This document shows, in pieces, positions 1-64,000 of a stretch of 64,000 nucleotides of DNA (position 1 is the first letter of the stretch; each line of letters begins with the position of its first letter). Origin of the DNA: Candidatus Cloacimonadales bacterium (lineage in GTDB: Bacteria > Cloacimonadota > Cloacimonadia > Cloacimonadales > JAFGVF01); contig OY782781.1 in assembly GCA_963678315.1 (NCBI GenBank), positions 2,400,001 to 2,464,000 on the forward strand. The letters are read 5' to 3'. The notes below the pieces were generated by a model, which saw only the letters and a program-made list of their open reading frames with translations, did not search any database and was not told the DNA's origin. Position numbers and translations under genes: made by a program.

Positions 1-101
1 TGTTTATTTTCAACACTAACATATAGTTATATAGAATTATAGTTACAAAAGCTCAAATATCTATTTTTGTCAATTTTTTTCATAATTTATTATATAGTCT
101 T

Positions 102-1334
102 TTATTCTTTCCATTCTAATGCCACCTTTTTCCCCCTATATTCATTAACTAACTGTAGTATAACAAAGCCAACTATGAAGAAAGGGATTACTGTTAGTAT
201 TGAATATCGGATATCGCCAGTCCATTTTTTTACAAGTCCAAACAAGAGAGGACCAACAATTGCTGACATTCTACCCGTAACATTGTAGAAGCCAAAGAAT
301 TCAGCATGTTTTGTAGCTGGAGTTAAGGAGGCAAGCATTGCTCTGCTGTTAGCTTGAGTTGACCCAATAGCAAATCCTGCTAGAAGTATTACAGCATAAT
401 AATCTTTCTTTGATGGAGATAAGAATGCCCATACTATTACCGCAAGCCAGATTAATAGACAAATTGATAATGTTTTATTATGTCCAATTTTATCAGCAAT
501 AAATCCAAAGATGAAAGCTCCCAGTACTGAAGTTATTTGGGCAAATATGAAAACTTGTATAGATTCAGAAATATCCATGCCGTAGCGTTCTTGGCCATAA
601 ATCATTGTAAAACCAATAGCCGTTGCAATGGCATCATTATATAAGAAATAGGAGAGCAAGAAGTTTCGTAGGTCTCTGAAGCTTCTTATAGATTTAAATG
701 AACTAACTATTCTCTGATAGGCAATTCTAAAGTAGTTAGATCTTTTAGAAGGCCTTTTAAACTCTTTCAATAGAACAAAGGTAATTATAGCAATAGAGCC
801 ATAAAATACTCCGACCATGGGAAAAACAAATCTTGTCATTCCTGCTTTATGGAGGCCAAGTGCAGCAAACAATGAAACTAAACCACCAACATAACCAAAT
901 GCCCAACCAAAACCTGAGACTTTTCCAAGGTGTTCAGGCTCTGCTATTTCTGGTAAAAAGGAATCATAAAATACATTTGCCGAATGGAAGCCAAAGTTTG
1001 CCAGTATGAAAAATAACATACCTGTAAATATAGAGCCAGGTCCCACAAATCCTAAAAGTAGGGTAAATATAACAGATAAATAAGTATTATAAAATAAGAA
1101 CTTCTTTTTAGCTCTTGAAAAATCTGCTATAGCACCAAAGATTGGAGCAGAGATGGCCACCATAAACATTGAGATAGCTAGACATATTCCCCACAAGAAG
1201 CTTCCGTCAGCCCTATCCCCTACAACCTGATTTTTAAAATATACACTATAGACCACTGTAACAATGATAGTTGTAAAGGAAGAATTAGCAAAATCATAAG
1301 CCATCCATCCAAAAATATTTTTAGTCATTTTCAC
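102..1334 (-). CDS. MFS transporter, UMF1/ATG22-like family
   Basis: 410 aa, about 12 hydrophobic segments; N-terminal 'WMAYDFANSSF' and 'GAIAD' motifs typical of UMF1-family MFS. Confidence 0.85.
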   Translation of the reverse strand: MKMTKNIFGWMAYDFANSSFTTIIVTVVYSVYFKNQVVGDRADGSFLWGICLAISMFMVAISAPIFGAIADFSRAKKKFLFYNTYLSVIFTLLLGFVGPGSIFTGMLFFILANFGFHSANVFYDSFLPEIAEPEHLGKVSGFGWAFGYVGGLVSLFAALGLHKAGMTRFVFPMVGVFYGSIAIITFVLLKEFKRPSKRSNYFRIAYQRIVSSFKSIRSFRDLRNFLLSYFLYNDAIATAIGFTMIYGQERYGMDISESIQVFIFAQITSVLGAFIFGFIADKIGHNKTLSICLLIWLAVIVWAFLSPSKKDYYAVILLAGFAIGSTQANSRAMLASLTPATKHAEFFGFYNVTGRMSAIVGPLLFGLVKKWTGDIRYSILTVIPFFIVGFVILQLVNEYRGKKVALEWKE

Positions 1335-2400
1335 TATTCGACATTTCCTCTTCTAATTGAATTTCCTGAAAGTTGAATTTCTTATACACACTTGTATTTG
1401 GTGTTGCTATCAAAATTTGATGACTATTATCTAATAAACTAAAAATTTTATCTACTCTTTCAGAATCTAACTCAGAAAGAGCATCATCAAAAATAATCAT
1501 TGGAGCAATATCTTGACTATCTTGAATCATTCTTAACTGAGCAAATCTCATAGCAATTGCTAGTGAACGCTTCTGACCTTGAGAAGAATATCGCTTTGCT
1601 AAAAAGCCATTTATTTTTAATTCATATTCGTCAAGATGAGGACCGATTACAGACCTTCCATTATCAAATTCATCCTGCTTATGTTTCTTTAAATATTCAC
1701 TTATATAGTCTTTTTCATAAACTAGCTTGTTATGAGCACTATAATCAATCTCTATAGACTCTTGAGCATCAGTAATCGTATTTAATATTTCTTCAGTAAA
1801 TTGAACAAATTTATTTAAATAATTAATCCGATAATCATAAACTTCTATTGATTTTTCGATAAATTTTTGAGTCCATATATCATAAGCAGACATATCATTA
1901 TTGCTTTTTAAGATAGTATTTCTTTGTTCTAAAAGCCTATAGTAATCACGAATTGTTTCACTATACATGATTGATGTTTGGGTTATTGCCTGATCGAAAA
2001 AAGATCTTCGCTTCAATCTTGTTCCATTTATCAGCCATATATCTTCAGCTGAGAAATACACAACTCTTACATAACTATATAGACTCGAGATTCTTGAAAT
2101 TGGCTCACTATTTAATTTTATTTTCTTTTTATTGTTGCTGAAGTCTATACTAAAATTGTAGTCTTGCTGATTATTTCGAAAAATTGCCCTGATTTTAAAC
2201 TGTTTTTCGTCAAAATTTATCAAATCAGAATCTACAGATTGTTTAACTGATTTGCCAAAAGCAGAATAACAAATAGCCTCCAGAAGGTTGGTTTTTCCAA
2301 TACCATTTTTACCGGTTATAATACAACCTTCTGGAGAAAACTTAAAAGATTTTGCTCTATAATTTCTATAATTTTCTAATCTAATTTCTTTTATATACAC
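1321..2400 (-). CDS. recF: DNA replication/repair protein RecF
   Basis: Walker A GKNGIGKTN, 'GPHLDE', 'SQGQKR', 'DDALSELD'; GTG start overlaps the dnaN stop. Confidence 0.95.
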   Translation of the reverse strand: MYIKEIRLENYRNYRAKSFKFSPEGCIITGKNGIGKTNLLEAICYSAFGKSVKQSVDSDLINFDEKQFKIRAIFRNNQQDYNFSIDFSNNKKKIKLNSEPISRISSLYSYVRVVYFSAEDIWLINGTRLKRRSFFDQAITQTSIMYSETIRDYYRLLEQRNTILKSNNDMSAYDIWTQKFIEKSIEVYDYRINYLNKFVQFTEEILNTITDAQESIEIDYSAHNKLVYEKDYISEYLKKHKQDEFDNGRSVIGPHLDEYELKINGFLAKRYSSQGQKRSLAIAMRFAQLRMIQDSQDIAPMIIFDDALSELDSERVDKIFSLLDNSHQILIATPNTSVYKKFNFQEIQLEEEMSNSEND

Positions 2401-3548
2401 TAATTTCTAGATATTCTTAAAGGCATTAACAGATATCTTAACAATTCTCCATCAGCATCTTTTTCATTATAGAATAATGCTGGTTTCTTTGGATCGCCAA
2501 GACATATTTTAACATTTTCGGTATCTATACAATCCAATATAGAAGTTAAGAATTTAAAGTTGAAAGCTATATTTATGTCATCACCAGTGTATTTTATTCC
2601 ATTAATACACTCTGTAGCTCCCCCTTTTTCATCGTTAGATGTTGATAGTTCTAGAGATGAGCCCTTTATGTTGAACAATATTTTAAAACTATCTGTAGGA
2701 GCGAGTAATGAGATTCTCTTTATTGCTTGTCTTAATTGATTTTTATCTAGAAGCAATTCATTTGGTAATGATTCAGGGAATACTTTTGTGTAATCAGGGA
2801 ACTTACTGTTAATCAAATGAGAGAATATTATAAAGTTTCTATATTGGAAAATAACTCTGTTCTGACCGATTTCAGCTTTAAGAACATTTCCCTCTTCATT
2901 GATTATTTTTTGTAAGAAGTTTATACCACCTGTAGGTAAAACTATTTTTATCATATCAGTCTTTTCGTCTTCGCTGTCCTTGAGCTCAATTGGACTAGTT
3001 TCAATTGACATTTGGGCTATCTTCTTACTATCTGTGGCAACCATAGTTTGCTTATTAGAAGTAATTTCCCATAATATTCCTGAAAATACAGATTGATGTT
3101 GTTCTCTAGATACTGCCACAATTGTCTTATTAATCATTTTAATAAATTCATTTGCTTTAAAATTTATAGCATTATCGAATTTAGCTTCTGGGATTAATGG
3201 GAAATTAGAATATTCAGATAAGTTCAAGGTAAAATCGATATTCTGACAGTGAATCTTTAGTAAATCATTTTCAGTCGCAAATGATATTTGCTGATTAGGT
3301 AATACAGCCACGATCTCATTTAGTTCTTTTGCTGTTATAGCAATTGTTCCTGCTTCCATAACAGTAGCATTGAATGTTACTATTACCGTAATTTTTAGGT
3401 CTGTAGTTGTTATCTTTACAATGTTCTCCATTTCATTAGCTTCGATTAAGTAATTAGTCAATATTGGCATTGTATTCTTTGTAGGAACTACATGTGATAG
3501 ATGCTGTATATTAGATAACAAATCTTCTTTATCTATTAAAAATTTCAT
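2400..3548 (-). CDS. dnaN: DNA polymerase III beta sliding clamp
   Basis: 382 aa; 'KNTMPILTN', 'VATDSKK', 'FPDY', C-terminal 'YLLMPLR'; directly upstream of recF. Confidence 0.95.
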   Translation of the reverse strand: MKFLIDKEDLLSNIQHLSHVVPTKNTMPILTNYLIEANEMENIVKITTTDLKITVIVTFNATVMEAGTIAITAKELNEIVAVLPNQQISFATENDLLKIHCQNIDFTLNLSEYSNFPLIPEAKFDNAINFKANEFIKMINKTIVAVSREQHQSVFSGILWEITSNKQTMVATDSKKIAQMSIETSPIELKDSEDEKTDMIKIVLPTGGINFLQKIINEEGNVLKAEIGQNRVIFQYRNFIIFSHLINSKFPDYTKVFPESLPNELLLDKNQLRQAIKRISLLAPTDSFKILFNIKGSSLELSTSNDEKGGATECINGIKYTGDDINIAFNFKFLTSILDCIDTENVKICLGDPKKPALFYNEKDADGELLRYLLMPLRISRN

Positions 3549-3765
3549 TATTTCCCCTTTATTATCTTTATATATTTATTTAAATTAAATTTGTTTTCAT
3601 CTTATATCAAGTCAAGGAAAATATCTAATTTCTGCATTGGAGTATTTTAAGTATGCCCTTATCAAGCTTCTGCGTTAGTAAACATTTTATAACAGAAACT
3701 AGAAAGAAAATCCCGCTTATAGATAAGTTACTTATATTCTTTCCATCTTCCGAATAAAAGCCACC

Positions 3766-4052
3766 CTTACTTGCCTCCTTGAAAAAAAGCCGATTTTTCA
3801 AGGAGACCCTTAAGGAAGGAGTTAGGACATACTGGGAACGCCTGCTGCTAGAAGTGAGGAGTTAGATGGAGTGAATTGTAGAGACGAACGGCCGTTAGTC
3901 TAACCCCGAAGGGGTGGCATATACTAAGCATGGAGGCTTGCCCTCCATGTAATAGTTAAAAAATAAAAAAAGCCCTGAAAGGGCGACATAAAGGCTAAGC
4001 TTTATCTGCAAATAGAGAATTTTACCACGAAAAGCACGAATAACACGAAAAA
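3766..4052. repeat. Cluster of REP-like palindromes and short repeats
   Basis: CTTACTTGCCTCCTTGAAAAAAAGCCGATTTTTCAAGGAG (3766-3805, also at 57745 inverted); GTAGAGACGAACGGCCGTTAGTCT (3878-3901); ACCCCGAAGGGGT; CATGGAGG..CCTCCATG; GCCCTGAAAGGGC; CACGAAnAn x3 (4026-4052). Confidence 0.6.
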
Positions 4053-4243
4053 CAGTCAAATTATTTAGGACTGGACAAGTGTAAGCATCCACCGATAGGT
4101 TGAAGAAAATTCATGCTTACGCAACCCCTTAATACTTGTCAGATTAGCTTAGATAGATGGCCAAACTACTAAATAAAAAAAGCACTGACCAACTTGGGGG
4201 TGTCAGCCAGTGCCTAGGAGTTATTATTCAGCAGGGGAATATT

Positions 4244-5161
4244 TTAAAATCTTTTCTGGTAACTATGACAATAAGGCAGGCTTCCTTTCTTATCATAATA
4301 ATCTTGATGATAGTTCTCAGCTTTATAAAAATCTTCTGCTTTTATTAATTCAGTAGCAATATCATAGCCTTTGTTTTCTAGAATTTGGATTAATTTGTTA
4401 GTGATGTTCTTTTCTTCTTTGTTGTTGTAGAAAACAACTGATTTGTATTGTTGTCCAATATCTGGACCTTGCCCATTTACTTGAGTTGGATCATGGATTT
4501 CAAAGAAATACATAGCCAGTTCTTCAAAAGATATTTTGCTAGGATTATATACAACCTTAGTTGTTTCTATGTGACCAGTATCACCTCTTACTACTTCATA
4601 ATAGCCAGGATTCTTTACATGGCCTCCCATAAAGCCAACTTCTGTTGAAATTACACCCTCTTTCTTTTGAAAAAGGTATTCTACTCCCCAAAAGCAACCA
4701 CCTGCAAAATAAGCAGTAGCCTCTTCTTCAGAAACAGGAGTAAAGTTCATTGAAATAGAATTTACACAATGCCTTGTATTCTTTTCAGTGAAACCTTCTC
4801 CCCGGAAAACATGCCCTAAATGAGCCCCACAGTTAGCGCAAACTATTTCTGTTCTAATACCATCAGCATCAGGAATTTCTTTTACCTTTCCTTCAATAGC
4901 ATCATCAAAGCTAGGCCAGCCACATCCTGAAGAGAATTTTGTATCTGAATCAAACAGTTCTTGACCACACTTCTTACATGTGTAGGTTCCATCAGCATAA
5001 AAGTTGTTGTATTGACCAGAATAAGGCATCTCTGTACCCTTGTTCTCTATGACTCTTCTTTCTTCTGCTGTCAGTTCATTATATTCTATATTATTAGTCT
5101 CTTTACTTACAATCATCATCACTCCTAATAGTAGGAGAAAAACTATTATTAAAGCTTTCAT
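4244..5161 (-). CDS. msrAB: Bifunctional methionine sulfoxide reductase (MsrB-MsrA order), exported
   Basis: MsrB motifs CxxC, 'SGCGWPSF', 'HLGHVF', 'RHCVNS'; MsrA motif 'FAGGCFWG'; N-terminal hydrophobic signal. Confidence 0.95.
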   Translation of the reverse strand: MKALIIVFLLLLGVMMIVSKETNNIEYNELTAEERRVIENKGTEMPYSGQYNNFYADGTYTCKKCGQELFDSDTKFSSGCGWPSFDDAIEGKVKEIPDADGIRTEIVCANCGAHLGHVFRGEGFTEKNTRHCVNSISMNFTPVSEEEATAYFAGGCFWGVEYLFQKKEGVISTEVGFMGGHVKNPGYYEVVRGDTGHIETTKVVYNPSKISFEELAMYFFEIHDPTQVNGQGPDIGQQYKSVVFYNNKEEKNITNKLIQILENKGYDIATELIKAEDFYKAENYHQDYYDKKGSLPYCHSYQKRF

Positions 5162-5231
5162 CTTCTCCTCCGTTAGAATTATAATAATCTATTTTGCAGA
5201 AAGAGCAAATACCTTTTTTCTATCAAGCTAT

Positions 5232-6488
5232 TTAATTTATTTTATGGCCTATAAGTTCAATTCTGAATCTACTACCTTTATCTCGTTCACTATCCACCTT
5301 TATTGTAGCATTCATTTTATTTAGAAATTCTTTAGTTAGAATCAAACCTATTCCAGCACTTGATTCTCCATCGGTGCCTACCTTATGTTCTTCGTTATAA
5401 CTGAATAAGTTGTTTATTACATTTTGACTCATTCCGGTTCCACTATCTTCAATTATAATTACTTGTTTATCATTCTCAAGAAAAACTTGAATACGAATCT
5501 TACCTTGTTTACTGTTATACTTAATAGCATTAGAAATTAAGTTTCTAATAACAACTGTTATCATATTTTCATCAACACTTGTAAATGCTTGTAGACTTTC
5601 ATAGTTTTTTATTACTTCGATACTCTTGAGCCTTAGATGCTGTTTGAAATAGAACAAAACTTTTTCAATAACATTGATAACATCAACTATTTTCATTTCA
5701 GGATCTAACTGAAGAATATCATTTTTAGACCATGAAAGCAGATTTTCAAGTGTTTCATAGGAGGTAGATGCAGATTGACCTAAAGAAGATAAGATCTGCT
5801 TCAGACGATAATTATCATAAGAATCTAAGTCTTCAATGATAAGCTTTATAAATTCACTAATTGTGCCTATACTACCTCTAATGTCATGTGAAATCAGAGA
5901 TAAGAACTTTGATTTAGTATTGTTTGCTCTTTGCAATTCGAGATTCCTATCCTTTAAATCAATATTAAGGATTGTTACATTCAAGTCATTTTCAATATGT
6001 TGCTTCAGTTGATTAAGTAAATCTTCAAAGTCCTTATTATACTTGTTTTCTTTATTATCAAGAAAACAAACGGTACCAAAGACTTCTCCATCTGGCCAAT
6101 TAAGAGGAAAACCAAGATAGGATACCATATTTAAGCCAATATCAGGATTATTTTGGCTCCAGACACTGCTTTTTCTAGCATCAGCAACAAGAAGTTTTTG
6201 CTGACTACCAATAACTGTTTCACAATACAAACCATATACTAAATCAGCTTTCTCTCCTCTTTCATAAGGGTTTCCTTCAGTATTACTTTTCAAAAAAACT
6301 TCAATTGTATCCTCATTCAGTTTCATAATCAGACCAGAAGGTACTCCTACAATTCTAGCAGCTGTATCAATCAATGATTGCCATTTGTTAATTATAGACT
6401 CTTCAATTTCTGGCTTCAGCAATGAACTAATTCTTACTTGTTTAACTTGATTCTTGTCTCGAATATTAACTCTTGAATATCGTTCCAT
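5232..6488 (-). CDS. GAF-domain sensor histidine kinase
   Basis: GAF ('SYLGFPLNWPDGEVFGTVC'), H-box 'ISHDIRG', 'NLISNAIKY', 'DSGTG', 'GIGL'. Confidence 0.9.
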   Translation of the reverse strand: MERYSRVNIRDKNQVKQVRISSLLKPEIEESIINKWQSLIDTAARIVGVPSGLIMKLNEDTIEVFLKSNTEGNPYERGEKADLVYGLYCETVIGSQQKLLVADARKSSVWSQNNPDIGLNMVSYLGFPLNWPDGEVFGTVCFLDNKENKYNKDFEDLLNQLKQHIENDLNVTILNIDLKDRNLELQRANNTKSKFLSLISHDIRGSIGTISEFIKLIIEDLDSYDNYRLKQILSSLGQSASTSYETLENLLSWSKNDILQLDPEMKIVDVINVIEKVLFYFKQHLRLKSIEVIKNYESLQAFTSVDENMITVVIRNLISNAIKYNSKQGKIRIQVFLENDKQVIIIEDSGTGMSQNVINNLFSYNEEHKVGTDGESSAGIGLILTKEFLNKMNATIKVDSERDKGSRFRIELIGHKIN

Positions 6489-6862
6489 AAGTAAAAAATC
6501 CTTATCTTGTATTGTGGGTTAAAATTTAATTGTTTGCGAGTTAAAGATTCAGTTCAGTAACTAAGCACATACATGAGATTTAGAAGTTATCTTTTTCATC
6601 CTTATATTCAAGGATAATTTTAACTATTTACTTAGATATATTATAAAGTAATTCTTTGCATAAAGCAAGTTAACACAGTATTTTTCTTTTTGCTTCTTTA
6701 GTTTAACCCATCTAATACATAGAGTTTCTAGTATAGTACTTATTATTTGGGTTTAAGTTGGATATATATCTTAATGAACTTTTTTATTGACAATAGAACT
6801 TATTTAACTATGATTAGATAAAGTCTATGGAAAATAACATATAATGAATAAAAGGAGTTTGC

Positions 6863-8740
6863 ATGAATAAGATTTTAATTAAATTTGTATTATTAACTTT
6901 ATTACTATTAACGATTTTAGCTTGTAGCACTGATGACAACTCTACAGAACCAAGCAATTACTTAGAACTTGATATCCCAGATGATTTTAACTGGACTAAT
7001 CTAGATTATATCAATGTTAATGTTACTATTAACAGTAATAATAGCTCCGAAAAGTTTCTTGTTTATGTAAAACATGGTGATAAAACTCTTGCCCATAACT
7101 TTACTCAAAACAACCAGCTTTCTATGAATGTTAATTCAATTAAAGAGTATGACCAATTAGAAGTGACTTGTCCAAGGCTTAAATATTCAGCTTCAATTAG
7201 TACATCTCAAAAAGAGCATAATATAACAATTGATAATCCTTTTGAAAGTAAATTTAACTATGCAACAAATGTTGATCCATACTTCGAAGATGAACTTAAA
7301 ACAGATACTTCCGAATTTGAGACTATTGATGGCATTTCACCTTACATGATAGCTTCTTTCATGGATAACAGTAATATTTATGTTCCTAGTCAGGTTCCTC
7401 AAGCAAATACTGGTTGGTATAAATATAAATACACTGCAGACCAAAGTGCTATTGGTGATATCCAGATAAAAAATGATGGTATTCTTAACTATGTTGAACT
7501 TGGAGTTAATCATATTCTAATGCAAACTATTGATGTAGAAGGTTACTCATACTTCAATGAAAATTTAGAAGGTAGAGTTCTTGATAATACTGCTGACATA
7601 GATGATTGTCCTAATGGGGCTTATATGTCTATGTTCTATATATTCATGGACGAGAATTATAATTATTTAAGTTCATTCCCATGGCCACCATGGTCTTATT
7701 CAGATTCAGATAGATTTTATTCTGACAGAACAGAAAACGATTTAGATAACGCTAAATATATTACTATTATTGGTCAATATAATGGTCCTACTGGTTCAGT
7801 TAGACTAGATAACTGGCTAGATACATTCTACAACGCAGAAGCTACTAATGGCGATGCTGATGGTGATGGAGTAATTGATAGTGAAGATATGTATCCTTAT
7901 GATGCTAACTATGCAGGAAGAATTGACATTCCTGGTGGTTTCATGATGTTTGAAGACCTCTGGCCTGACAAGGGTGATTACGACTTTAATGACTTATATC
8001 TTTATATCTCTGACTGTCAATTCACTACTAATAGTGAAAACAAGATTACGCATTTAGATGTATATTACCGCATTCTAAAATATGGAGCTAGCTTACATAA
8101 TGGTCTAGGTTTAAGAATAATAGACGCTAATGGTAGTGGCGATGACATAACTTATCAAACAATTGATACTGGAAATATGATTGAATCAGCTATAGGCTAC
8201 TCATTACCAGGAGATTGGCAAGCAGACGAACAAGGAAACTGGAATGAAGTAGCTAACGGAGATTGGAGCCATATGGTCTACAAAGATCCATTTGCTAACA
8301 ATAGTGTTATTCTAATTCATGATATAGCAAATATGGACCTTGATTCTAATACTGGAGCAAGTATTAGAATTAAATTTGACCCAACTCAGGAACAGCCTGT
8401 AAATCCAATCCCAGACTTCTTCTTATTTAGAAGCTCAAACCGTCATCACGAAATACATCTAGCTCACTACCCACCTACAAATGGTGTTGATATGGCTTTA
8501 TTTGGAAGTGGTGTTGATTCATCAATGGATCCTGAAGGAAATTGGTACAAGACTTCTGATAATTACCCTTGGGCTCTTTTCTTCTCTAATGATTCATGGG
8601 TACCTGCACCAAAAGAGAATATTCCAATCTTTGAAGCTTATCCTGACTTCTCAGGCTGGGTTACTTCTGGTGGTGAAAACTATCAAAACTGGATTAACAA
8701 TTATGATTCAGAACTAACAGAAAATCCTTGGAGTAAATAA
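6863..8740 (+). CDS. LruC/DUF4842-domain lipoprotein
   Basis: lipobox 'ILAC'; 'DADGDGVID', 'FEDLWPDKGDYDFND', 'EIHL', 'YPWAL', 'AYPDFSGWVTSGG'. Confidence 0.8.
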   Translation: MNKILIKFVLLTLLLLTILACSTDDNSTEPSNYLELDIPDDFNWTNLDYINVNVTINSNNSSEKFLVYVKHGDKTLAHNFTQNNQLSMNVNSIKEYDQLEVTCPRLKYSASISTSQKEHNITIDNPFESKFNYATNVDPYFEDELKTDTSEFETIDGISPYMIASFMDNSNIYVPSQVPQANTGWYKYKYTADQSAIGDIQIKNDGILNYVELGVNHILMQTIDVEGYSYFNENLEGRVLDNTADIDDCPNGAYMSMFYIFMDENYNYLSSFPWPPWSYSDSDRFYSDRTENDLDNAKYITIIGQYNGPTGSVRLDNWLDTFYNAEATNGDADGDGVIDSEDMYPYDANYAGRIDIPGGFMMFEDLWPDKGDYDFNDLYLYISDCQFTTNSENKITHLDVYYRILKYGASLHNGLGLRIIDANGSGDDITYQTIDTGNMIESAIGYSLPGDWQADEQGNWNEVANGDWSHMVYKDPFANNSVILIHDIANMDLDSNTGASIRIKFDPTQEQPVNPIPDFFLFRSSNRHHEIHLAHYPPTNGVDMALFGSGVDSSMDPEGNWYKTSDNYPWALFFSNDSWVPAPKENIPIFEAYPDFSGWVTSGGENYQNWINNYDSELTENPWSK

Positions 8741-8763
8741 ACTATTCTAAAGAAATAAACATT

Positions 8764-8790
8764 AAGAGGTACTAGTCCATAGTACCTCTT
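8764..8790 (+). terminator. Hairpin / probable intrinsic terminator
   Basis: AAGAGGTACTA-5nt-TAGTACCTCTT perfect stem after the LruC gene. Confidence 0.6.
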
Positions 8791-8814
8791 TCATAATATA
8801 AGGAGAATATCAAA

Positions 8815-9591
8815 ATGACTTATGCAAGTCTTATTGTTGAACAAAATTATCATATAGGAACAATAACCCTAAACAGGCCAAAAGAATTAAATACTTTTAC
8901 TACTAAACTAGCTATTGAGCTTAATCAAGCTTTCTTAGAGTTAGATGATGCTAAGAATATTAGAGTAATCTTGGTAAAAGGTGCAGGAAAACACTTCTGT
9001 GCAGGTATTGATTTGAATGAGTTTCCTGGTAAAAATGTTATAGAATATAAGAAATGGATTGAAGTTATGGAACGCCCTTTAATAACTATCAGTAAATTAA
9101 GCAAACCTGTTATTGTTCAAGTACAAGGTGTAGCAGCAGCTAATGGTGCAGGTCTGGTTGCCGCTGCTGACTTAGCAATCCTATCCAACAAAGCAAAAAT
9201 CGGATTAACTGCAATTAATGTTGGTTTGAATTGTGTAGGACCAGTTGTCCCTATTGCAAAATCTATTGGTAGAAAAAAGGCTCTTGAAATGCTTCTCTTT
9301 GGTGATCTTATTAATGCTGAAGAAGCACTTAAAATGGGACTTGTGAACAAAGTTGTTGAGCATGATAACTTAGAATCTGAAGCTATGCAATGGGTTAATA
9401 AGCTTGCTGAGAAAAGTCCAATAGCTCTTCAAATTGCCAAAAGTGCTTACTATGCAGCTGAAAACCTTGATTATGAAAAATCCTTTAAATTTATGAATGA
9501 AGCATTTGCAAGCCTTTGTACTACAGAAGATGCTAATGAAGGTATTGATGCTTTTAAAAATAAACGTAAACCTGTTTGGAAATTGAAATAG
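8815..9591 (+). CDS. Enoyl-CoA hydratase/isomerase family protein
   Basis: 'TLNRP', 'FCAGIDL', 'KPVI', 'AEEALKMGLVN', 'EGIDAFKNKRKP'. Confidence 0.92.
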   Translation: MTYASLIVEQNYHIGTITLNRPKELNTFTTKLAIELNQAFLELDDAKNIRVILVKGAGKHFCAGIDLNEFPGKNVIEYKKWIEVMERPLITISKLSKPVIVQVQGVAAANGAGLVAAADLAILSNKAKIGLTAINVGLNCVGPVVPIAKSIGRKKALEMLLFGDLINAEEALKMGLVNKVVEHDNLESEAMQWVNKLAEKSPIALQIAKSAYYAAENLDYEKSFKFMNEAFASLCTTEDANEGIDAFKNKRKPVWKLK

Positions 9592-9600
9592 AATACTTAA

Positions 9601-9626
9601 GTAGCGGCGTTATTCTGCGCCGCTAC
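9601..9626. terminator. Hairpin between convergent genes
   Basis: GTAGCGGCG...CGCCGCTAC stem. Confidence 0.6.
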
Positions 9627-9651
9627 AATTACATATATAGAATTTATCATT

Positions 9652-10938
9652 TTAGCTAATAGCTGTATAATAGTCTTTTGCTTTCTCGGTTATTCTCTTT
9701 ACAAACTTAGCTTTACCATCAGTATAGCCTTCTCTATCCCACTTATTTAATTTCTCTAAACCAAGCTTTAATTCCTCATATTCTATTGCTACTTCAGTAA
9801 ATTCATTGAGGTAATCCCTAAAGTATACCCTATCCCAAATATAAGAATTATCTAGACTAGCGAAATGTAAATGGTAAGATTCTTCAGCAAGTCCAGTTTC
9901 CAAGTAGCCTTTTACAAACATTATATGTTTAGTTTGTTCTATCATAAAAATATAACCTAACGGTTCCAATATTTCTTTAAGAACATTCTCAGTCATTCCT
10001 TCTTTCAGTTCAATAATCATGTCCACTGTAGGCTTTGTTTTGATTGATTTAATAGCAGTAGATCCTATGTGTTCAACCTTCAAAGGAGCAAACTCTCCCA
10101 GTAGATTAAGGATATAGTCTTTTTCTTTATTAAACCTATCAAGATAGCAATCTTTATTCTCAAAGAGTTCAATAGGATACAACTCACCTAATTGACGTTT
10201 TCTATCGTCATCTATCTTTTGTTCTTTCATTTTACTAACTAGCCTTTTAGTAGCTTTATTAAATAATATTGAGATTCCTGTCCCTGTGACTAAGTAGCTA
10301 ACATGAAGAAGATAGCATGGGATTATGCTATTAGTTTTTAAGAATAAAGAACCAGAAACTAGAGCTAGAACAAAAGAACTAATTACTTTGCTAGCAATAT
10401 AAGGATTACTGATGCGCTTACTTAAACTAAGGTTATTTAGAGCGTACAGAATGGCAGGGAAAACCACAGCAATACTAAAGCTTAAGCCTAAAAGTTTCAT
10501 TTGATATTGTGCTAATGGTATTAGCAGTGTGATGAATAAACCCCTATAAAAGAGTTCTTCACTGAAAGAGTTTAAGAACCAAGATTCAAAGAAGGTTTTC
10601 CATTTTGTTTTATTCTTATCTGACACTGGTGAATCATTCTTAGAAGGCAAAATTGAAACAAGTATTATCATAAAAATAAAGAGAATAATACCCAGAGCTA
10701 TACCCCAGATAATTGCTTTCGATATGTAGTTTATTGATGATGCTACAAATCCTAAATCACTTAATCCAAAATGATAGTATTTTGAGATGAAAAATGTCAG
10801 TATAATTAAAATTGCAAAGTTTAGTGTATTAGTTTTTCTTTTCCAAGATTTAACAAATCTTTGTAAAACATCAACTATCAGCTTGTAAATAGCCATAATC
10901 GTTACTAAAATCAATGGTAAATATTCTATATGATTCAT
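9652..10938 (-). CDS. CPBP (CAAX-protease/Abi-like) membrane domain fused to GrpB-family domain
   Basis: TM-rich N-half with 'EELFYRG'; C-half 'EHIGSTA..KPTVDM', 'HLH', 'FRDYL', 'YTDGK'. Confidence 0.75.
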   Translation of the reverse strand: MNHIEYLPLILVTIMAIYKLIVDVLQRFVKSWKRKTNTLNFAILIILTFFISKYYHFGLSDLGFVASSINYISKAIIWGIALGIILFIFMIILVSILPSKNDSPVSDKNKTKWKTFFESWFLNSFSEELFYRGLFITLLIPLAQYQMKLLGLSFSIAVVFPAILYALNNLSLSKRISNPYIASKVISSFVLALVSGSLFLKTNSIIPCYLLHVSYLVTGTGISILFNKATKRLVSKMKEQKIDDDRKRQLGELYPIELFENKDCYLDRFNKEKDYILNLLGEFAPLKVEHIGSTAIKSIKTKPTVDMIIELKEGMTENVLKEILEPLGYIFMIEQTKHIMFVKGYLETGLAEESYHLHFASLDNSYIWDRVYFRDYLNEFTEVAIEYEELKLGLEKLNKWDREGYTDGKAKFVKRITEKAKDYYTAIS

Positions 10939-11146
10939 GAATTTATCATCCTATATTCTTAAATTTATCCTAAGTTATCACTTAAATATTCTATGTAAAT
11001 AGAACTTCAGTGTATTTATTCCATCTTTATAACTGCATAAAAGAAAAATAAATATTGACTTACATGTTAAAGAGATATTAACTAGTTATGTAGTCAATGT
11101 ATATTTATTCTGAGCATAATCACATAACTAATTTAATGGTGGTTCC

Positions 11147-14100
11147 ATGAGTTTTAAAAGATATTTCTTTGTTGTACTTGTTCTTTTTGCTTTTGTATCA
11201 AATAGTTTAGCTAATAAAACTCAATCATTTGAGTTAAACGATGCTGAAAAGAAGTGGTTAGCTGAAGACCACATTGTTAAAGTGAGAGTTTCCTATTTCC
11301 CACCATTTCATTTCAATAAGAACAAACTTGAAGGTTTATCTGTTGATATAGCTACAAAAATGCTCGAGGATCTTAATATTAGATATGAGCTCGTCAGTTC
11401 GATTGATTACTCCTGGGCAGAATCACTAGAACAAATTAAGAATAGAAAAACATTTGATATGTTTTTAACAGCCAGTGTAACAGAAGAAAGAAAAGAATAT
11501 CTAGCTTTTTCAGATAACTATCTCAAAATTCCATGGGTTATCTTTACAAGAGATGATTCTCCCTTTATAACAAGTATTGATGATCTGGATGGAAAAGTAA
11601 TCAGCTGTCCTGAAGGATTTGTAATAGGAGAAGTTATAAAAAGGGATTACCCTAACATAAAACTAAAATTTTATGGTGGAGGGGATGAAATTGTTCAGTG
11701 TTTAACAGCACTTTCACAGGGAGAAGTAGATGCCTACATTGGTTCTTTAACTGTAGGTTCTTACTTTATAAAAGATTTAAATTTAGCAAATATAAAGATA
11801 GTTGCACCCACACCATTTGGAGATCATACTCAAGCCTTTGCTGTTAGGTCTGATTGGCCTGAACTAGCTTCTATTTTAACTAAATCTATTGATAATTTCA
11901 GTCCAGAATTAAAAACTGAAATTTTTAATAAATGGGTTTCGGTTGACTATAGTCCTGTCTTCAATAGATATGAAGTGTTAAAATGGGTAATTATTTTAAG
12001 TTCTTTATTCATTATAATACTTCTAATTTCAATGTATTGGAATAGAAGATTAAACAAAGAGATTAGAAAACGTAAGTTATCAGAAAAAAAAGTAAATTCA
12101 ATAATTAATTTTTGTCCAATTGGAATCTGTACTTCTAATGACCAAGGTAGAATTCTTTCAGCTAATTCAGCTTATGCAAAGATGGTTGGTTATTCGAATG
12201 AAGAAGTTACTAAGTTAACGTTTTTTGATTTGACACATCCTGATTATCAGCATAAAAATAAAGAACTTTTCACTAAAATGATATCAGACCAAGATGAATC
12301 TACCTTTTTTGAGTATGAAAAGAAATATATTCGTAAGAACGGAGAAATTATTGATGTTTTTGTCCATGCTGTAAATATTGAGAATTTTGATGGTACTGGT
12401 GTTTCTGGAGTTGCTTTTGTTGAAGATATTACCCAAAGGAAGAAAAATCAAGAACAGCTGGACTTTCTTTTAACAATTCAAACAATCTTAAGAAACTTTT
12501 CAACTGATTTAATTAATATTCAGAAAGAGAATGTTGCAGAAGCATTTAATAGTGTTCTTGAGAAAATAGGCTCTCTCTATGGAGCTGAACGAGCCTATGT
12601 ATATCAATATAATCATGATCCTAGCCAATCTAAAGTCTCTTATGAATGGTGTCAGACTGGGTGTAGTTCTCATAAAGATATCATTGATAGTATTAGTGTT
12701 AAGCAAATGTTAGAGGATTCTACTAATAATGTTATATCAGTCTCGTCAATAGATTTAGAACCACAATCTCAATTCAAAGATCTTCTTTCAAAACTTCAAA
12801 TCCAAAGTTGTTTAATAGTTCCGACCTACATAGCAGACTCTTTAGTTGCTTTTGTTGGTATCGATTATAATAATCATGAAAGATATTTTGAAGACTTAGA
12901 TATAAAGATTCTTAAGTTTGTTGGTCAAATTTATATCAATATCATGCAGAGATATAAGTATGAGGATAAATTAGTAGAACTAAATAAGAAGTTAACTGAA
13001 GCAATACATATCTCTCATAAATATGCTGAACAATCAAGACAGGCTAGTAAGGCTAAATCAGAATTTTTAGCTACAATGAGTCACGAAATTAGAACTCCTC
13101 TAAATGGTGTTATTGGTTTTTCTGAATTACTGTCTGAGACTAATCTAGACAAGATTCAAATGAGTTACTTAAATAATGCCACTAAATCTGCTCATTTACT
13201 CTTAGGTATCATTAGTGACATTCTAGACTTTTCTAAGATTGAAGCTGGAAAACTTGAGCTAGAATGTGTTGAATGTAATATTTACATTTTACTTGATGAA
13301 ATAATTGATCTTTTCTATTTAAAGACTCAGAGAAAAGGGCTTAATTTTCAAATAGAGATTGATAAGAATTTGCCAAACAGTATTATAATTGATCCTACTA
13401 GATTCAAACAAGTCTTAGTTAATCTTCTTTCCAATGCTGTTAAATTTACTAATAAGGGTTTTGTTAAATTAGTTGTTGATTTCGAATATATTGAGAATCA
13501 AGGTAAACTTACAATAAAAGTAATTGATTCTGGAATTGGTATTCAAGAAAATGAAATTAACAAGATTTTCAGAGCATTTTCCCAAGCAGATACTTCAATT
13601 ACAAGAAAGTTTGGAGGCACAGGACTGGGTCTTATCATATCAGATAATCTTGTCCATCAAATGGGAGGAAAGATTGAGTTCTCTAGTAAACCTAATCAAG
13701 AAACAGTTTTTGAGTTCACTATCACTGCTGACTACATCAAAGAAGAAAGATTCTATCAATCATCTACACCACATATTACTAATATACTCTTAAAAAAGAA
13801 TGATAGTGATTATTGTAATAAGATTCGTGAATTCCTTACTGCTTGTAATTATAATATTATTGAAATAGATAATATGGATAATCTTTCATCACTTAGTAAC
13901 ACAAATGATATTGATGTAATTATTTATTGTGGTTTAACTGAAAGTCCTGACTTCAATAAAGAAATATACTTTAATGGACTAGCAAAATCAATTCTGGACA
14001 TACCTATACTAGTTGTAGATAGTCTTATGAGTAATCAAGTCATATCCTCTAGATTAAAGCACTTTAAGAGGTCCTTCTTAATACCAACACCTTTCCGTTA

Positions 14101-14581
14101 TACTAGTTTAGTTAAACTACTAAAAGATATAGAAAATAATGCAAACATGATTTCTATCCAGAATGAAAATCAATCCAGTTATGATTCAAGTAAAAAAACA
14201 ATATCTACACAAGCTTTTAAGATATTAGTTGCTGAAGATAACAAACTAAACATGAAATTACTAAGAACTCTTCTAAACAAAATTGTACCTAATGCAATTA
14301 TAGATTCAGCTAAAGATGGATCAATAGCAAAAGAGAGAGCTTGTAACAAGTCTTATGATTTAGTTTTAATGGATATTCAAATGCCTAACATGGATGGATT
14401 AACATCTACAAAACTAATAAAAGCAGAACTTGGTGATAATACTCCTACAATAATCGCCTTAACAGCTAATGCAACTCAAAATGACAAGAGCAAAGCTCTC
14501 AGTATAGGGATGAATGATTTCTTAACCAAACCGATTGTAAGAAAAGATCTTGAACAAGTTTTAACTAAATATCTTATGTAG
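11147..14581 (+). CDS. Hybrid sensor histidine kinase/response regulator (PBP, PAS, GAF, HisKA, HATPase, REC)
   Basis: periplasmic binding domain, PAS 'THPDY', '[10 protein letters not shown]', 'FGGTGLGL', REC 'MDIQMP'. Confidence 0.92.
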
Positions 14582-14675
14582 AATATTGCTATTATTAATT
14601 GGACTTAATAAGCCCCTAGACTCTGAGATATTATTTGCGAGCTTAGGGGCACTATATTATAGCATTTTAATCTTT

Positions 14676-14721
14676 AACCTAGATTATTCATTAGGTTTAA
14701 CCTACATGATGCATTAGGTTT
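14676..14721. repeat. Two tandem 23-bp palindromic units
   Basis: AACCTAGATTATTCATTAGGTTT / AACCTACATGATGCATTAGGTTT. Confidence 0.55.
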
Positions 14722-14750
14722 GTCTAGATAATTTGATTATTAACTGCAGT

Positions 14751-16121
14751 TTACTCATTGTAATAGTCTAAACCCAGAGCTTGCATTATTGTTGCTAAGA
14801 CAAAGTTAAATGGTTTATTAAAGTGAGGTAAGAAGTATACATCTGTAAAAGCTAAATCAAGCAAAGTTAGATTTCTTTGAATTGCCAAAGCTAAGTAGTA
14901 TATTGTTTCAGTATGAGAAACTTCTCCATAAGAAGCAACCTGAGCACCTAACAATCTAAGAGTATCTTTTTCATAGACAATTTTGAATTTAGTTTGGGTT
15001 ACATCATTCATGAATTCAGGTCTATCGTTATCAATAACAAAGTTAGTTGCAACAGCTAAGTTATGTTTCTTTGCTGAAACTTCGCTAATTCCTGTACTTG
15101 CCATCTTATAGCCAAATACATTAATTGCATTTGTTCCCACAATTGAATCAACTTTAACAGCTTCATTTCCGTTTATGTTACTAGCAGCAACAATACCAGA
15201 CTTCACTGCGTTAGTAGCCAACGCTACTTGCATTGAGCGTTCATAAGCCGCATGGTACATAGCTACTGAATCCCCTATGGCATACACATCAGGAATTGAA
15301 GTTCTCATGTGCTTATCAACTATCAAAGCACCATTAGAAGTCTTCTCTGCTTGTGGAAGTAATTCTGTATTTGGTTTAAAACCAATACTCTTGATAACTA
15401 AATCAGCAGGATATTCACCTTTATCAGTTATAACTTTAGTGACTTTACCATCCTTACCAGCAAAATCAATAACCTTTTCACCCATTGCTAAAGTTAATCC
15501 ATCTTCCTGTAACTTTTTCTCAACATCTGCAGTGAATTCTTCATCAAAATAGTTTGGTAAAATTCTATCTTCATAGTCAATAAGAGTTACATTTTTACCT
15601 TTTAAATGATAAGCCTCAGCAAGCTCTACCCCAATATAGCCAGAACCAACTATTGCTACATTCTTAATTTCTTCTTCATCCGCTTTTCTAATCAACTCTT
15701 CAGCATGTTGGAACAACTTACAGATTTCAACATTTTCGAGGTTAGCATTCTCTTCTGGTATACCAGGTATTTCTAATGGCCATGAACCTGCAGCATAAAT
15801 CAAAGTGTCATAATTGTTTTCAAAATCTTCGTTTGTATTAAGATTCCTAACTCTAACTTTCTTGTTATCTGTATCGATAGCAATTACTTCATGACTCATA
15901 TTAATAGAAGCCCCTTTAGCTTCTAACTTTTCAGGACTGCAATAAAATAAATCATTTGGGTTTTTCACAACTCCACTAACTGTCAGGGCTATACCACAAC
16001 CAAGAAAAGAAATATTATCATTTCTATCATAAGCTACAATTTCATTTTTATTATTTTGAGCTAGTAAAGTTCTTATTGCAGAAGTACCAGCATGATTAAT
16101 TCCTACTACTATTATCTTCAT
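14751..16121 (-). CDS. nox: FAD-dependent NADH oxidase (H2O-forming type)
   Basis: 'GINHAG', redox Cys motif 'SFLGCG', GSGYIG, 'YAIGD', 'FLPHFN'. Confidence 0.85.
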   Translation of the reverse strand: MKIIVVGINHAGTSAIRTLLAQNNKNEIVAYDRNDNISFLGCGIALTVSGVVKNPNDLFYCSPEKLEAKGASINMSHEVIAIDTDNKKVRVRNLNTNEDFENNYDTLIYAAGSWPLEIPGIPEENANLENVEICKLFQHAEELIRKADEEEIKNVAIVGSGYIGVELAEAYHLKGKNVTLIDYEDRILPNYFDEEFTADVEKKLQEDGLTLAMGEKVIDFAGKDGKVTKVITDKGEYPADLVIKSIGFKPNTELLPQAEKTSNGALIVDKHMRTSIPDVYAIGDSVAMYHAAYERSMQVALATNAVKSGIVAASNINGNEAVKVDSIVGTNAINVFGYKMASTGISEVSAKKHNLAVATNFVIDNDRPEFMNDVTQTKFKIVYEKDTLRLLGAQVASYGEVSHTETIYYLALAIQRNLTLLDLAFTDVYFLPHFNKPFNFVLATIMQALGLDYYNE

Positions 16122-16310
16122 TTAATTCTCCTTTAATCTGAATAAATCTAATAAAATAGTAAATAGAATAAAACATTTTGCAAATATATATTTTCATAAA
16201 TTTGATTATGCTAATTGCTAGCAACATTAAGAAGTTTGAATATTGTTTCTTTAGAATTGTGAGCTTCATTTCAAGGCAAAAAAAAAGAGCCTTTCGGCTT
16301 TCATAATAAA

Positions 16311-16387
16311 TGGTAGCGAGAGGAGGATTTGAACCTCCGGCCTTCGGGTTATGAGCCCGACGAGCTACCTAACTGCTCCATCTCGCG
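16311..16387 (-). tRNA. tRNA-Met(CAT), initiator type
   Basis: reverse complement CGCGAGATGGAGCAG...GGGCTCATAACCC...ACCA; unpaired C1, three G-C pairs in anticodon stem. Confidence 0.95.
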
Positions 16388-16494
16388 ACAAACTTATATC
16401 TAACATCTTAAAAGCTATTTCATATTCTTGATTAACAAGAAAGTAATTAATGTTAAACATAAAAAAAAAGAGTCATTACGACTCGAGATTAAAA

Positions 16495-16571
16495 TGGGGT
16501 GGCTGATGGGGCTCGAACCCACGACAACATGAACCACAATCATGTGCTCTACCAACTGAACTACAGCCACC
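16495..16571 (-). tRNA. tRNA-His(GTG)
   Basis: GGTGGCTGTAGTTCAG...GATTGTGGTTC...GTTCGAG...CCCCA. Confidence 0.95.
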
Positions 16572-16603
16572 ATGATATCTAAATTATTTACGTTGAAAAG
16601 AAA

Positions 16604-16680
<77 letters not shown>

Positions 16681-16698
16681 ACACTAATTTCAAAAGTT

Positions 16699-16775
16699 TG
16701 GTAGCGGCACAGGGACTCGGACCCCGGACACCTGGATTATGATTCCAGTGCTCTAACCAACTGAGCTATGCCGCC
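16699..16775 (-). tRNA. tRNA-Met(CAT), elongator type
   Basis: GGCGGCATAGCTCAG...GGAATCATAATCC...ACCA; T-loop reads TCCGAGT. Confidence 0.88.
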
Positions 16776-16780
16776 ATTTA

Positions 16781-16857
16781 TGGTAGCGAGAGGAGGATTT
16801 GAACCTCCGGCCTTCGGGTTATGAGCCCGACGAGCTACCTAACTGCTCCATCTCGCG
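16781..16857 (-). tRNA. tRNA-Met(CAT), initiator type, second copy
   Basis: identical to 16311-16387. Confidence 0.95.
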
Positions 16858-16982
16858 TCAACGTTTAATCAATTTATTTTATAGTTAATTTTTGTCAAGT
16901 CTTTTTATTAATTATTTTAAATTAATTTCTAAAAGCTTCAATACTAAAATTCACTATAAACACTTATTATCACACTATCGAA

Positions 16983-17059
16983 TGGCACGCCCAAGAGGAG
17001 TCGAACCCCTAACCTTCTGATCCGTAGTCAGACACTCTATCCAATTGAGCTATGGGCGC
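16983..17059 (-). tRNA. tRNA-Arg(ACG)
   Basis: GCGCCCATAGCTCAA...GACTACGGATC...GTTCGACT...GCCA. Confidence 0.95.
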
Positions 17060-17283
17060 GTTTCGTATTCGCATAAAACTAAAATCCACTTCTCATGTCA
17101 AGATTAATTTTTATATTTTTCTTAATCACAAATTAACATTGATAGCTATATCACTGTAAAAAAAAGAGATAATATATATTAATATTTTTCATCTAATCTG
17201 CTAAAATGGCCTTTTTTAATACTCTTTCTACACTATTATTAACTTCAAATATCCAAAAAGGAATTATACATGATAAGTAAGAA

Positions 17284-18016
17284 ATGACACCCAACTATTC
17301 CACCTGAAATACTGATTATATCATTTATTAAAGCTTTATTTATTAGATACTTACACGCTATTCCAAACGATGTCTCAAAATTTCCTCTTTAGCATAATTT
17401 ACAGACTATTATTACAAGTTCGATACCAGCTTTGGAGGATGTTTGAAGTAGTCTTTTTTGACTATATATTACTGCAAGTCTTTATGTTAGTAGCTAGTTG
17501 TACTTCTGAGTAAAAAAATAGAAAGAACCGATATCTCATATTTATCATGAGACACCGGTTTAAAATTGTTGATTTGATATAAAGTGACACCCAACTTTTC
17601 CATCTGCAAAAACGATTCATATATCTCATAAAGTCCCACACATTAGACTCTTACACCTATTTTCAATCGTTTTTTCAAAATTTCCATTTTAACTGCTTTC
17701 ACAGGAAACTTTATCGTTTGATTTATACTTTTAAAGTAGTTTTGTGGTTGTAAAGAACAGCATTAACAACCTTAAACGTCTAATAAATAAAGAGTTAACC
17801 TATTTTATAGTTTTAAGGCAATTGAAAAAATCGTTTTTACGCTTTTTTCTCACTGCAAAAACGATTCGGTTTCTCACATTTGATAAAAAAGCGTAAAAAC
17901 GATTTTGAAGAAGTGACAGAGTTTTTTCATTATTGATAAAAAACCGTAAAAACGATATTACTTGTTACTGAATACTCCACTTTTCAGATACTATAAAAAT
18001 GACACCATTATTTCCA
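17284..18016 (+). repeat. Left-end motif array (putative transposase binding sites)
   Basis: TGACACCCAACTATTCCA (17285), GTGACACCCAACTTTTCCA (17584), TGACACCATTATTTCCA (18000); repeated AAAAACGAT/ATCGTTTTT motifs incl. TTGATAAAAAA(G/C)CGTAAAAACGAT x2. Confidence 0.6.
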
Positions 18017-18123
18017 TTTCAAAACTACTATATATAATCTTTAGTTATATCATAAAAATGGAGCACTTTTGTAATTTTCATGAAATAATACGCTACTTAG
18101 TCATATTTTTTTTGTACTAGCTG

Positions 18124-19125
18124 TTAATAAGTATTGTTAAAATCCAAATCATCAATATCATAATCATATGAATTATTATGTGAACATATTTTTAGTTGCA
18201 TCGTTTCAAAGTTCTTTTTAATAATTTTTGATAATTCAGCTTGATCTTCTTCTAGGCTTTTCGTACCAAAAATAACAGAAGTTATTGTTCGAGGATTGAA
18301 TTCAATCAAATTACCTTCTTTATATTTAAGAACTCTAATCTCATCTTCTTCTTCCCAACATCTTTGCTTTGAAAAAAATATTTCTTTTATTGGGAAATCA
18401 AAGGAACCTTTCAAATAGGAAGTTTTAGGGAGTTCTTTAACATAATCGATTGGTAAAATTGGATAAAAGAAAAGAGGGTCTTCTAAGACATCAAATTCCA
18501 CACAAACACCTTTTGAGTTATCCCCATAATGAGCCCACATCTTTGTATTAGTTGGCGTTGTAGTAAAACAACTAGCTTTTGCAGAATCAACACTTTTACT
18601 TGCAGACTTTTGTAAAACATCTTTAAACCTAGACATAATAGACTTATCTGCATCGATTTGCACAGAGTTATTATATTTTGTTTCTAAATATTTCTTGTAA
18701 TTCATACTATCTTCTTCGGTAAAGCTTTCAGGAAAAGGTGATCTTCCTTCAAACTCATCATTAAATTTATCTAAATCTGAAAACCACATTTTCTTATTTT
18801 CAAACATTGCTAGTGTATAATCATTTATTGGCATATATTTATACAACTTATGAGGTATTATTTTATCATGCACCATTTTTAAAATAATAAACTCTTTATA
18901 GAAAAGCATAAAATCATCTAAAGACATATTTAGCTTCTTAGCTCTTTCTGCATTATTTTTTTCCCTCCCGATCATTTTAGCCTTTTCACTCCATTTAAAA
19001 AAATCTTCCATTTGTTCTTTAGGTATTCCTATTTTACTAAACACAGATTTATAGGTTTTGCCCATAGTTACACTAGATTTTAGTTCAATTAGCTTATCCA
19101 TATATTCGAAATATTCAATGTTCAT
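18124..19125 (-). CDS. DUF2971-domain protein, copy 1
   Basis: 'LYKY', 'FNDEFEG', 'CF...MWAHYGDNSKGVCVEFD', 'K..CWEEEDEIR'. Confidence 0.8.
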   Translation of the reverse strand: MNIEYFEYMDKLIELKSSVTMGKTYKSVFSKIGIPKEQMEDFFKWSEKAKMIGREKNNAERAKKLNMSLDDFMLFYKEFIILKMVHDKIIPHKLYKYMPINDYTLAMFENKKMWFSDLDKFNDEFEGRSPFPESFTEEDSMNYKKYLETKYNNSVQIDADKSIMSRFKDVLQKSASKSVDSAKASCFTTTPTNTKMWAHYGDNSKGVCVEFDVLEDPLFFYPILPIDYVKELPKTSYLKGSFDFPIKEIFFSKQRCWEEEDEIRVLKYKEGNLIEFNPRTITSVIFGTKSLEEDQAELSKIIKKNFETMQLKICSHNNSYDYDIDDLDFNNTY

Positions 19126-19138
19126 TATAAAGTTCTCC

Positions 19139-19513
19139 CTAAATTACCCTAAACAAGAAAACCATCTCACCTAAGATTCTGAATGTCTCAAGTTCAAAGT
19201 CTTCTATTATTATTACATCAAAATCAGGATTTAAAGGTTTAAGTATAACCCTCTTCTTTTCCTTATCGAATTGTAGTTTTTTGAGTGTGACACCCTCAGG
19301 AGTCTGACAAGCACTAATCTTACCATTTAGACTTGGAATATCAATAGACTCTTTTATTACTACTACATCTCCATGCATTATCTTTGGAGACATACTATTT
19401 CCATTAACTTTAAGAGCTATATACTTATTTTCTTGATCTGACAAATAAGCTTTTGGTATCTCTATATACTTTGATGGAGCATCATCATAACCATTCATTG
19501 GAGTACCAGCTGC
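19139..19513 (-). pseudogene. 3' fragment of phage repressor (S24 domain only) created by the duplication
   Basis: identical to 21075-21449; lacks HTH and native start. Confidence 0.85.
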
Positions 19514-20059
19514 TATAAAGTGACACCCAACTTTTCCATCTGCAAAAACGATTCATATATCTCATAAAGTCCCACACATTAGACTCTTACACCTATTTTC
19601 AATCGTTTTTTCAAAATTTCCATTTTAACTGCTTTCACAGGAAACTTTATCGTTTGATTTATACTTTTAAAGTAGTTTTGTGGTTGTAAAGAACAGCATT
19701 AACAACCTTAAACGTCTAATAAATAAAGAGTTAACCTATTTTATAGTTTTAAGGCAATTGAAAAAATCGTTTTTACGCTTTTTTCTCACTGCAAAAACGA
19801 TTCGGTTTCTCACATTTGATAAAAAAGCGTAAAAACGATTTTGAAGAAGTGACAGAGTTTTTTCATTATTGATAAAAAACCGTAAAAACGATATTACTTG
19901 TTACTGAATACTCCACTTTTCAGATACTATAAAAATGACACCATTATTTCCATTTCAAAACTACTATATATAATCTTTAGTTATATCATAAAAATGGAGC
20001 ACTTTTGTAATTTTCATGAAATAATACGCTACTTAGTCATATTTTTTTTGTACTAGCTG

Positions 20060-21061
20060 TTAATAAGTATTGTTAAAATCCAAATCATCAATATCATAAT
20101 CATATGAATTATTATGTGAACATATTTTTAGTTGCATCGTTTCAAAGTTCTTTTTAATAATTTTTGATAATTCAGCTTGATCTTCTTCTAGGCTTTTCGT
20201 ACCAAAAATAACAGAAGTTATTGTTCGAGGATTGAATTCAATCAAATTACCTTCTTTATATTTAAGAACTCTAATCTCATCTTCTTCTTCCCAACATCTT
20301 TGCTTTGAAAAAAATATTTCTTTTATTGGGAAATCAAAGGAACCTTTCAAATAGGAAGTTTTAGGGAGTTCTTTAACATAATCGATTGGTAAAATTGGAT
20401 AAAAGAAAAGAGGGTCTTCTAAGACATCAAATTCCACACAAACACCTTTTGAGTTATCCCCATAATGAGCCCACATCTTTGTATTAGTTGGCGTTGTAGT
20501 AAAACAACTAGCTTTTGCAGAATCAACACTTTTACTTGCAGACTTTTGTAAAACATCTTTAAACCTAGACATAATAGACTTATCTGCATCGATTTGCACA
20601 GAGTTATTATATTTTGTTTCTAAATATTTCTTGTAATTCATACTATCTTCTTCGGTAAAGCTTTCAGGAAAAGGTGATCTTCCTTCAAACTCATCATTAA
20701 ATTTATCTAAATCTGAAAACCACATTTTCTTATTTTCAAACATTGCTAGTGTATAATCATTTATTGGCATATATTTATACAACTTATGAGGTATTATTTT
20801 ATCATGCACCATTTTTAAAATAATAAACTCTTTATAGAAAAGCATAAAATCATCTAAAGACATATTTAGCTTCTTAGCTCTTTCTGCATTATTTTTTTCC
20901 CTCCCGATCATTTTAGCCTTTTCACTCCATTTAAAAAAATCTTCCATTTGTTCTTTAGGTATTCCTATTTTACTAAACACAGATTTATAGGTTTTGCCCA
21001 TAGTTACACTAGATTTTAGTTCAATTAGCTTATCCATATATTCGAAATATTCAATGTTCAT
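20060..21061 (-). CDS. DUF2971-domain protein, copy 2
   Basis: identical to copy 1; 13 nt downstream of repressor stop. Confidence 0.8.
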   Translation of the reverse strand: MNIEYFEYMDKLIELKSSVTMGKTYKSVFSKIGIPKEQMEDFFKWSEKAKMIGREKNNAERAKKLNMSLDDFMLFYKEFIILKMVHDKIIPHKLYKYMPINDYTLAMFENKKMWFSDLDKFNDEFEGRSPFPESFTEEDSMNYKKYLETKYNNSVQIDADKSIMSRFKDVLQKSASKSVDSAKASCFTTTPTNTKMWAHYGDNSKGVCVEFDVLEDPLFFYPILPIDYVKELPKTSYLKGSFDFPIKEIFFSKQRCWEEEDEIRVLKYKEGNLIEFNPRTITSVIFGTKSLEEDQAELSKIIKKNFETMQLKICSHNNSYDYDIDDLDFNNTY

Positions 21062-21074
21062 TATAAAGTTCTCC

Positions 21075-21803
21075 CTAAATTACCCTAAACAAGAAAACCA
21101 TCTCACCTAAGATTCTGAATGTCTCAAGTTCAAAGTCTTCTATTATTATTACATCAAAATCAGGATTTAAAGGTTTAAGTATAACCCTCTTCTTTTCCTT
21201 ATCGAATTGTAGTTTTTTGAGTGTGACACCCTCAGGAGTCTGACAAGCACTAATCTTACCATTTAGACTTGGAATATCAATAGACTCTTTTATTACTACT
21301 ACATCTCCATGCATTATCTTTGGAGACATACTATTTCCATTAACTTTAAGAGCTATATACTTATTTTCTTGATCTGACAAATAAGCTTTTGGTATCTCTA
21401 TATACTTTGATGGAGCATCATCATAACCATTCATTGGAGTACCAGCTGCAATCTCACCATATATAGGTAGAGTTATAACCCTTGAATCAAATGGGTTGAG
21501 TTTATGTTTATATACAGAGTTATTTCCTGTCATCTCTTCTATATTCTTTTTATGCCCATCCCCATACAGATTTCCATCTGAATCTAAAACAAACATTCCA
21601 CCTTTACCAGTTAATAACCAATTTAAGTTCAAACCATAGCGTTCGTTGATACGAGCCATGGCTGTTGCTGAAGGCTTACTAGTTTTTTTTCTGTTCAACC
21701 AATCTGATAGATTACCTGATGTTACTTCAATAGTATTCGCAAACTCGGAACGCTTTATATCAAGAGCATTTACGAACATTAACAGCCTATCTTTTATATC
21801 CAT
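21075..21803 (-). CDS. CI/LexA-like phage repressor (HTH + S24 peptidase)
   Basis: HTH 'SEFANTIEVTSGNLSDW', 'NWLLTGKG', cleavage site 'IAAG', 'GNSM', 'TLKK'; start set at 21803 from AGGAG RBS and the 242-aa paralogue. Confidence 0.9.
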   Translation of the reverse strand: MDIKDRLLMFVNALDIKRSEFANTIEVTSGNLSDWLNRKKTSKPSATAMARINERYGLNLNWLLTGKGGMFVLDSDGNLYGDGHKKNIEEMTGNNSVYKHKLNPFDSRVITLPIYGEIAAGTPMNGYDDAPSKYIEIPKAYLSDQENKYIALKVNGNSMSPKIMHGDVVVIKESIDIPSLNGKISACQTPEGVTLKKLQFDKEKKRVILKPLNPDFDVIIIEDFELETFRILGEMVFLFRVI

Positions 21804-21832
21804 TTGATCTCCTATTTTACATATCATTTCAT

Positions 21833-21945
21833 TTCGCATTGTTGCACACTGATGCGATGGACTGAAACTTTTCCTTGACTACTTTCGCATATTTTCGCTT
21901 TATAGATCTAGTAATCATTATTTGCAACATTGCGAACAATGTCAA
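21833..21945. promoter_or_regulatory. Repressor/Ner switch: leftward sigma70 promoter and inverted operator pair
   Basis: minus strand TTGACA-17nt-AATAAT (21945-21917); TTCGCATTGTTGCA (21833-46) is the near-perfect inverse of TGCAACATTGCGAA (21923-36); conserved in the relic at 57.2-57.35 kb. Confidence 0.6.
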
Positions 21946-21965
21946 TAAAAATTTAGGAGGTTCGA

Positions 21966-22208
21966 ATGAGATCACCCTATAAACCTGCTGTAATAAGATC
22001 AGCTATGACGCTTAAAAGACTCACAACAAAGGCATTAGCCGAACGCTTATTCATCTCCAGAAGATCATTAGATTATTTTATTAATGAAGGAAGGCATATA
22101 AGAAAAGCAGAAGATGTCTTAGAAATTCTTCAACCTGAGCTTGATGAGATAAGTGAAATTTATCGCAAACATACTAACATAGAAGTCGAGAGTTGCGAAA
22201 AGAGGTAA
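21966..22208 (+). CDS. Ner/Cro-like small HTH regulator
   Basis: 80 aa, 'TTKALAERLFISRRSL'; divergent from repressor, ahead of transposase; AGGAGG RBS. Confidence 0.75.
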   Translation: MRSPYKPAVIRSAMTLKRLTTKALAERLFISRRSLDYFINEGRHIRKAEDVLEILQPELDEISEIYRKHTNIEVESCEKR

Positions 22209-24250
22209 TGATGGAATACAAAGAACTAACGGTTAACGATATTCAAAGAATGTTCTCGGTAAGTCAGGCTTCTGCATATAGAATGACTAAGACTTATAAA
22301 TGGGAGTTCGTTAACAAGCCTTTGAAAAAGGGTGGTAGAAAAAAACTTTATTTAGTACCAGTTAATTTAATTCCTACCAAAGAAAAACCTCTACCCTCTT
22401 TACCTAAAAGCAATAAACAGCCCTGTAAAGCAATATCTGAGGCTGTTAAAGCCGAGATAGTGGAGTATGACGATTCTATCAAAGACTTAGTACCAAGAAT
22501 TCAAGTTCCTGAAAGTGAGTTAATGAGAGCTCAGTTAAAAGCTGAACTTTGTGAGAGGATACTTTCTGAATATGAGAAGATAGGTGTAAAAAAACATGCT
22601 ATCGCAAATGTATTAGACGCTTATAATTCAGGATTGATACTACCTAAACTGTTCTTTATTGAAAGAACTAGAACAGAAAGGTCAATTCGTATGTGGCTTA
22701 AAGTATATGAAGAGAATGGTAGAGACTATAAGGTTCTTACTCGATTATCTAAAGCATCAAGTGTTAGGAAGGCAACTCTAAAGGAGCAAAACTTCTTACT
22801 GAATATATTGTTAGACGCAAACAAGATTAAGATTGGTACAGCTATTAGAAAGTTAAAGCAGTTTAGTAGACTAGGAGCTATTGAATCCCCAACCAGTAGT
22901 AGATCGCTTAGACGTTGGTGTGAAGAGTGGAGAGACAGCCACATTCAACAGTGGAATCTTCTTCGTATGGGCGAAAAATACTCTAAAGATACTTCCATAC
23001 TAAGCCTAAGCAGATCTGATGCTCTTAATGTTGGAGATGTTTGGGTTGCTGATGGACATAAGCTAGCCTTTGACATAATCGATCCAGATACAGGTAGACC
23101 AAAGAGAATGATGTTAATTCTATTCTTTGATTGGGCTAGTAGATATCCTGTTGGAGCATCAATAGCTAACACTGAGGACTCAGAGCATATACTTCTTGCT
23201 TTAAGGAATGGTATCCTTCATTGGAATGGAAGACCTAAGTATGTATATTTAGATAATGGTAGAGCATTTAAATCTAAATTGTTCCACCAAAAATGGGAAG
23301 AGCACAATTTTGAAGATGAGTTCTGTGGAGTGTTTCCTAGACTTAGCATAAAAGCTAAGTTTGCTAAAGCTTATAATGCTAGAGCTAAAGTTGTAGAGAG
23401 GTTCTTTAGAACATTCCAAGAAGACTTTGAACGCTTTATGGATACCTTTAGAGGTTCTGACATAGCTGACAAACCAGCCTTCTTAATGAGAAACGAGAAA
23501 TGGATTAAGAAACTTAAGAAACGTGAGCCTGTTACTATCGAGGAAGCTAAAATGATGATGTCATTCTACTTCCAAGAAATGTATGGTAAAACTCCACATG
23601 GAGGACTTGCAGGTCGTACTCCTCTTGAAGTGTTTAGAGCTAGTCAAGTACCTGAAGACAGAAAAATCGATGATTCAGAACTTAATTTCATGATGCTGAA
23701 GGTTGAAGAGAGAAAAGTTAGAGCTAATGGTGTTCAACTCTTTAACATTGTTTATTATCATGACTATTTAATGAATTATGTAGGTCAGAATGTTTCATTG
23801 AGGTATGACCTGATGGATATGCGTTCCGTCTTGGTTTATGACAAGAAGGGTAAGATAATATGCCAAGCACTTGCTAAGAAGAGTGTTCATCCATTTGTTA
23901 AGCTTGCTGAAAATGAGCCTATAGTTAAAAAGCAATGGCTTAAGCAACTAGCACATCAAAGAAAGCTTGAGAAAGATGTTAAAGAGAAATCAGCTGAACT
24001 ACAGAAGCAAGTGCAAGAGGCTGTATCAGACTTTGAATTACCAATTTTAGAAGTAACAAAAAGTGCCTTCAACGATTCAAGTATGTTAGAACATAAGGCT
24101 ACTGACAACCCTAGCCTAGACATAGATAAAATGGCTGAGAACACAGCTCGTTTAATTTCAAAAACAAAACAAGTACCACCTATAAAATCTATAGAAGAAC
24201 GTGGACTAGAAAATCTTGATAAAATGCTTAAACAGATAGGTATAGAATAG
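22208..24250 (+). CDS. MuA-like DDE transposase
   Basis: 'WVADGH', 'YLDNGRAF', 'AKVVERFF'; Mu C-terminal domain 'RKVRANGV..LRYD'; TAATG overlap with ner. Confidence 0.92.
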   Translation: MMEYKELTVNDIQRMFSVSQASAYRMTKTYKWEFVNKPLKKGGRKKLYLVPVNLIPTKEKPLPSLPKSNKQPCKAISEAVKAEIVEYDDSIKDLVPRIQVPESELMRAQLKAELCERILSEYEKIGVKKHAIANVLDAYNSGLILPKLFFIERTRTERSIRMWLKVYEENGRDYKVLTRLSKASSVRKATLKEQNFLLNILLDANKIKIGTAIRKLKQFSRLGAIESPTSSRSLRRWCEEWRDSHIQQWNLLRMGEKYSKDTSILSLSRSDALNVGDVWVADGHKLAFDIIDPDTGRPKRMMLILFFDWASRYPVGASIANTEDSEHILLALRNGILHWNGRPKYVYLDNGRAFKSKLFHQKWEEHNFEDEFCGVFPRLSIKAKFAKAYNARAKVVERFFRTFQEDFERFMDTFRGSDIADKPAFLMRNEKWIKKLKKREPVTIEEAKMMMSFYFQEMYGKTPHGGLAGRTPLEVFRASQVPEDRKIDDSELNFMMLKVEERKVRANGVQLFNIVYYHDYLMNYVGQNVSLRYDLMDMRSVLVYDKKGKIICQALAKKSVHPFVKLAENEPIVKKQWLKQLAHQRKLEKDVKEKSAELQKQVQEAVSDFELPILEVTKSAFNDSSMLEHKATDNPSLDIDKMAENTARLISKTKQVPPIKSIEERGLENLDKMLKQIGIE

Positions 24251-24259
24251 GAGATCAAC

Positions 24260-24973
24260 ATGCGAGAATATACCTTGGCAGAAACACAAAATGTAAAACA
24301 AGCAAAAGAACTTTTTAAGTACTTACTTAAGAGACCTAAGACTGAGATGGTTGGGTTAGGACTTATCTATGGTCCTCCAGGACTTGGTAAAAGTAGATTT
24401 GCAAGGCAAACAGCCATTAAAAACAACTATATTTACTTCAGATTAGAAGCAACTATGACAGCTAAGAGCTTTTCAGTTAAACTTCTTGAGAGAATATACT
24501 TCCACTTCGGTATGCCAAGAATAGGTATTAGAGGGAGTGCAAATGATATCTTCCAAAGATGCTTTGAGATATTAAAGAACTTCGATAATACTGTTATAGT
24601 CATAGATGAGATAGATTATGCTTTTAAGAACAAGAGAATCCTTGGTAGTATTCGTGATATAGTAGACCAAACACTATCAGTTGTTGTGCTTGTTGGTATG
24701 GCTGATGCTAAAGAAAGTTTACTCTCTGCAGATGCTCACTACTTTGACAGATGCAACTTCTTCTGCCAATTTAAACCACTAGATGTTAAAGATTTAACAC
24801 TTTTATGTAAAGAAGTGTGTGAAGTTAAGATTGATGATATAGTAATTAAACATATTGCCAAGAGGACTAGTGGTAACATTAGGAAATTCATTAAATCATT
24901 GTACTCTCTTGAGAACTTAGCTCAAACACATGATTTAACAATTATCAAGCCTCAGCATTTAGATATGATGTGA
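24260..24973 (+). CDS. MuB-like AAA+ transposition ATPase
   Basis: Walker A GPPGLGKS, Walker B IVIDEID, 'LVGM', 'GNIR'. Confidence 0.9.
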   Translation: MREYTLAETQNVKQAKELFKYLLKRPKTEMVGLGLIYGPPGLGKSRFARQTAIKNNYIYFRLEATMTAKSFSVKLLERIYFHFGMPRIGIRGSANDIFQRCFEILKNFDNTVIVIDEIDYAFKNKRILGSIRDIVDQTLSVVVLVGMADAKESLLSADAHYFDRCNFFCQFKPLDVKDLTLLCKEVCEVKIDDIVIKHIAKRTSGNIRKFIKSLYSLENLAQTHDLTIIKPQHLDMM

Positions 24974-24980
24974 GGTCTCA

Positions 24981-25466
24981 ATGCAGACTACTAACTACAA
25001 AATAATCAGAAATTTCGTGGAGTTTTATGGAAAGCCTTTCACTGGTGACGTTGTTGCTGGTGAAACTGGTATTCCAATCCAAAAGACCATTAGAGTGTTA
25101 AACACAATGAGTTATAAAGGATTAATCAAATCTATATCCATGCAAGGTAAGTTCGCTATTTATATTAAGAATAGCGACTATGTTGATAAAAATCCCATGA
25201 ACAGTTTCAATTTCGAAATCAAATTCCTAAAAGCTATAATCAGAAAGTTAAAAACAGAAGAAGTTAAAAGTGCAAGACACTTAGCAGACCTACTTAAGTG
25301 TGGAAGGAGACGTGTCACAAGATACTTAGTAGCTCTCTGTTCAATAGGTATGGTTGGCTTAGTAGATAAGAAATACAAAGTAATTAAGGATATGGACCTA
25401 CTACTTGTAGGTAGTAGATATGACAGCCAAATCCTAAAGAAACTCAAAGCTAAAAACAAACAGTAA
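24981..25466 (+). CDS. Phage protein, probable tandem winged-HTH
   Basis: basic 161 aa; 'SARHLADLLKCGRRRVTRYL' HTH-like. Confidence 0.5.
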   Translation: MQTTNYKIIRNFVEFYGKPFTGDVVAGETGIPIQKTIRVLNTMSYKGLIKSISMQGKFAIYIKNSDYVDKNPMNSFNFEIKFLKAIIRKLKTEEVKSARHLADLLKCGRRRVTRYLVALCSIGMVGLVDKKYKVIKDMDLLLVGSRYDSQILKKLKAKNKQ

Positions 25467-25480
25467 GATAAGGAGCAACT

Positions 25481-26080
25481 ATGGTAAGAAAGGAAAAGAT
25501 GTTAACTGATGCTAATGGTAGAGAATACCCAGCTAAAATACTTGATCCTCAAATCGTTAAACGTGATGCAATAGTTAATCGTTTGATGAACAGAGCCTTA
25601 AAACTAAATGGAAGGATAGTATCAGATAAAGTTAAAATGGCTGATGATATTAACAAATACCTAAATCAAACAGCTCAAAAGTATGGTGAGGAGTGGAAAG
25701 GTAATGCTGAGTTGGTATCCTTTGATGGAAAATATAAAGTCGAAATCAGACAAAGAGAACGAATTGATTTTAGTGAGAAACTTCAGATAGCTAAACAAAA
25801 GATAGATATGTGTCTAAAGCGTTGGACTGAAGATTCTAACATTAACCTTCAAGCAGTTATCAAAGAGGCATTTCAAGTTGATAAGAAAGGAGAGATTGCC
25901 AAGAGCAGAATCTTAGGTCTTAGACGTTATCATATCAAAGATACTCAATGGCAACAAGCTATGGACCTTATTGATGAGGCTATACAAGTTACCTCAACAA
26001 AGCAGTATATTGCCTTCTATGAAAGACCAAGTAAAGATAAACCATTTAGGCTTATCTCACTTAACTTTAGTGCATTGTAG
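25481..26080 (+). CDS. DUF3164 family protein (transposable phage)
   Basis: 'KGNAELVSFDG', 'AFQVDKKG', 'WQQAMDLI', 'KQYIAFYER', 'ISLNFSAL'. Confidence 0.85.
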   Translation: MVRKEKMLTDANGREYPAKILDPQIVKRDAIVNRLMNRALKLNGRIVSDKVKMADDINKYLNQTAQKYGEEWKGNAELVSFDGKYKVEIRQRERIDFSEKLQIAKQKIDMCLKRWTEDSNINLQAVIKEAFQVDKKGEIAKSRILGLRRYHIKDTQWQQAMDLIDEAIQVTSTKQYIAFYERPSKDKPFRLISLNFSAL

Positions 26081-26214
26081 TTTTTTCTTAGAGCAAAGTA
26101 TTAACTCCAAATTTAGGGAGTGTTTCTCTTTGCCTAAATTTCTGTGGTAACTGTAGGCATGGAGGTTTGACCTTGCCTCATAGCCATTATATATATGTCC
26201 TAGGAGATATAAAT

Positions 26215-26427
26215 ATGATTCAAGTTTTTAAAGAAAGCAGATGCTACACACCAGTAAATGTAGCAGAAATTTTAAATGTAGATATTAGCACAGTCTACAG
26301 ACTTATTCGTGACATAGATGATCCATTACCAGCCTTTAGATTAAAGACTAATGGTCAGTTAAGGGTTCATGGAAAAGAAATTAATAAATACCTAGAAGAT
26401 CACAAAGTCGATCCTCTTAATGAATAG
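26215..26427 (+). CDS. Excisionase/MerR-like HTH DNA-binding protein
   Basis: 'YTPVNVAEILNVDISTVYRLI..LPAFR..GQLRV'; AGGAGA RBS before ATG 26215. Confidence 0.75.
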   Translation: MIQVFKESRCYTPVNVAEILNVDISTVYRLIRDIDDPLPAFRLKTNGQLRVHGKEINKYLEDHKVDPLNE

Positions 26428-26429
26428 AT

Positions 26430-26813
26430 ATGACAGACAGGCAGATTGAGTTAGCTAAACACTTGAGAAAAACAATAGTTATTTTCGCAAAAAATGATCT
26501 CCGAATAACTGTTGATGAATTACATTCTCAGATGGAAACTTTAGGATTCGGAACCTCCTTAAGAAAACTCAATCTGCCTTCTCTCGTTAATCTTAATCTT
26601 ATTCTCAGAGGAAAAAAGAATTATACTCATGAGAATCTAGATCCTCAAGGCAAAAAAATATGGGCTCTTTACAAATCATCAAACTGGTCTAGAGAGCAAT
26701 TATATGCATTTATAGCACAGAAATTTAATAAATCAGGAATCAAATATTTAACTAAAAATGAAAAAGGAACTTTAATTAAGGTCTTACAATCTTATGAATT
26801 CAAGAGAATATAA
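26430..26813 (+). CDS. GemA/gp16 (DUF1018)-like protein
   Basis: 'SLRKL', 'QGKKIWAL', 'LYAFI', 'LTKNEKGTLIKVL' pattern and position. Confidence 0.6.
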   Translation: MTDRQIELAKHLRKTIVIFAKNDLRITVDELHSQMETLGFGTSLRKLNLPSLVNLNLILRGKKNYTHENLDPQGKKIWALYKSSNWSREQLYAFIAQKFNKSGIKYLTKNEKGTLIKVLQSYEFKRI

Positions 26814-27255
26814 AATCAAACGACAATCAGCTAAAAAACTATATCTTAAAGGAGAGACTAATGCAGTGGCTCTTGCTAAGATTTATGATGTAGCAGAAAA
26901 GACAGTTAGAAACTGGATTAAGAAAGGTAACTGGGAAGCTGAGTATGATGAGATTTCAACACTTGAAGATGAAATTAAGATAGCACTTAAAAAGGCTTTA
27001 ATTAAAGCTCTCAGAGAATATGCAAGAGCACCACAAGATACTGCCCTCCAATCTTTGGTATCACTGCTTAGACAATACAAGAAAGACTTTGAGCCAACTA
27101 AGGACTTCATTGAATATATGAAGAAGTTCTTAGATTGGTTAATTGATTTCTTCTTAACTAAGAATGAAGATGAGATAGCACGAGCTATTCAAAAAGAGAT
27201 ATTAGGAGAGTCTGGTATTGTAGAATACTTTAGAAAGAGAGCAAGTAGTGGTTAG
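26794..27255 (+). CDS. Putative terminase small subunit (HTH, DUF1804-like)
   Basis: 'AKKLYL..LAKIYDVAEKTVRNW..GNW'; overlaps large terminase start. Confidence 0.7.
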   Translation: MNSREYKIKRQSAKKLYLKGETNAVALAKIYDVAEKTVRNWIKKGNWEAEYDEISTLEDEIKIALKKALIKALREYARAPQDTALQSLVSLLRQYKKDFEPTKDFIEYMKKFLDWLIDFFLTKNEDEIARAIQKEILGESGIVEYFRKRASSG

Positions 27256-28792
27256 AATTACACAAAAAGACTATAAGAACTTTTCGGACATTGCTTCTAA
27301 AACTTCCAGTGTAAAGCCCTTTCACAATGACACACCTAGAAAACAGAAGCAAAGAATAAGGAAGGCTACCAGTAATGGCTGGTCAGCCTTCTCTTATTTT
27401 TGTGTAAGTTATTTCCCTCACATCTTCAAGCTTGAATTTGCAGATGCTCACAAGGAAATGTTTAAGATTACTGAAAAGTATAATGGAGTAACATCAATTA
27501 CAGGCTTTAGAGGACTTGGCAAAACTGTTCTCATGGGTGTAGTATATCCTATCTGGAAGATTATTAAAGGCGAACGATATGTTATCCATACTGCTGCTGA
27601 TGCAGATTTAGCAGAAGAGAGAACATCATTTACTTACAATGAGTTAACTCAGAATAAAAGACTCCAACTTGATTTTGATGGTATATCACCAATAGATAGA
27701 GATGAGTCTGATTTTTATCTTCAGAATAAATGTAGAATCAGAGCTAGAGGTATTAAACAGTCTTTTAGAGGATCTATCAACCCAAGAACTTCAACTCGTC
27801 CTGGACTAGTTATCTGTGATGATATAGATAAAGAAGAAAACATTGGTAATCAATCCATTGGTAAAAAGAAGATGGATAAGATTATTCAAGAGATTGGTGG
27901 TGCTTTAGATCCAGCTGGAAATGGTAAGATTATCTGGCTTGGTAATTTAGCACATCCTAATTATGCTATCTGTCAATTTCAACAAGACATTATTGATGAA
28001 CTCAAATCTGATATTCCAGAATTCAATCCTGAGACAGTTCAGCATCTTTATGGCTTAGAAAAAAGACTTCTAAGATTCCCACTAGAAAATCAAGATGGGT
28101 ACAGTGTCTGGGAGAAACAATATCCAACTACTCAACTCCCAAAGTTAAAGAAGAAGTTTGGTTTAACAGGTTATCAGAGAGAGTTTTTAGGTAAACCAGT
28201 TATTGAAGGCAATATGTTTAAATACCATTGGTTTATCAAATATCCCACTCTTCCAAAGAGATTTAAAAGAGTATGGATGTATGCAGACCCAGCATGGGGA
28301 GAGAAAGGTTGTTACAAGGCTATTATCTCCATTGGTTATGATGGATATAAGTTTTATGTTATCCATGTATGGATTAGACAGACTGAAAACAGCAAGTTCT
28401 TTAATTATTATTATGATGCTTATAATGAGCTATCCAGGAAGTATGGAATTAGATTTAGATCAGCCATGGAAACTAACTTTGGACAGCATAGAATATTAGC
28501 TGACTTTGATTTATGGTGTAAGGAAAACAATCGCCATCCAATATCACACAGAATCAGAAGAATCAATAATGACAAGAACAAGAATCTTAGAATTGAGAGA
28601 ACTGATACAACCATTGAAACAGGAAAAGTACTATTTCCTGATGGTCAAGATACTCCTACTCTTATAAATCAGTATTTAACCTATCCAGATGGTTATGTTG
28701 ATGGTCCTGATGCTTTAGCTGGATGTTTAGAGAGATTCCCAGAGTATGATACAGGAAAATCAAGAGTCAGAGTAAGGAGTTTTTCATTTTGA
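27248..28792 (+). CDS. Terminase large subunit
   Basis: Walker A 'GFRGLGKT', Walker B 'VICDDID', nuclease 'YADPA', 'DGPDAL'. Confidence 0.9.
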   Translation: MVRITQKDYKNFSDIASKTSSVKPFHNDTPRKQKQRIRKATSNGWSAFSYFCVSYFPHIFKLEFADAHKEMFKITEKYNGVTSITGFRGLGKTVLMGVVYPIWKIIKGERYVIHTAADADLAEERTSFTYNELTQNKRLQLDFDGISPIDRDESDFYLQNKCRIRARGIKQSFRGSINPRTSTRPGLVICDDIDKEENIGNQSIGKKKMDKIIQEIGGALDPAGNGKIIWLGNLAHPNYAICQFQQDIIDELKSDIPEFNPETVQHLYGLEKRLLRFPLENQDGYSVWEKQYPTTQLPKLKKKFGLTGYQREFLGKPVIEGNMFKYHWFIKYPTLPKRFKRVWMYADPAWGEKGCYKAIISIGYDGYKFYVIHVWIRQTENSKFFNYYYDAYNELSRKYGIRFRSAMETNFGQHRILADFDLWCKENNRHPISHRIRRINNDKNKNLRIERTDTTIETGKVLFPDGQDTPTLINQYLTYPDGYVDGPDALAGCLERFPEYDTGKSRVRVRSFSF

Positions 28793-29667
28793 CATATTAC
28801 GATAAATTAATATATCAGTATTATCAAGTTTTGAATAATTCATGGAAAAAAGAAATCAAAGAATCAGCCAAGCAAGCTCTTCAGATGCTCACAGATCTTC
28901 CAAAGCATGAACGAGTAAATAAGAGCCATATAGACGATATCTTAAATATTATATCTTCCAACCTTAACGAAGACTTTTCATCTCTTATACGTAGCGATAC
29001 TAAGTCTTTTATCAAAAGAAACCTGCTACTAGGTCTTAACGATTCACAAAAGCAAGTTCCACACAACACAAAAATAGGAATGTATGGTATCAGAGAAAAC
29101 AAATTAGAGACTCTTATAACTAAACAAAATCTCTTCTGGATTGGAAATAGATATGGCACAGATATAGAAGAGAAGTTCAAGAACACACTCAAAGAATCAA
29201 TATCTTCTGGTTACACCAAGAAAATGCTAGCAAATAAGCTTAAAGAAGAGTTCAAATCTCTTGGAGATAAGTCTCAACACTACTGGCAAGGTTTAGCAGA
29301 GCACACAGCCCTTAGAATACGAGAATTTGGCAGATTAGAAGGATATCATAAAGCTAGAGCTACAAGTTATAGACTTGTTGTGATACTTGATGATAGGACT
29401 TCGGAGATATGCAGAGCTCTTTCTGCCCAGAATAAAGTCTATCCAGTAGATACAGCTATAGAGACTATGAATGAGCTACTCAACATAGATAACAACAAAC
29501 ACTCACTTGAATCAGTAAGAGAGAAAACTAAACAAATAGCTCCCTGGGTATCTGATAAGCAAATAAAAAGAGACTCCATAGGTCAACCCATTGGAGTCTC
29601 TGGAAATTATTCACCTTTTCCACCGTATCATTGGAGATGTAGGACTACTACTGATATTGATTATTAG
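28789..29667 (+). CDS. Phage head morphogenesis protein (MuF/SPP1 gp7 family)
   Basis: 'LDDRTSEICR', 'PPYHWRCRT'. Confidence 0.85.
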   Translation: MTYYDKLIYQYYQVLNNSWKKEIKESAKQALQMLTDLPKHERVNKSHIDDILNIISSNLNEDFSSLIRSDTKSFIKRNLLLGLNDSQKQVPHNTKIGMYGIRENKLETLITKQNLFWIGNRYGTDIEEKFKNTLKESISSGYTKKMLANKLKEEFKSLGDKSQHYWQGLAEHTALRIREFGRLEGYHKARATSYRLVVILDDRTSEICRALSAQNKVYPVDTAIETMNELLNIDNNKHSLESVREKTKQIAPWVSDKQIKRDSIGQPIGVSGNYSPFPPYHWRCRTTTDIDY

Positions 29668-29671
29668 CGAA

Positions 29672-30682
29672 CTATCCTTTAGTGCAATATTTTATGTATT
29701 CTTCTGTAAAGCTATTAGATAGTTCTGTATCTTCATAAATAATATCAAATTGGTTACTTAAATAAGCTCTGCACATTGTTTTAACTTCCCTTTGTCCAGC
29801 TATATGAATTACTTTTTGTTCAATTTTCAGATTTATTTTTTTTGCAGTATGACTTTGGGTACCAATAATAATTCCTCTGTCAACTTTATCTCTAACAAGA
29901 ACCTCAATCATCCTTTGTTTCACTTGTTTGGTTACCTCTCTATTGTACCAGTTTTTTATTTCAACATAAATAGCTTCAGATGTAATTGGATCTTCTAATA
30001 TTAAGTCTTTTCCTCCATCTTTACTACTAGGAGTAAGAAAAGTTTTATACCCCAATCCTTCAAATAATTCTGCAAATAAATGTTCAACATTCCTCCAATC
30101 TATTTTTTTAAAAATGTTACCATCTCTAACAAGTTCATGAATTAAAGATTTACAAGCATTCCTAATTATCATATAATATGGAGATTTGTTTAACTCATCA
30201 TATTTCTCAATAGTTCGTAATAATCCATTCTCCCATAATCTAATTAGTTGGTCATACACTATATGTGCTTTTCGTATAAATAACTCTTGGGGGATCTTTT
30301 GAGAAAAATCATCAGGTAAGAAGTTTTCTAACAGAATAGAGTTAATCCTTAAACTATTTCTAAGCTCTTTGATTTTCAATGGTAATTTATTCTCATTTTC
30401 AACATCTAACATAATAACAGTCACAGGAATATCATGTGAAGTAGCATATTGTAACTCAGTCTCAACTAAGGTATGCCCCCATGCATCTCTAATTGAAGGT
30501 AATTCAGACCCTATTATAAAGACAAAATGATTGGATAAATCAATCAAAGATTTAACATCTCGTGATTCTTCTCCATTTTTTTCTAAAACCGTATACCCTA
30601 ATCTAGTTAAAACTTTTCTAACTATGTTTCGAACAAAAGGTGATAGTCCTGTAAAAGGACCTGAAATGAATACATTTTTCAA
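29672..30682 (-). CDS. DUF4062 (TIR/NDT-like) + Mrr-type restriction endonuclease fusion
   Basis: N-term 'VFISG..R..V..LG..IDLS..FVFIIG..TELQYA..IPV'; C-term 'EHLFAELFEGLGY..TPSSKDGGKDL..YVEIK'. Confidence 0.75.
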   Translation of the reverse strand: MKNVFISGPFTGLSPFVRNIVRKVLTRLGYTVLEKNGEESRDVKSLIDLSNHFVFIIGSELPSIRDAWGHTLVETELQYATSHDIPVTVIMLDVENENKLPLKIKELRNSLRINSILLENFLPDDFSQKIPQELFIRKAHIVYDQLIRLWENGLLRTIEKYDELNKSPYYMIIRNACKSLIHELVRDGNIFKKIDWRNVEHLFAELFEGLGYKTFLTPSSKDGGKDLILEDPITSEAIYVEIKNWYNREVTKQVKQRMIEVLVRDKVDRGIIIGTQSHTAKKINLKIEQKVIHIAGQREVKTMCRAYLSNQFDIIYEDTELSNSFTEEYIKYCTKG

Positions 30683-30691
30683 ATAAAGCTC

Positions 30692-31177
30692 CTAATTTCT
30701 TTTATCTATCATATCTTCAATTTCTGCTTCCTGAATTTTATTTCTCGCGAAACTTATTGGAAATAAACTTAGTATCAAACTCCAAATTAATAGTAGAGTC
30801 TGTATTGATATGAGTGAAAATAATACACCTCTGAATATTAATTTGTAGGAGAAAAGATTTTTAAATTGGTAAACTAAAGGACTAAAGACACTAAACAGTA
30901 AACTAAAAATTATTATCAATGTAGAATAAAGTAATGGTTTTGATAACCTGTCGAAATTTTCTACTTTTCGATATTTACCATCATATGCTACTTTTAGTAA
31001 CTCTGGCTGTATAATTGCAATCCAAGCTCCCATTATACCAAATATTATTGCCGATGTTGTTCTTAGTGATTCAAGGGTTGCAAATTGATTAGAAACTGGA
31101 ATTTTCATTCCTAGAAAAAAAGAGCAAACTGTGATAAGAGTTATCATAACAATAAAAATTAATGTTTTTATTTTCAT
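30692..31177 (-). CDS. Hypothetical 4-TM membrane protein
   Basis: four hydrophobic helices; 'LRTTSAIIFGIMGAWIAIIQP'; operonic spacing. Confidence 0.75.
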   Translation of the reverse strand: MKIKTLIFIVMITLITVCSFFLGMKIPVSNQFATLESLRTTSAIIFGIMGAWIAIIQPELLKVAYDGKYRKVENFDRLSKPLLYSTLIIIFSLLFSVFSPLVYQFKNLFSYKLIFRGVLFSLISIQTLLLIWSLILSLFPISFARNKIQEAEIEDMIDKRN

Positions 31178-31179
31178 TA

Positions 31180-32220
31180 TTAGTCCTCAATTCTTGAAAG
31201 GATGATATCTCTTTTAGCTGTTAGAGCTTCTTTTAGTGAATTAATGTCATATAATTCTGTACTCTTATGAGTAACATCAATATCTAGTTCCCCTTTGACT
31301 ATACTCTTACTTAACCAGTACGTTTCTCTATCTCCTTCTAAATTGAATCCTATATCGGATATTGTACCTTCATCTTTATTTTGCCAAGTGTTTAAAAGAT
31401 CATTCACGTTGTTTTCGCTTGGATTGTAATTCGATTCATACTTAAAGTTCAGAACTTTATTGGAGACCTTATTAATATCGTGAATCCCTGTGATTTTCAG
31501 GAATGATTGAATAACATTTAAATCCTTTTCAATCTGTATATCTAACTTCATCTTAGTAATTAGTTTTCTGACATCTGAAAATCTACTCTTTAGTAAATCT
31601 AGCTGACCACCCAATAATAGAAGATGAGACTCAAAAAAAGGATAGATAAGTTCATTCTGTTTGAAATGTTCTAGGTTCTCAATGCTAGGAGTTTTAATCC
31701 TAAAATCCCCTACCCTCTTCTCTTTAACAAATTTTGAATGAAATTGTAAAAAACTCTGCAAATATTGACAAAACTGTCTATTTCCGTTAACAATATGATT
31801 AAATCTAACAGTTAAATAAATGTTCTTCGAAGGAATTATCCAAAAGTAGGTACCATATCCAGGTACATAACCCTCTTCAAATTTAGTATCTTTCACATCA
31901 GCTTGATCAATAGGCTTAGTTGAGTTAATAGCACTAACACTATTATCTGTTGTTGGTGTTTCATTCCAAGTTGTAAGGAATATATCCCCATACTCATTTT
32001 TTGTGATATCTGCACAAAAAGTTCTCATTATGTTTGAATTTTCTTGAGGATTTCCGTAAGTACAAGTCTCAGCTATGGTTTTATCATTTCTTTTTACCCA
32101 TTCAATTAAATCATCAAAAATATTATCTAAAGATCCCGATAGAGACCTTTCATCTCCGTAATGATAATATCCACACTTCTTAATATTAAAGTATCTTAGT
32201 TTTGCTTTTTCATTCATCAT
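31180..32220 (-). CDS. Hypothetical soluble protein (first gene of three-gene operon)
   Basis: 346-aa ORF with AGGAGG RBS; no family confidently recognised. Confidence 0.75.
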   Translation of the reverse strand: MMNEKAKLRYFNIKKCGYYHYGDERSLSGSLDNIFDDLIEWVKRNDKTIAETCTYGNPQENSNIMRTFCADITKNEYGDIFLTTWNETPTTDNSVSAINSTKPIDQADVKDTKFEEGYVPGYGTYFWIIPSKNIYLTVRFNHIVNGNRQFCQYLQSFLQFHSKFVKEKRVGDFRIKTPSIENLEHFKQNELIYPFFESHLLLLGGQLDLLKSRFSDVRKLITKMKLDIQIEKDLNVIQSFLKITGIHDINKVSNKVLNFKYESNYNPSENNVNDLLNTWQNKDEGTISDIGFNLEGDRETYWLSKSIVKGELDIDVTHKSTELYDINSLKEALTAKRDIILSRIED

Positions 32221-32349
32221 TAACCTCCTATTTCATTAGGTACACCTGTGAACTAAGTGAAATATATACCTTCAAAACTACATAGTTACTACTTTGAACA
32301 AATCTTGCTATAATATTATGCTCAAAATCTTTTTGATTAAAGTAGAGCT

Positions 32350-34020
32350 CAGACTGCTGACAAAGTAGAAAAAAGGTGTTTACAGCCAATTTTAGTTTTC
32401 ATCTGATAGTTGATAGATTTTTTAGTATTGGTGATGATATTGTTGCATAAGTTCACTATGGGAGACAATATACCCAAAATAATCAAAAAATTTGAGTATT
32501 TTTGTTAAAATAGAACCCTTTTTTAGCTTTTTATTGATTCTCTTAAAGTATTTAACTAATTTTACTAAATTTTGAGTACAAGCTGTCATTAGAGCTTGTT
32601 CTTTAACTTTTTCAAGTCCTCTATATCGTGCATATCGATATCCATGATTTTGTTTTGCATTAGCAAAACTCCTCTCAATAGTCTCTTTTCGTCGCTTATA
32701 AATCTCTTTACCACAGAATGTTAAACGATTCATATTTATCTTGTCTTTATATTTTTCCCAGACATGCCGATTTAGTACTTTCCTCCTTGTTTTATTTGAA
32801 GTACATTTAGATAAATGAGGACAGTTTTTACAGTCTTCAGCATTTGATACGTATTCTTTGTAGCCCTCTCTTCTTGTTGTTTTGTAATGTAATAATTTGT
32901 TATTTGGACAAATATATTGGTCGTTGACTGAGTCAAATTTGAATTTATTCTTGCTGAAAAATCCTTTTTTATGGCTACCTCTTTTGTACCCTATTACCCC
33001 CATTATTCCTTTTTCACATAAAAAACGACAATTATCTACAGTATTATACCCAGCATCTAAGCCTACAGCTATAACATTAAAATTAAACCTTTCAATCTGC
33101 CGAAGAAGACGAGATTTATATACCACTACATCATTTATATTCCCAGGTGTTATAAATACATCTGTTATAAAATTACATTTAGGATCCGTTGTCCTATGGT
33201 CTAAATAAAAGAAGCCTTGTGGTTTGCGGTCTCGTGCCATAAAACCACTGTCTGGATCTGTTGTGCTGGATTTAATTGTCTTGGTTTCTTCCTGTGGTTC
33301 CTTAGGAGGAAGTGGTTTTATATTGTGTTTTTTTCTGTCTTCTGCGACTGCTTCATCCAAATCTTTAATATATTCTTTTGTAGTTCTTTTTACTACAATT
33401 TTTATGAACTTATTCTTATTCGCATTAGCTTTTATATGGGTTGAGTCTGTATATAAAATTTTCCCATTAACTAAACCATTTTCAATGCCTAACTTAACAA
33501 TATTATCAAAAATCTCTTGAAATAAATCATTATTAGCAAATCGTCTTTTACGAGTTTTACTTATAATTGAATGGTGAGGAATTTTATCATTAAATCCGAA
33601 CCCTAAAAACCATCTATATGCAAGATTAACTTGTATTTCTTTAAATATTTGACGTTCTGATTTAATACCAAAGAGATAACCTATTAATATTATTTTAAAA
33701 AGAGTTATTGGATTAATAGCAGGTCTACCAAAAGTCTCATTGTATGTGTCTTTCATTATATCATAAACGAAAGAGAAATCTATATATTCATCAAAAAACC
33801 TAAGGATATGATCGTCTGGAACCTGTTCTTCTAAATTTACAAGCTCGAATTCGTATTGTTTTCTATATTCTTCTTTAATCATTTTATCACCTCTAATTAT
33901 ATGCCTATCATATAATAAGGAGTAATATTGTCAAGTCTATTTGTGCTTTTTCTGGGTTGTTTAGTACAGAAAAAACATACGAAAATCACACATTGATTAC
34001 ATGACTTTGTCAGCAGTCTG
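32350..34020 (-). mobile_element. IS1182-family insertion sequence
   Basis: 17-bp TIRs CAGACTGCTGACAAAGT / ACTTTGTCAGCAGTCTG; AGCT duplicated on both sides. Confidence 0.92.
32422..33882 (-). CDS. IS1182-family transposase
   Basis: 'GRPAINP', 'AYRWFLG', 'DSTHIKANA', 'TTDPDS', 'DAGY', 'IERSFANAK..HG.R'. Confidence 0.95.
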   Translation of the reverse strand: MIKEEYRKQYEFELVNLEEQVPDDHILRFFDEYIDFSFVYDIMKDTYNETFGRPAINPITLFKIILIGYLFGIKSERQIFKEIQVNLAYRWFLGFGFNDKIPHHSIISKTRKRRFANNDLFQEIFDNIVKLGIENGLVNGKILYTDSTHIKANANKNKFIKIVVKRTTKEYIKDLDEAVAEDRKKHNIKPLPPKEPQEETKTIKSSTTDPDSGFMARDRKPQGFFYLDHRTTDPKCNFITDVFITPGNINDVVVYKSRLLRQIERFNFNVIAVGLDAGYNTVDNCRFLCEKGIMGVIGYKRGSHKKGFFSKNKFKFDSVNDQYICPNNKLLHYKTTRREGYKEYVSNAEDCKNCPHLSKCTSNKTRRKVLNRHVWEKYKDKINMNRLTFCGKEIYKRRKETIERSFANAKQNHGYRYARYRGLEKVKEQALMTACTQNLVKLVKYFKRINKKLKKGSILTKILKFFDYFGYIVSHSELMQQYHHQY

Positions 34021-34064
34021 AGCTCTACCATTCAGTAGAGCTCCTATATTTTTTGCTTATGATT

Positions 34065-37000
34065 CTACTTAATTAGCAAACATTTCTTCACAACTGCTTG
34101 CTTATTTGATTCAAGTTTATAAAAATACATACCTGATGCTACTTTTTTATTTTGATTATTATTTCCATTCCATACAATTTGATATTGACCTTTTTCCATG
34201 TCACTGTCGAGTAATGTTTTTACCTTTTGTCCTCTTACATTGTAAATATTTAGTTTAACTCGACTTCTTTGTGGTATGAAATACCTTATATTTGTTGAGG
34301 GGTTGAATGGATTAGGATAACAATTATAAAGTACTGGTTTTAAAGGAATAACTTGACTTTGTGTATTCTCTGGATTTCTAAGTGAAGACAATATTTTTCT
34401 TGTATTCATTATATGATCGTTTCTTGATCGTGGCATTAGGCTTGAGTATTTTGTCCTACATTTACCACCACTTTCCAACCAAGCAGATCCCATATCAATT
34501 ACAGCAAAACAGGAATCATTATATGTTGGAGGAGAGTCAATTATACTAGCATAATGATCAATGGCATCTTGGTAATTATTAATCAACCTATTACAAAGAG
34601 CTTTAGTGTTTAATAACTCTCTTCTAAAGTCATTTTGATTTGGATATGATATCAGTTTAGCATCAATCCATTCAATCAAACTAGGCACTTGATTAACTTT
34701 TGAATGACATACTGTTATACCTTTAAGAACCTGAAAATCATCATCTGTTAGAAGAGAATCATTAAGTACTTGGTAGTAATATTGTATTGCCATATCCCAG
34801 TTACTATTTATTCTGGCATTTTCAGCTAAATAGAATGTCTCATTCATCCCATCCCTACCGGCACTGCCATTAGGAGTTGTTAACCATGGATCATAGTGAA
34901 TGTCTCTGAAGTTACTAAAGGTGCTAATTATGTCATTTTCAGTTGCATATCCCCACCAATTATCATCAGCTTTAATTTGGCTTTTTATTCTTTCTGTTAC
35001 AATGTTTATTTGCTCAATTTCAGTGTTCTCAAAATTGTTAAAACCTCCAGCAAGATAAGGTGTTGAATGTACTGCAAGCAATCCAATATCATTTTCAGAT
35101 ATTTCATTTCCTCCAGTTTCATTATAAGCAAGGTAAGGGACTGCACCTTTATAAGATGCAATACCAACATCAGAATTTAGAATTTGGTCATGTCCAAAAT
35201 CTATAAGGGATTCATAAGCTGATATTGAAATCTCATTGTTACTTAATAAGCTATTTTTTACTACGTAAGTTCCATTATCAAGCATTTCCAGACCTATCTC
35301 AGCATTAGATAGATGTGTATTAATCACAATCAAATTAGTATTATTTACAGAGGATATCCCCAACCAATGATCTTTAATTACATCAGGGCACATACCTTCA
35401 ACAATAACAGGATAATCTTCAGTTCCGTTGAAATCAATACGTCCGTAGTTATTTATGATGTTTTTATTCCTTATACGAACCTCAATTCCTGGATTAAAAT
35501 TAAGATTTACTCCTGAATTTATACGTAGATTTTTATCTATCACAACATCTTGCCAAATAGTAAGATCTTCATCCACAACACTCGGGATATTATACAGATA
35601 CTGAGCAGTGTTCCTTTCATTGTTTGAAAACTGAGTCCATTCATCCATCTCATCAACATTATTATTCTTTATTGGAATCCTATAAATTTTTGCCTCATTT
35701 GTATCCTGATTACCAGCCAATATATATAAATCTCTTATACTTGTAGAAAAAGCTGATCCAATTGCCATTGACTTAATATTAGCAAAGAAGTTTATGTTAT
35801 AGCTTTGAAGAGGTTCTTCATTAACTTGATATACTGAGAGTTCATTGTCTTTTGATAAAACAACATCTTGTGTGTTACTTTCTCCAAGATCTGCAAGAAG
35901 CGAAGGCCTCCTATTCTTATGATAGTATCCACCATTTTCAGAAGAATAATCGTTGGTTGTATGATTAATTCTATAGCCTTGTTCAACATCAAGAACTTCT
36001 TCTGAGGCTGTTGTTAAGATTTCAATTCCAAAGTTGTCAGGATAGAAATCTCCTGCAATAATTTTGCCAGGGGCTAAGTCAATATTATCAATTTCATCAA
36101 TAGGAGATGGAGTATTGTCAACATGAGACCAGATTTGAACTGGGTCTTCATCTCCATAGTCATAACAGTAGGTAGTATAACTAGAAGTCCTCTCGATTCC
36201 CGGATGAAAATCTTTTGTAATCCCAAAAAACAAACGATTATGATAAACAGCTTCATCGGGATCATTAAATTGTGGTTTAATCAAAAGTAAGTTTGTAGAC
36301 CGCAAGTTAGTGATATTATCATTACCTGGACCAATGATCGGTTCGATATGTTCATCAATGCTATAACCGTCTCTAGTTCCATCTAGAAATCTTGTTTTCA
36401 TAATTTCAATCCAATTATCATTTGTTCGAACAATAGCTGTAATTTCACGACCAAAATTTTGATCTACATTTCCAACAGCCAGTTCAGAAAGAAACCTTCT
36501 CCCATCGGTTAAAGAACGATATAAGATTTCATATTCCGTGCTAGGATAATCATATTGTGTTATTGTTGCATAAAAACCTGTATCAGTGTCGTAGTCATTT
36601 CCATTTAAAATAACATCCATCCTTCCATTACCAGTTACATCGTCAACGACAAGAGACTTAATTTCTGCAGTAACATCATTATTTAATATAACAGGGTAAT
36701 TATCAATTTCAATCATGTTCAAATCATAGGCATATACGGTTACTGCATTGGTCACAAAAACTACTTCAGCATTATCTCCATATACTATATCACCAAAGGC
36801 TGGTTTTGCAATTATAGAGTCATTAACTATTTCCATAAATAAATGTGAATTACGATATAAACATGCAAAGTATTCAAAGCTATCATTAATTGGCTTCTTC
36901 AAACCAAAAGCTAATTCATCAAGACCATCATTATTCATGTCAAATATTGCAACTTCTGAAGTTAACTGATATGTTGATAGGTCTACTAATTCTTCTAACT

Positions 37001-38669
37001 TAGGTACACATGGCACCTCAAAATACACGATATCAGTACGCCCCTCATAAAAAAGCTCTAACGAAAATCTAATATTTCTCCCATAAGGAGAGGAGTCAGA
37101 AATAATAAAGTCGCTAATAGAATCAAAGCCAAGAGAGCTTATTGGATTCCATTGCCCATTTCCTTCATCTATATTAATGAAAGGGTCATCAGTTGAAAGA
37201 TGTCCTATTACAACATCACTACCTGATTCCCACCAGTTCTTTAAGGATATGCTAAGACGTACTTCATCTTCTCCAGTGGACAAAACTCCATCTCCTGTTG
37301 CATCAACAGTAACACTATGAAGTCTATATGCTGGATGGTTCCCTTCAGTGAGAGCTCGATAAACATTTAAACGACCTGTTCCCAGAGAACGCATATACAT
37401 AGAATTTGTATTCATTTGTGTTAGGTCATCTGCGGTTCCCTTTAATCTTTGGATTATTTGTTCACGGGTTATACCTGGGAATGTATCTTTTATCAATGCT
37501 ACAGCACCAGAAACCATTGGTGCAGACATTGATGTTCCATCAGCGTATTCATAATTGCTACTCCATGGATTATATGGTAAATTGTGATTAGTAAACTCTT
37601 CATCCTGAGGGGTAGTTGAAACTATTCCATTGCCAGGTGCACAAATATCAAGCAAGTTCCCGTAGTTTGTATAAGATGCTTTAGCGTCATTGATTCCTGT
37701 AGCTCCAACAGAAATAACTCCTGGTATATTTGCTGGGAAAGCAACACTATTTGTACCTTCATTACCAGCTGCAGCTACAAACACAATAGTTGGATCTTCA
37801 TCCATTATTCTGTTAATGAGATTTCTTAATGTAATGTTAGTATTAGACATTCCCCAGCTCATGTTTATAACTTCTGCTCCATTTCTAAAAGCCCAATTAA
37901 TCCCACTAATAACAGTACTTGCACTGAAACCAAAATGGCTTATTTTGACAGTCATCAGCTGGCAACCAGGCTCAAGGTTGTCCCATCCTCCTGCTACACC
38001 TGCTACACCTATTGAATTATTAGTAGATGCTCCAATAATCCCTGCAACATGAGTTCCATGTCCACTATTATCCTGAGGTATATTGATATCTTGGGGACCG
38101 TTAATTCCGAATACATTATAACCATGGTTACCATTTCCATCATCCCAAAGATTACTTTCCAAATCAGGATGATTTCCATATTGGCCAATACCTAAGTCAA
38201 TTCCAGAATCCAGCACAGCAACCGTAACATTTCCTCCATAAGCTATTTGGTTACTCCATACCTGATTCATACCTATTTTTTCTAAACCCCAAGAGGTTGA
38301 GTTATATGAGTCATCTGTGTTTATTCCGAATAATTCTAATTTATTGTCTGGTTCTGCATATTCAATATTAATTTCTTTCTCTAAATTGAAAATTACATCT
38401 TCAATATCGTACATCTTATTAAATTCAGCCAGATAGTAAGCCCCTTCATAATCACCTGTTTGGATGGTAAACAATGTGTCCAGTTTACTGATTTGATAGT
38501 TAGAGGCAATAGTATTAAACCAAGTTCTATCTGTTATCACAACTCCTGAGTTGCTACCTGTAACATTGATAGAAATATCACTCTTAAAGAGAATATTTCC
38601 TTCTACAAAATTAGCTGATAAAGTGCTCATAACAATAATTAAAGTAATAAAAACTATTATCTTTTTCAT
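34065..38669 (-). CDS. Secreted S8 (subtilisin-like) peptidase, multidomain, with FlgD-Ig/Por-type CTD
   Basis: signal peptide; catalytic 'VLDSG', 'HGTHVAG', 'GTSMSAP'; FG-GAP-like repeats, beta-helix, TPR-like region; 'YPNPFNPST' CTD. Confidence 0.9.
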   Translation of the reverse strand: MKKIIVFITLIIVMSTLSANFVEGNILFKSDISINVTGSNSGVVITDRTWFNTIASNYQISKLDTLFTIQTGDYEGAYYLAEFNKMYDIEDVIFNLEKEINIEYAEPDNKLELFGINTDDSYNSTSWGLEKIGMNQVWSNQIAYGGNVTVAVLDSGIDLGIGQYGNHPDLESNLWDDGNGNHGYNVFGINGPQDINIPQDNSGHGTHVAGIIGASTNNSIGVAGVAGGWDNLEPGCQLMTVKISHFGFSASTVISGINWAFRNGAEVINMSWGMSNTNITLRNLINRIMDEDPTIVFVAAAGNEGTNSVAFPANIPGVISVGATGINDAKASYTNYGNLLDICAPGNGIVSTTPQDEEFTNHNLPYNPWSSNYEYADGTSMSAPMVSGAVALIKDTFPGITREQIIQRLKGTADDLTQMNTNSMYMRSLGTGRLNVYRALTEGNHPAYRLHSVTVDATGDGVLSTGEDEVRLSISLKNWWESGSDVVIGHLSTDDPFINIDEGNGQWNPISSLGFDSISDFIISDSSPYGRNIRFSLELFYEGRTDIVYFEVPCVPKLEELVDLSTYQLTSEVAIFDMNNDGLDELAFGLKKPINDSFEYFACLYRNSHLFMEIVNDSIIAKPAFGDIVYGDNAEVVFVTNAVTVYAYDLNMIEIDNYPVILNNDVTAEIKSLVVDDVTGNGRMDVILNGNDYDTDTGFYATITQYDYPSTEYEILYRSLTDGRRFLSELAVGNVDQNFGREITAIVRTNDNWIEIMKTRFLDGTRDGYSIDEHIEPIIGPGNDNITNLRSTNLLLIKPQFNDPDEAVYHNRLFFGITKDFHPGIERTSSYTTYCYDYGDEDPVQIWSHVDNTPSPIDEIDNIDLAPGKIIAGDFYPDNFGIEILTTASEEVLDVEQGYRINHTTNDYSSENGGYYHKNRRPSLLADLGESNTQDVVLSKDNELSVYQVNEEPLQSYNINFFANIKSMAIGSAFSTSIRDLYILAGNQDTNEAKIYRIPIKNNNVDEMDEWTQFSNNERNTAQYLYNIPSVVDEDLTIWQDVVIDKNLRINSGVNLNFNPGIEVRIRNKNIINNYGRIDFNGTEDYPVIVEGMCPDVIKDHWLGISSVNNTNLIVINTHLSNAEIGLEMLDNGTYVVKNSLLSNNEISISAYESLIDFGHDQILNSDVGIASYKGAVPYLAYNETGGNEISENDIGLLAVHSTPYLAGGFNNFENTEIEQINIVTERIKSQIKADDNWWGYATENDIISTFSNFRDIHYDPWLTTPNGSAGRDGMNETFYLAENARINSNWDMAIQYYYQVLNDSLLTDDDFQVLKGITVCHSKVNQVPSLIEWIDAKLISYPNQNDFRRELLNTKALCNRLINNYQDAIDHYASIIDSPPTYNDSCFAVIDMGSAWLESGGKCRTKYSSLMPRSRNDHIMNTRKILSSLRNPENTQSQVIPLKPVLYNCYPNPFNPSTNIRYFIPQRSRVKLNIYNVRGQKVKTLLDSDMEKGQYQIVWNGNNNQNKKVASGMYFYKLESNKQAVVKKCLLIK

Positions 38670-38692
38670 TTTTTCCTCCTATTTTTTTGCTA

Positions 38693-39649
38693 CTATTTTA
38701 TAATTGTGATTTTCTTAACTTGACTTCTTTTCCTATCCTTAACATTTAGAAAGTATATTCCAGACGGATAATCTAAATTCTGAATTCGAAAATACCCTTT
38801 CTTTGATTTTAGATTATTTTCAGAATAAACTAATCTACCTCTAAGGTCATAAAGAGACAGACTTATGTTCTTATTATTTTTTTCCATAAATTCAATATTA
38901 AAACTATTTCTACATGGCTGTGGATAGATTTGTTTGATCAGCTGATTCTGCATAGGTTCAACCTCATGAGAATTTGACACTATTTTTTGGTAGGTTACGA
39001 TTAAATGTGGATTATACGAATGAGGTGAAGTTGGGTTATTAGAATATGCAACAACATCTGTCTCATATGACCCTGTATCATAACCTGGAGGGAATCTAAG
39101 TCTAAACTGTGAGTATTCACGAGATTGTTCTATATCGTTATGATAGCTCTCAGTAACCGGATAGGAGACCCAGCCAACATAAGCACTATTCTGCAATACC
39201 CCCACATTTGAAGTAAGTGACCCATTATCAAAAACTGAAGGAGCTATAGTATCAAATTGTATATGATCAATAATGACAGAGTAAGGTGTTGAATAGTAAT
39301 GAGGCCATATGAGATCAATGTTTCCGTCCCAATAATACTCACATTTAAGACGGAGCATTACACTTGATATAGTGTAATCATTAGGAACTGGCATAGTCTC
39401 AAATGTAATAAAAGATCTGCTTTCTTCAATACCATTTCCGATCATAGATCTATCACCATAAGCAATGATTAATGATGGTTCATTTGGGAAATGATAATAA
39501 GTATTCATATCCATATTATGAAATATTGCTCCAGTCATAGGTATAGGTTCAGAGTATATTGTATCAACAAGAACTGATTCATTTCTATAAGCATATAACT
39601 GTAAAATTATGCTAAATAGAATTAAAAAGATTAAGAGATGTCTCTTCAT
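38693..39649 (-). CDS. Secreted protein with Por/T9SS-type C-terminal domain
   Basis: signal peptide; 'IYPQP..LYDLRGRLV..PSGIYFL..KKITIIK'. Confidence 0.75.
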   Translation of the reverse strand: MKRHLLIFLILFSIILQLYAYRNESVLVDTIYSEPIPMTGAIFHNMDMNTYYHFPNEPSLIIAYGDRSMIGNGIEESRSFITFETMPVPNDYTISSVMLRLKCEYYWDGNIDLIWPHYYSTPYSVIIDHIQFDTIAPSVFDNGSLTSNVGVLQNSAYVGWVSYPVTESYHNDIEQSREYSQFRLRFPPGYDTGSYETDVVAYSNNPTSPHSYNPHLIVTYQKIVSNSHEVEPMQNQLIKQIYPQPCRNSFNIEFMEKNNKNISLSLYDLRGRLVYSENNLKSKKGYFRIQNLDYPSGIYFLNVKDRKRSQVKKITIIK

Positions 39650-40282
39650 TTTTCCTCCATTTTAATGTATAAAATTATATATAATGTGTGATTATGATAA
39701 AGCGATATTTATATAATCATCATCAAGATTCATTCGATAATAAAAAACTTCCATAACCAATCAATAGTTTATTGTAAAGCAGACCTTGAACTTATATGAA
39801 TTTCAAACTTACTCACATAATATAATATTTAACCAAATCTAATTTGAAAATAGTTAGCAATTTACTTATTGTCAATTATTTTATTTACCCTTTATATAAA
39901 AGGGGTATTAGAAAAGGCTTTTTCATGCTAATATAGACAATCTAAGCTTGTGAATTTTTAGCGATATTAACTATGCATGCCATAAGTCTCTGCCCAAAAA
40001 AGTGATTTAATGCAGAAAATTTCTTATAAATAAAGATAATTTGGGATAAAATATATAAAATAAGCACCCATTAAATATAGAAAGTGTTCATTTCTATTAA
40101 CAAATATTTCTTTCTTATACATCTTCTCATACATAAGCCATAAACTCTTCACCCACTATTTCACCTATTTTTTTGATATTTTAACTTATTCTGTGTTAAC
40201 TCTTTGCAACTCGGTTTGCCTTATGTCTAGTTTTAGTTTTAGATTGCATCAGAATTAAATTAAACGATGTAAGGATTTTTAA

Positions 40283-40708
40283 ATGAGAATAGATACACAT
40301 ACAATTTTGAGAGTCTTAAATCTACCTGAAGATGAAAAGATAGCACAGCTCCTTGAAGAACATTCTGAAAGTGCAGTAGGCTGGTTTATAAAAGTAGCTG
40401 AAAGCTCAGTGCTTGAATCTCTTACAGACTACAAGATGGCATACTCTTTCTTTTTGCTTTCTCAAGTTTTGGACTTTTTGAATCTTAAAACTCTTGGCTC
40501 AGGTATTATTAAGACTACAGGCATTGATGCTCAAGCTACCCAGTTATTGACAGGTAGTGAAATTAGAGCTTTTAAAAAGGATTTAGAGATTCGTGCCTTA
40601 GAGACTATTTATGACTATCTAACTCCTCTTGGTGTAAAGCGTTTGGATGAGCTCAAATTTGGTTCTACATCAGTTAAACACTATAGAACAAGAGCAAGTG
40701 TAATATGA
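40283..40708 (+). CDS. Phage protein, possible head-tail adaptor
   Basis: first gene of overlapping late operon; function inferred from size and position only. Confidence 0.45.
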   Translation: MRIDTHTILRVLNLPEDEKIAQLLEEHSESAVGWFIKVAESSVLESLTDYKMAYSFFLLSQVLDFLNLKTLGSGIIKTTGIDAQATQLLTGSEIRAFKKDLEIRALETIYDYLTPLGVKRLDELKFGSTSVKHYRTRASVI

Positions 40709-41169
40709 GTATTCAAACTGAAATATTAAGAGCTATCTACTCTGCAATAGAGAGTAAACTACACCTTATCGGTAGTGTTATTGAAGGTAAGACCAGAAGG
40801 CTTATCTTAGAAAAAGGCATTAAAGACAGAGGTGATTTCTATCAAAACACTAGCTATGCAGTGAATTTTAACAACTCTTCAATTGACCTAGCTGTAGGAT
40901 CTAATGTACCTCATGAGCAATATGTCTTAGGTGGTAAAGTTCCTTCCTGGACTCCAATCCAACCACTTAAAGATTGGGTCGCTCGTAAAGGATTAGACTG
41001 GGTTGATAAGATAACTGGTGAACAACTTACAATTGAAAATATTGCTTACATGATTAGGGCTAAGATAAAACGTCAAGGTGTACCTGAACGTAATGTCTTT
41101 GCAGAAGTTATCCATAATCAAGAGAAGTGGATTTTTGACCAGCTAGATTCTATTGAGGTGGTTCTATGA
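40705..41169 (+). CDS. HK97 gp10/virion morphogenesis-like protein
   Basis: 'VGSNVPH..YV..G..P', 'LKDWV..K', 'I..KI...G...R..F'. Confidence 0.65.
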   Translation: MSIQTEILRAIYSAIESKLHLIGSVIEGKTRRLILEKGIKDRGDFYQNTSYAVNFNNSSIDLAVGSNVPHEQYVLGGKVPSWTPIQPLKDWVARKGLDWVDKITGEQLTIENIAYMIRAKIKRQGVPERNVFAEVIHNQEKWIFDQLDSIEVVL

Positions 41170-41540
41170 CCTTTCAAGATAAAAGACTAGCTATTGTTAA
41201 AGCACTTGTTGACACAGGTATTTCCACTAAACATATCGCTTTTTCTAAAGACACTATTCCTAGCTCTTTTCCTTCTGCTATTGTTATTTTAGAAGGAGAA
41301 AAAGGTACTAATAAATCTTCTAAGCGATTCTTATCTTTTGAGTATGATATACAAGTATTTCTAATTGCTGATGTTAATAACTCAGATGATCCTGATAGTG
41401 TAATCTTAGATTTATCAGATAGATTTAAAGCAAACTATTTATCATCTGTTGGCGATGATATCCCTAAGATTGAGTTCTATCCAGCAAGAGCAGATGCAGG
41501 TCGTAAGGTCCGTATTGCAAAGGTTTATACGGTAATATAG
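41166..41540 (+). CDS. Phage protein, possible tail terminator
   Basis: 124 aa, 'SFPSAIVIL' motif and position. Confidence 0.45.
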   Translation: MTFQDKRLAIVKALVDTGISTKHIAFSKDTIPSSFPSAIVILEGEKGTNKSSKRFLSFEYDIQVFLIADVNNSDDPDSVILDLSDRFKANYLSSVGDDIPKIEFYPARADAGRKVRIAKVYTVI

Positions 41541-42722
41541 ATGAGAGTGCAAAAGATTGGTGGCTTTAATATTGGGATTGTGTCTAGCGAAGATTTACTT
41601 AATAAGAACTATTCTCCTGAGCCTGTTAACTTAAGCTCTTATAAGTGGCAAGGTAGCAAAAGACTATCTAAATCTTATGAGAAGAAGAGAATGATATCAG
41701 CTCCTTATTCTATGGCTAACTTACTAAAACTTATTGATAAGGATGAGTACCATTCAGGCTGTATTACTTCTAAAGTAAACACTTGTTTAATGCAATTTGA
41801 AGTTAAAAACTCTTTTCTTAAAAGTTGGTTAGCATCAGCTCAATATCAAGGTAATGATGATATTTTACTAACTCTTGGAGAACTGCTTAAATACTATCTA
41901 GCCTGTGGAAATGGCTTTGTCATTAAAATGCGTAATGCTTCAGGCGAATGGGTTGGCTTAGAAAGACTACTACCAACAGAAGTACAATTAATAGAAAACT
42001 ATGATAGCTTTGGATTCTTTAAACCTGATTTTCTCCATGTTAAAAATGGTAAGAAGAGATTCTTTTCAAGTGATGATGTAATCCATTTTAAAAATCCAAC
42101 TCATAGATCTAATGCTTGGGGTGTTTCCTGTCTACCTGTAGCTGTTAATATTGAAATTCTAGAGCAGATTAAAGCCTTTGATTTCAACAACTTCAAGAAC
42201 GGATTGTTGGTAGATTACTTCATGATAGTTGAGGGTGGCTCATTAAAAGATGATGTAGTTGAAGACTCAGAAGGTAATGAAGTCTTAAAGGATGCTTTTA
42301 ATGTTATTGAGGAAACACTCCAATCAGCTAAAGGAAACAACAAATCACACACAACTGTCTTAATTGAAACAGAAAACAAAGATGCTAGGATTAGACTTGA
42401 ACCACTTAGACAACAAGAGAGAGATGGTGGTTTTATATCTTTGAAGAAGGATTTGAGAGAAGGTATCTTCGCTTATCATAGAGTACCAGCTAGAATTGTG
42501 TCTCAGCTTATTCCAGGACAACTTGGTGGAGATAATAAATCAGATATGCTCATGTTCTACCATTTTGTTATAAAACCACTCCAACATCGTCTAGGACAAT
42601 TATTAGCAAAAGAATTTAACAAAGAATACAATTGGAATTTAGAGGCATCCGAATTTGATTTCGGTGACTTAACTACAATTTTTGAAACTGAAGATGAACA
42701 ACTATTTAAATCCATCAGATAG
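41541..42722 (+). CDS. Portal protein (PBSX/HK97-type)
   Basis: 'YLACGNGF', 'DVIHFK..WGVS', 'FKNG', 'YHRVP', 'IKPLQ'. Confidence 0.85.
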   Translation: MRVQKIGGFNIGIVSSEDLLNKNYSPEPVNLSSYKWQGSKRLSKSYEKKRMISAPYSMANLLKLIDKDEYHSGCITSKVNTCLMQFEVKNSFLKSWLASAQYQGNDDILLTLGELLKYYLACGNGFVIKMRNASGEWVGLERLLPTEVQLIENYDSFGFFKPDFLHVKNGKKRFFSSDDVIHFKNPTHRSNAWGVSCLPVAVNIEILEQIKAFDFNNFKNGLLVDYFMIVEGGSLKDDVVEDSEGNEVLKDAFNVIEETLQSAKGNNKSHTTVLIETENKDARIRLEPLRQQERDGGFISLKKDLREGIFAYHRVPARIVSQLIPGQLGGDNKSDMLMFYHFVIKPLQHRLGQLLAKEFNKEYNWNLEASEFDFGDLTTIFETEDEQLFKSIR

Positions 42723-42731
42723 GAGGTTGGA

Positions 42732-44468
42732 TTGAAAAAAAAGAAAATATTGAAAAAGGGAGAACTTAAGAACGTAGAAGTGGAATTAGTATCTCTGCTA
42801 TTTGATGATATGACTCCTGCTAATCAGAAAGGCTTTGTAATAAAGTCTGCTAATGGTAAGAGCTATCGCATCAAAGGTTCTTCCAAGAAGTTTAAGAGTG
42901 AAACCAAAGGTACACAAGGAAGACTATATGTCACTCTTATGGAACCACAAGTAGAAGATGCACAAGGTGATTTCTACTCCGAAGATGAAATCCAAAAAGC
43001 TTGTGACTACTTCTCTAAGCATGGAATGGTAGGTAAAAATGATATTAATCATAATAACCATCCTGTTGCTGATTTCAGTGTTGCTGAGAACTACATCCTA
43101 AAGACTGCTGATGAAGACCACTTTCCTGATGTAAAGGTTGGTGCTTGGGTGCAAGTTCTAAAGTGTAATGACCTAGCATCTCCACTATGGAAGAAAGTCG
43201 AAAAAGGTGACTTTAACGGTGTGTCTATCTATGGTAGAGCTGATGATTTAGGAGAGACTTCTGCTACATTGAAGGCTATTAGAGAAGAGCTTGCTGGTCT
43301 TAAAGAACTGCAAAAGTCTATGAAAGAAACACAAGGTAGAGAAGAACTTCAAACAGCCATCAATGAACTTGAATCTAAAGTTGTAGATTTAGAAAAGAGC
43401 ATTGGTGATTCTACTATCAGAGAAGCTGTTAAGAGTATTGAAAAATCACTATCTAACCTTTCAACAACTATGAACAGAGCTATATCTAAATCTATCAAAG
43501 GAGAACCAGATGATTCTCATGGAGATAGAGAAGTTGTAATTAGTGGTGAAAAGGTATTAGTTAAAGCATCTCATAGAGATATCTATAAAGGTATTGCTGA
43601 TGTTGATTCAGGCAGAAAGATGAACATTCTAACACCTAATACAACATCACTCTTTATTGATGAAGTGGTTGGCTCAAAGCCAGGAGATACTTTAACAGAT
43701 ATTTCTGTTATACCATTACTTAAAGATGAGAGTATTGATGTTGGATTGATTGAAGATTTGATTTTCAAGAATCAGCTTGATGGTGCTTTATCAGCTCAAG
43801 ATGTATCATCAGCAGATATGCAATGCCCAACAGGTATCTTAAATGCTGAGTTTACTCTTGGTCGTGAGATTGTTGAGTTCTATAAAGATAAGTACGGCGA
43901 AGATGCTTTCGGTGCTTATGTAGAACAACATATTGCTAAGAAAGCAGAAAAAGCTATTCGATTGTTACTTTTCAAAGGTGACAGAACATCTTCCACAGCT
44001 AAGTTAAAAGCTCTTAATGGTATTATCAAACTAGCAACAACAAACACAGATATCACATCTATCAACCCTACTAACTTTGCAGAGTGGTCAGAACGCTTTG
44101 AACAAACTCTTCTTGCCTTTACTGATGAGATGTTAGAAGAGCAAGAAAACTTCAAGATTTATGTGGCTCATAAAGACCTCATTCGCATCAGAACAGAACT
44201 TGGCAAACGTGAGACTAATAAAGGCGATAAGCTACTTCTTGAAGGTGGTAAAGTATCATTCGCTGGTATTCCTGTTAAGGCTAGATTGATGCCAGACAAC
44301 TATATCGTAGTAGGACTAACCAAGTTTATCATCATCGGCTATCGTACAGATGCTGAATTAAAAGTGGAACATCATGGCTCAGACTGGAAATACCACTGGT
44401 ATATCAGAATCAGACCTGGCATCACCTATGTTCCTAATTTTGTAAAAATCTACCAATTAACCGAATAG
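42732..44468 (+). CDS. Fused XkdF-like protease/scaffold and XkdG-like major capsid protein
   Basis: N-half 'EPQVEDAQGD..EIQKA..ENYI..GAWV..LWKKV..G.FNGVSIYG'; coiled coil; C-half 'IA..LLFKGD..LKALNGIIKLA'. Confidence 0.8.
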   Translation: MKKKKILKKGELKNVEVELVSLLFDDMTPANQKGFVIKSANGKSYRIKGSSKKFKSETKGTQGRLYVTLMEPQVEDAQGDFYSEDEIQKACDYFSKHGMVGKNDINHNNHPVADFSVAENYILKTADEDHFPDVKVGAWVQVLKCNDLASPLWKKVEKGDFNGVSIYGRADDLGETSATLKAIREELAGLKELQKSMKETQGREELQTAINELESKVVDLEKSIGDSTIREAVKSIEKSLSNLSTTMNRAISKSIKGEPDDSHGDREVVISGEKVLVKASHRDIYKGIADVDSGRKMNILTPNTTSLFIDEVVGSKPGDTLTDISVIPLLKDESIDVGLIEDLIFKNQLDGALSAQDVSSADMQCPTGILNAEFTLGREIVEFYKDKYGEDAFGAYVEQHIAKKAEKAIRLLLFKGDRTSSTAKLKALNGIIKLATTNTDITSINPTNFAEWSERFEQTLLAFTDEMLEEQENFKIYVAHKDLIRIRTELGKRETNKGDKLLLEGGKVSFAGIPVKARLMPDNYIVVGLTKFIIIGYRTDAELKVEHHGSDWKYHWYIRIRPGITYVPNFVKIYQLTE

Positions 44469-44477
44469 GAGTAAAAC

Positions 44478-44678
44478 ATGTGGAAATGGATCCTAAAACA
44501 AGCTATTAAAGCACTTGCAGAACCAATCGTAGATGCTGTTATTTTAGGTCTTGAACAACTTGCTTCTCGCACAGGCAATACTGTTGATGACCAGTTCGTT
44601 GCTAAGTTCAAAGAGTTTAGAGAAACCATTATTGGTTTTATCTTAGCTAACACAGACAAGATTGTTAAATCTAGCTAG
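44478..44678 (+). CDS. Small phage protein
   Basis: 66 aa amphipathic, 'LASRTGNTVDDQFV'; AGGAG RBS. Confidence 0.65.
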   Translation: MWKWILKQAIKALAEPIVDAVILGLEQLASRTGNTVDDQFVAKFKEFRETIIGFILANTDKIVKSS

Positions 44679-44683
44679 AGGTA

Positions 44684-45232
44684 GTGATGGGATTAACTAA
44701 ACCAACACTACCTGCTGGTTTAAGTTCAGGGGATCTAGCCGATCTCCTGAACCAGATTGGCAAGGTAGATATTTATAACATTTATGCATCAGTTGGTCAA
44801 ATGTCAGCTGAAGACGTAAGTCATATACTTGTATCTCAAGAAGCAATCAATGCTGAATTAGCAACAAGCTTCGAAGAGATTGGAGAACTAGCTGAAAAGC
44901 CTTTTAAAGTTGAATCTAAAACAGATAAGTTAAAGACCAGACACTATCAGTTAGAAGGCAAACGTACCAATGTAGTAACAACAACTATTGTAGGTATTTC
45001 AGAAGATAAGAAGAACTGGCTTGAAGACCAGAGTGCTGGAATGACCCAGCTTACTTTTATAGCTCTTTCCAAAGATAAGTCTCAAGCAATTCTAATTAAT
45101 GGTTGTAGATGGACTGTAGATTGGAGTGGTGAAGCTGATGGTTTATACACTCAAGAAATCACAACTGAGTTTATGGGAAAAACAACTGATAAAATTATGT
45201 TCTTCAATAGAATACCAGCAACAGTAGTTTAA
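44684..45232 (+). CDS. Putative tail tube protein
   Basis: 182 aa, beta-rich, located between capsid and tail chaperone; inference. Confidence 0.45.
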   Translation: MMGLTKPTLPAGLSSGDLADLLNQIGKVDIYNIYASVGQMSAEDVSHILVSQEAINAELATSFEEIGELAEKPFKVESKTDKLKTRHYQLEGKRTNVVTTTIVGISEDKKNWLEDQSAGMTQLTFIALSKDKSQAILINGCRWTVDWSGEADGLYTQEITTEFMGKTTDKIMFFNRIPATVV

Positions 45233-45241
45233 GGAACAATC

Positions 45242-45430
45242 ATGGATATTGATGTTAAAAAGAAAATTGATGATGTTCATAAAGAAATTTATGGTAATGG
45301 CAATTCATCAAACTCAATAGTAACAAGAATAGCAAGGATGGAAAGTACTATTAAGATACTTATGTCAGTATCATTAAGTCAGTTCGTCTTACTAATCACA
45401 ATTTCACTAAAAATGTTTATAGAAGGTTAA
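45242..45430 (+). CDS. Small coiled-coil + single TM phage protein (holin/XhlA-like?)
   Basis: 'IYGNG...RIARME' followed by a hydrophobic C-terminus. Confidence 0.5.
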   Translation: MDIDVKKKIDDVHKEIYGNGNSSNSIVTRIARMESTIKILMSVSLSQFVLLITISLKMFIEG

Positions 45431-45432
45431 TA

Positions 45433-45756
45433 ATGGATTTAAGTTATGCGAAACTTAGAAGAGTACTTTCAGTGTGTCTTAAAAATCAAACATTCCGTTT
45501 ATTTATTGAAGAGTTAATAAATAACAATGCTTCTGAAATATCAGAATTAGAGCTATTAGATTTATTGGATGAGTCAGAAGCTGATTTAGAAGTTCTTGAA
45601 ATACTAACAGATAAATCTCCTGAGACAATACCACCTGAGCAAGCAATCGATACCTTTCGTAATTTTTTTTATTCTATGAAAAACAGTTGGAAGAGGTTAC
45701 AGCCATTGCTAGAAGATTTGGGATTAAAGGTTCAGGCAGAAATACAGAAAACTTAG
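45433..45756 (+). CDS. Tail assembly chaperone (G-like)
   Basis: acidic 107 aa containing a T8 slippery run at 45663-45670. Confidence 0.55.
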   Translation: MDLSYAKLRRVLSVCLKNQTFRLFIEELINNNASEISELELLDLLDESEADLEVLEILTDKSPETIPPEQAIDTFRNFFYSMKNSWKRLQPLLEDLGLKVQAEIQKT

Positions 45757-45881
45757 AAAGACTAGAAATGGCTCTAAGAAGTGTTGGATTTTCTCAAAGT
45801 GATTTTGTTGAGATGACACTACCAGAGCTATACTTACGATACTGCATTCAAGTAGAAAACATAAGGAAAAATAATGGATAG
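45663..45881 (+). CDS. -1 frameshift extension (GT-like) of tail chaperone
   Basis: -1 frame opens right after TAA 45660-62, at the T run; 'FVEMTLPEL' motif. Confidence 0.55.
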   Translation, partial: FFLFYEKQLEEVTAIARRFGIKGSGRNTENLERLEMALRSVGFSQSDFVEMTLPELYLRYCIQVENIRKNNG

Positions 45882-46614
45882 TATAATTGCTTGGGTTGGA
45901 GGTAAACGCCTTCTAAGAAAGAAAATAGAGACACTTATTCCTCAAGATATGAGAGGATATATTGAACCCTTTGGTGGTGCTGGATGGGTACTATTCCACA
46001 AGGAGAAATGGGCAAAGCTTGAAGTCTATAATGATTTAGACAGACGCTTAACAAACCTATTTCTGCAAGTGAAGTTTCACCCTGAAGCACTAATAGAAGA
46101 GTTCGATTATATGATTGGTTCTAGAGATATCTTTAAAGAGATAAAGAACAATCCTGGACTGACAGAACTTCAAAAAGCAGCTAGGTTTATGTTCTTAATT
46201 TCTAGAAGTTTTGGTAGTAAAGGTGACTCTTTTGCTACAGCAAGAAGCCAAGGACATGCAAAACTTACGAACAAACTAAATAGAATAAAAGATTTAAACA
46301 AAAGACTTGATGGTGTTATAGTAGAGAACCTTAGCTATGATGAGTTAATTCCAAAGTATGATACTAAGGACAACTTCTTCTATTGCGACCCACCCTATAT
46401 GATTGGCTTTAAATATGATAATGCTAAGCGCTTTGATCATCAAAAGCTCTTTAATATTCTATCAAACATCAAAGGTAGGTTCTTACTATCTTATGATGAT
46501 TGCCAGCAAGCAAGAGAACTCTATAAAGATTATACGATAGAGTCTGTTAGCAGAGTTAAAGGTATTAATCGTATGAGTGTATATATTACATATCTTTTGT
46601 CAAATATAATTTAA
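45874..46614 (+). CDS. DNA adenine methyltransferase (D12/Dam family), C-terminus probably truncated
   Basis: 'WVGGK', 'YIEPFGGAG', 'VYND', 'CDPPY', 'FLLSYDD'; usual terminal E-h-h-I-x-N-Y motif absent. Confidence 0.85.
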   Translation: MDSIIAWVGGKRLLRKKIETLIPQDMRGYIEPFGGAGWVLFHKEKWAKLEVYNDLDRRLTNLFLQVKFHPEALIEEFDYMIGSRDIFKEIKNNPGLTELQKAARFMFLISRSFGSKGDSFATARSQGHAKLTNKLNRIKDLNKRLDGVIVENLSYDELIPKYDTKDNFFYCDPPYMIGFKYDNAKRFDHQKLFNILSNIKGRFLLSYDDCQQARELYKDYTIESVSRVKGINRMSVYITYLLSNII

Positions 46615-46806
46615 CCAATGTCCTATTAAATATCCGAAGTGGACTTAGATATATTATCTAATAAACTCAACGTCATTGAAATAAGTAAAGATAAGATCGT
46701 TATATATCATTAATCAATAGACATTTTGCTATTAATTAGTAACTCTTAAAGGTTTTATTCCGATACGTGTTACAAGTACTTCTCATTAGACTCAAACTCT
46801 GCAATA

Positions 46807-49194
46807 CTATTTTATCAAAAGAATCTTCTTCATGTCTGTAATATTGCCACTTCTAATCTTATAGAAATATACACCACTTGAACTATTTTTATTTGCATTA
46901 TTAGTGCCATTCCAGACAATTTCATGAACACCTTGATTAAGATTATCATTTAAAAGATTCTTTACTAACTGCCCTCTAACATTGTAGATATCAACTGTTA
47001 CTTTTCCAGGTTTAGGAATGTTAAACTGAATTGTTGTTTCTGGATTAAATGGGTTTGGATAATTAAAAGCATTTAGTTCTGAAGAAGGTAGTTCAACATT
47101 GTCATTACCTGTATAGCCTGGTGATTCAAAGCATCCTATATCAATATTTTCACCAAACATTCTAGCATTACCATATAAATCCAACTCTGGCAATTGATAC
47201 CCTTCATTAGCATATTGGCTATCCATAATTCCACCATCTATCGCGGGTGAGAAACCATTCTCGTCATCTGCAAACAAGCGATAATGCTCTTTTGTCGCTG
47301 GGTCTGTCCCAGCAAAAAGCGGATCCTGTCCAAGGATATTACCTTCATCAACTAGCATATCAGAACTATCCCATACACAGAAAATATTATCATTTTCATT
47401 TTTAGTAAAAAGATTATTTTCTAAATAGAGATCGTGACTATAACCCATATCTCTGGACTGGTTGTTAGCAAATATTGAGTTTCTTACTGATGCATTTCCA
47501 TCAAACATAACTGAGTTATCAAATTCATGATAATTATTTGCTACAGTACAATTTGAAAAGTATATTTCACTTCCCAACAGGTTTAACATCTTTGTACCAC
47601 CTAAACTACTATTATTGGCAAATAGACAATTATCCATAATAATTGTGGTTTGTGCACCTGCGTTAAACTGAACAACCCTTGCTAACGAGAAACCAGGTTC
47701 TGATTCACATACATTGTTAACAAAAGTGCTGTTTTTTATTATAGCTGTTCCAGTATCATTAGTAATGTCTAAAGCACCGTTTGATCTATAAATCCAATCA
47801 TCATTAGGGTCATTATAACAATCTTGAATTGTCAAATTATCAATTACAATATCTTCTCCCCATAATCTTAATCCATACTCAGAGTATAATGCATGAATAT
47901 TTCTTAGGGTAACATCTTCAATTCTCATAGTTGCATCAGGTCCTGAAATGTAGAAATTACTAAATTCTATAACACTATCTTCTATTACAACATTCTTAAT
48001 TAAACAATCATATACTCTCCATGCAAAAAAGCTATTAGCCATGTTAGTAGTTATAGAAAGGTCACAAACTGTAGGGCTGTGACTTGTATTCATAAACCCT
48101 ATTGCTGCATAACCGTAAAACATATTCTCTGCATAAATCTTCGTTTGAGATGGAGATAGACCTTTCAATATAGTATATTCTTTAACAGATATTGGAAGAT
48201 ATTCTCCCTGAATATAATTGTGATGTTCCCCTGCCAAGAGATGTACGGTATTAGGGTTTGATGGATTTGACATAATCCTCTGCATTGCTAAAGAGGGCGT
48301 TTTCAGTGCAGAGTTTGGAGATAAACCACTATTGTTATCATTTCCAACTGGAGAAACATATAAATCACAATCAACTTCCTCTAGATACGCCTCTTCGACA
48401 TCAAAGACCTCATAAGGAGAAGATTCTGGGATATTATCTTCATCTCTTTCATACCAATCAGCAAAATATCTATCATAACCCGATTTAGTGAATTTATTTA
48501 AGTAAATTTCTCCATCAAAATCATGTGTACTACTCCAATAAATATCCATCCCCCAATTAGCAAAGTTGTTGTAAATGCTACATCTATTATTTTGAGAGAA
48601 AGTTACTCCATAAGCTTCATCAAGCTTGCCTAAAATTAATAATCCTCCCCCTCTCCATCTTGCAATGTTGTCGTATATATTCACGTTTTCAAGTGTTACG
48701 GTAGAAGAATAGGCAATAGCTACCCCTCCTCCTCCACTTGCTCTATTATTGTAAATGTTCAAGTTCCTTAAATCAAGAGAACAATGCATATATATATATA
48801 TGCCCCCACCAAGCACATTATGTGGCTGACCGTCGAACACATATCCTGTCCCTCCTGTTATAGATAACCCCTGAATGGTGCATGTACTTGTGTTTTCATG
48901 GCAACTTATCGTTGCACCAATATTATTACTGCCATCAATAACAGTTGATGAGATATATTCTTCATTGCCTGTCAAAATTTCTAATGATGCTAAAGTCAAA
49001 CCACTTAGTCCTGTTAATTCCAAATTTTCATGATAATGCCCTGGATAAACCAATATAGTATCACCAAACACTGCTTGATTAAGTGCAGTTTGTATCTCAG
49101 TATAAGGTTTTGTTCCATCTAAACTTACTTCTAACATAGCAGTAAGTTTAAGTGTAACAAAAATTATTAATAATACAGCAAAATATTTTTTCAT
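46807..49194 (-). CDS. Secreted parallel beta-helix (DUF1565/pectin-lyase-like) protein with FlgD-Ig CTD
   Basis: 'YTEIQTAL..GDTILVYPG.Y.EN', 'LYVSPVGNDNNSG', 'DIGCFE', 'NYPNPFNPETTI'. Confidence 0.8.
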   Translation of the reverse strand: MKKYFAVLLIIFVTLKLTAMLEVSLDGTKPYTEIQTALNQAVFGDTILVYPGHYHENLELTGLSGLTLASLEILTGNEEYISSTVIDGSNNIGATISCHENTSTCTIQGLSITGGTGYVFDGQPHNVLGGGIYIYMHCSLDLRNLNIYNNRASGGGGVAIAYSSTVTLENVNIYDNIARWRGGGLLILGKLDEAYGVTFSQNNRCSIYNNFANWGMDIYWSSTHDFDGEIYLNKFTKSGYDRYFADWYERDEDNIPESSPYEVFDVEEAYLEEVDCDLYVSPVGNDNNSGLSPNSALKTPSLAMQRIMSNPSNPNTVHLLAGEHHNYIQGEYLPISVKEYTILKGLSPSQTKIYAENMFYGYAAIGFMNTSHSPTVCDLSITTNMANSFFAWRVYDCLIKNVVIEDSVIEFSNFYISGPDATMRIEDVTLRNIHALYSEYGLRLWGEDIVIDNLTIQDCYNDPNDDWIYRSNGALDITNDTGTAIIKNSTFVNNVCESEPGFSLARVVQFNAGAQTTIIMDNCLFANNSSLGGTKMLNLLGSEIYFSNCTVANNYHEFDNSVMFDGNASVRNSIFANNQSRDMGYSHDLYLENNLFTKNENDNIFCVWDSSDMLVDEGNILGQDPLFAGTDPATKEHYRLFADDENGFSPAIDGGIMDSQYANEGYQLPELDLYGNARMFGENIDIGCFESPGYTGNDNVELPSSELNAFNYPNPFNPETTIQFNIPKPGKVTVDIYNVRGQLVKNLLNDNLNQGVHEIVWNGTNNANKNSSSGVYFYKIRSGNITDMKKILLIK

Positions 49195-49269
49195 AGTTTC
49201 CCCTCTCCTAAATATATTTAGGGCTAACCTAATAGGCTAGCCCACAATTATTAATTATACATTAAAATT

Positions 49270-51765
49270 CTATTTCATTAGGACCATTTTCTTAGTTACT
49301 ATAGAATGAAGTGTTTTAATTCTAGTGAAATAAACTCCAGAAGCAACAGATTGTCCATAATTATTTTTTCCCTTCCAAACGATACTATGAACACCAGCTA
49401 TAAGTTCTTCATTAACAAGTGTTTTTACTAATTGACCTTTAATGTTATATATCGCTAGATTAACCATGCTATTCTTTGGATTATTAAAACTAATCGTAGT
49501 TTCTGGATTGAATGGATTTGGATAATTATTTATGGTTAAATGATTTATTACGGGAACATTAATGTCTGATTCTTGGTTATCTTGACCGAAGATAAGTCTA
49601 TAATAATCATTGCCACCCTTAACAATTCTGTTAACAGGTACAAACTCATTTGTAACCTCATTAAATAGATTAAACCCAACTTTTAAACTACTTCTGTCAC
49701 TACTCCAAGCTCTGATTTCCATCTCTGTAGCATCTTCTAACTCTATTATATATCCTGGAATCATTACTAAATCATTATCTACTACAACGGCTCCTTTACA
49801 TATATCATCAGCAAATACTGCAATTTCTTTTATCCCTAAAGTTGTATCAACTTCAACAAATATTGGGGTATACTCTGCTTCTGGAGTATATTGATAATAA
49901 GTAGTTGCTTTAGTGCTATAGTTTCTTGCTGGCGAGATATGATGCCATTTAAATGACTCGTCATCTGGGTCACTTGATGAAAACCTTTTTATAGATACCA
50001 TATCCCCATAACTGATACTAGGTAAAACTCCACCGATTCCCATTGGAATAACCCATGGTGAGCCTCTTTTAGGTCGTTCTCTAGTTATAGTCCAATCTTT
50101 ATGCTGAATATAGTATAGTTCATCCATATAGTCTCCAAACGCATCTGCAGGAGTTTGTGTTGCAGGAACAAAATAACCAACCCAAGTTGCTTCATCTGAA
50201 TATGTAACTTCAATTTCATCATCTAAATCAACATGGTACCCATGAAATCTATTCATTGTATCATTTTGATTGAACCTTAGTTTATATCCCCTATGAGATT
50301 TAATATCAATTGTATTACTCAAATATCCAGGATAAAATGTACCATCAAATAAGTAACTACCATTATCTACTTGTGCTTTAAATCTTAACAATGGACTAGT
50401 CATAGGATCATCATATTCAGCAAAGAAATTTGACATTATTGCATTTGATTGTGGAATATTATCAATTACAGGGAATGAAACCCAGTTGTAATCAATTCCG
50501 CTTGTAAATGAATATGTTGCGAATCTATCAAGATCATACTGAACAGCACCAATGTCATTTGTTAAATCAGATATATCGCAAGTAGAATTGCCCTCACCTT
50601 TACCAATGAGAGAAGATCCAGCTTGCAAATTAAAGTCATCGTTTGCTACATCCTCAAACATAGGCTGTGTTGTTGCAATATTGTCTAAACCTTGTAATCC
50701 AGTTGGTATGGAAGAGGCATATATACAGCAATTTGTATAAGTTGAAGAAGAAGTAATAGGGTTTCTTATGATACTATCTTTGAACTCCAAAGACATATTT
50801 TGTGGATAAAAATCATCCTGTGTTGAATCCTGTAAGAGATTACAATGGTTTAGCTTAATTTCCCAATCACTATTTGATGCATAGATAGAATTTCCGTAAA
50901 TCTCATCGTTAGTTCTACAATCGTTATTATAGAAGATTGTATTATTGAACTCTACAGTAGAATTGCCTGAGTTACCACCTGAAATTGCAACACCAGCTCC
51001 ATATGTAGATGTAACCATAGGACCAGAAGATAGTATTAATGTTTCGTTATCTTTAATAATACAATTATTTATTTTAATCAAGTTACTGGTATTAGAGCTA
51101 GTAGACCCACCAATTTTTATACCTGCTCCCTCATAATTCTTTCCATCTTGAATAGTTAAATTCTCGATAGTGATGTTGTAAGAATTGTAGATATTAATTA
51201 CCGGAGATTCATAAACACCCATAATAATTGTATCTGAAAAGTCGTTACCTCTTATTGTAAGATTTATTTTATTTTCAATATTTATTGCACCTGTATATTC
51301 ACCAGGTTGTATATAAATAATATCCCCACTAACTGCACTATCTACTTCTTGTTGAAGCTGATTAGGGCCAAAGCCTCCTGGATATTGATTAATATTATAT
51401 ATACCTATGTCACTTAAAGTTTGTCCATTTGCAACAAGTTCAATATAAACAACACCAGATCTTATCTCAGTTGTATTATTTTCATCAACACTAATTATTA
51501 CATCATAGCAACTTCCGTATAGATTGGTGTAATTATTGTTTGAATCACACCAATTGATATCATAACTCGAATAAGATGACTCACCAGCTATTAAATTTTG
51601 TCCTGTACTAATAGGTGTATCTAAATAAATCGTTACTGATAAAGTGTTTGAATCACTTCTTAGCCAATAAGGACTTCCATCCTCAATATTAATAATTTCA
51701 CTTGCTGAGTACAAATAGAGTAAATGTGTTAGTAATAATAGACTGATAAATAGAACTTTCTTCAT
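49270..51765 (-). CDS. Secreted beta-helix protein with FlgD-Ig CTD
   Basis: signal peptide, 'GDIIYIQPGEY', 'DIGA', 'YNWVSFP', 'NYPNPFNPETTI'. Confidence 0.8.
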   Translation of the reverse strand: MKKVLFISLLLLTHLLYLYSASEIINIEDGSPYWLRSDSNTLSVTIYLDTPISTGQNLIAGESSYSSYDINWCDSNNNYTNLYGSCYDVIISVDENNTTEIRSGVVYIELVANGQTLSDIGIYNINQYPGGFGPNQLQQEVDSAVSGDIIYIQPGEYTGAINIENKINLTIRGNDFSDTIIMGVYESPVINIYNSYNITIENLTIQDGKNYEGAGIKIGGSTSSNTSNLIKINNCIIKDNETLILSSGPMVTSTYGAGVAISGGNSGNSTVEFNNTIFYNNDCRTNDEIYGNSIYASNSDWEIKLNHCNLLQDSTQDDFYPQNMSLEFKDSIIRNPITSSSTYTNCCIYASSIPTGLQGLDNIATTQPMFEDVANDDFNLQAGSSLIGKGEGNSTCDISDLTNDIGAVQYDLDRFATYSFTSGIDYNWVSFPVIDNIPQSNAIMSNFFAEYDDPMTSPLLRFKAQVDNGSYLFDGTFYPGYLSNTIDIKSHRGYKLRFNQNDTMNRFHGYHVDLDDEIEVTYSDEATWVGYFVPATQTPADAFGDYMDELYYIQHKDWTITRERPKRGSPWVIPMGIGGVLPSISYGDMVSIKRFSSSDPDDESFKWHHISPARNYSTKATTYYQYTPEAEYTPIFVEVDTTLGIKEIAVFADDICKGAVVVDNDLVMIPGYIIELEDATEMEIRAWSSDRSSLKVGFNLFNEVTNEFVPVNRIVKGGNDYYRLIFGQDNQESDINVPVINHLTINNYPNPFNPETTISFNNPKNSMVNLAIYNIKGQLVKTLVNEELIAGVHSIVWKGKNNYGQSVASGVYFTRIKTLHSIVTKKMVLMK

Positions 51766-51870
51766 AATTTCTCCTTTTTGTTTAATTTTGTAAATATTCT
51801 TTTTTCTTTTCTACGATGAATATTGTATCATCTGCAAGAACGACTGTATCATCAACTGAAATTATAGTTC

Positions 51871-52086
51871 CTAATTGTTTTCGACTACATGGTAATAAGA
51901 TCCATCAATCTCGACAACTAGGATATTTTCTTCTTCGTCATGAAATATTACATTGAACCCTTTTGAATTAAGAGCTGTTAGTTGAGCAGTTGAAATTTTA
52001 GGCAACAAGCTATATTCTTCTTGACAATAGACATTACAAGCTATAATTAGTAGAATAATTAGAATCAAAAATCTATTTTGTTTCAT
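51871..52086 (-). CDS. Small exported protein
   Basis: 71 aa with signal peptide; AGGAGG RBS. Confidence 0.65.
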   Translation of the reverse strand: MKQNRFLILIILLIIACNVYCQEEYSLLPKISTAQLTALNSKGFNVIFHDEEENILVVEIDGSYYHVVENN

Positions 52087-52181
52087 TTTTCCTCCTATAT
52101 AAAAGAGAAAAAAGTAATAGATTTTCTTCTAAGTGGTTGCTAAATTATTGGTATATATTATGATAAAGGTACAACAGTTAT

Positions 52182-53135
52182 ATGGATATAGACTATGATA
52201 ATGTTTTAAAGATATGTAGGGAAATAGGATTTAGATATTTAAATAATCAAGACGAAGTTCAAGAAGTTTCACAACTTGTTGCAATAGATTTATTCAATAA
52301 TCTGGATAAAATCAATCCTGAAAGAATTAATGGCTGGCTGTTCACCGTTACAAAACATAAGTGCTTTGCAATAATAAAAAGTAAGAAAAACTCCAAAGAA
52401 GTACTTACAGATACCTCTTTCTTCAATAAGTTATGTAGTGCTAAGGAGATGAAAGAAGATACATCTGAAGATGAACTCGATTTATATAAATATGACTTCA
52501 TTTCTACTCAGAACAAAGCTATATTAGACCGATATTACCATGAACACCACTCAATTGAAGCTCTTGCAAGAGCCTACAAAATTAAAGCTAAAACGTTGAA
52601 ACAGAGAATCTATAAAATAGAGCAAGAGATAAAACTCTTTCATCTAGTAAATAGTAATAAATTAGCCTTCGATTCATTACCATCTACTAAATTAAACAAC
52701 AATTTACTCAATTTTCTTAGAAAACTAAAAACGGCTTTAGAATCAAATAAGTTGCAAGAGATGACTACTTACCTTGAAGACTGTATTATACATGATTCAA
52801 TAAACAAAATTAACATGATGAAATTTAGAACTAGCAAAATTAGAATTATAGGTCCAAATAAATATAAATTTCTGGTGACTTATATTAATGAGAAGCAACA
52901 ACCTAGATTCTTTTTTATTGCTTTTGAATTAAGAGGAAAGAATGGTATTCATATCACTGAATTACCTATTTTCCCTAAAGAAGTCTCATTGATAGAGGTT
53001 TCAGAAAAATCCAAAAAGCTGAAATCTAAGGATCTTGCTGGGGAAAAAGGGTGGTACAATCAAAAATTAGGAAGCACAGAAGATTTAAGAAGAGAAGGTC
53101 GGCTTGAATTGATCCAAAAAGGGGAAGATATCTAG
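52182..53135 (+). CDS. ECF-like sigma factor with long C-terminal extension
   Basis: region 2-like 'YLNNQDEVQEVSQ..GWLFTVTKH', region 4-like HTH 'SIEALARAYKIKAKTLKQRI'; roughly 160 extra aa. Confidence 0.65.
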   Translation: MDIDYDNVLKICREIGFRYLNNQDEVQEVSQLVAIDLFNNLDKINPERINGWLFTVTKHKCFAIIKSKKNSKEVLTDTSFFNKLCSAKEMKEDTSEDELDLYKYDFISTQNKAILDRYYHEHHSIEALARAYKIKAKTLKQRIYKIEQEIKLFHLVNSNKLAFDSLPSTKLNNNLLNFLRKLKTALESNKLQEMTTYLEDCIIHDSINKINMMKFRTSKIRIIGPNKYKFLVTYINEKQQPRFFFIAFELRGKNGIHITELPIFPKEVSLIEVSEKSKKLKSKDLAGEKGWYNQKLGSTEDLRREGRLELIQKGEDI

Positions 53136-53378
53136 TTCAATTTTGAACAGAATCAACTATAGTTTTCTTAGTAGAAATCAGCTTTTAAAAGCAAAAGTTC
53201 TATTGCTATAAACTTGACTCATAAATATTAAGTACTCTCACATAATCTATAGTATTTTCTACCTATATTCAATCATAAATAATTATGATAATCAAAATAT
53301 TGCACTTAATGTTAACGCATATATGCTGAAATTTAGCAAAGACAAACCCATCATTTAATACCTGATGGGCTTTATTAT

Positions 53379-53747
53379 TTACCATGTTCTTACCTTGTAA
53401 GTTATGTCATTATACTCAAATTGCTCTAAATCAATCTTAGCTTTTATAGCTACTCTTTCAAATAACTGACCTAGTTCATCACGTTCACCAGTCTCAATAA
53501 AAGCCTGACTTGTCATACTATCAAGGGCATTAAACTCGATAACAGCCTTTTCGATTAGTTCAATTTTAATCTCTTGTTTAGCTCTTAAACCAGCCTTTGC
53601 TAAATCTTCAAGTAAAGTATCCATAATTTTAACAGCTAGATCACAGTTAATTTTACTGTATTGTTTTAAACCTCTTTTATAATATGTTCTCCACTCTTCA
53701 AATGGGTATCCTGCTTTTAACTGTTCTAATCTTTCTTTATAAGTCAT
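53379..53747 (-). CDS. Hypothetical protein
   Basis: 122-aa ORF with AGGAG RBS and downstream hairpin; 'IETGERDEL' motif. Confidence 0.7.
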   Translation of the reverse strand: MTYKERLEQLKAGYPFEEWRTYYKRGLKQYSKINCDLAVKIMDTLLEDLAKAGLRAKQEIKIELIEKAVIEFNALDSMTSQAFIETGERDELGQLFERVAIKAKIDLEQFEYNDITYKVRTW

Positions 53748-54026
53748 CGTTAACTCCTTTTAGTTCATTAATTTATGTCTCTACATTATAACTTTAATGA
53801 AAGAAGTCAAGTCAAATAAGCACTATTTTATGTATTTATCTCACTATTTTGCAGTATGTTACAGGTGCATTTTAATAGAATAATATAACAAATTGAACTT
53901 AGTAAAAACAGCATATGGTAGGGAGTCGAAAATTATAACTAAAATTATGAGTCAAACAGTTCAGAGCGAGGAATATCGCATAAGTGATTATTTAATAAAC
54001 AGTTATGTTAAACATTAAAGTAATTC

Positions 54027-54356
54027 TGGAAATTGTGACATCACTTATTCCTTTTTACTCTTCTGGAAAATATCTTGTCACAAATTATCAAGGTATATTT
54101 TTGCTAACTGTTTAATTATTAGTACTTTATAAAATGGAAATTATGCTGACCCCCAAAGGACAGCTATTTTTCCTTAATAAGCTAAATCATAGGTAATATG
54201 GAAAATATTATGTCATATTTGCTTTTATTAGATTATTAGTCATAAGTCATTATTTTATAAATAGTTATGGAGACATGTAGTACAGTTTTGTGGGGGGTAG
54301 TGGAAATTACGCTGACCTCAAATGGCAAAAACGGGTGTCACTTCTTATTTGAGACA
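54027..54356 (-). repeat. Right-end motif array (inverse of left-end motif)
   Basis: TGGAAAATATCTTGTCAC, TGGAAAATATTATGTCAT, TGGCAAAAACGGGTGTCAC, TGGAAATTA(T/C)GCTGACC x2. Confidence 0.6.
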
Positions 54357-54541
54357 GCGAGTGAGATATCGAGAATAATCAATCTCTTGAAAATGAACTT
54401 ACATACTGTGAAAGTAGTATTATAATTTATTGCTTGTCAAAAAAGTATTGTGTAGCACAATATGTTTATTATATAGGTTAAATGAAAATGACATTAATAA
54501 AAGACTTAAGAAACGAGCATAAAACTAAGGGAGATATTACT

Positions 54542-56350
54542 ATGATTTTAGAAAAATTAATAAAAAAAATAGCGTTGACTGTACTTCTATTTACTGCAAC
54601 AATTATAAATGCAGAAACAGTGAATTTTCCAGCAAACATAATTTATCCATCAAGCGAAGAGACAACAGGAACATTTCAAGTTTATGACAATGAAGACTTA
54701 ATACATACAGAAGAAATTACAATTCCTGCAGATGCTGACAACTATCTTTTCCAATATACTTCAACTCCAAATTCAAATGATGAAGTAAATTCTATTTATT
54801 CTAAAATATCAATATATCCAAATCCAACAACAGGGAAATTCAATGTTACTTCTGATAATAAAGGTTTAATTCCAAATATTATCACAAAAAAAATAACAAT
54901 AGAAAATCCAACAAAACTATACCTAAATTATGATAAGAATAAATTTAAGAAATTAGAAGTTTTTAATATAAAAGGACAAAAAGTTAAATCAAATGAAAAA
55001 TTAGCTACAGGTTCTTACATAATAAAATGTTTTGCAAATGAAGATTATAATAATAAATTCAAACATAATTCTAAGAATAGTGAATATAAAGAAAACTTTG
55101 AAAATTATACAGCAACATTTGAAACAACAAGTATTAATACATTACCAAAAGCTTATGAACTTTATGAAAATATTGATAATGTAATAGAACTAGAAAACAT
55201 GATTCAAACTCAATTTACTTTAATAAATCCTGATGGAACAGAATATACTAATCAAGTTAAACTAATTACGAGAAATTCAGAGACAGGAACTACTCTAGAA
55301 CAAGATATTGTATCTGGATATCCAATAAATCTCTTCAAATTTGGAGAATCTGGATTATTTGCAATAAACGATCAAGACATAAAATACTCTTTTCAAATTT
55401 ACAATGGAACAGAAGAAACTATAGCAGATGGAATTGCATTATCAAATGCAAGAGCAGAGGCTATTGGCGATGGAACAAATCCTGATAACACAGTATATTT
55501 TATATTACATAATAAATACAATGAAGAAATTGACGGATTCCCTGGACAAACAGACAAACAACATATGTCAATATTAAAGGAAACAAATGGTGGGAATAAA
55601 ATTAAAGGGTTTAAATTTTGTAGTCTTCAAAATCTTCCGAATGAGCAACTTTATTTTTATGTCCTTGATTATACATTAAATCACCCTGAAAAAACAGAAC
55701 AAGAACTTCAAAACGGTGCAATAAATTACAACAATAGATTTGCATATTTAATGAGTCTAATAACAACATATTCAGGAGAAATTCCATATATAAATCCAAA
55801 CACAAGAGAAATTATAAATCCAGAAAATTCTTTATTTAAAATAATATCATTGCAAAATGATCAAGAATTACCTACAATTGGGCAAGGTATAATATTTGAT
55901 GATACAGGAACAGCTTATTCAGTAGCAATATTAGATAATGACCAATATAAAATAAATTTTACTATAGCTGATTTTAGTAGATACCATCATTTCGATTCAA
56001 ATACAGATTTGAATTCAAATGAAATGGCTGAAACTGGAGCAGCTTTAGGAAATACATCTTATGCATTAGACATTCATGGAGGTTATTCTAAATTCCCACA
56101 AGCAACAAATTTTGAAAGTTCAGACTATCTTCCGGGAGATAAAGGAATTATGTTAGAAGGATTTCTAGGAAAACCTGGGGTAAAAAAGATTCAAAGTATT
56201 GCAAAAATGAACTATGATGAAGAAAATGATATATATACTTTGTCAAATAAAAACAATGAATATATAGGAATTGATCCATCAGAAGATGATCAAATTCTTA
56301 TATTTGATGGAGATAGACAATATACAAATCTAATCCAAAGAATAGATTAA
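54542..56350 (+). CDS. Secreted protein with internal Por/T9SS-like domain
   Basis: signal peptide after ATG 54542 (GGAG RBS); 'ISIYPNP', 'VFNIKGQKV', 'GSYII' in the N-terminal third. Confidence 0.65.
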   Translation: MILEKLIKKIALTVLLFTATIINAETVNFPANIIYPSSEETTGTFQVYDNEDLIHTEEITIPADADNYLFQYTSTPNSNDEVNSIYSKISIYPNPTTGKFNVTSDNKGLIPNIITKKITIENPTKLYLNYDKNKFKKLEVFNIKGQKVKSNEKLATGSYIIKCFANEDYNNKFKHNSKNSEYKENFENYTATFETTSINTLPKAYELYENIDNVIELENMIQTQFTLINPDGTEYTNQVKLITRNSETGTTLEQDIVSGYPINLFKFGESGLFAINDQDIKYSFQIYNGTEETIADGIALSNARAEAIGDGTNPDNTVYFILHNKYNEEIDGFPGQTDKQHMSILKETNGGNKIKGFKFCSLQNLPNEQLYFYVLDYTLNHPEKTEQELQNGAINYNNRFAYLMSLITTYSGEIPYINPNTREIINPENSLFKIISLQNDQELPTIGQGIIFDDTGTAYSVAILDNDQYKINFTIADFSRYHHFDSNTDLNSNEMAETGAALGNTSYALDIHGGYSKFPQATNFESSDYLPGDKGIMLEGFLGKPGVKKIQSIAKMNYDEENDIYTLSNKNNEYIGIDPSEDDQILIFDGDRQYTNLIQRID

Positions 56351-56474
56351 TTAAAAAAAGTGACACCCAAATTTTCTAGTTGAACACCTATAGATGTTTT
56401 TTTATTAAGTTGTTATCTATTTATCTCACTTCAGCTTAACTCTTGTGAAAATACCAGTGTCACCAATCATGGAT

Positions 56475-57203
56475 TTAGATAACCCTAAACAAGAAAACCA
56501 TTTCGCCTAAGATCCTGAAGGTCTCAAGCTCAAAGTCTTCGATTATTATTACATCGAAATCTGGATTAAGAGGTTTAAGAATAACTCTTCTTTTCTCTTT
56601 ATCGAATTGTAGCTTTTTGAGTGTGACACCTTCAGGAGTCTGACAGGCACTAATTTTACCATTCAGACTTGGGATATCAATAGACTCTTTAATTACTACA
56701 ACATCTCCATGCATGATTTTTGGGGACATACTATTTCCATTAACTTTAAGTGCAATGTATTTATTTTCTTGATCTGACAAATAAGCTTTAGGTATCTCAA
56801 TATACTTTGAAGGTGAATCATCATAACCATTCATTGGAGTACCAGCTGCAATCTCTCCATATATAGGAAGAGTAATGTTCCTGGAATCGAATGGATTTAG
56901 TTTATGTTGATATACTGAATTGCTTCCTGTCATCTCTTCTATGTTCTTTTTATGTCCATCTCCATATAGATTTCCATCAGAGTCTAAAACAAACATTCCA
57001 CCCTTACCAGTTAATAACCAATTTAAGTTCAAACCATAGCGTTCGTTGATACGAGCCATAGCTGTAGCCGATGGTTTACTAGGTTTTTTTCTGTTTAACC
57101 AATCTGATAGATTACCTGACGTTACTTCGATGGTCTTCGCAAATTCGGAACGCTTTATATCAAGAGCATTTACGAACATCAACAGCCTATCTTTTATATC
57201 CAT
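56475..57203 (-). CDS. Second CI/LexA-like repressor (paralogue of 21075-21803)
   Basis: 242 aa with only a few substitutions relative to the first; many synonymous changes. Confidence 0.9.
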   Translation of the reverse strand: MDIKDRLLMFVNALDIKRSEFAKTIEVTSGNLSDWLNRKKPSKPSATAMARINERYGLNLNWLLTGKGGMFVLDSDGNLYGDGHKKNIEEMTGSNSVYQHKLNPFDSRNITLPIYGEIAAGTPMNGYDDSPSKYIEIPKAYLSDQENKYIALKVNGNSMSPKIMHGDVVVIKESIDIPSLNGKISACQTPEGVTLKKLQFDKEKRRVILKPLNPDFDVIIIEDFELETFRILGEMVFLFRVI

Positions 57204-57365
57204 TTGATCTCCTATTTTATATATGTTTTAATTTCGCATTGTTGCACACTGATGCGATTGATGGAAAATATTCCTTGACTATCTTCGCACTTTTTAGCTT
57301 TATAGATTTAGTAATCATTATTTGCAACATTGCGAACAATGTCAATAAGAATTTAGGAGGTTCAA

Positions 57366-57726
57366 ATGAGATAACCCAATCATCCTGCTGTAATAAGATC
57401 AGATATGACTCTTAAAAGACTCACAACAAAGGCATTAGCCGAACGCTTATCCATCTCCAGAAGATCTTTAGATTATAATATTATTGAAGGAAGGTATATA
57501 CGAAAAGCAGAAGTTGTCTTAGAAATTCTTCAACCAGAGCTTGTTGAAATAAGTGAAATATGACGATTCTAGCAAAGACTTAGTACCACGAATTCAAGTT
57601 CCTGAAAGTGAGCTAATGAGAGCTCAGTTAAAAGCTGAACTTTGTTAGAGGATACTTTCTGAATATGAGAAGATAGTTGTAAAAAAAACATGCTATTTCA
57701 AATGTATTAGACGCTTATAATTCAGG
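57366..57726 (+). pseudogene. Decayed ner and 5' transposase fragments
   Basis: homologous to 21966-22632; TAA at codon 3 of ner, deletion of about 300 bp, stop and frameshift in transposase part. Confidence 0.9.
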
Positions 57727-57744
57727 GTTAATCTATACTGCTTG

Positions 57745-57793
57745 CTTACTTGCCTCCTTGAAAAATCGGCTTTTTTTCAAGGAGGCAAGTAAG
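57745..57793. repeat. 49-bp palindrome (REP-like)
   Basis: CTTACTTGCCTCCTTGAAAAA-TCGGCTT-TTTTTCAAGGAGGCAAGTAAG; 40-bp copy at 3766-3805. Confidence 0.8.
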
Positions 57794-58238
57794 GTTCAAG
57801 AGTAACGGTAGTTTATCTTAAATAAGTAATCATAAAATCAGTATGTTGAAATTCATCCACAAATATCGATATGTTACGCCTATGTTTTGGTGCTACATGG
57901 CCTTTAATATAAGGGTTTTATAAGTAATAAGATTTTTATTAATAAGGAATAATAGTATAAAACTAATTCAATAACTGATTGTAAGTATGGAGATTTTATA
58001 TATTACAATACTCTACAATAGCAAAATACAAGCAAAATGAAGTGTTTGCACTTATATGCATGTAGTTAAGAGTCATAGTTTTGTAGACTATCTCTATTTT
58101 TATGTATATCAGACCAAATTACTAGAAATTAGAATATAAGCTATTGACAGGTGACAATAAACAACTACATTCAAGTTATATACAAAGAGACTTAAGAATA
58201 CTCATTAAGTAAAAAGATAATTCTTTAAGGAGGATATC

Positions 58239-60344
58239 ATGAAAAAAATTGTTGGTTCACTTTTATTAATTCTTATTGCAAGTTACTGCTTTGGTGCTGG
58301 TGTTGCAATCTTTAACTGGGAACAAGGTATAGGTATGCCTTTAACATCTGATTCTTACGAAATATCTATTGAAAACCAAGTAGCTGTAGTTACAACTACT
58401 TCTACTTTTATGAACATCCCGTCATTTACAGACCATCTTATCTATGCTACTCCCCTTCCTTTAGGAGCAAGTGCCACATCTTTACAGTATAGATTTGATG
58501 ATGTTTGGTTTGAAGCTCAGTTTTCAGCTATTCCGGATTCTGGGGGTACTGGTCCTGGTCCTAATGATGATGTAAATCCACAACTGGAGGCTTATCTTGG
58601 AGAAAACCCTCTATATTACGATATAGAAGCGGATTTTAACACTATCACAGAAATCACTATCAAAGTAACCTATGTAATGCTACTTGAAAGTCAATTTAGT
58701 CATACCGATATAATGATACCTGCACTTTCTGAAAACATCTTACTATGGGGTGATATTGATTTTGATGTAGATATAGAATTGACATCTTTACAATCTTTAG
58801 AACAAGTATATGACAACAACTTGCACTTTGATGAAACACCATCAGATGCTCATCACTATGAAGTGAATTATTCAGAAACATTTAATGCTAGTGAAGTTCC
58901 TTACTCAGTACAAAATATTAACTTCTACTATGAAGTGGCTGATAATGAATTTGGAGCTTTTGGCTTTAGTACAATGATTCCTGAAGAAGATGTTCCTGAC
59001 ACAAATCCTAATGGTTTTTTTACATATATCATTGAGCCTAATCCTACCGAAGCAGCTGCAGTATTACCAAAAGCTTTTACATTAATCATTGATAAATCTG
59101 GTTCCATGTATGGGAATAAGATTGTCCAAGCTAAGCAGGCTGCAAGTTATATTGTAAATAATCTTAATGAAGATGACCTTTTCAATATAGTTACATTCTC
59201 ATCTTACTCAGTAAGCTATAGTGATCAGCTAACTACTGTTAGTCCTGAAAACACTAATGAAGCGCTAGAATTTATCAACAGTATAAATGCTCAAGGTTCT
59301 ACCAATATTAGTGGCTCTTTTTCTACAACATTAGATATTTATGAGAACACTACTGCTACACAAGAGTGCGTTAATATAATAATTTTCCTTACTGATGGAC
59401 AAGCAACTTCAGGTATTACTAATGATGATCAACTTGTTTCATATATCACAAATCTAGTTGAGCAATCATCTGAGAACTTTAGTATCTATCCAATTGGAAT
59501 CGGTTATGATAATTTTTCAAGAAGATTACTAAGCCTTATTGCTTCAGAGAATCATGGTTCTTCACTCTTTATTGAAGATAATGACCTAGAAGTAGATTTG
59601 ACCCAATTCTATAACACAATTAAGAATCCTGTAGTGATTGATCCAGAGCTTACTTTTTCAAACAACTCAGGTGTTTCTGAAGTCTATCCTCAAGTGCTGC
59701 AGAATCTATATAAAGGTAATCAATTAATAATCTCAGGTCGTTATTCAAATCCTTCAGATGTTACCCTAAATCTTTCAGGTACTGCTAACTATGAAGAAGT
59801 AAACTATTCATACCCCCTCGAGTTGGCTTCTTTTGAAGATATTGACAAAGCATTCTTGACTAAGATATGGGCTAAGCAAAAGATAGAACATCTATTGGTT
59901 GAATACTACAACAATGAGGGAACTGGATATGCAGAAGAGGTTCGAGAAGACATAATTGAACTAAGTATGACTTTTGGAGTTATCTCACCTTTCACTGAAT
60001 TTACAGGCGGAGATGTGCCTATTGAAGAGGAAGAAATTGAAGGCAATAATGTAGCCTCAGCTCCAATCCAGATTATTGGTAACTATCCTAATCCTTTTAA
60101 TCCTGAAACTACAATCAGTTTCCAAGTAAACAGTAATTTAAAAGGTAATGTTAAAGTTAAGATTTTCAATCTTAAAGGACAAGTAGTTAAAGTTCTTGGA
60201 GTTCATGTTGATGGTAAAGGTAACTATTCTGTTGTATGGAATGGACTTGATAGTTCTGGTAAAGAGTGTGCATCAGGCGTTTACTTCTACACTGTAGATT
60301 GGGGTCAAGGTTGTTTATCATCTAAAATGATATTGGTAAAATAG
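58239..60344 (+). CDS. Secreted VIT + vWA (inter-alpha-trypsin inhibitor-like) protein with FlgD-Ig CTD
   Basis: MIDAS 'DKSGS', 'FLTDG', 'KIWAKQKI', 'NYPNPFNPETTI'. Confidence 0.88.
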   Translation: MKKIVGSLLLILIASYCFGAGVAIFNWEQGIGMPLTSDSYEISIENQVAVVTTTSTFMNIPSFTDHLIYATPLPLGASATSLQYRFDDVWFEAQFSAIPDSGGTGPGPNDDVNPQLEAYLGENPLYYDIEADFNTITEITIKVTYVMLLESQFSHTDIMIPALSENILLWGDIDFDVDIELTSLQSLEQVYDNNLHFDETPSDAHHYEVNYSETFNASEVPYSVQNINFYYEVADNEFGAFGFSTMIPEEDVPDTNPNGFFTYIIEPNPTEAAAVLPKAFTLIIDKSGSMYGNKIVQAKQAASYIVNNLNEDDLFNIVTFSSYSVSYSDQLTTVSPENTNEALEFINSINAQGSTNISGSFSTTLDIYENTTATQECVNIIIFLTDGQATSGITNDDQLVSYITNLVEQSSENFSIYPIGIGYDNFSRRLLSLIASENHGSSLFIEDNDLEVDLTQFYNTIKNPVVIDPELTFSNNSGVSEVYPQVLQNLYKGNQLIISGRYSNPSDVTLNLSGTANYEEVNYSYPLELASFEDIDKAFLTKIWAKQKIEHLLVEYYNNEGTGYAEEVREDIIELSMTFGVISPFTEFTGGDVPIEEEEIEGNNVASAPIQIIGNYPNPFNPETTISFQVNSNLKGNVKVKIFNLKGQVVKVLGVHVDGKGNYSVVWNGLDSSGKECASGVYFYTVDWGQGCLSSKMILVK

Positions 60345-60424
60345 TATAAGATCACTTGTACAAAAATTCATTCTATTATGTTATTTGTTAAGTGAATAAA
60401 TTAGGTAAACTTAAAGAATAAATA

Positions 60425-60457
60425 AGCGTTAGATTTAAGAATATTAAGTCTAACGCT
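60425..60457. terminator. Hairpin between convergent genes
   Basis: AGCGTTAGATTTAA...TTAAGTCTAACGCT. Confidence 0.55.
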
Positions 60458-60485
60458 ATTATTTATATTAATTAAAAACTGAGTC

Positions 60486-63400
60486 CTATGGATTACTTTG
60501 TACTGCAATTACCTTATAGAACAGTTTTGGTGTGTTCAAGGTAGAATGGCTATAACTAGTAGAGCTTGTAGAGCCAACACGTGTATTACTATTAGCTTCA
60601 AAAACAGGATTCTCTGAAGAATAGATTATATATTCTTCTATATCAATAGTATCACCATTCTCATTGATGGTTACTGGCTCCCAAGTAAGAGTTGCTTGGT
60701 CATTCTGAAAGACTAAGCTCAAATTACTTGGAGAAAGAGGCTTATATTGGCTAGTAGTAGTGCCACTTACTTCTTGAGTAAAGTTTGAGACATTACCAGC
60801 TTGGTCAATAGCTCTAATTTTGAAGAAATATTCTGTTCCCGGATTTAGTCCTGTTATCATAGTCATACTAATCTCATTACCAGCTTGAGCAAGATTTCCA
60901 TCATCAGTAGAAGACCAAAGCATATCTTGGTCCGTAACACCTGCTGTTTCTGAGTAGTAAATTTGATATGTTTCAAAGTTAAGATCATCAGAAGCAAACC
61001 AGATTAATTGTATAGTATTATCTGTTACATTATCTACAATCGCAAGCATAATATCTAGTGGAGGAGTAGTATCTATATTAAGGCTATAATCATCATCAAT
61101 ATCTTGTGAATTTTGGCTACCACTATAAGATGGACCATTACCATGAATATCATTACATCTGAATTGATATCTTAGATTACTTGCATCCACATCGAAAGTA
61201 ACCTCAACTGCAACATCAATTGTATCACTAGAAATACCAGCATCATTGTTCCATCTACTAGCTTGATATGGAATCCATTCTTCATCATAAACACCATTGC
61301 CATTAGCATCAAATATATATTGGATTGAATTCATATCTATACCGAAGAAATCATACATTTGACAGGATAAAGTAACAGTTCTTGAGTTTATAAACTCACC
61401 TTCATTATATTGTGGAGCTAAGTTAGATATCACTGGAAGATCAGATTGATTAACACTAACCACAAGTTGTGAAATATCTGATTCATTACCCAATGAATCT
61501 AGAGCTGTAATTCCATACCAATATAATGAATCATTAGAAGCTAAAGGTAAGCTAATTGTACTAGTATTTACATTTAATAAGTCAGGATAATTATCGGCTG
61601 AATATACTCGAGAATTATAATCTATCTCTTGAGAAGAATCATAGTAAATCTTATAGGATGCAAAATCCTCTTCTGTTGGAATAGTCCAAGCAAGAGTAAT
61701 GAGGTCATTGGTAATTTCTTCGACTGTTAGATTCTGAATTGTAGCAATTGGACTAGTGTCAATAGCAAGATAATAATCATCAGCTATTCCTTCTTGATTG
61801 TTGGAACCAGAATAAGTCCAAGTATCTGTTAGGAAGTCTTTAGCTCTGAATTCAAATCTTAATTCTTGACCATCAACCAAATATTCTACATTCACAAGCA
61901 CACTAATAGTATCATTAGCTTGAAGATTCTCAATTTGAATCCATTCTTCATCATAAGTGTTGTTGCCATTAGCATCAATTCTATATTCTATCAGTGGATT
62001 GATTAAATCTGAGTCAACCGCTGTTATCCCAATTTCGACACTTCTAGAATTAAAATAAGTTCCTGAAAGAGATGGGATAGGGTTTATTAAACTAGGTGTA
62101 TTTCCTAAAATAGCTATTGCTGCTTCAGACCATTGACCTACATTATCAAAGACATCAATACCTCTTATGAAGAACCAAACAGGAGCATCAAACATTAAAT
62201 CAGAGATTGTAGCAACATTAGTTTCTTGATAGTTCAATGATAAATCATCAGCGTTTGTAATTACTAAATCATCCTCATCAATAGTATCATCGTAAGAAAC
62301 AACAAGCTCATACCTAGAGAAAAATTCTTCCTGGCAAGGAGTCCATTGCAGTTCAACACTTGTAGAATCGGTTGATGCTACAGTTAAATCGATAATAGTA
62401 GATGGCGGAGTAGTATCAAGCAAAGCTCCATTAACATAAAAATCATCTATAAGCCAAGATGCACTATAATAGCTATCAGATGAAAAATACCATCTAAACT
62501 GAACATAATTTTGATTATCTAACCATTGAGAATAATCAGAATGCACAAATGTTTCTTCTACATTATCAGTGAAGACAGCTAAATCGTTCCAAGTTATGCC
62601 ATTGTTTGAGACTTGGAATCTTGCTTCACAATCAGTATTTATAGAAAATTCATGATAGAAGCCAACTTCTATATTACTGTAAGAAGAAAAATCATAAACT
62701 GGAGATTTGAGTTTCTCGTTAGACCTTCTTAAAAGAGAGTTCTCAGTTTTGTAGAAGTAGTTTCCAGAATCTTCACTTATAGCCCATGGGACAGAAGTTG
62801 TTCCTTCATGAATAACTTGCCAATCTTGAGGAGCTTGCCCTTCATGATTGAAATCTTCATTAATATAAAGAGCACCAGCTACAACAACTCTAAGTGTCTC
62901 TCTAGTGTATGCTCCTAATTCATCAGTTGCAGTAATAGTTAATACCTCTACCCCATTCCAATCATCCCAAGATTCTAAAGTTAGAACATTATCTTGGTCG
63001 ATAGAATAAAGAATGTTGCTATTTCCTGAAACTTGATAAGTTAAATCAGAATCATAATCTGTGAAATAGTCATCTAAATCACCATACTCTGTTGAGCTAT
63101 TCATCAAAACTAATCCTTGTGGTAAAGGATTTTCTAAGAAAGGATTAGCATTAACTTCAGTAATTGTATAAGTAAAGTCATATACTGTTAAGTAACCATT
63201 GCTGTTTGTAGCTCTAATACTGAAATCATAGTCACCAACAGAAGTATAGGATACTTGCCAATTAATTGAAGCACCAGCATTTCCATTATCTTGGAAACTT
63301 GCATTGTCAGGTAGAATACTAAGCATTTCAAACTCGATATCAGTATTCAAGGGATCAGAAGCTTCTATCAAAAGGTTAACTTCTTGACCTTCTGGTGAAG

Positions 63401-64000
63401 ATAAGACTTCTAACTCTGTGAAAATAGGATTTGGGTTACCTATATAGATTAATCCGCTATCAACTGAATAATCAATGACTTCTTCATTAGCTACAATTCT
63501 TTCTATTGTAAGATATGTTGAAGAAGTTTCAGCTCCAAGAACATCAAATTCTACAGCAAGTAAATTACCTGTACCTTCTAAAGGACTTGTACCAAAAAGA
63601 GCGATATCAGTATAGTTTTCATGGTTATTTAAATAACCACTATTCCAGACTTCAGTCAATGAATTAGTAAAGTCAATTTCAGAAGCTTGCAGAATATCAG
63701 TGTCATACGACAACCTAATAAGCAATGAATTAATGTTCATGTTATCGACAGAGTTAACATTGATTGGTATAGTTATTGTACTATTGAGATTCGTTGTCGT
63801 ATCAGGAATAGCTAACTCAAATACATTTTCTATATTAACATGGACAGTCTTTATATCTGTGTAAGCTGATTGATTCTCAGCTTGAAAAGTTAAATTGATA
63901 AGCTCAGCAGAACTGTAAGGTATCTGCCATTCAAATGTAGATGAGTAATCACTTGTGGAGGTCCAATTATAACCACTAATATCACTAATACATGAGAAAG
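60486..64000 (-). CDS. Large extracellular protein (cohesin-like, Ig/cadherin-like, Fn3 repeats); 5' end outside window
   Basis: frame stays open beyond 63740 to the window edge; 'TIPINV..LSYD..IL..G.G.LL..EF.V' cohesin-like; 'DTTPP' Fn3 repeats. Confidence 0.75.
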   Translation of the reverse strand, partial: FSCISDISGYNWTSTSDYSSTFEWQIPYSSAELINLTFQAENQSAYTDIKTVHVNIENVFELAIPDTTTNLNSTITIPINVNSVDNMNINSLLIRLSYDTDILQASEIDFTNSLTEVWNSGYLNNHENYTDIALFGTSPLEGTGNLLAVEFDVLGAETSSTYLTIERIVANEEVIDYSVDSGLIYIGNPNPIFTELEVLSSPEGQEVNLLIEASDPLNTDIEFEMLSILPDNASFQDNGNAGASINWQVSYTSVGDYDFSIRATNSNGYLTVYDFTYTITEVNANPFLENPLPQGLVLMNSSTEYGDLDDYFTDYDSDLTYQVSGNSNILYSIDQDNVLTLESWDDWNGVEVLTITATDELGAYTRETLRVVVAGALYINEDFNHEGQAPQDWQVIHEGTTSVPWAISEDSGNYFYKTENSLLRRSNEKLKSPVYDFSSYSNIEVGFYHEFSINTDCEARFQVSNNGITWNDLAVFTDNVEETFVHSDYSQWLDNQNYVQFRWYFSSDSYYSASWLIDDFYVNGALLDTTPPSTIIDLTVASTDSTSVELQWTPCQEEFFSRYELVVSYDDTIDEDDLVITNADDLSLNYQETNVATISDLMFDAPVWFFIRGIDVFDNVGQWSEAAIAILGNTPSLINPIPSLSGTYFNSRSVEIGITAVDSDLINPLIEYRIDANGNNTYDEEWIQIENLQANDTISVLVNVEYLVDGQELRFEFRAKDFLTDTWTYSGSNNQEGIADDYYLAIDTSPIATIQNLTVEEITNDLITLAWTIPTEEDFASYKIYYDSSQEIDYNSRVYSADNYPDLLNVNTSTISLPLASNDSLYWYGITALDSLGNESDISQLVVSVNQSDLPVISNLAPQYNEGEFINSRTVTLSCQMYDFFGIDMNSIQYIFDANGNGVYDEEWIPYQASRWNNDAGISSDTIDVAVEVTFDVDASNLRYQFRCNDIHGNGPSYSGSQNSQDIDDDYSLNIDTTPPLDIMLAIVDNVTDNTIQLIWFASDDLNFETYQIYYSETAGVTDQDMLWSSTDDGNLAQAGNEISMTMITGLNPGTEYFFKIRAIDQAGNVSNFTQEVSGTTTSQYKPLSPSNLSLVFQNDQATLTWEPVTINENGDTIDIEEYIIYSSENPVFEANSNTRVGSTSSTSYSHSTLNTPKLFYKVIAVQSNP

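Follow-up and report, generated by a model that had tools for sequence, protein, structure and literature searches.

A Mu-like transposable element of Cloacimonadota with a non-Mu portal and a protease-capsid fusion, found without tail and lysis genes

Main finding

We have analyzed a stretch of 64,000 nucleotides (the window) from a genome of the Cloacimonadota, a poorly studied phylum as the preliminary description had remarked, and found in it a member of an undescribed and widespread lineage of Mu-like phages that has kept the Mu transposition and packaging genes and into which a foreign portal-capsid module appears to have been swapped. Most likely this lineage is temperate, of siphovirus type and specific to Cloacimonadota, the copy in the window being now a non-infectious derivative of it. 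The order of the genes is repressor, Ner-like, MuA, MuB, DUF3164, a weak GemA, TerS, TerL and MuF, with the portal found much further downstream.

Boundaries and ends of the element

Positions 17578-54347 of the window were confirmed to be a single transposable element of Mu type, 36,770 bp long. The left terminus (17578..17617, plus strand), which starts TATAAAGTGACACCC, is an imperfect inverted repeat of the right terminus (54308..54347, plus strand), which ends GGGTGTCACTTCTTA; 24 of 40 positions match when the left end is compared with the reverse complement of the right one. The right terminus was placed by this comparison of the ends and by a contig of run X5 that leaves the window exactly after 54347, and the first 15 nt of the left terminus are kept in a second copy of the element in the same genome (copy 2, C1:2157457-2190500) and in relatives. 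The pentamer TTTGA stands at both sides as a target-site duplication (17573..17577 and 54348..54352). The start first proposed, 17578, was thus the exact left terminus, whereas the end proposed (54356) has to be moved to 54347. Such 5-bp duplications were seen in five elements: the one in the window, copy 2 (GTATC) and three prophages of two related closed genomes (ATTGA, AGTAA and TCTAT, read from the flanks).

A tandem duplication of the left 1,936 bp had been overlooked. Its first unit (17578..19513) is 99.9% identical to 19514-21449 and holds the left end, a PDC-S31/DUF2971 gene (18124-19125, minus strand; PADLOC E 3e-41) and the 3' part of the repressor gene (19139-19498, minus strand). 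A second left terminus and a second PDC-S31 gene (20060-21061, minus strand) are found at 19514..21061, and the junction of the duplication lies inside the repressor gene, followed immediately by the left terminus of the element. Close to the other end there is a 122-aa accessory gene (53379..53747, minus strand), present also beside two other right ends in the same genome. Other Mu-like remnants occur in the region, at 17278 and at 56354-57800.

Early and transposition genes

Family searches recovered every gene of the early block at the place where it had been described, the Ner-like one by position and the GemA-like one weakly. The CI/LexA-type repressor (21075..21839, minus strand) has an HTH and an S24 peptidase (Peptidase_S24 E 1.5e-21, Phage_CI_repr E 2e-7, phrog_4). 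All of the following are on the plus strand. A small Ner-like protein of 80 aa (21966..22208) matched no family in Pfam or PHROG and is kept at the same position in relatives (34-62%). It is followed by a MuA-type DDE transposase of 685 aa (22193..24250; Mu-transpos_C E 1e-18, phrog_310 E 1e-85, and an rve match of E 1e-6 that is below cut-off) and a MuB-type AAA+ transposition ATPase (24260..24973; AAA_22 and TniB matches, phrog_296 E 6e-28). Further genes code for a wHTH protein (24981..25466), DUF3164 (25481..26080, E 4e-55), an HTH_17 protein (26167..26427) and the weak GemA-like protein (26430..26813; E 0.009, 17 bits with a cut-off of 27). No Mor/C homologue was seen in the element.

Packaging genes, portal and capsid fusion

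TerS (26794..27255) and TerL (27248..28792; phrog_38 E 7e-59) come next, on the plus strand as all the head genes. Judged by its sequence, TerL belongs with the large terminases of transposable phages; among the matches listed, those covering most of its length included RcapMu, Hankyphage, P. gingivalis and SuMu phages (21-26% identity). The stop of TerL is overlapped by 4 nt by a stand-alone MuF-domain head protein (28789..29667; PF04233 30.5 bits with a cut-off of 29.6, phrog_241 E 9e-11), so that a portal between the two is impossible; the preliminary description had likewise seen none there. It had also placed the portal about 12 kb downstream, behind three small genes, and there we find it (41541..42722), 11.9 kb past MuF. 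It belongs to the Phage_portal family and not to Portal_Mu (PF04860, 56.6 bits vs. 39.1, E 3e-15; phrog_12), and its matches among deposited phages were only three unrelated records. The genes upstream of it (40283..41540) code for small soluble proteins of 141, 154 and 124 aa, probably head-tail connector proteins. None of them matched Pfam or PHROG, and Pfam gave nothing in 30 homologues either; a protein language model provided a lead from the 154-aa protein (n154) to HK97-gp10-like proteins, and the fold model of this protein was poor (pLDDT 46).

Adjoining the portal is a gene (42732..44468) for a 578-aa fusion of an XkdF-type serine protease (residues ~1-170), a three-helix coiled coil (~170-257) and a major capsid domain (~257-578). 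The XkdF-like protease reported beside the portal is real, with the PF14550 domain beginning at 42732 (E 2e-27, 96 bits vs. a cut-off of 24). The idea of a PBSX-type head holds for this protease only. No Pfam family matches the capsid domain, which is, as far as the structure model (m815c702dfb78, pLDDT 63) indicates, of the generic HK97 fold. In Foldseek searches the fusion model matched the P4/P2 capsid in the PDB (E 2e-7), and XkdF proteases together with HK97 capsids in BFVD. The best match of the capsid domain was gpN of P2/P4 (VIA Z 13.0, 255 residues aligned, rmsd 6.0, model range 300-578).

The fusion gene is followed by s66, s182, s62 and s107, all of them small (44478..45756, plus strand). 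The last three are kept after the capsid gene in 54-67 of the 80 IMG/VR loci, s66 in 5 of the 80. A lead from the language model only makes s182 a possible tail tube, and by hydropathy s62 has one C-terminal hydrophobic helix. A Dam-type N6-adenine DNA methyltransferase (45874..46614, plus strand; PF02086 E 7e-27) is the last phage gene ahead of the replacement cassette described below.

Cargo island after MuF

A minus-strand island of variable cargo (29672..39649), missed in the preliminary description together with its IS, was delimited by family and defence-gene (PADLOC) searches. It comprises a Mrr-type nuclease (29672..30682), PDC-M18B (30692..31177), PDC-M18A (31180..32220), the IS (32348..34022, transposase 32422-33882; 7 copies in the genome), a 1,534-aa S8 subtilase with a T9SS sorting domain (34065..38669) and a 318-aa T9SS protein (38693..39649). 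Copy 2 has the same island minus the IS, and relatives carry other cargo at this position. We considered the 12-kb gap between MuF and the portal as a trait of the family and rejected it: the island is variable, and in two loci (L105 and L106) it is absent, MuF being followed directly by an endolysin, the three small genes and the portal.

Loss of tail and lysis genes

Where relatives have their tail genes, the window carries a non-phage cassette (46807..53135). It consists of two T9SS-sorted proteins (46807..49194 and 49270..51765, both minus strand), a 71-aa ORF (51871..52086, minus strand) and a sigma-70-region-2-like protein (52182..53135, plus strand). This cargo, and the absence of tail and lysis genes, had escaped the first description. 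Searches by tblastn with the proteins of relatives found no homologue of the endolysin, the tape measure or the distal tail proteins within the window, and the second methylase is missing too. In 79 of 80 IMG/VR loci an endolysin gene immediately precedes the first small gene (the exception begins at a contig edge). A tape measure was seen in 41 of 42 IMG/VR loci that extend at least 5 kb downstream, and among the genome loci in 22 of 26; the values 41/42 and 79/80 overstate how common intact copies are, because IMG/VR favours complete-looking viruses. The replacement junctions are spanned with zero differences by an 11,668-bp contig (run X1) and by a 6,892-bp contig of another study (X2, X3); the junction between Dam and the cassette is bridged by contigs of two studies.

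The element in the window is now a defective, non-infectious derivative that cannot make tailed particles or lyse the cell by itself. Its open frames for repressor, transposition, packaging and head genes are kept, which should leave it subject to repression and perhaps still capable of transposition. All of the retained phage ORFs are full length, which counts against an old wreck; possibly the tail was lost recently, or else the tail-less form is being maintained. The tail region has also been replaced in copy 2, in a third fragment of the same genome and in 3 of the 26 genome loci (glycosyltransferases with GH130, a radical-SAM enzyme and a CARDB protein, respectively), a recurrence that simple random decay does not predict.

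Copies and relatives

Collinearity of copy 2 with the window extends from the left end as far as residue 212 of the portal, at 84-87% DNA identity. The three small genes, the portal and the fusion protein were in the same order in all 80 IMG/VR loci. Among the genome loci that reach at least 3.5 kb upstream, all 30 had the portal and 29 had the complete set of three small genes, and MuF stood behind TerL in each of the 11 loci with the downstream side visible (13 were fetched). One contig of 36,143 bp (L096 and L020) runs from MuA (49% identity) through the capsid to the tape measure in the same order. The order is thus real and not a product of assembly, since copy 2, contigs from IMG/VR and closed genomes of relatives all repeat it; in two of these genomes the same synteny is found at different loci, in three prophages bounded by target-site duplications (TSD). 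A third Mu-like prophage of the same genome, tested as Mu-type control for gene order, had the canonical one, with TerL followed by an 832-aa fusion of Portal_Mu (E 3e-55) and MuF (E 2.5e-16).

The labelled hosts of the relatives were almost all Cloacimonadota. A search of 50,697 deposited phage records brought up no close relative. The earlier proposal of a transposable-phage lineage with a non-Mu layout is supported. CheckV rated five related IMG/VR records as 51-71% complete; the size of the TSD-bounded relatives (30.5-31.5 kb) argues that these records are whole.

Alternative explanations

The tail-less, lysin-less form could be no wreck at all and instead a functional transposable, capsid-forming satellite or cargo carrier, which transposes, fills its own heads and borrows tails and lysis from a co-resident intact relative like the capsid-forming PICIs. 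If so, T9SS proteins and other cargo would spread this way. The transposition, packaging, portal, capsid and connector-like ORFs are all intact, cargo stands in place of tail genes between intact ends in several independent elements, and the window element and copy 2 are each bracketed by their own 5-bp duplication. The left-end duplication within the repressor gene resembles a self-insertion footprint, pointing to past transposition activity, and the run X5 contig, which also has cassette pieces and departs at the right terminus, fits a cassette-bearing form elsewhere. The genome even harbours a Mu-like prophage that is complete, tape measure and endolysin included, and has an s182 homologue 39% identical. 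However, this sole candidate helper is distant (TerL 31%, MuA 25% identity), which makes neck-tail compatibility doubtful, and the run X5 support is a single low-depth contig. The replacements vary in extent and content, and copy 2 has also lost half of the portal and the capsid gene, which fits decay better than a conserved design. Deletion boundaries are never common to two tail-less copies. Besides, the window copy retains tube and chaperone-like genes that a tail thief does not need. We consider such a satellite unlikely.

A phage-derived gene-transfer element, the other possibility named in the preliminary description, would here be a domesticated PBSX- or GTA-like agent packaging host DNA for the benefit of the host; it found no support and appears very improbable. 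It is true that an XkdF-family protease is present, that the many fold matches of the capsid include the GTA capsid of Rhodobacter and that Mu-type headful packaging naturally takes along some flanking host DNA, as established for Mu. But the element has its own repressor, transposase and terminal repeats, and its varied sites with target duplications in different genomes and its several copies per genome indicate a selfish mobile phage and not a vertically fixed locus; tail and lysis genes are absent, and the IMG/VR relatives resemble ordinary complete temperate phages. Hardly credible, finally, is an unrelated Mu-like remnant joined to a separate head-gene cassette by misassembly or chance adjacency. 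The host-like T9SS genes and the IS that separate the two phage blocks, and the nearby remnants at 17278 and 56354-57800, could suggest it, but copy 2 repeats the order, island included, TerL-MuF and the portal block share contigs in IMG/VR (L097, L099, L100, L103-L106, L108) and go together in the three TSD-bounded prophages of closed genomes, matching 5-bp duplications bracket the whole span, and short-read contigs cross 41958-53625 and 53789-56846. Misassembly or adjacency is already contradicted by these data.

Proposed mechanism

Under the preferred reading, a temperate phage lineage with a defective copy in the window, a LexA-like, self-cleaving CI repressor would keep the early operon off. 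On derepression, which we infer to be the induction route of the intact family, the Ner-like protein, MuA and MuB would drive replicative transposition of an element with the ends TATAAAGTGACA...TGTCACTTTATA, making 5-bp target duplications. Mu-family TerS/TerL and the stand-alone MuF protein would package the DNA into proheads that combine a non-Mu portal (PF04860) with a single polyprotein in which XkdF-type protease, coiled-coil scaffold and HK97-fold capsid are joined and which presumably cuts off its own N-terminal half. With the small proteins in their putative roles, the connector-like trio, a tube-like protein, the tape measure and a few distal tail proteins would complete the virion, to be released in the intact family by the endolysin. 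The odd order would have arisen when a foreign block, placed downstream, took over from the portal-to-capsid block of Mu type, the direction in which we infer the swap to have gone. The gap behind MuF would then have become a hotspot for cargo (defence genes, restriction-modification systems, T9SS-secreted proteins), giving a family order of TerS-TerL-MuF, cargo island, endolysin, three small genes, portal and protease::capsid.

Comparison with known systems

Mu provides the reference for gene order and has TG termini. The element shares with Mu and B3/D3112-type phages a CI-type repressor transcribed divergently from a Ner-like/A/B early operon, DUF3164, MuA with Mu-transpos_C, MuB, terminal inverted repeats, the 5-bp target duplication, a size near 30-37 kb, a TerL of transposable-phage kind and a MuF-domain protein. 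Unlike them, it lacks a Portal_Mu/DUF935 portal between TerL and MuF and has a PF04860 portal downstream, preceded by connector-like genes; the XkdF-type protease is fused to scaffold and capsid, Dam genes lie between tail-chaperone-like genes and tape measure, Mor/C was not seen and the termini begin with TA.

The Bacteroides Hankyphage-type and the Porphyromonas gingivalis transposable phages form a candidate family according to PMC10367356, which also reports 4-bp bounding repeats, vs. 5 bp in our element. Alike are the host superphylum, transposition, the siphovirus-type tail, tape measure, DUF3164, a TerL ~24-26% identical over 64-75% of its length and lysis genes embedded among structural genes. 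Theirs, however, are TerS, TerL, adaptor, DUF935 portal and minor head protein on one strand with separate protease and capsid on the other, whereas here all are on one strand and the Mu-type portal is gone.

PBSX of Bacillus subtilis, with the head genes XkdE, XkdF and XkdG, does not replicate, and its defective, myovirus-like particle takes up host DNA. It has in common with the element only the protease domain of the XkdF family, which here is fused to a capsid protein whose capsid domain matches HK97-fold capsids generally. The capsid-forming PICIs (cf-PICI) are similar in a gene set with packaging, portal, capsid and connectors and no tail, and the capsid of EcCI2 matches in fold (rank 3 in Foldseek; Z 9.5 in the VIA comparison). 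They differ in that the element has no PICI-type integrase, Stl-like control or primase-replicase and moves by MuA/MuB transposition, and its tail-less state belongs to individual copies and not to the family.

Transposition genes and termini

The window belongs to a closed 2.99-Mb genome (bases 2,400,001-2,464,000), and an ORF listing with Pfam and PHROG scans bore out the gene identities proposed for its Mu-like prophage in the preliminary description. A CI/LexA-type repressor gene (21075-21839, minus strand) diverges from an early operon that carries an 80-aa Ner-like ORF with no family match, the MuA-type DDE transposase with the Mu C-terminal domain (22193-24250; Mu-transpos_C, E 1e-18; phrog_310, E 1e-85) and the MuB ATPase (24260-24973; phrog_296, E 6e-28). 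After MuB come a winged-helix protein, DUF3164, an HTH_17 protein and a weak GemA-like ORF (E 0.009, under the cut-off of the Pfam scan). No match to Mor/C appeared among the 38 ORFs scanned with Pfam and PHROG.

The element starts at 17578 with TATAAAGTGACACCC and ends at 54347 with GGGTGTCACTTCTTA. Aligned with the reverse complement of the right-hand 40 nt, the left-hand 40 nt agree at 24 positions (13 matches in the first 15), and the pentamer TTTGA borders the element on both sides. A second, related element of the same genome (copy 2, C1:2157457-2190500) has termini identical in kind and its own duplication, GTATC. Three prophages of two related closed genomes (30.5, 31.5 and 34.5 kb) share these termini, the flanking pentamers being ATTGA, AGTAA and TCTAT. 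There are thus five elements with terminal inverted repeats at five sites, each with a separate 5-bp duplication. Shared termini with differing 5-bp duplications are the signature of Mu-type insertion into unrelated sites. Besides, one contig of the short-read run X5 tracks the window to 54347 and then diverges into other sequence, a weak independent pointer to the right terminus. With the transposition module, the termini and a terminase, the element is a transposable phage in the Mu sense.

Gene order of the head module

The large terminase gene (TerL, 27248-28792) lies downstream of TerS, and the gene for a 292-aa MuF-domain protein (28789-29667) overlaps its stop by 4 nt, which leaves no room for a portal between the two. 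This confirms the earlier observation that TerL is directly followed by MuF. The sole portal of the element (Phage_portal, PF04860) is found at 41541-42722, immediately after three small ORFs (40283-41540). The head order of Mu phages, TerL, Portal_Mu/DUF935 and MuF, is therefore not the one found here.

The arrangement is repeated well beyond the window. Between the left end and portal residue 212, copy 2 is collinear with the window (84-87% DNA identity), including the minus-strand island behind MuF. When IMG/VR was scanned with the 578-aa protein encoded after the portal, relatives were recovered in 135 of 209 candidate stretches, and the order three small genes, portal, fusion protein was kept in all 80 IMG/VR loci. 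A scan with TerL gave 13 loci; MuF followed TerL in every one of the 11 with a visible downstream side, and endolysin or portal-side genes were located further downstream in eight of these (L097, L099, L100, L103-L106 and L108). Two loci, L096 and L020, are one 36,143-bp contig that carries repressor, MuA (49% identity), TerL, MuF, island, portal block and tape measure. In three prophages of a related genus about 0.8-0.9 kb separates TerL from MuF; the spacer that we inspected in one of them holds a 197-aa ORF with no Pfam match, too small to be a portal. The gene order is a lineage trait and not an artefact.

The displacement of the portal by about 12 kb, as described before, is true of the window copy. 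It is cargo and not architecture, since the relatives L105 and L106 have no island and pass from MuF directly to the endolysin, the three small genes and the portal.

The protease-capsid protein and the small structural proteins

The 578-aa protein (42732-44468) begins with an XkdF-family protease domain (PF14550, E 1.8e-27). Its AlphaFold model, built on an 18-sequence alignment (mean pLDDT 63), has an alpha/beta domain at either end, with three long helices (173-253) between them. A Foldseek search of the PDB returned capsid proteins at probability 1.00, with P2/P4 gpN at E 2e-7 and cf-PICI EcCI2, Rhodobacter GTA, HK97 and encapsulins among the other matches, and a search of BFVD returned XkdF-type proteases and HK97-family capsids. 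VIA-align placed the capsid matches on residues ~257-578 (best Z 13.0, 255 residues aligned, rmsd 6.0) and designed three-helix bundles on residues 170-257. A profile of the fusion protein gave nothing meaningful against PDB sequences (best E 0.006, on the coiled coil). The fusion was kept across 18 homologues (41-89% identity), and PF14550 was detected in all 120 database relatives listed except two truncated ones. The product is accordingly a single polypeptide of protease, scaffold-like coiled coil and capsid, which presumably processes itself.

The term "PBSX-type head" used in the preliminary description is right for the protease domain only. The portal belongs to the broad PF04860 family, and the capsid domain, which has no Pfam family, adopts in the model a generic HK97-type fold that fits many such capsids, best of all P2/P4 gpN.

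For the three small ORFs (141, 154 and 124 aa), which precede the portal, a neck-like role is plausible. In its favor is a language-model search that put the 154-aa protein near HK97-gp10-like clusters (score 0.96-0.98, a lead only). On the other side, Pfam gave nothing above noise for 30 homologues of the small structural proteins, the best score being Phage_tail_terminator at E 0.043 for one homologue of the 124-aa protein. The fold model of the 154-aa protein (pLDDT 46) was unusable. The same language-model search put s182, a small gene product encoded after the capsid, near a tail-tube family (score 0.93, again a lead only). We also considered the three genes as holin or spanin, given that an endolysin precedes them in relatives, and rejected this because none of the three has a hydrophobic segment.

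Cargo island and left-end neighborhood

The island after MuF (29672-39649, minus strand) contains an Mrr-type nuclease, the two-gene PADLOC defence candidate PDC-M18 (E 4e-86 and 6e-39), an IS and two proteins with T9SS sorting domains, a 1,534-aa S8 subtilase and a 318-aa protein. The IS (32348-34022) has seven copies in the genome at at least 99% and is absent from copy 2, where the site is empty. In relatives this position is occupied by type I restriction-modification systems, a SocA/Panacea protein or other T9SS proteins, and the subtilase pair was found again in 4 of 80 loci.

At the left end, the first 1,936 bp (17578-19513) are repeated in tandem at 19514-21449, so that PDC-S31, another defence candidate adjoining this end, is present in two copies. 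At the junction, the left terminus of the element directly adjoins the middle of the repressor gene. Such a structure would be expected from insertion of one copy into the repressor gene of another, resident one, followed by recombination between them.

The surroundings hold further traces. A third related element has left a remnant at 56354-57800. It has a left-end-like sequence (56354), encodes an intact repressor of 242 aa (56475-57203; 97% identity to that of the main element) and a Ner-like protein, retains roughly 50 codons of MuA interrupted by stops, and finishes at a hairpin. A 58-nt palindromic terminator-like repeat occurs at two distant places, 3765-3822 and 57737-57794, 90% complementary. 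Six tRNA genes (three Met, His and two Arg; 16311-17059, minus strand) are situated directly left of the prophage. Beside them, 300 bp outside the element, a solitary left-end-like sequence (17278-17301, 4 mismatches in 24) may be the trace of an older insertion.

Loss of tail and lysis genes

In relatives the region downstream codes for two Dam methylases, in some cases S-adenosylmethionine (SAM) synthetase, and then a tape measure (880-1,000 aa). Three more proteins, of some 480, 150 and 220-280 aa, precede the right end. The SAM synthetase gene, where present, sits between the two Dam genes just 5' of the tape measure (L017:13906-14865). The tape measure was found in 41 of the 42 IMG/VR loci with at least 5 kb downstream and in 22/26 genome loci; in 79 of 80 IMG/VR loci an endolysin of lysozyme or M15 type lay directly upstream of the first small gene, and the remaining locus starts at a contig edge. 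With the proteins of relatives as tblastn queries, no homologue of endolysin, tape measure or distal tail proteins was detected in the window. Judged by its gene complement, the window copy is defective and not a complete virus.

Their place, between Dam (ending at 46614) and a 122-aa gene at the right end (53379-53747), is taken by genes for two T9SS-sorted proteins of 795 and 831 aa and for a sigma-70-region-2-like protein, with a 71-aa ORF between them. Five IMG/VR records gave no match to the 122-aa gene, an empty result that is no evidence of its absence. The junction between Dam and this cassette is not an assembly error, since short-read contigs bridge it with zero differences: one of 11,668 bp from run X1, perhaps the source sample, covering 41958-53625, and one of 6,892 bp found in X2 and X3, runs on a single sample of a different study, covering 46500-53391. 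In X2 and X3 the stretch 54425-56275 was nearly uncovered and was not used for inference. Two read-contig joints with sides of 20-23 letters and one with a 39-letter insert were left out as likely repeat artefacts.

Similar replacements were found elsewhere. In copy 2, a sigma-like gene, two ORFs and a T9SS protein of 1,483 aa take the place of everything from portal residue 212 through the first two thirds of the ~480-aa tail protein. In a third fragment (C1:2192-2206 kb) the connector-like genes run into an IS transposase, T9SS proteins and a right end. In three prophages of other Cloacimonadales genomes (L123:12673-18352, L125:4783-6294 and L126:15490-19125) the tape-measure region has given way to genes for glycosyltransferases and GH130, for a B12/radical-SAM enzyme or for a CARDB protein of 1,211 aa. 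In the window copy and in copy 2 alike, the two ends have a target duplication in common, which places the foreign genes inside single transposition units. The host genome has about 100 T9SS sorting-domain paralogues, and the pairing of a sigma-70-region-2-like gene with large T9SS-sorted proteins recurs in it at several places, both inside and outside Mu-like elements (window 46807-53135 and C1:821700-828000, protein identities 28-35%).

Probable origin of the portal-capsid block and distribution of the lineage

Against 50,697 deposited phage records, TerL matched at 21-26% identity phages that include the known transposable phages RcapMu, SuMu, Hankyphage-type Bacteroides phages, Porphyromonas gingivalis phages and Ralstonia Mu-likes. 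The portal matched only three unrelated records, the fusion protein matched through its protease domain only, and the best match of MuA was 27% over 80% of its length. Identity to any deposited phage did not exceed 33%, which makes genus-level membership moot.

The genome itself provides a control. A third, distant Mu-like prophage at about C1:1518-1553 kb (MuA 25% and TerL 31% identity) codes right after TerL for an 832-aa protein with Portal_Mu (E 3e-55), MuF (E 2.5e-16) and a nuclease-like tail. Together with the divergent head order, this supports the earlier claim of a layout outside Mu. The simplest reading is that the lineage would have lost the Mu-type portal, protease and capsid, retaining TerS, TerL and the MuF domain, and would then have gained the connector-like genes, the PF04860 portal and the protease-capsid fusion as a block of foreign origin.

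The control prophage (C1:1518000-1553000; L121, L122 and L165) is apparently complete and different from the window element. It has a 925-aa MuA, MuB, DUF3164, a ClpP-type protease, a separate capsid, an M15 endolysin, Dam and tape measure, and on the opposite strand adaptor, Neck1, TerS, TerL and the 832-aa fusion.

Cloacimonadota are an uncultured phylum, abundant in anaerobic digesters. Among species-representative genomes, 33 of 40 loci had Cloacimonadota-type labels. The contigs of the remaining seven measure 1-12.7 kb and were binned with other phyla or bear no label beyond "uncultured bacterium"; these loci are probably binning errors. Among 5.8 billion proteins searched, 199 matched with E no higher than 0.001. 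We found no description of Cloacimonadota transposable phages in the searchable literature, subscription journals and supplements being outside that search; the accessible part of PMC9377139 lacks the words "transpos" and "Mu-like".

Alternative readings

The preliminary description had allowed for a phage-derived gene-transfer element. Such an agent is a vertically inherited, fixed, host-controlled locus, and what we found are different sites, target duplications, several copies per genome and an element with its own repressor and transposase. Multiple copies bounded by target duplications argue that the element moves its own genome, unlike a PBSX-like defective phage, which packages random host DNA. 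Two unrelated halves joined by misassembly, or chance adjacency, were likewise rejected: the order recurs in copy 2, in IMG/VR and in related closed genomes, target duplications bound the elements and read contigs bridge the junction.

A broader reading would have Cloacimonadota Mu-like prophages repeatedly becoming transposable, capsid-forming, tail-less cargo carriers, which we regard as improbable. Ends, transposase, terminase, portal and capsid would be kept, and the genes for tail and lysis would be exchanged for cargo of adaptive value to the host, for instance T9SS-secreted enzymes, glycan genes and defence systems. Such carriers would spread by transposition and with tails borrowed from intact relatives. 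If true, they would be a transposon-based counterpart of capsid-forming PICIs, which have their own packaging and capsid genes and use the tail of a helper. Tail genes are absent from the window copy; tail-lessness is not conserved in the family.

Comparison with known systems

Leaving such carriers aside, our reading is that the lineage is a widespread transposable phage group of Cloacimonadota and a clear case of non-orthologous replacement in the head module, Mu-family terminase and MuF being combined with another type of portal, protease and capsid. Since both cargo hotspots of the family, after MuF and in the tail region, carry T9SS-secreted proteins (besides defence candidates), these phages may be vehicles for the secreted-enzyme repertoire of their hosts. 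The single protease-scaffold-capsid polypeptide is a compact, directly testable assembly system. The replacement in the head module, for which the Portal_Mu-MuF prophage of the same genome is a control, bears on how tightly terminase, MuF and portal need to co-evolve. The mismatch between terminase/MuF and portal, the polyprotein capsid and the recurrent exchange of tail for cargo are noteworthy; they are not revolutionary, given that mosaicism of phage head and tail modules is well known.

In Hankyphage-type and P. gingivalis phages, TerL is followed by the adaptor, the DUF935 portal and the minor head protein, and in their candidate family the TerS-TerL-adaptor-portal-minor head block is opposed to protease, capsid, lysis and tail genes. 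The layout of the control prophage resembles that of Hankyphage; the window element does not have it. The synteny of transposable phages is described as remarkably conserved in the accessible part of PMC8705779, whereas here TerL and portal are split apart and the portal is of another family.
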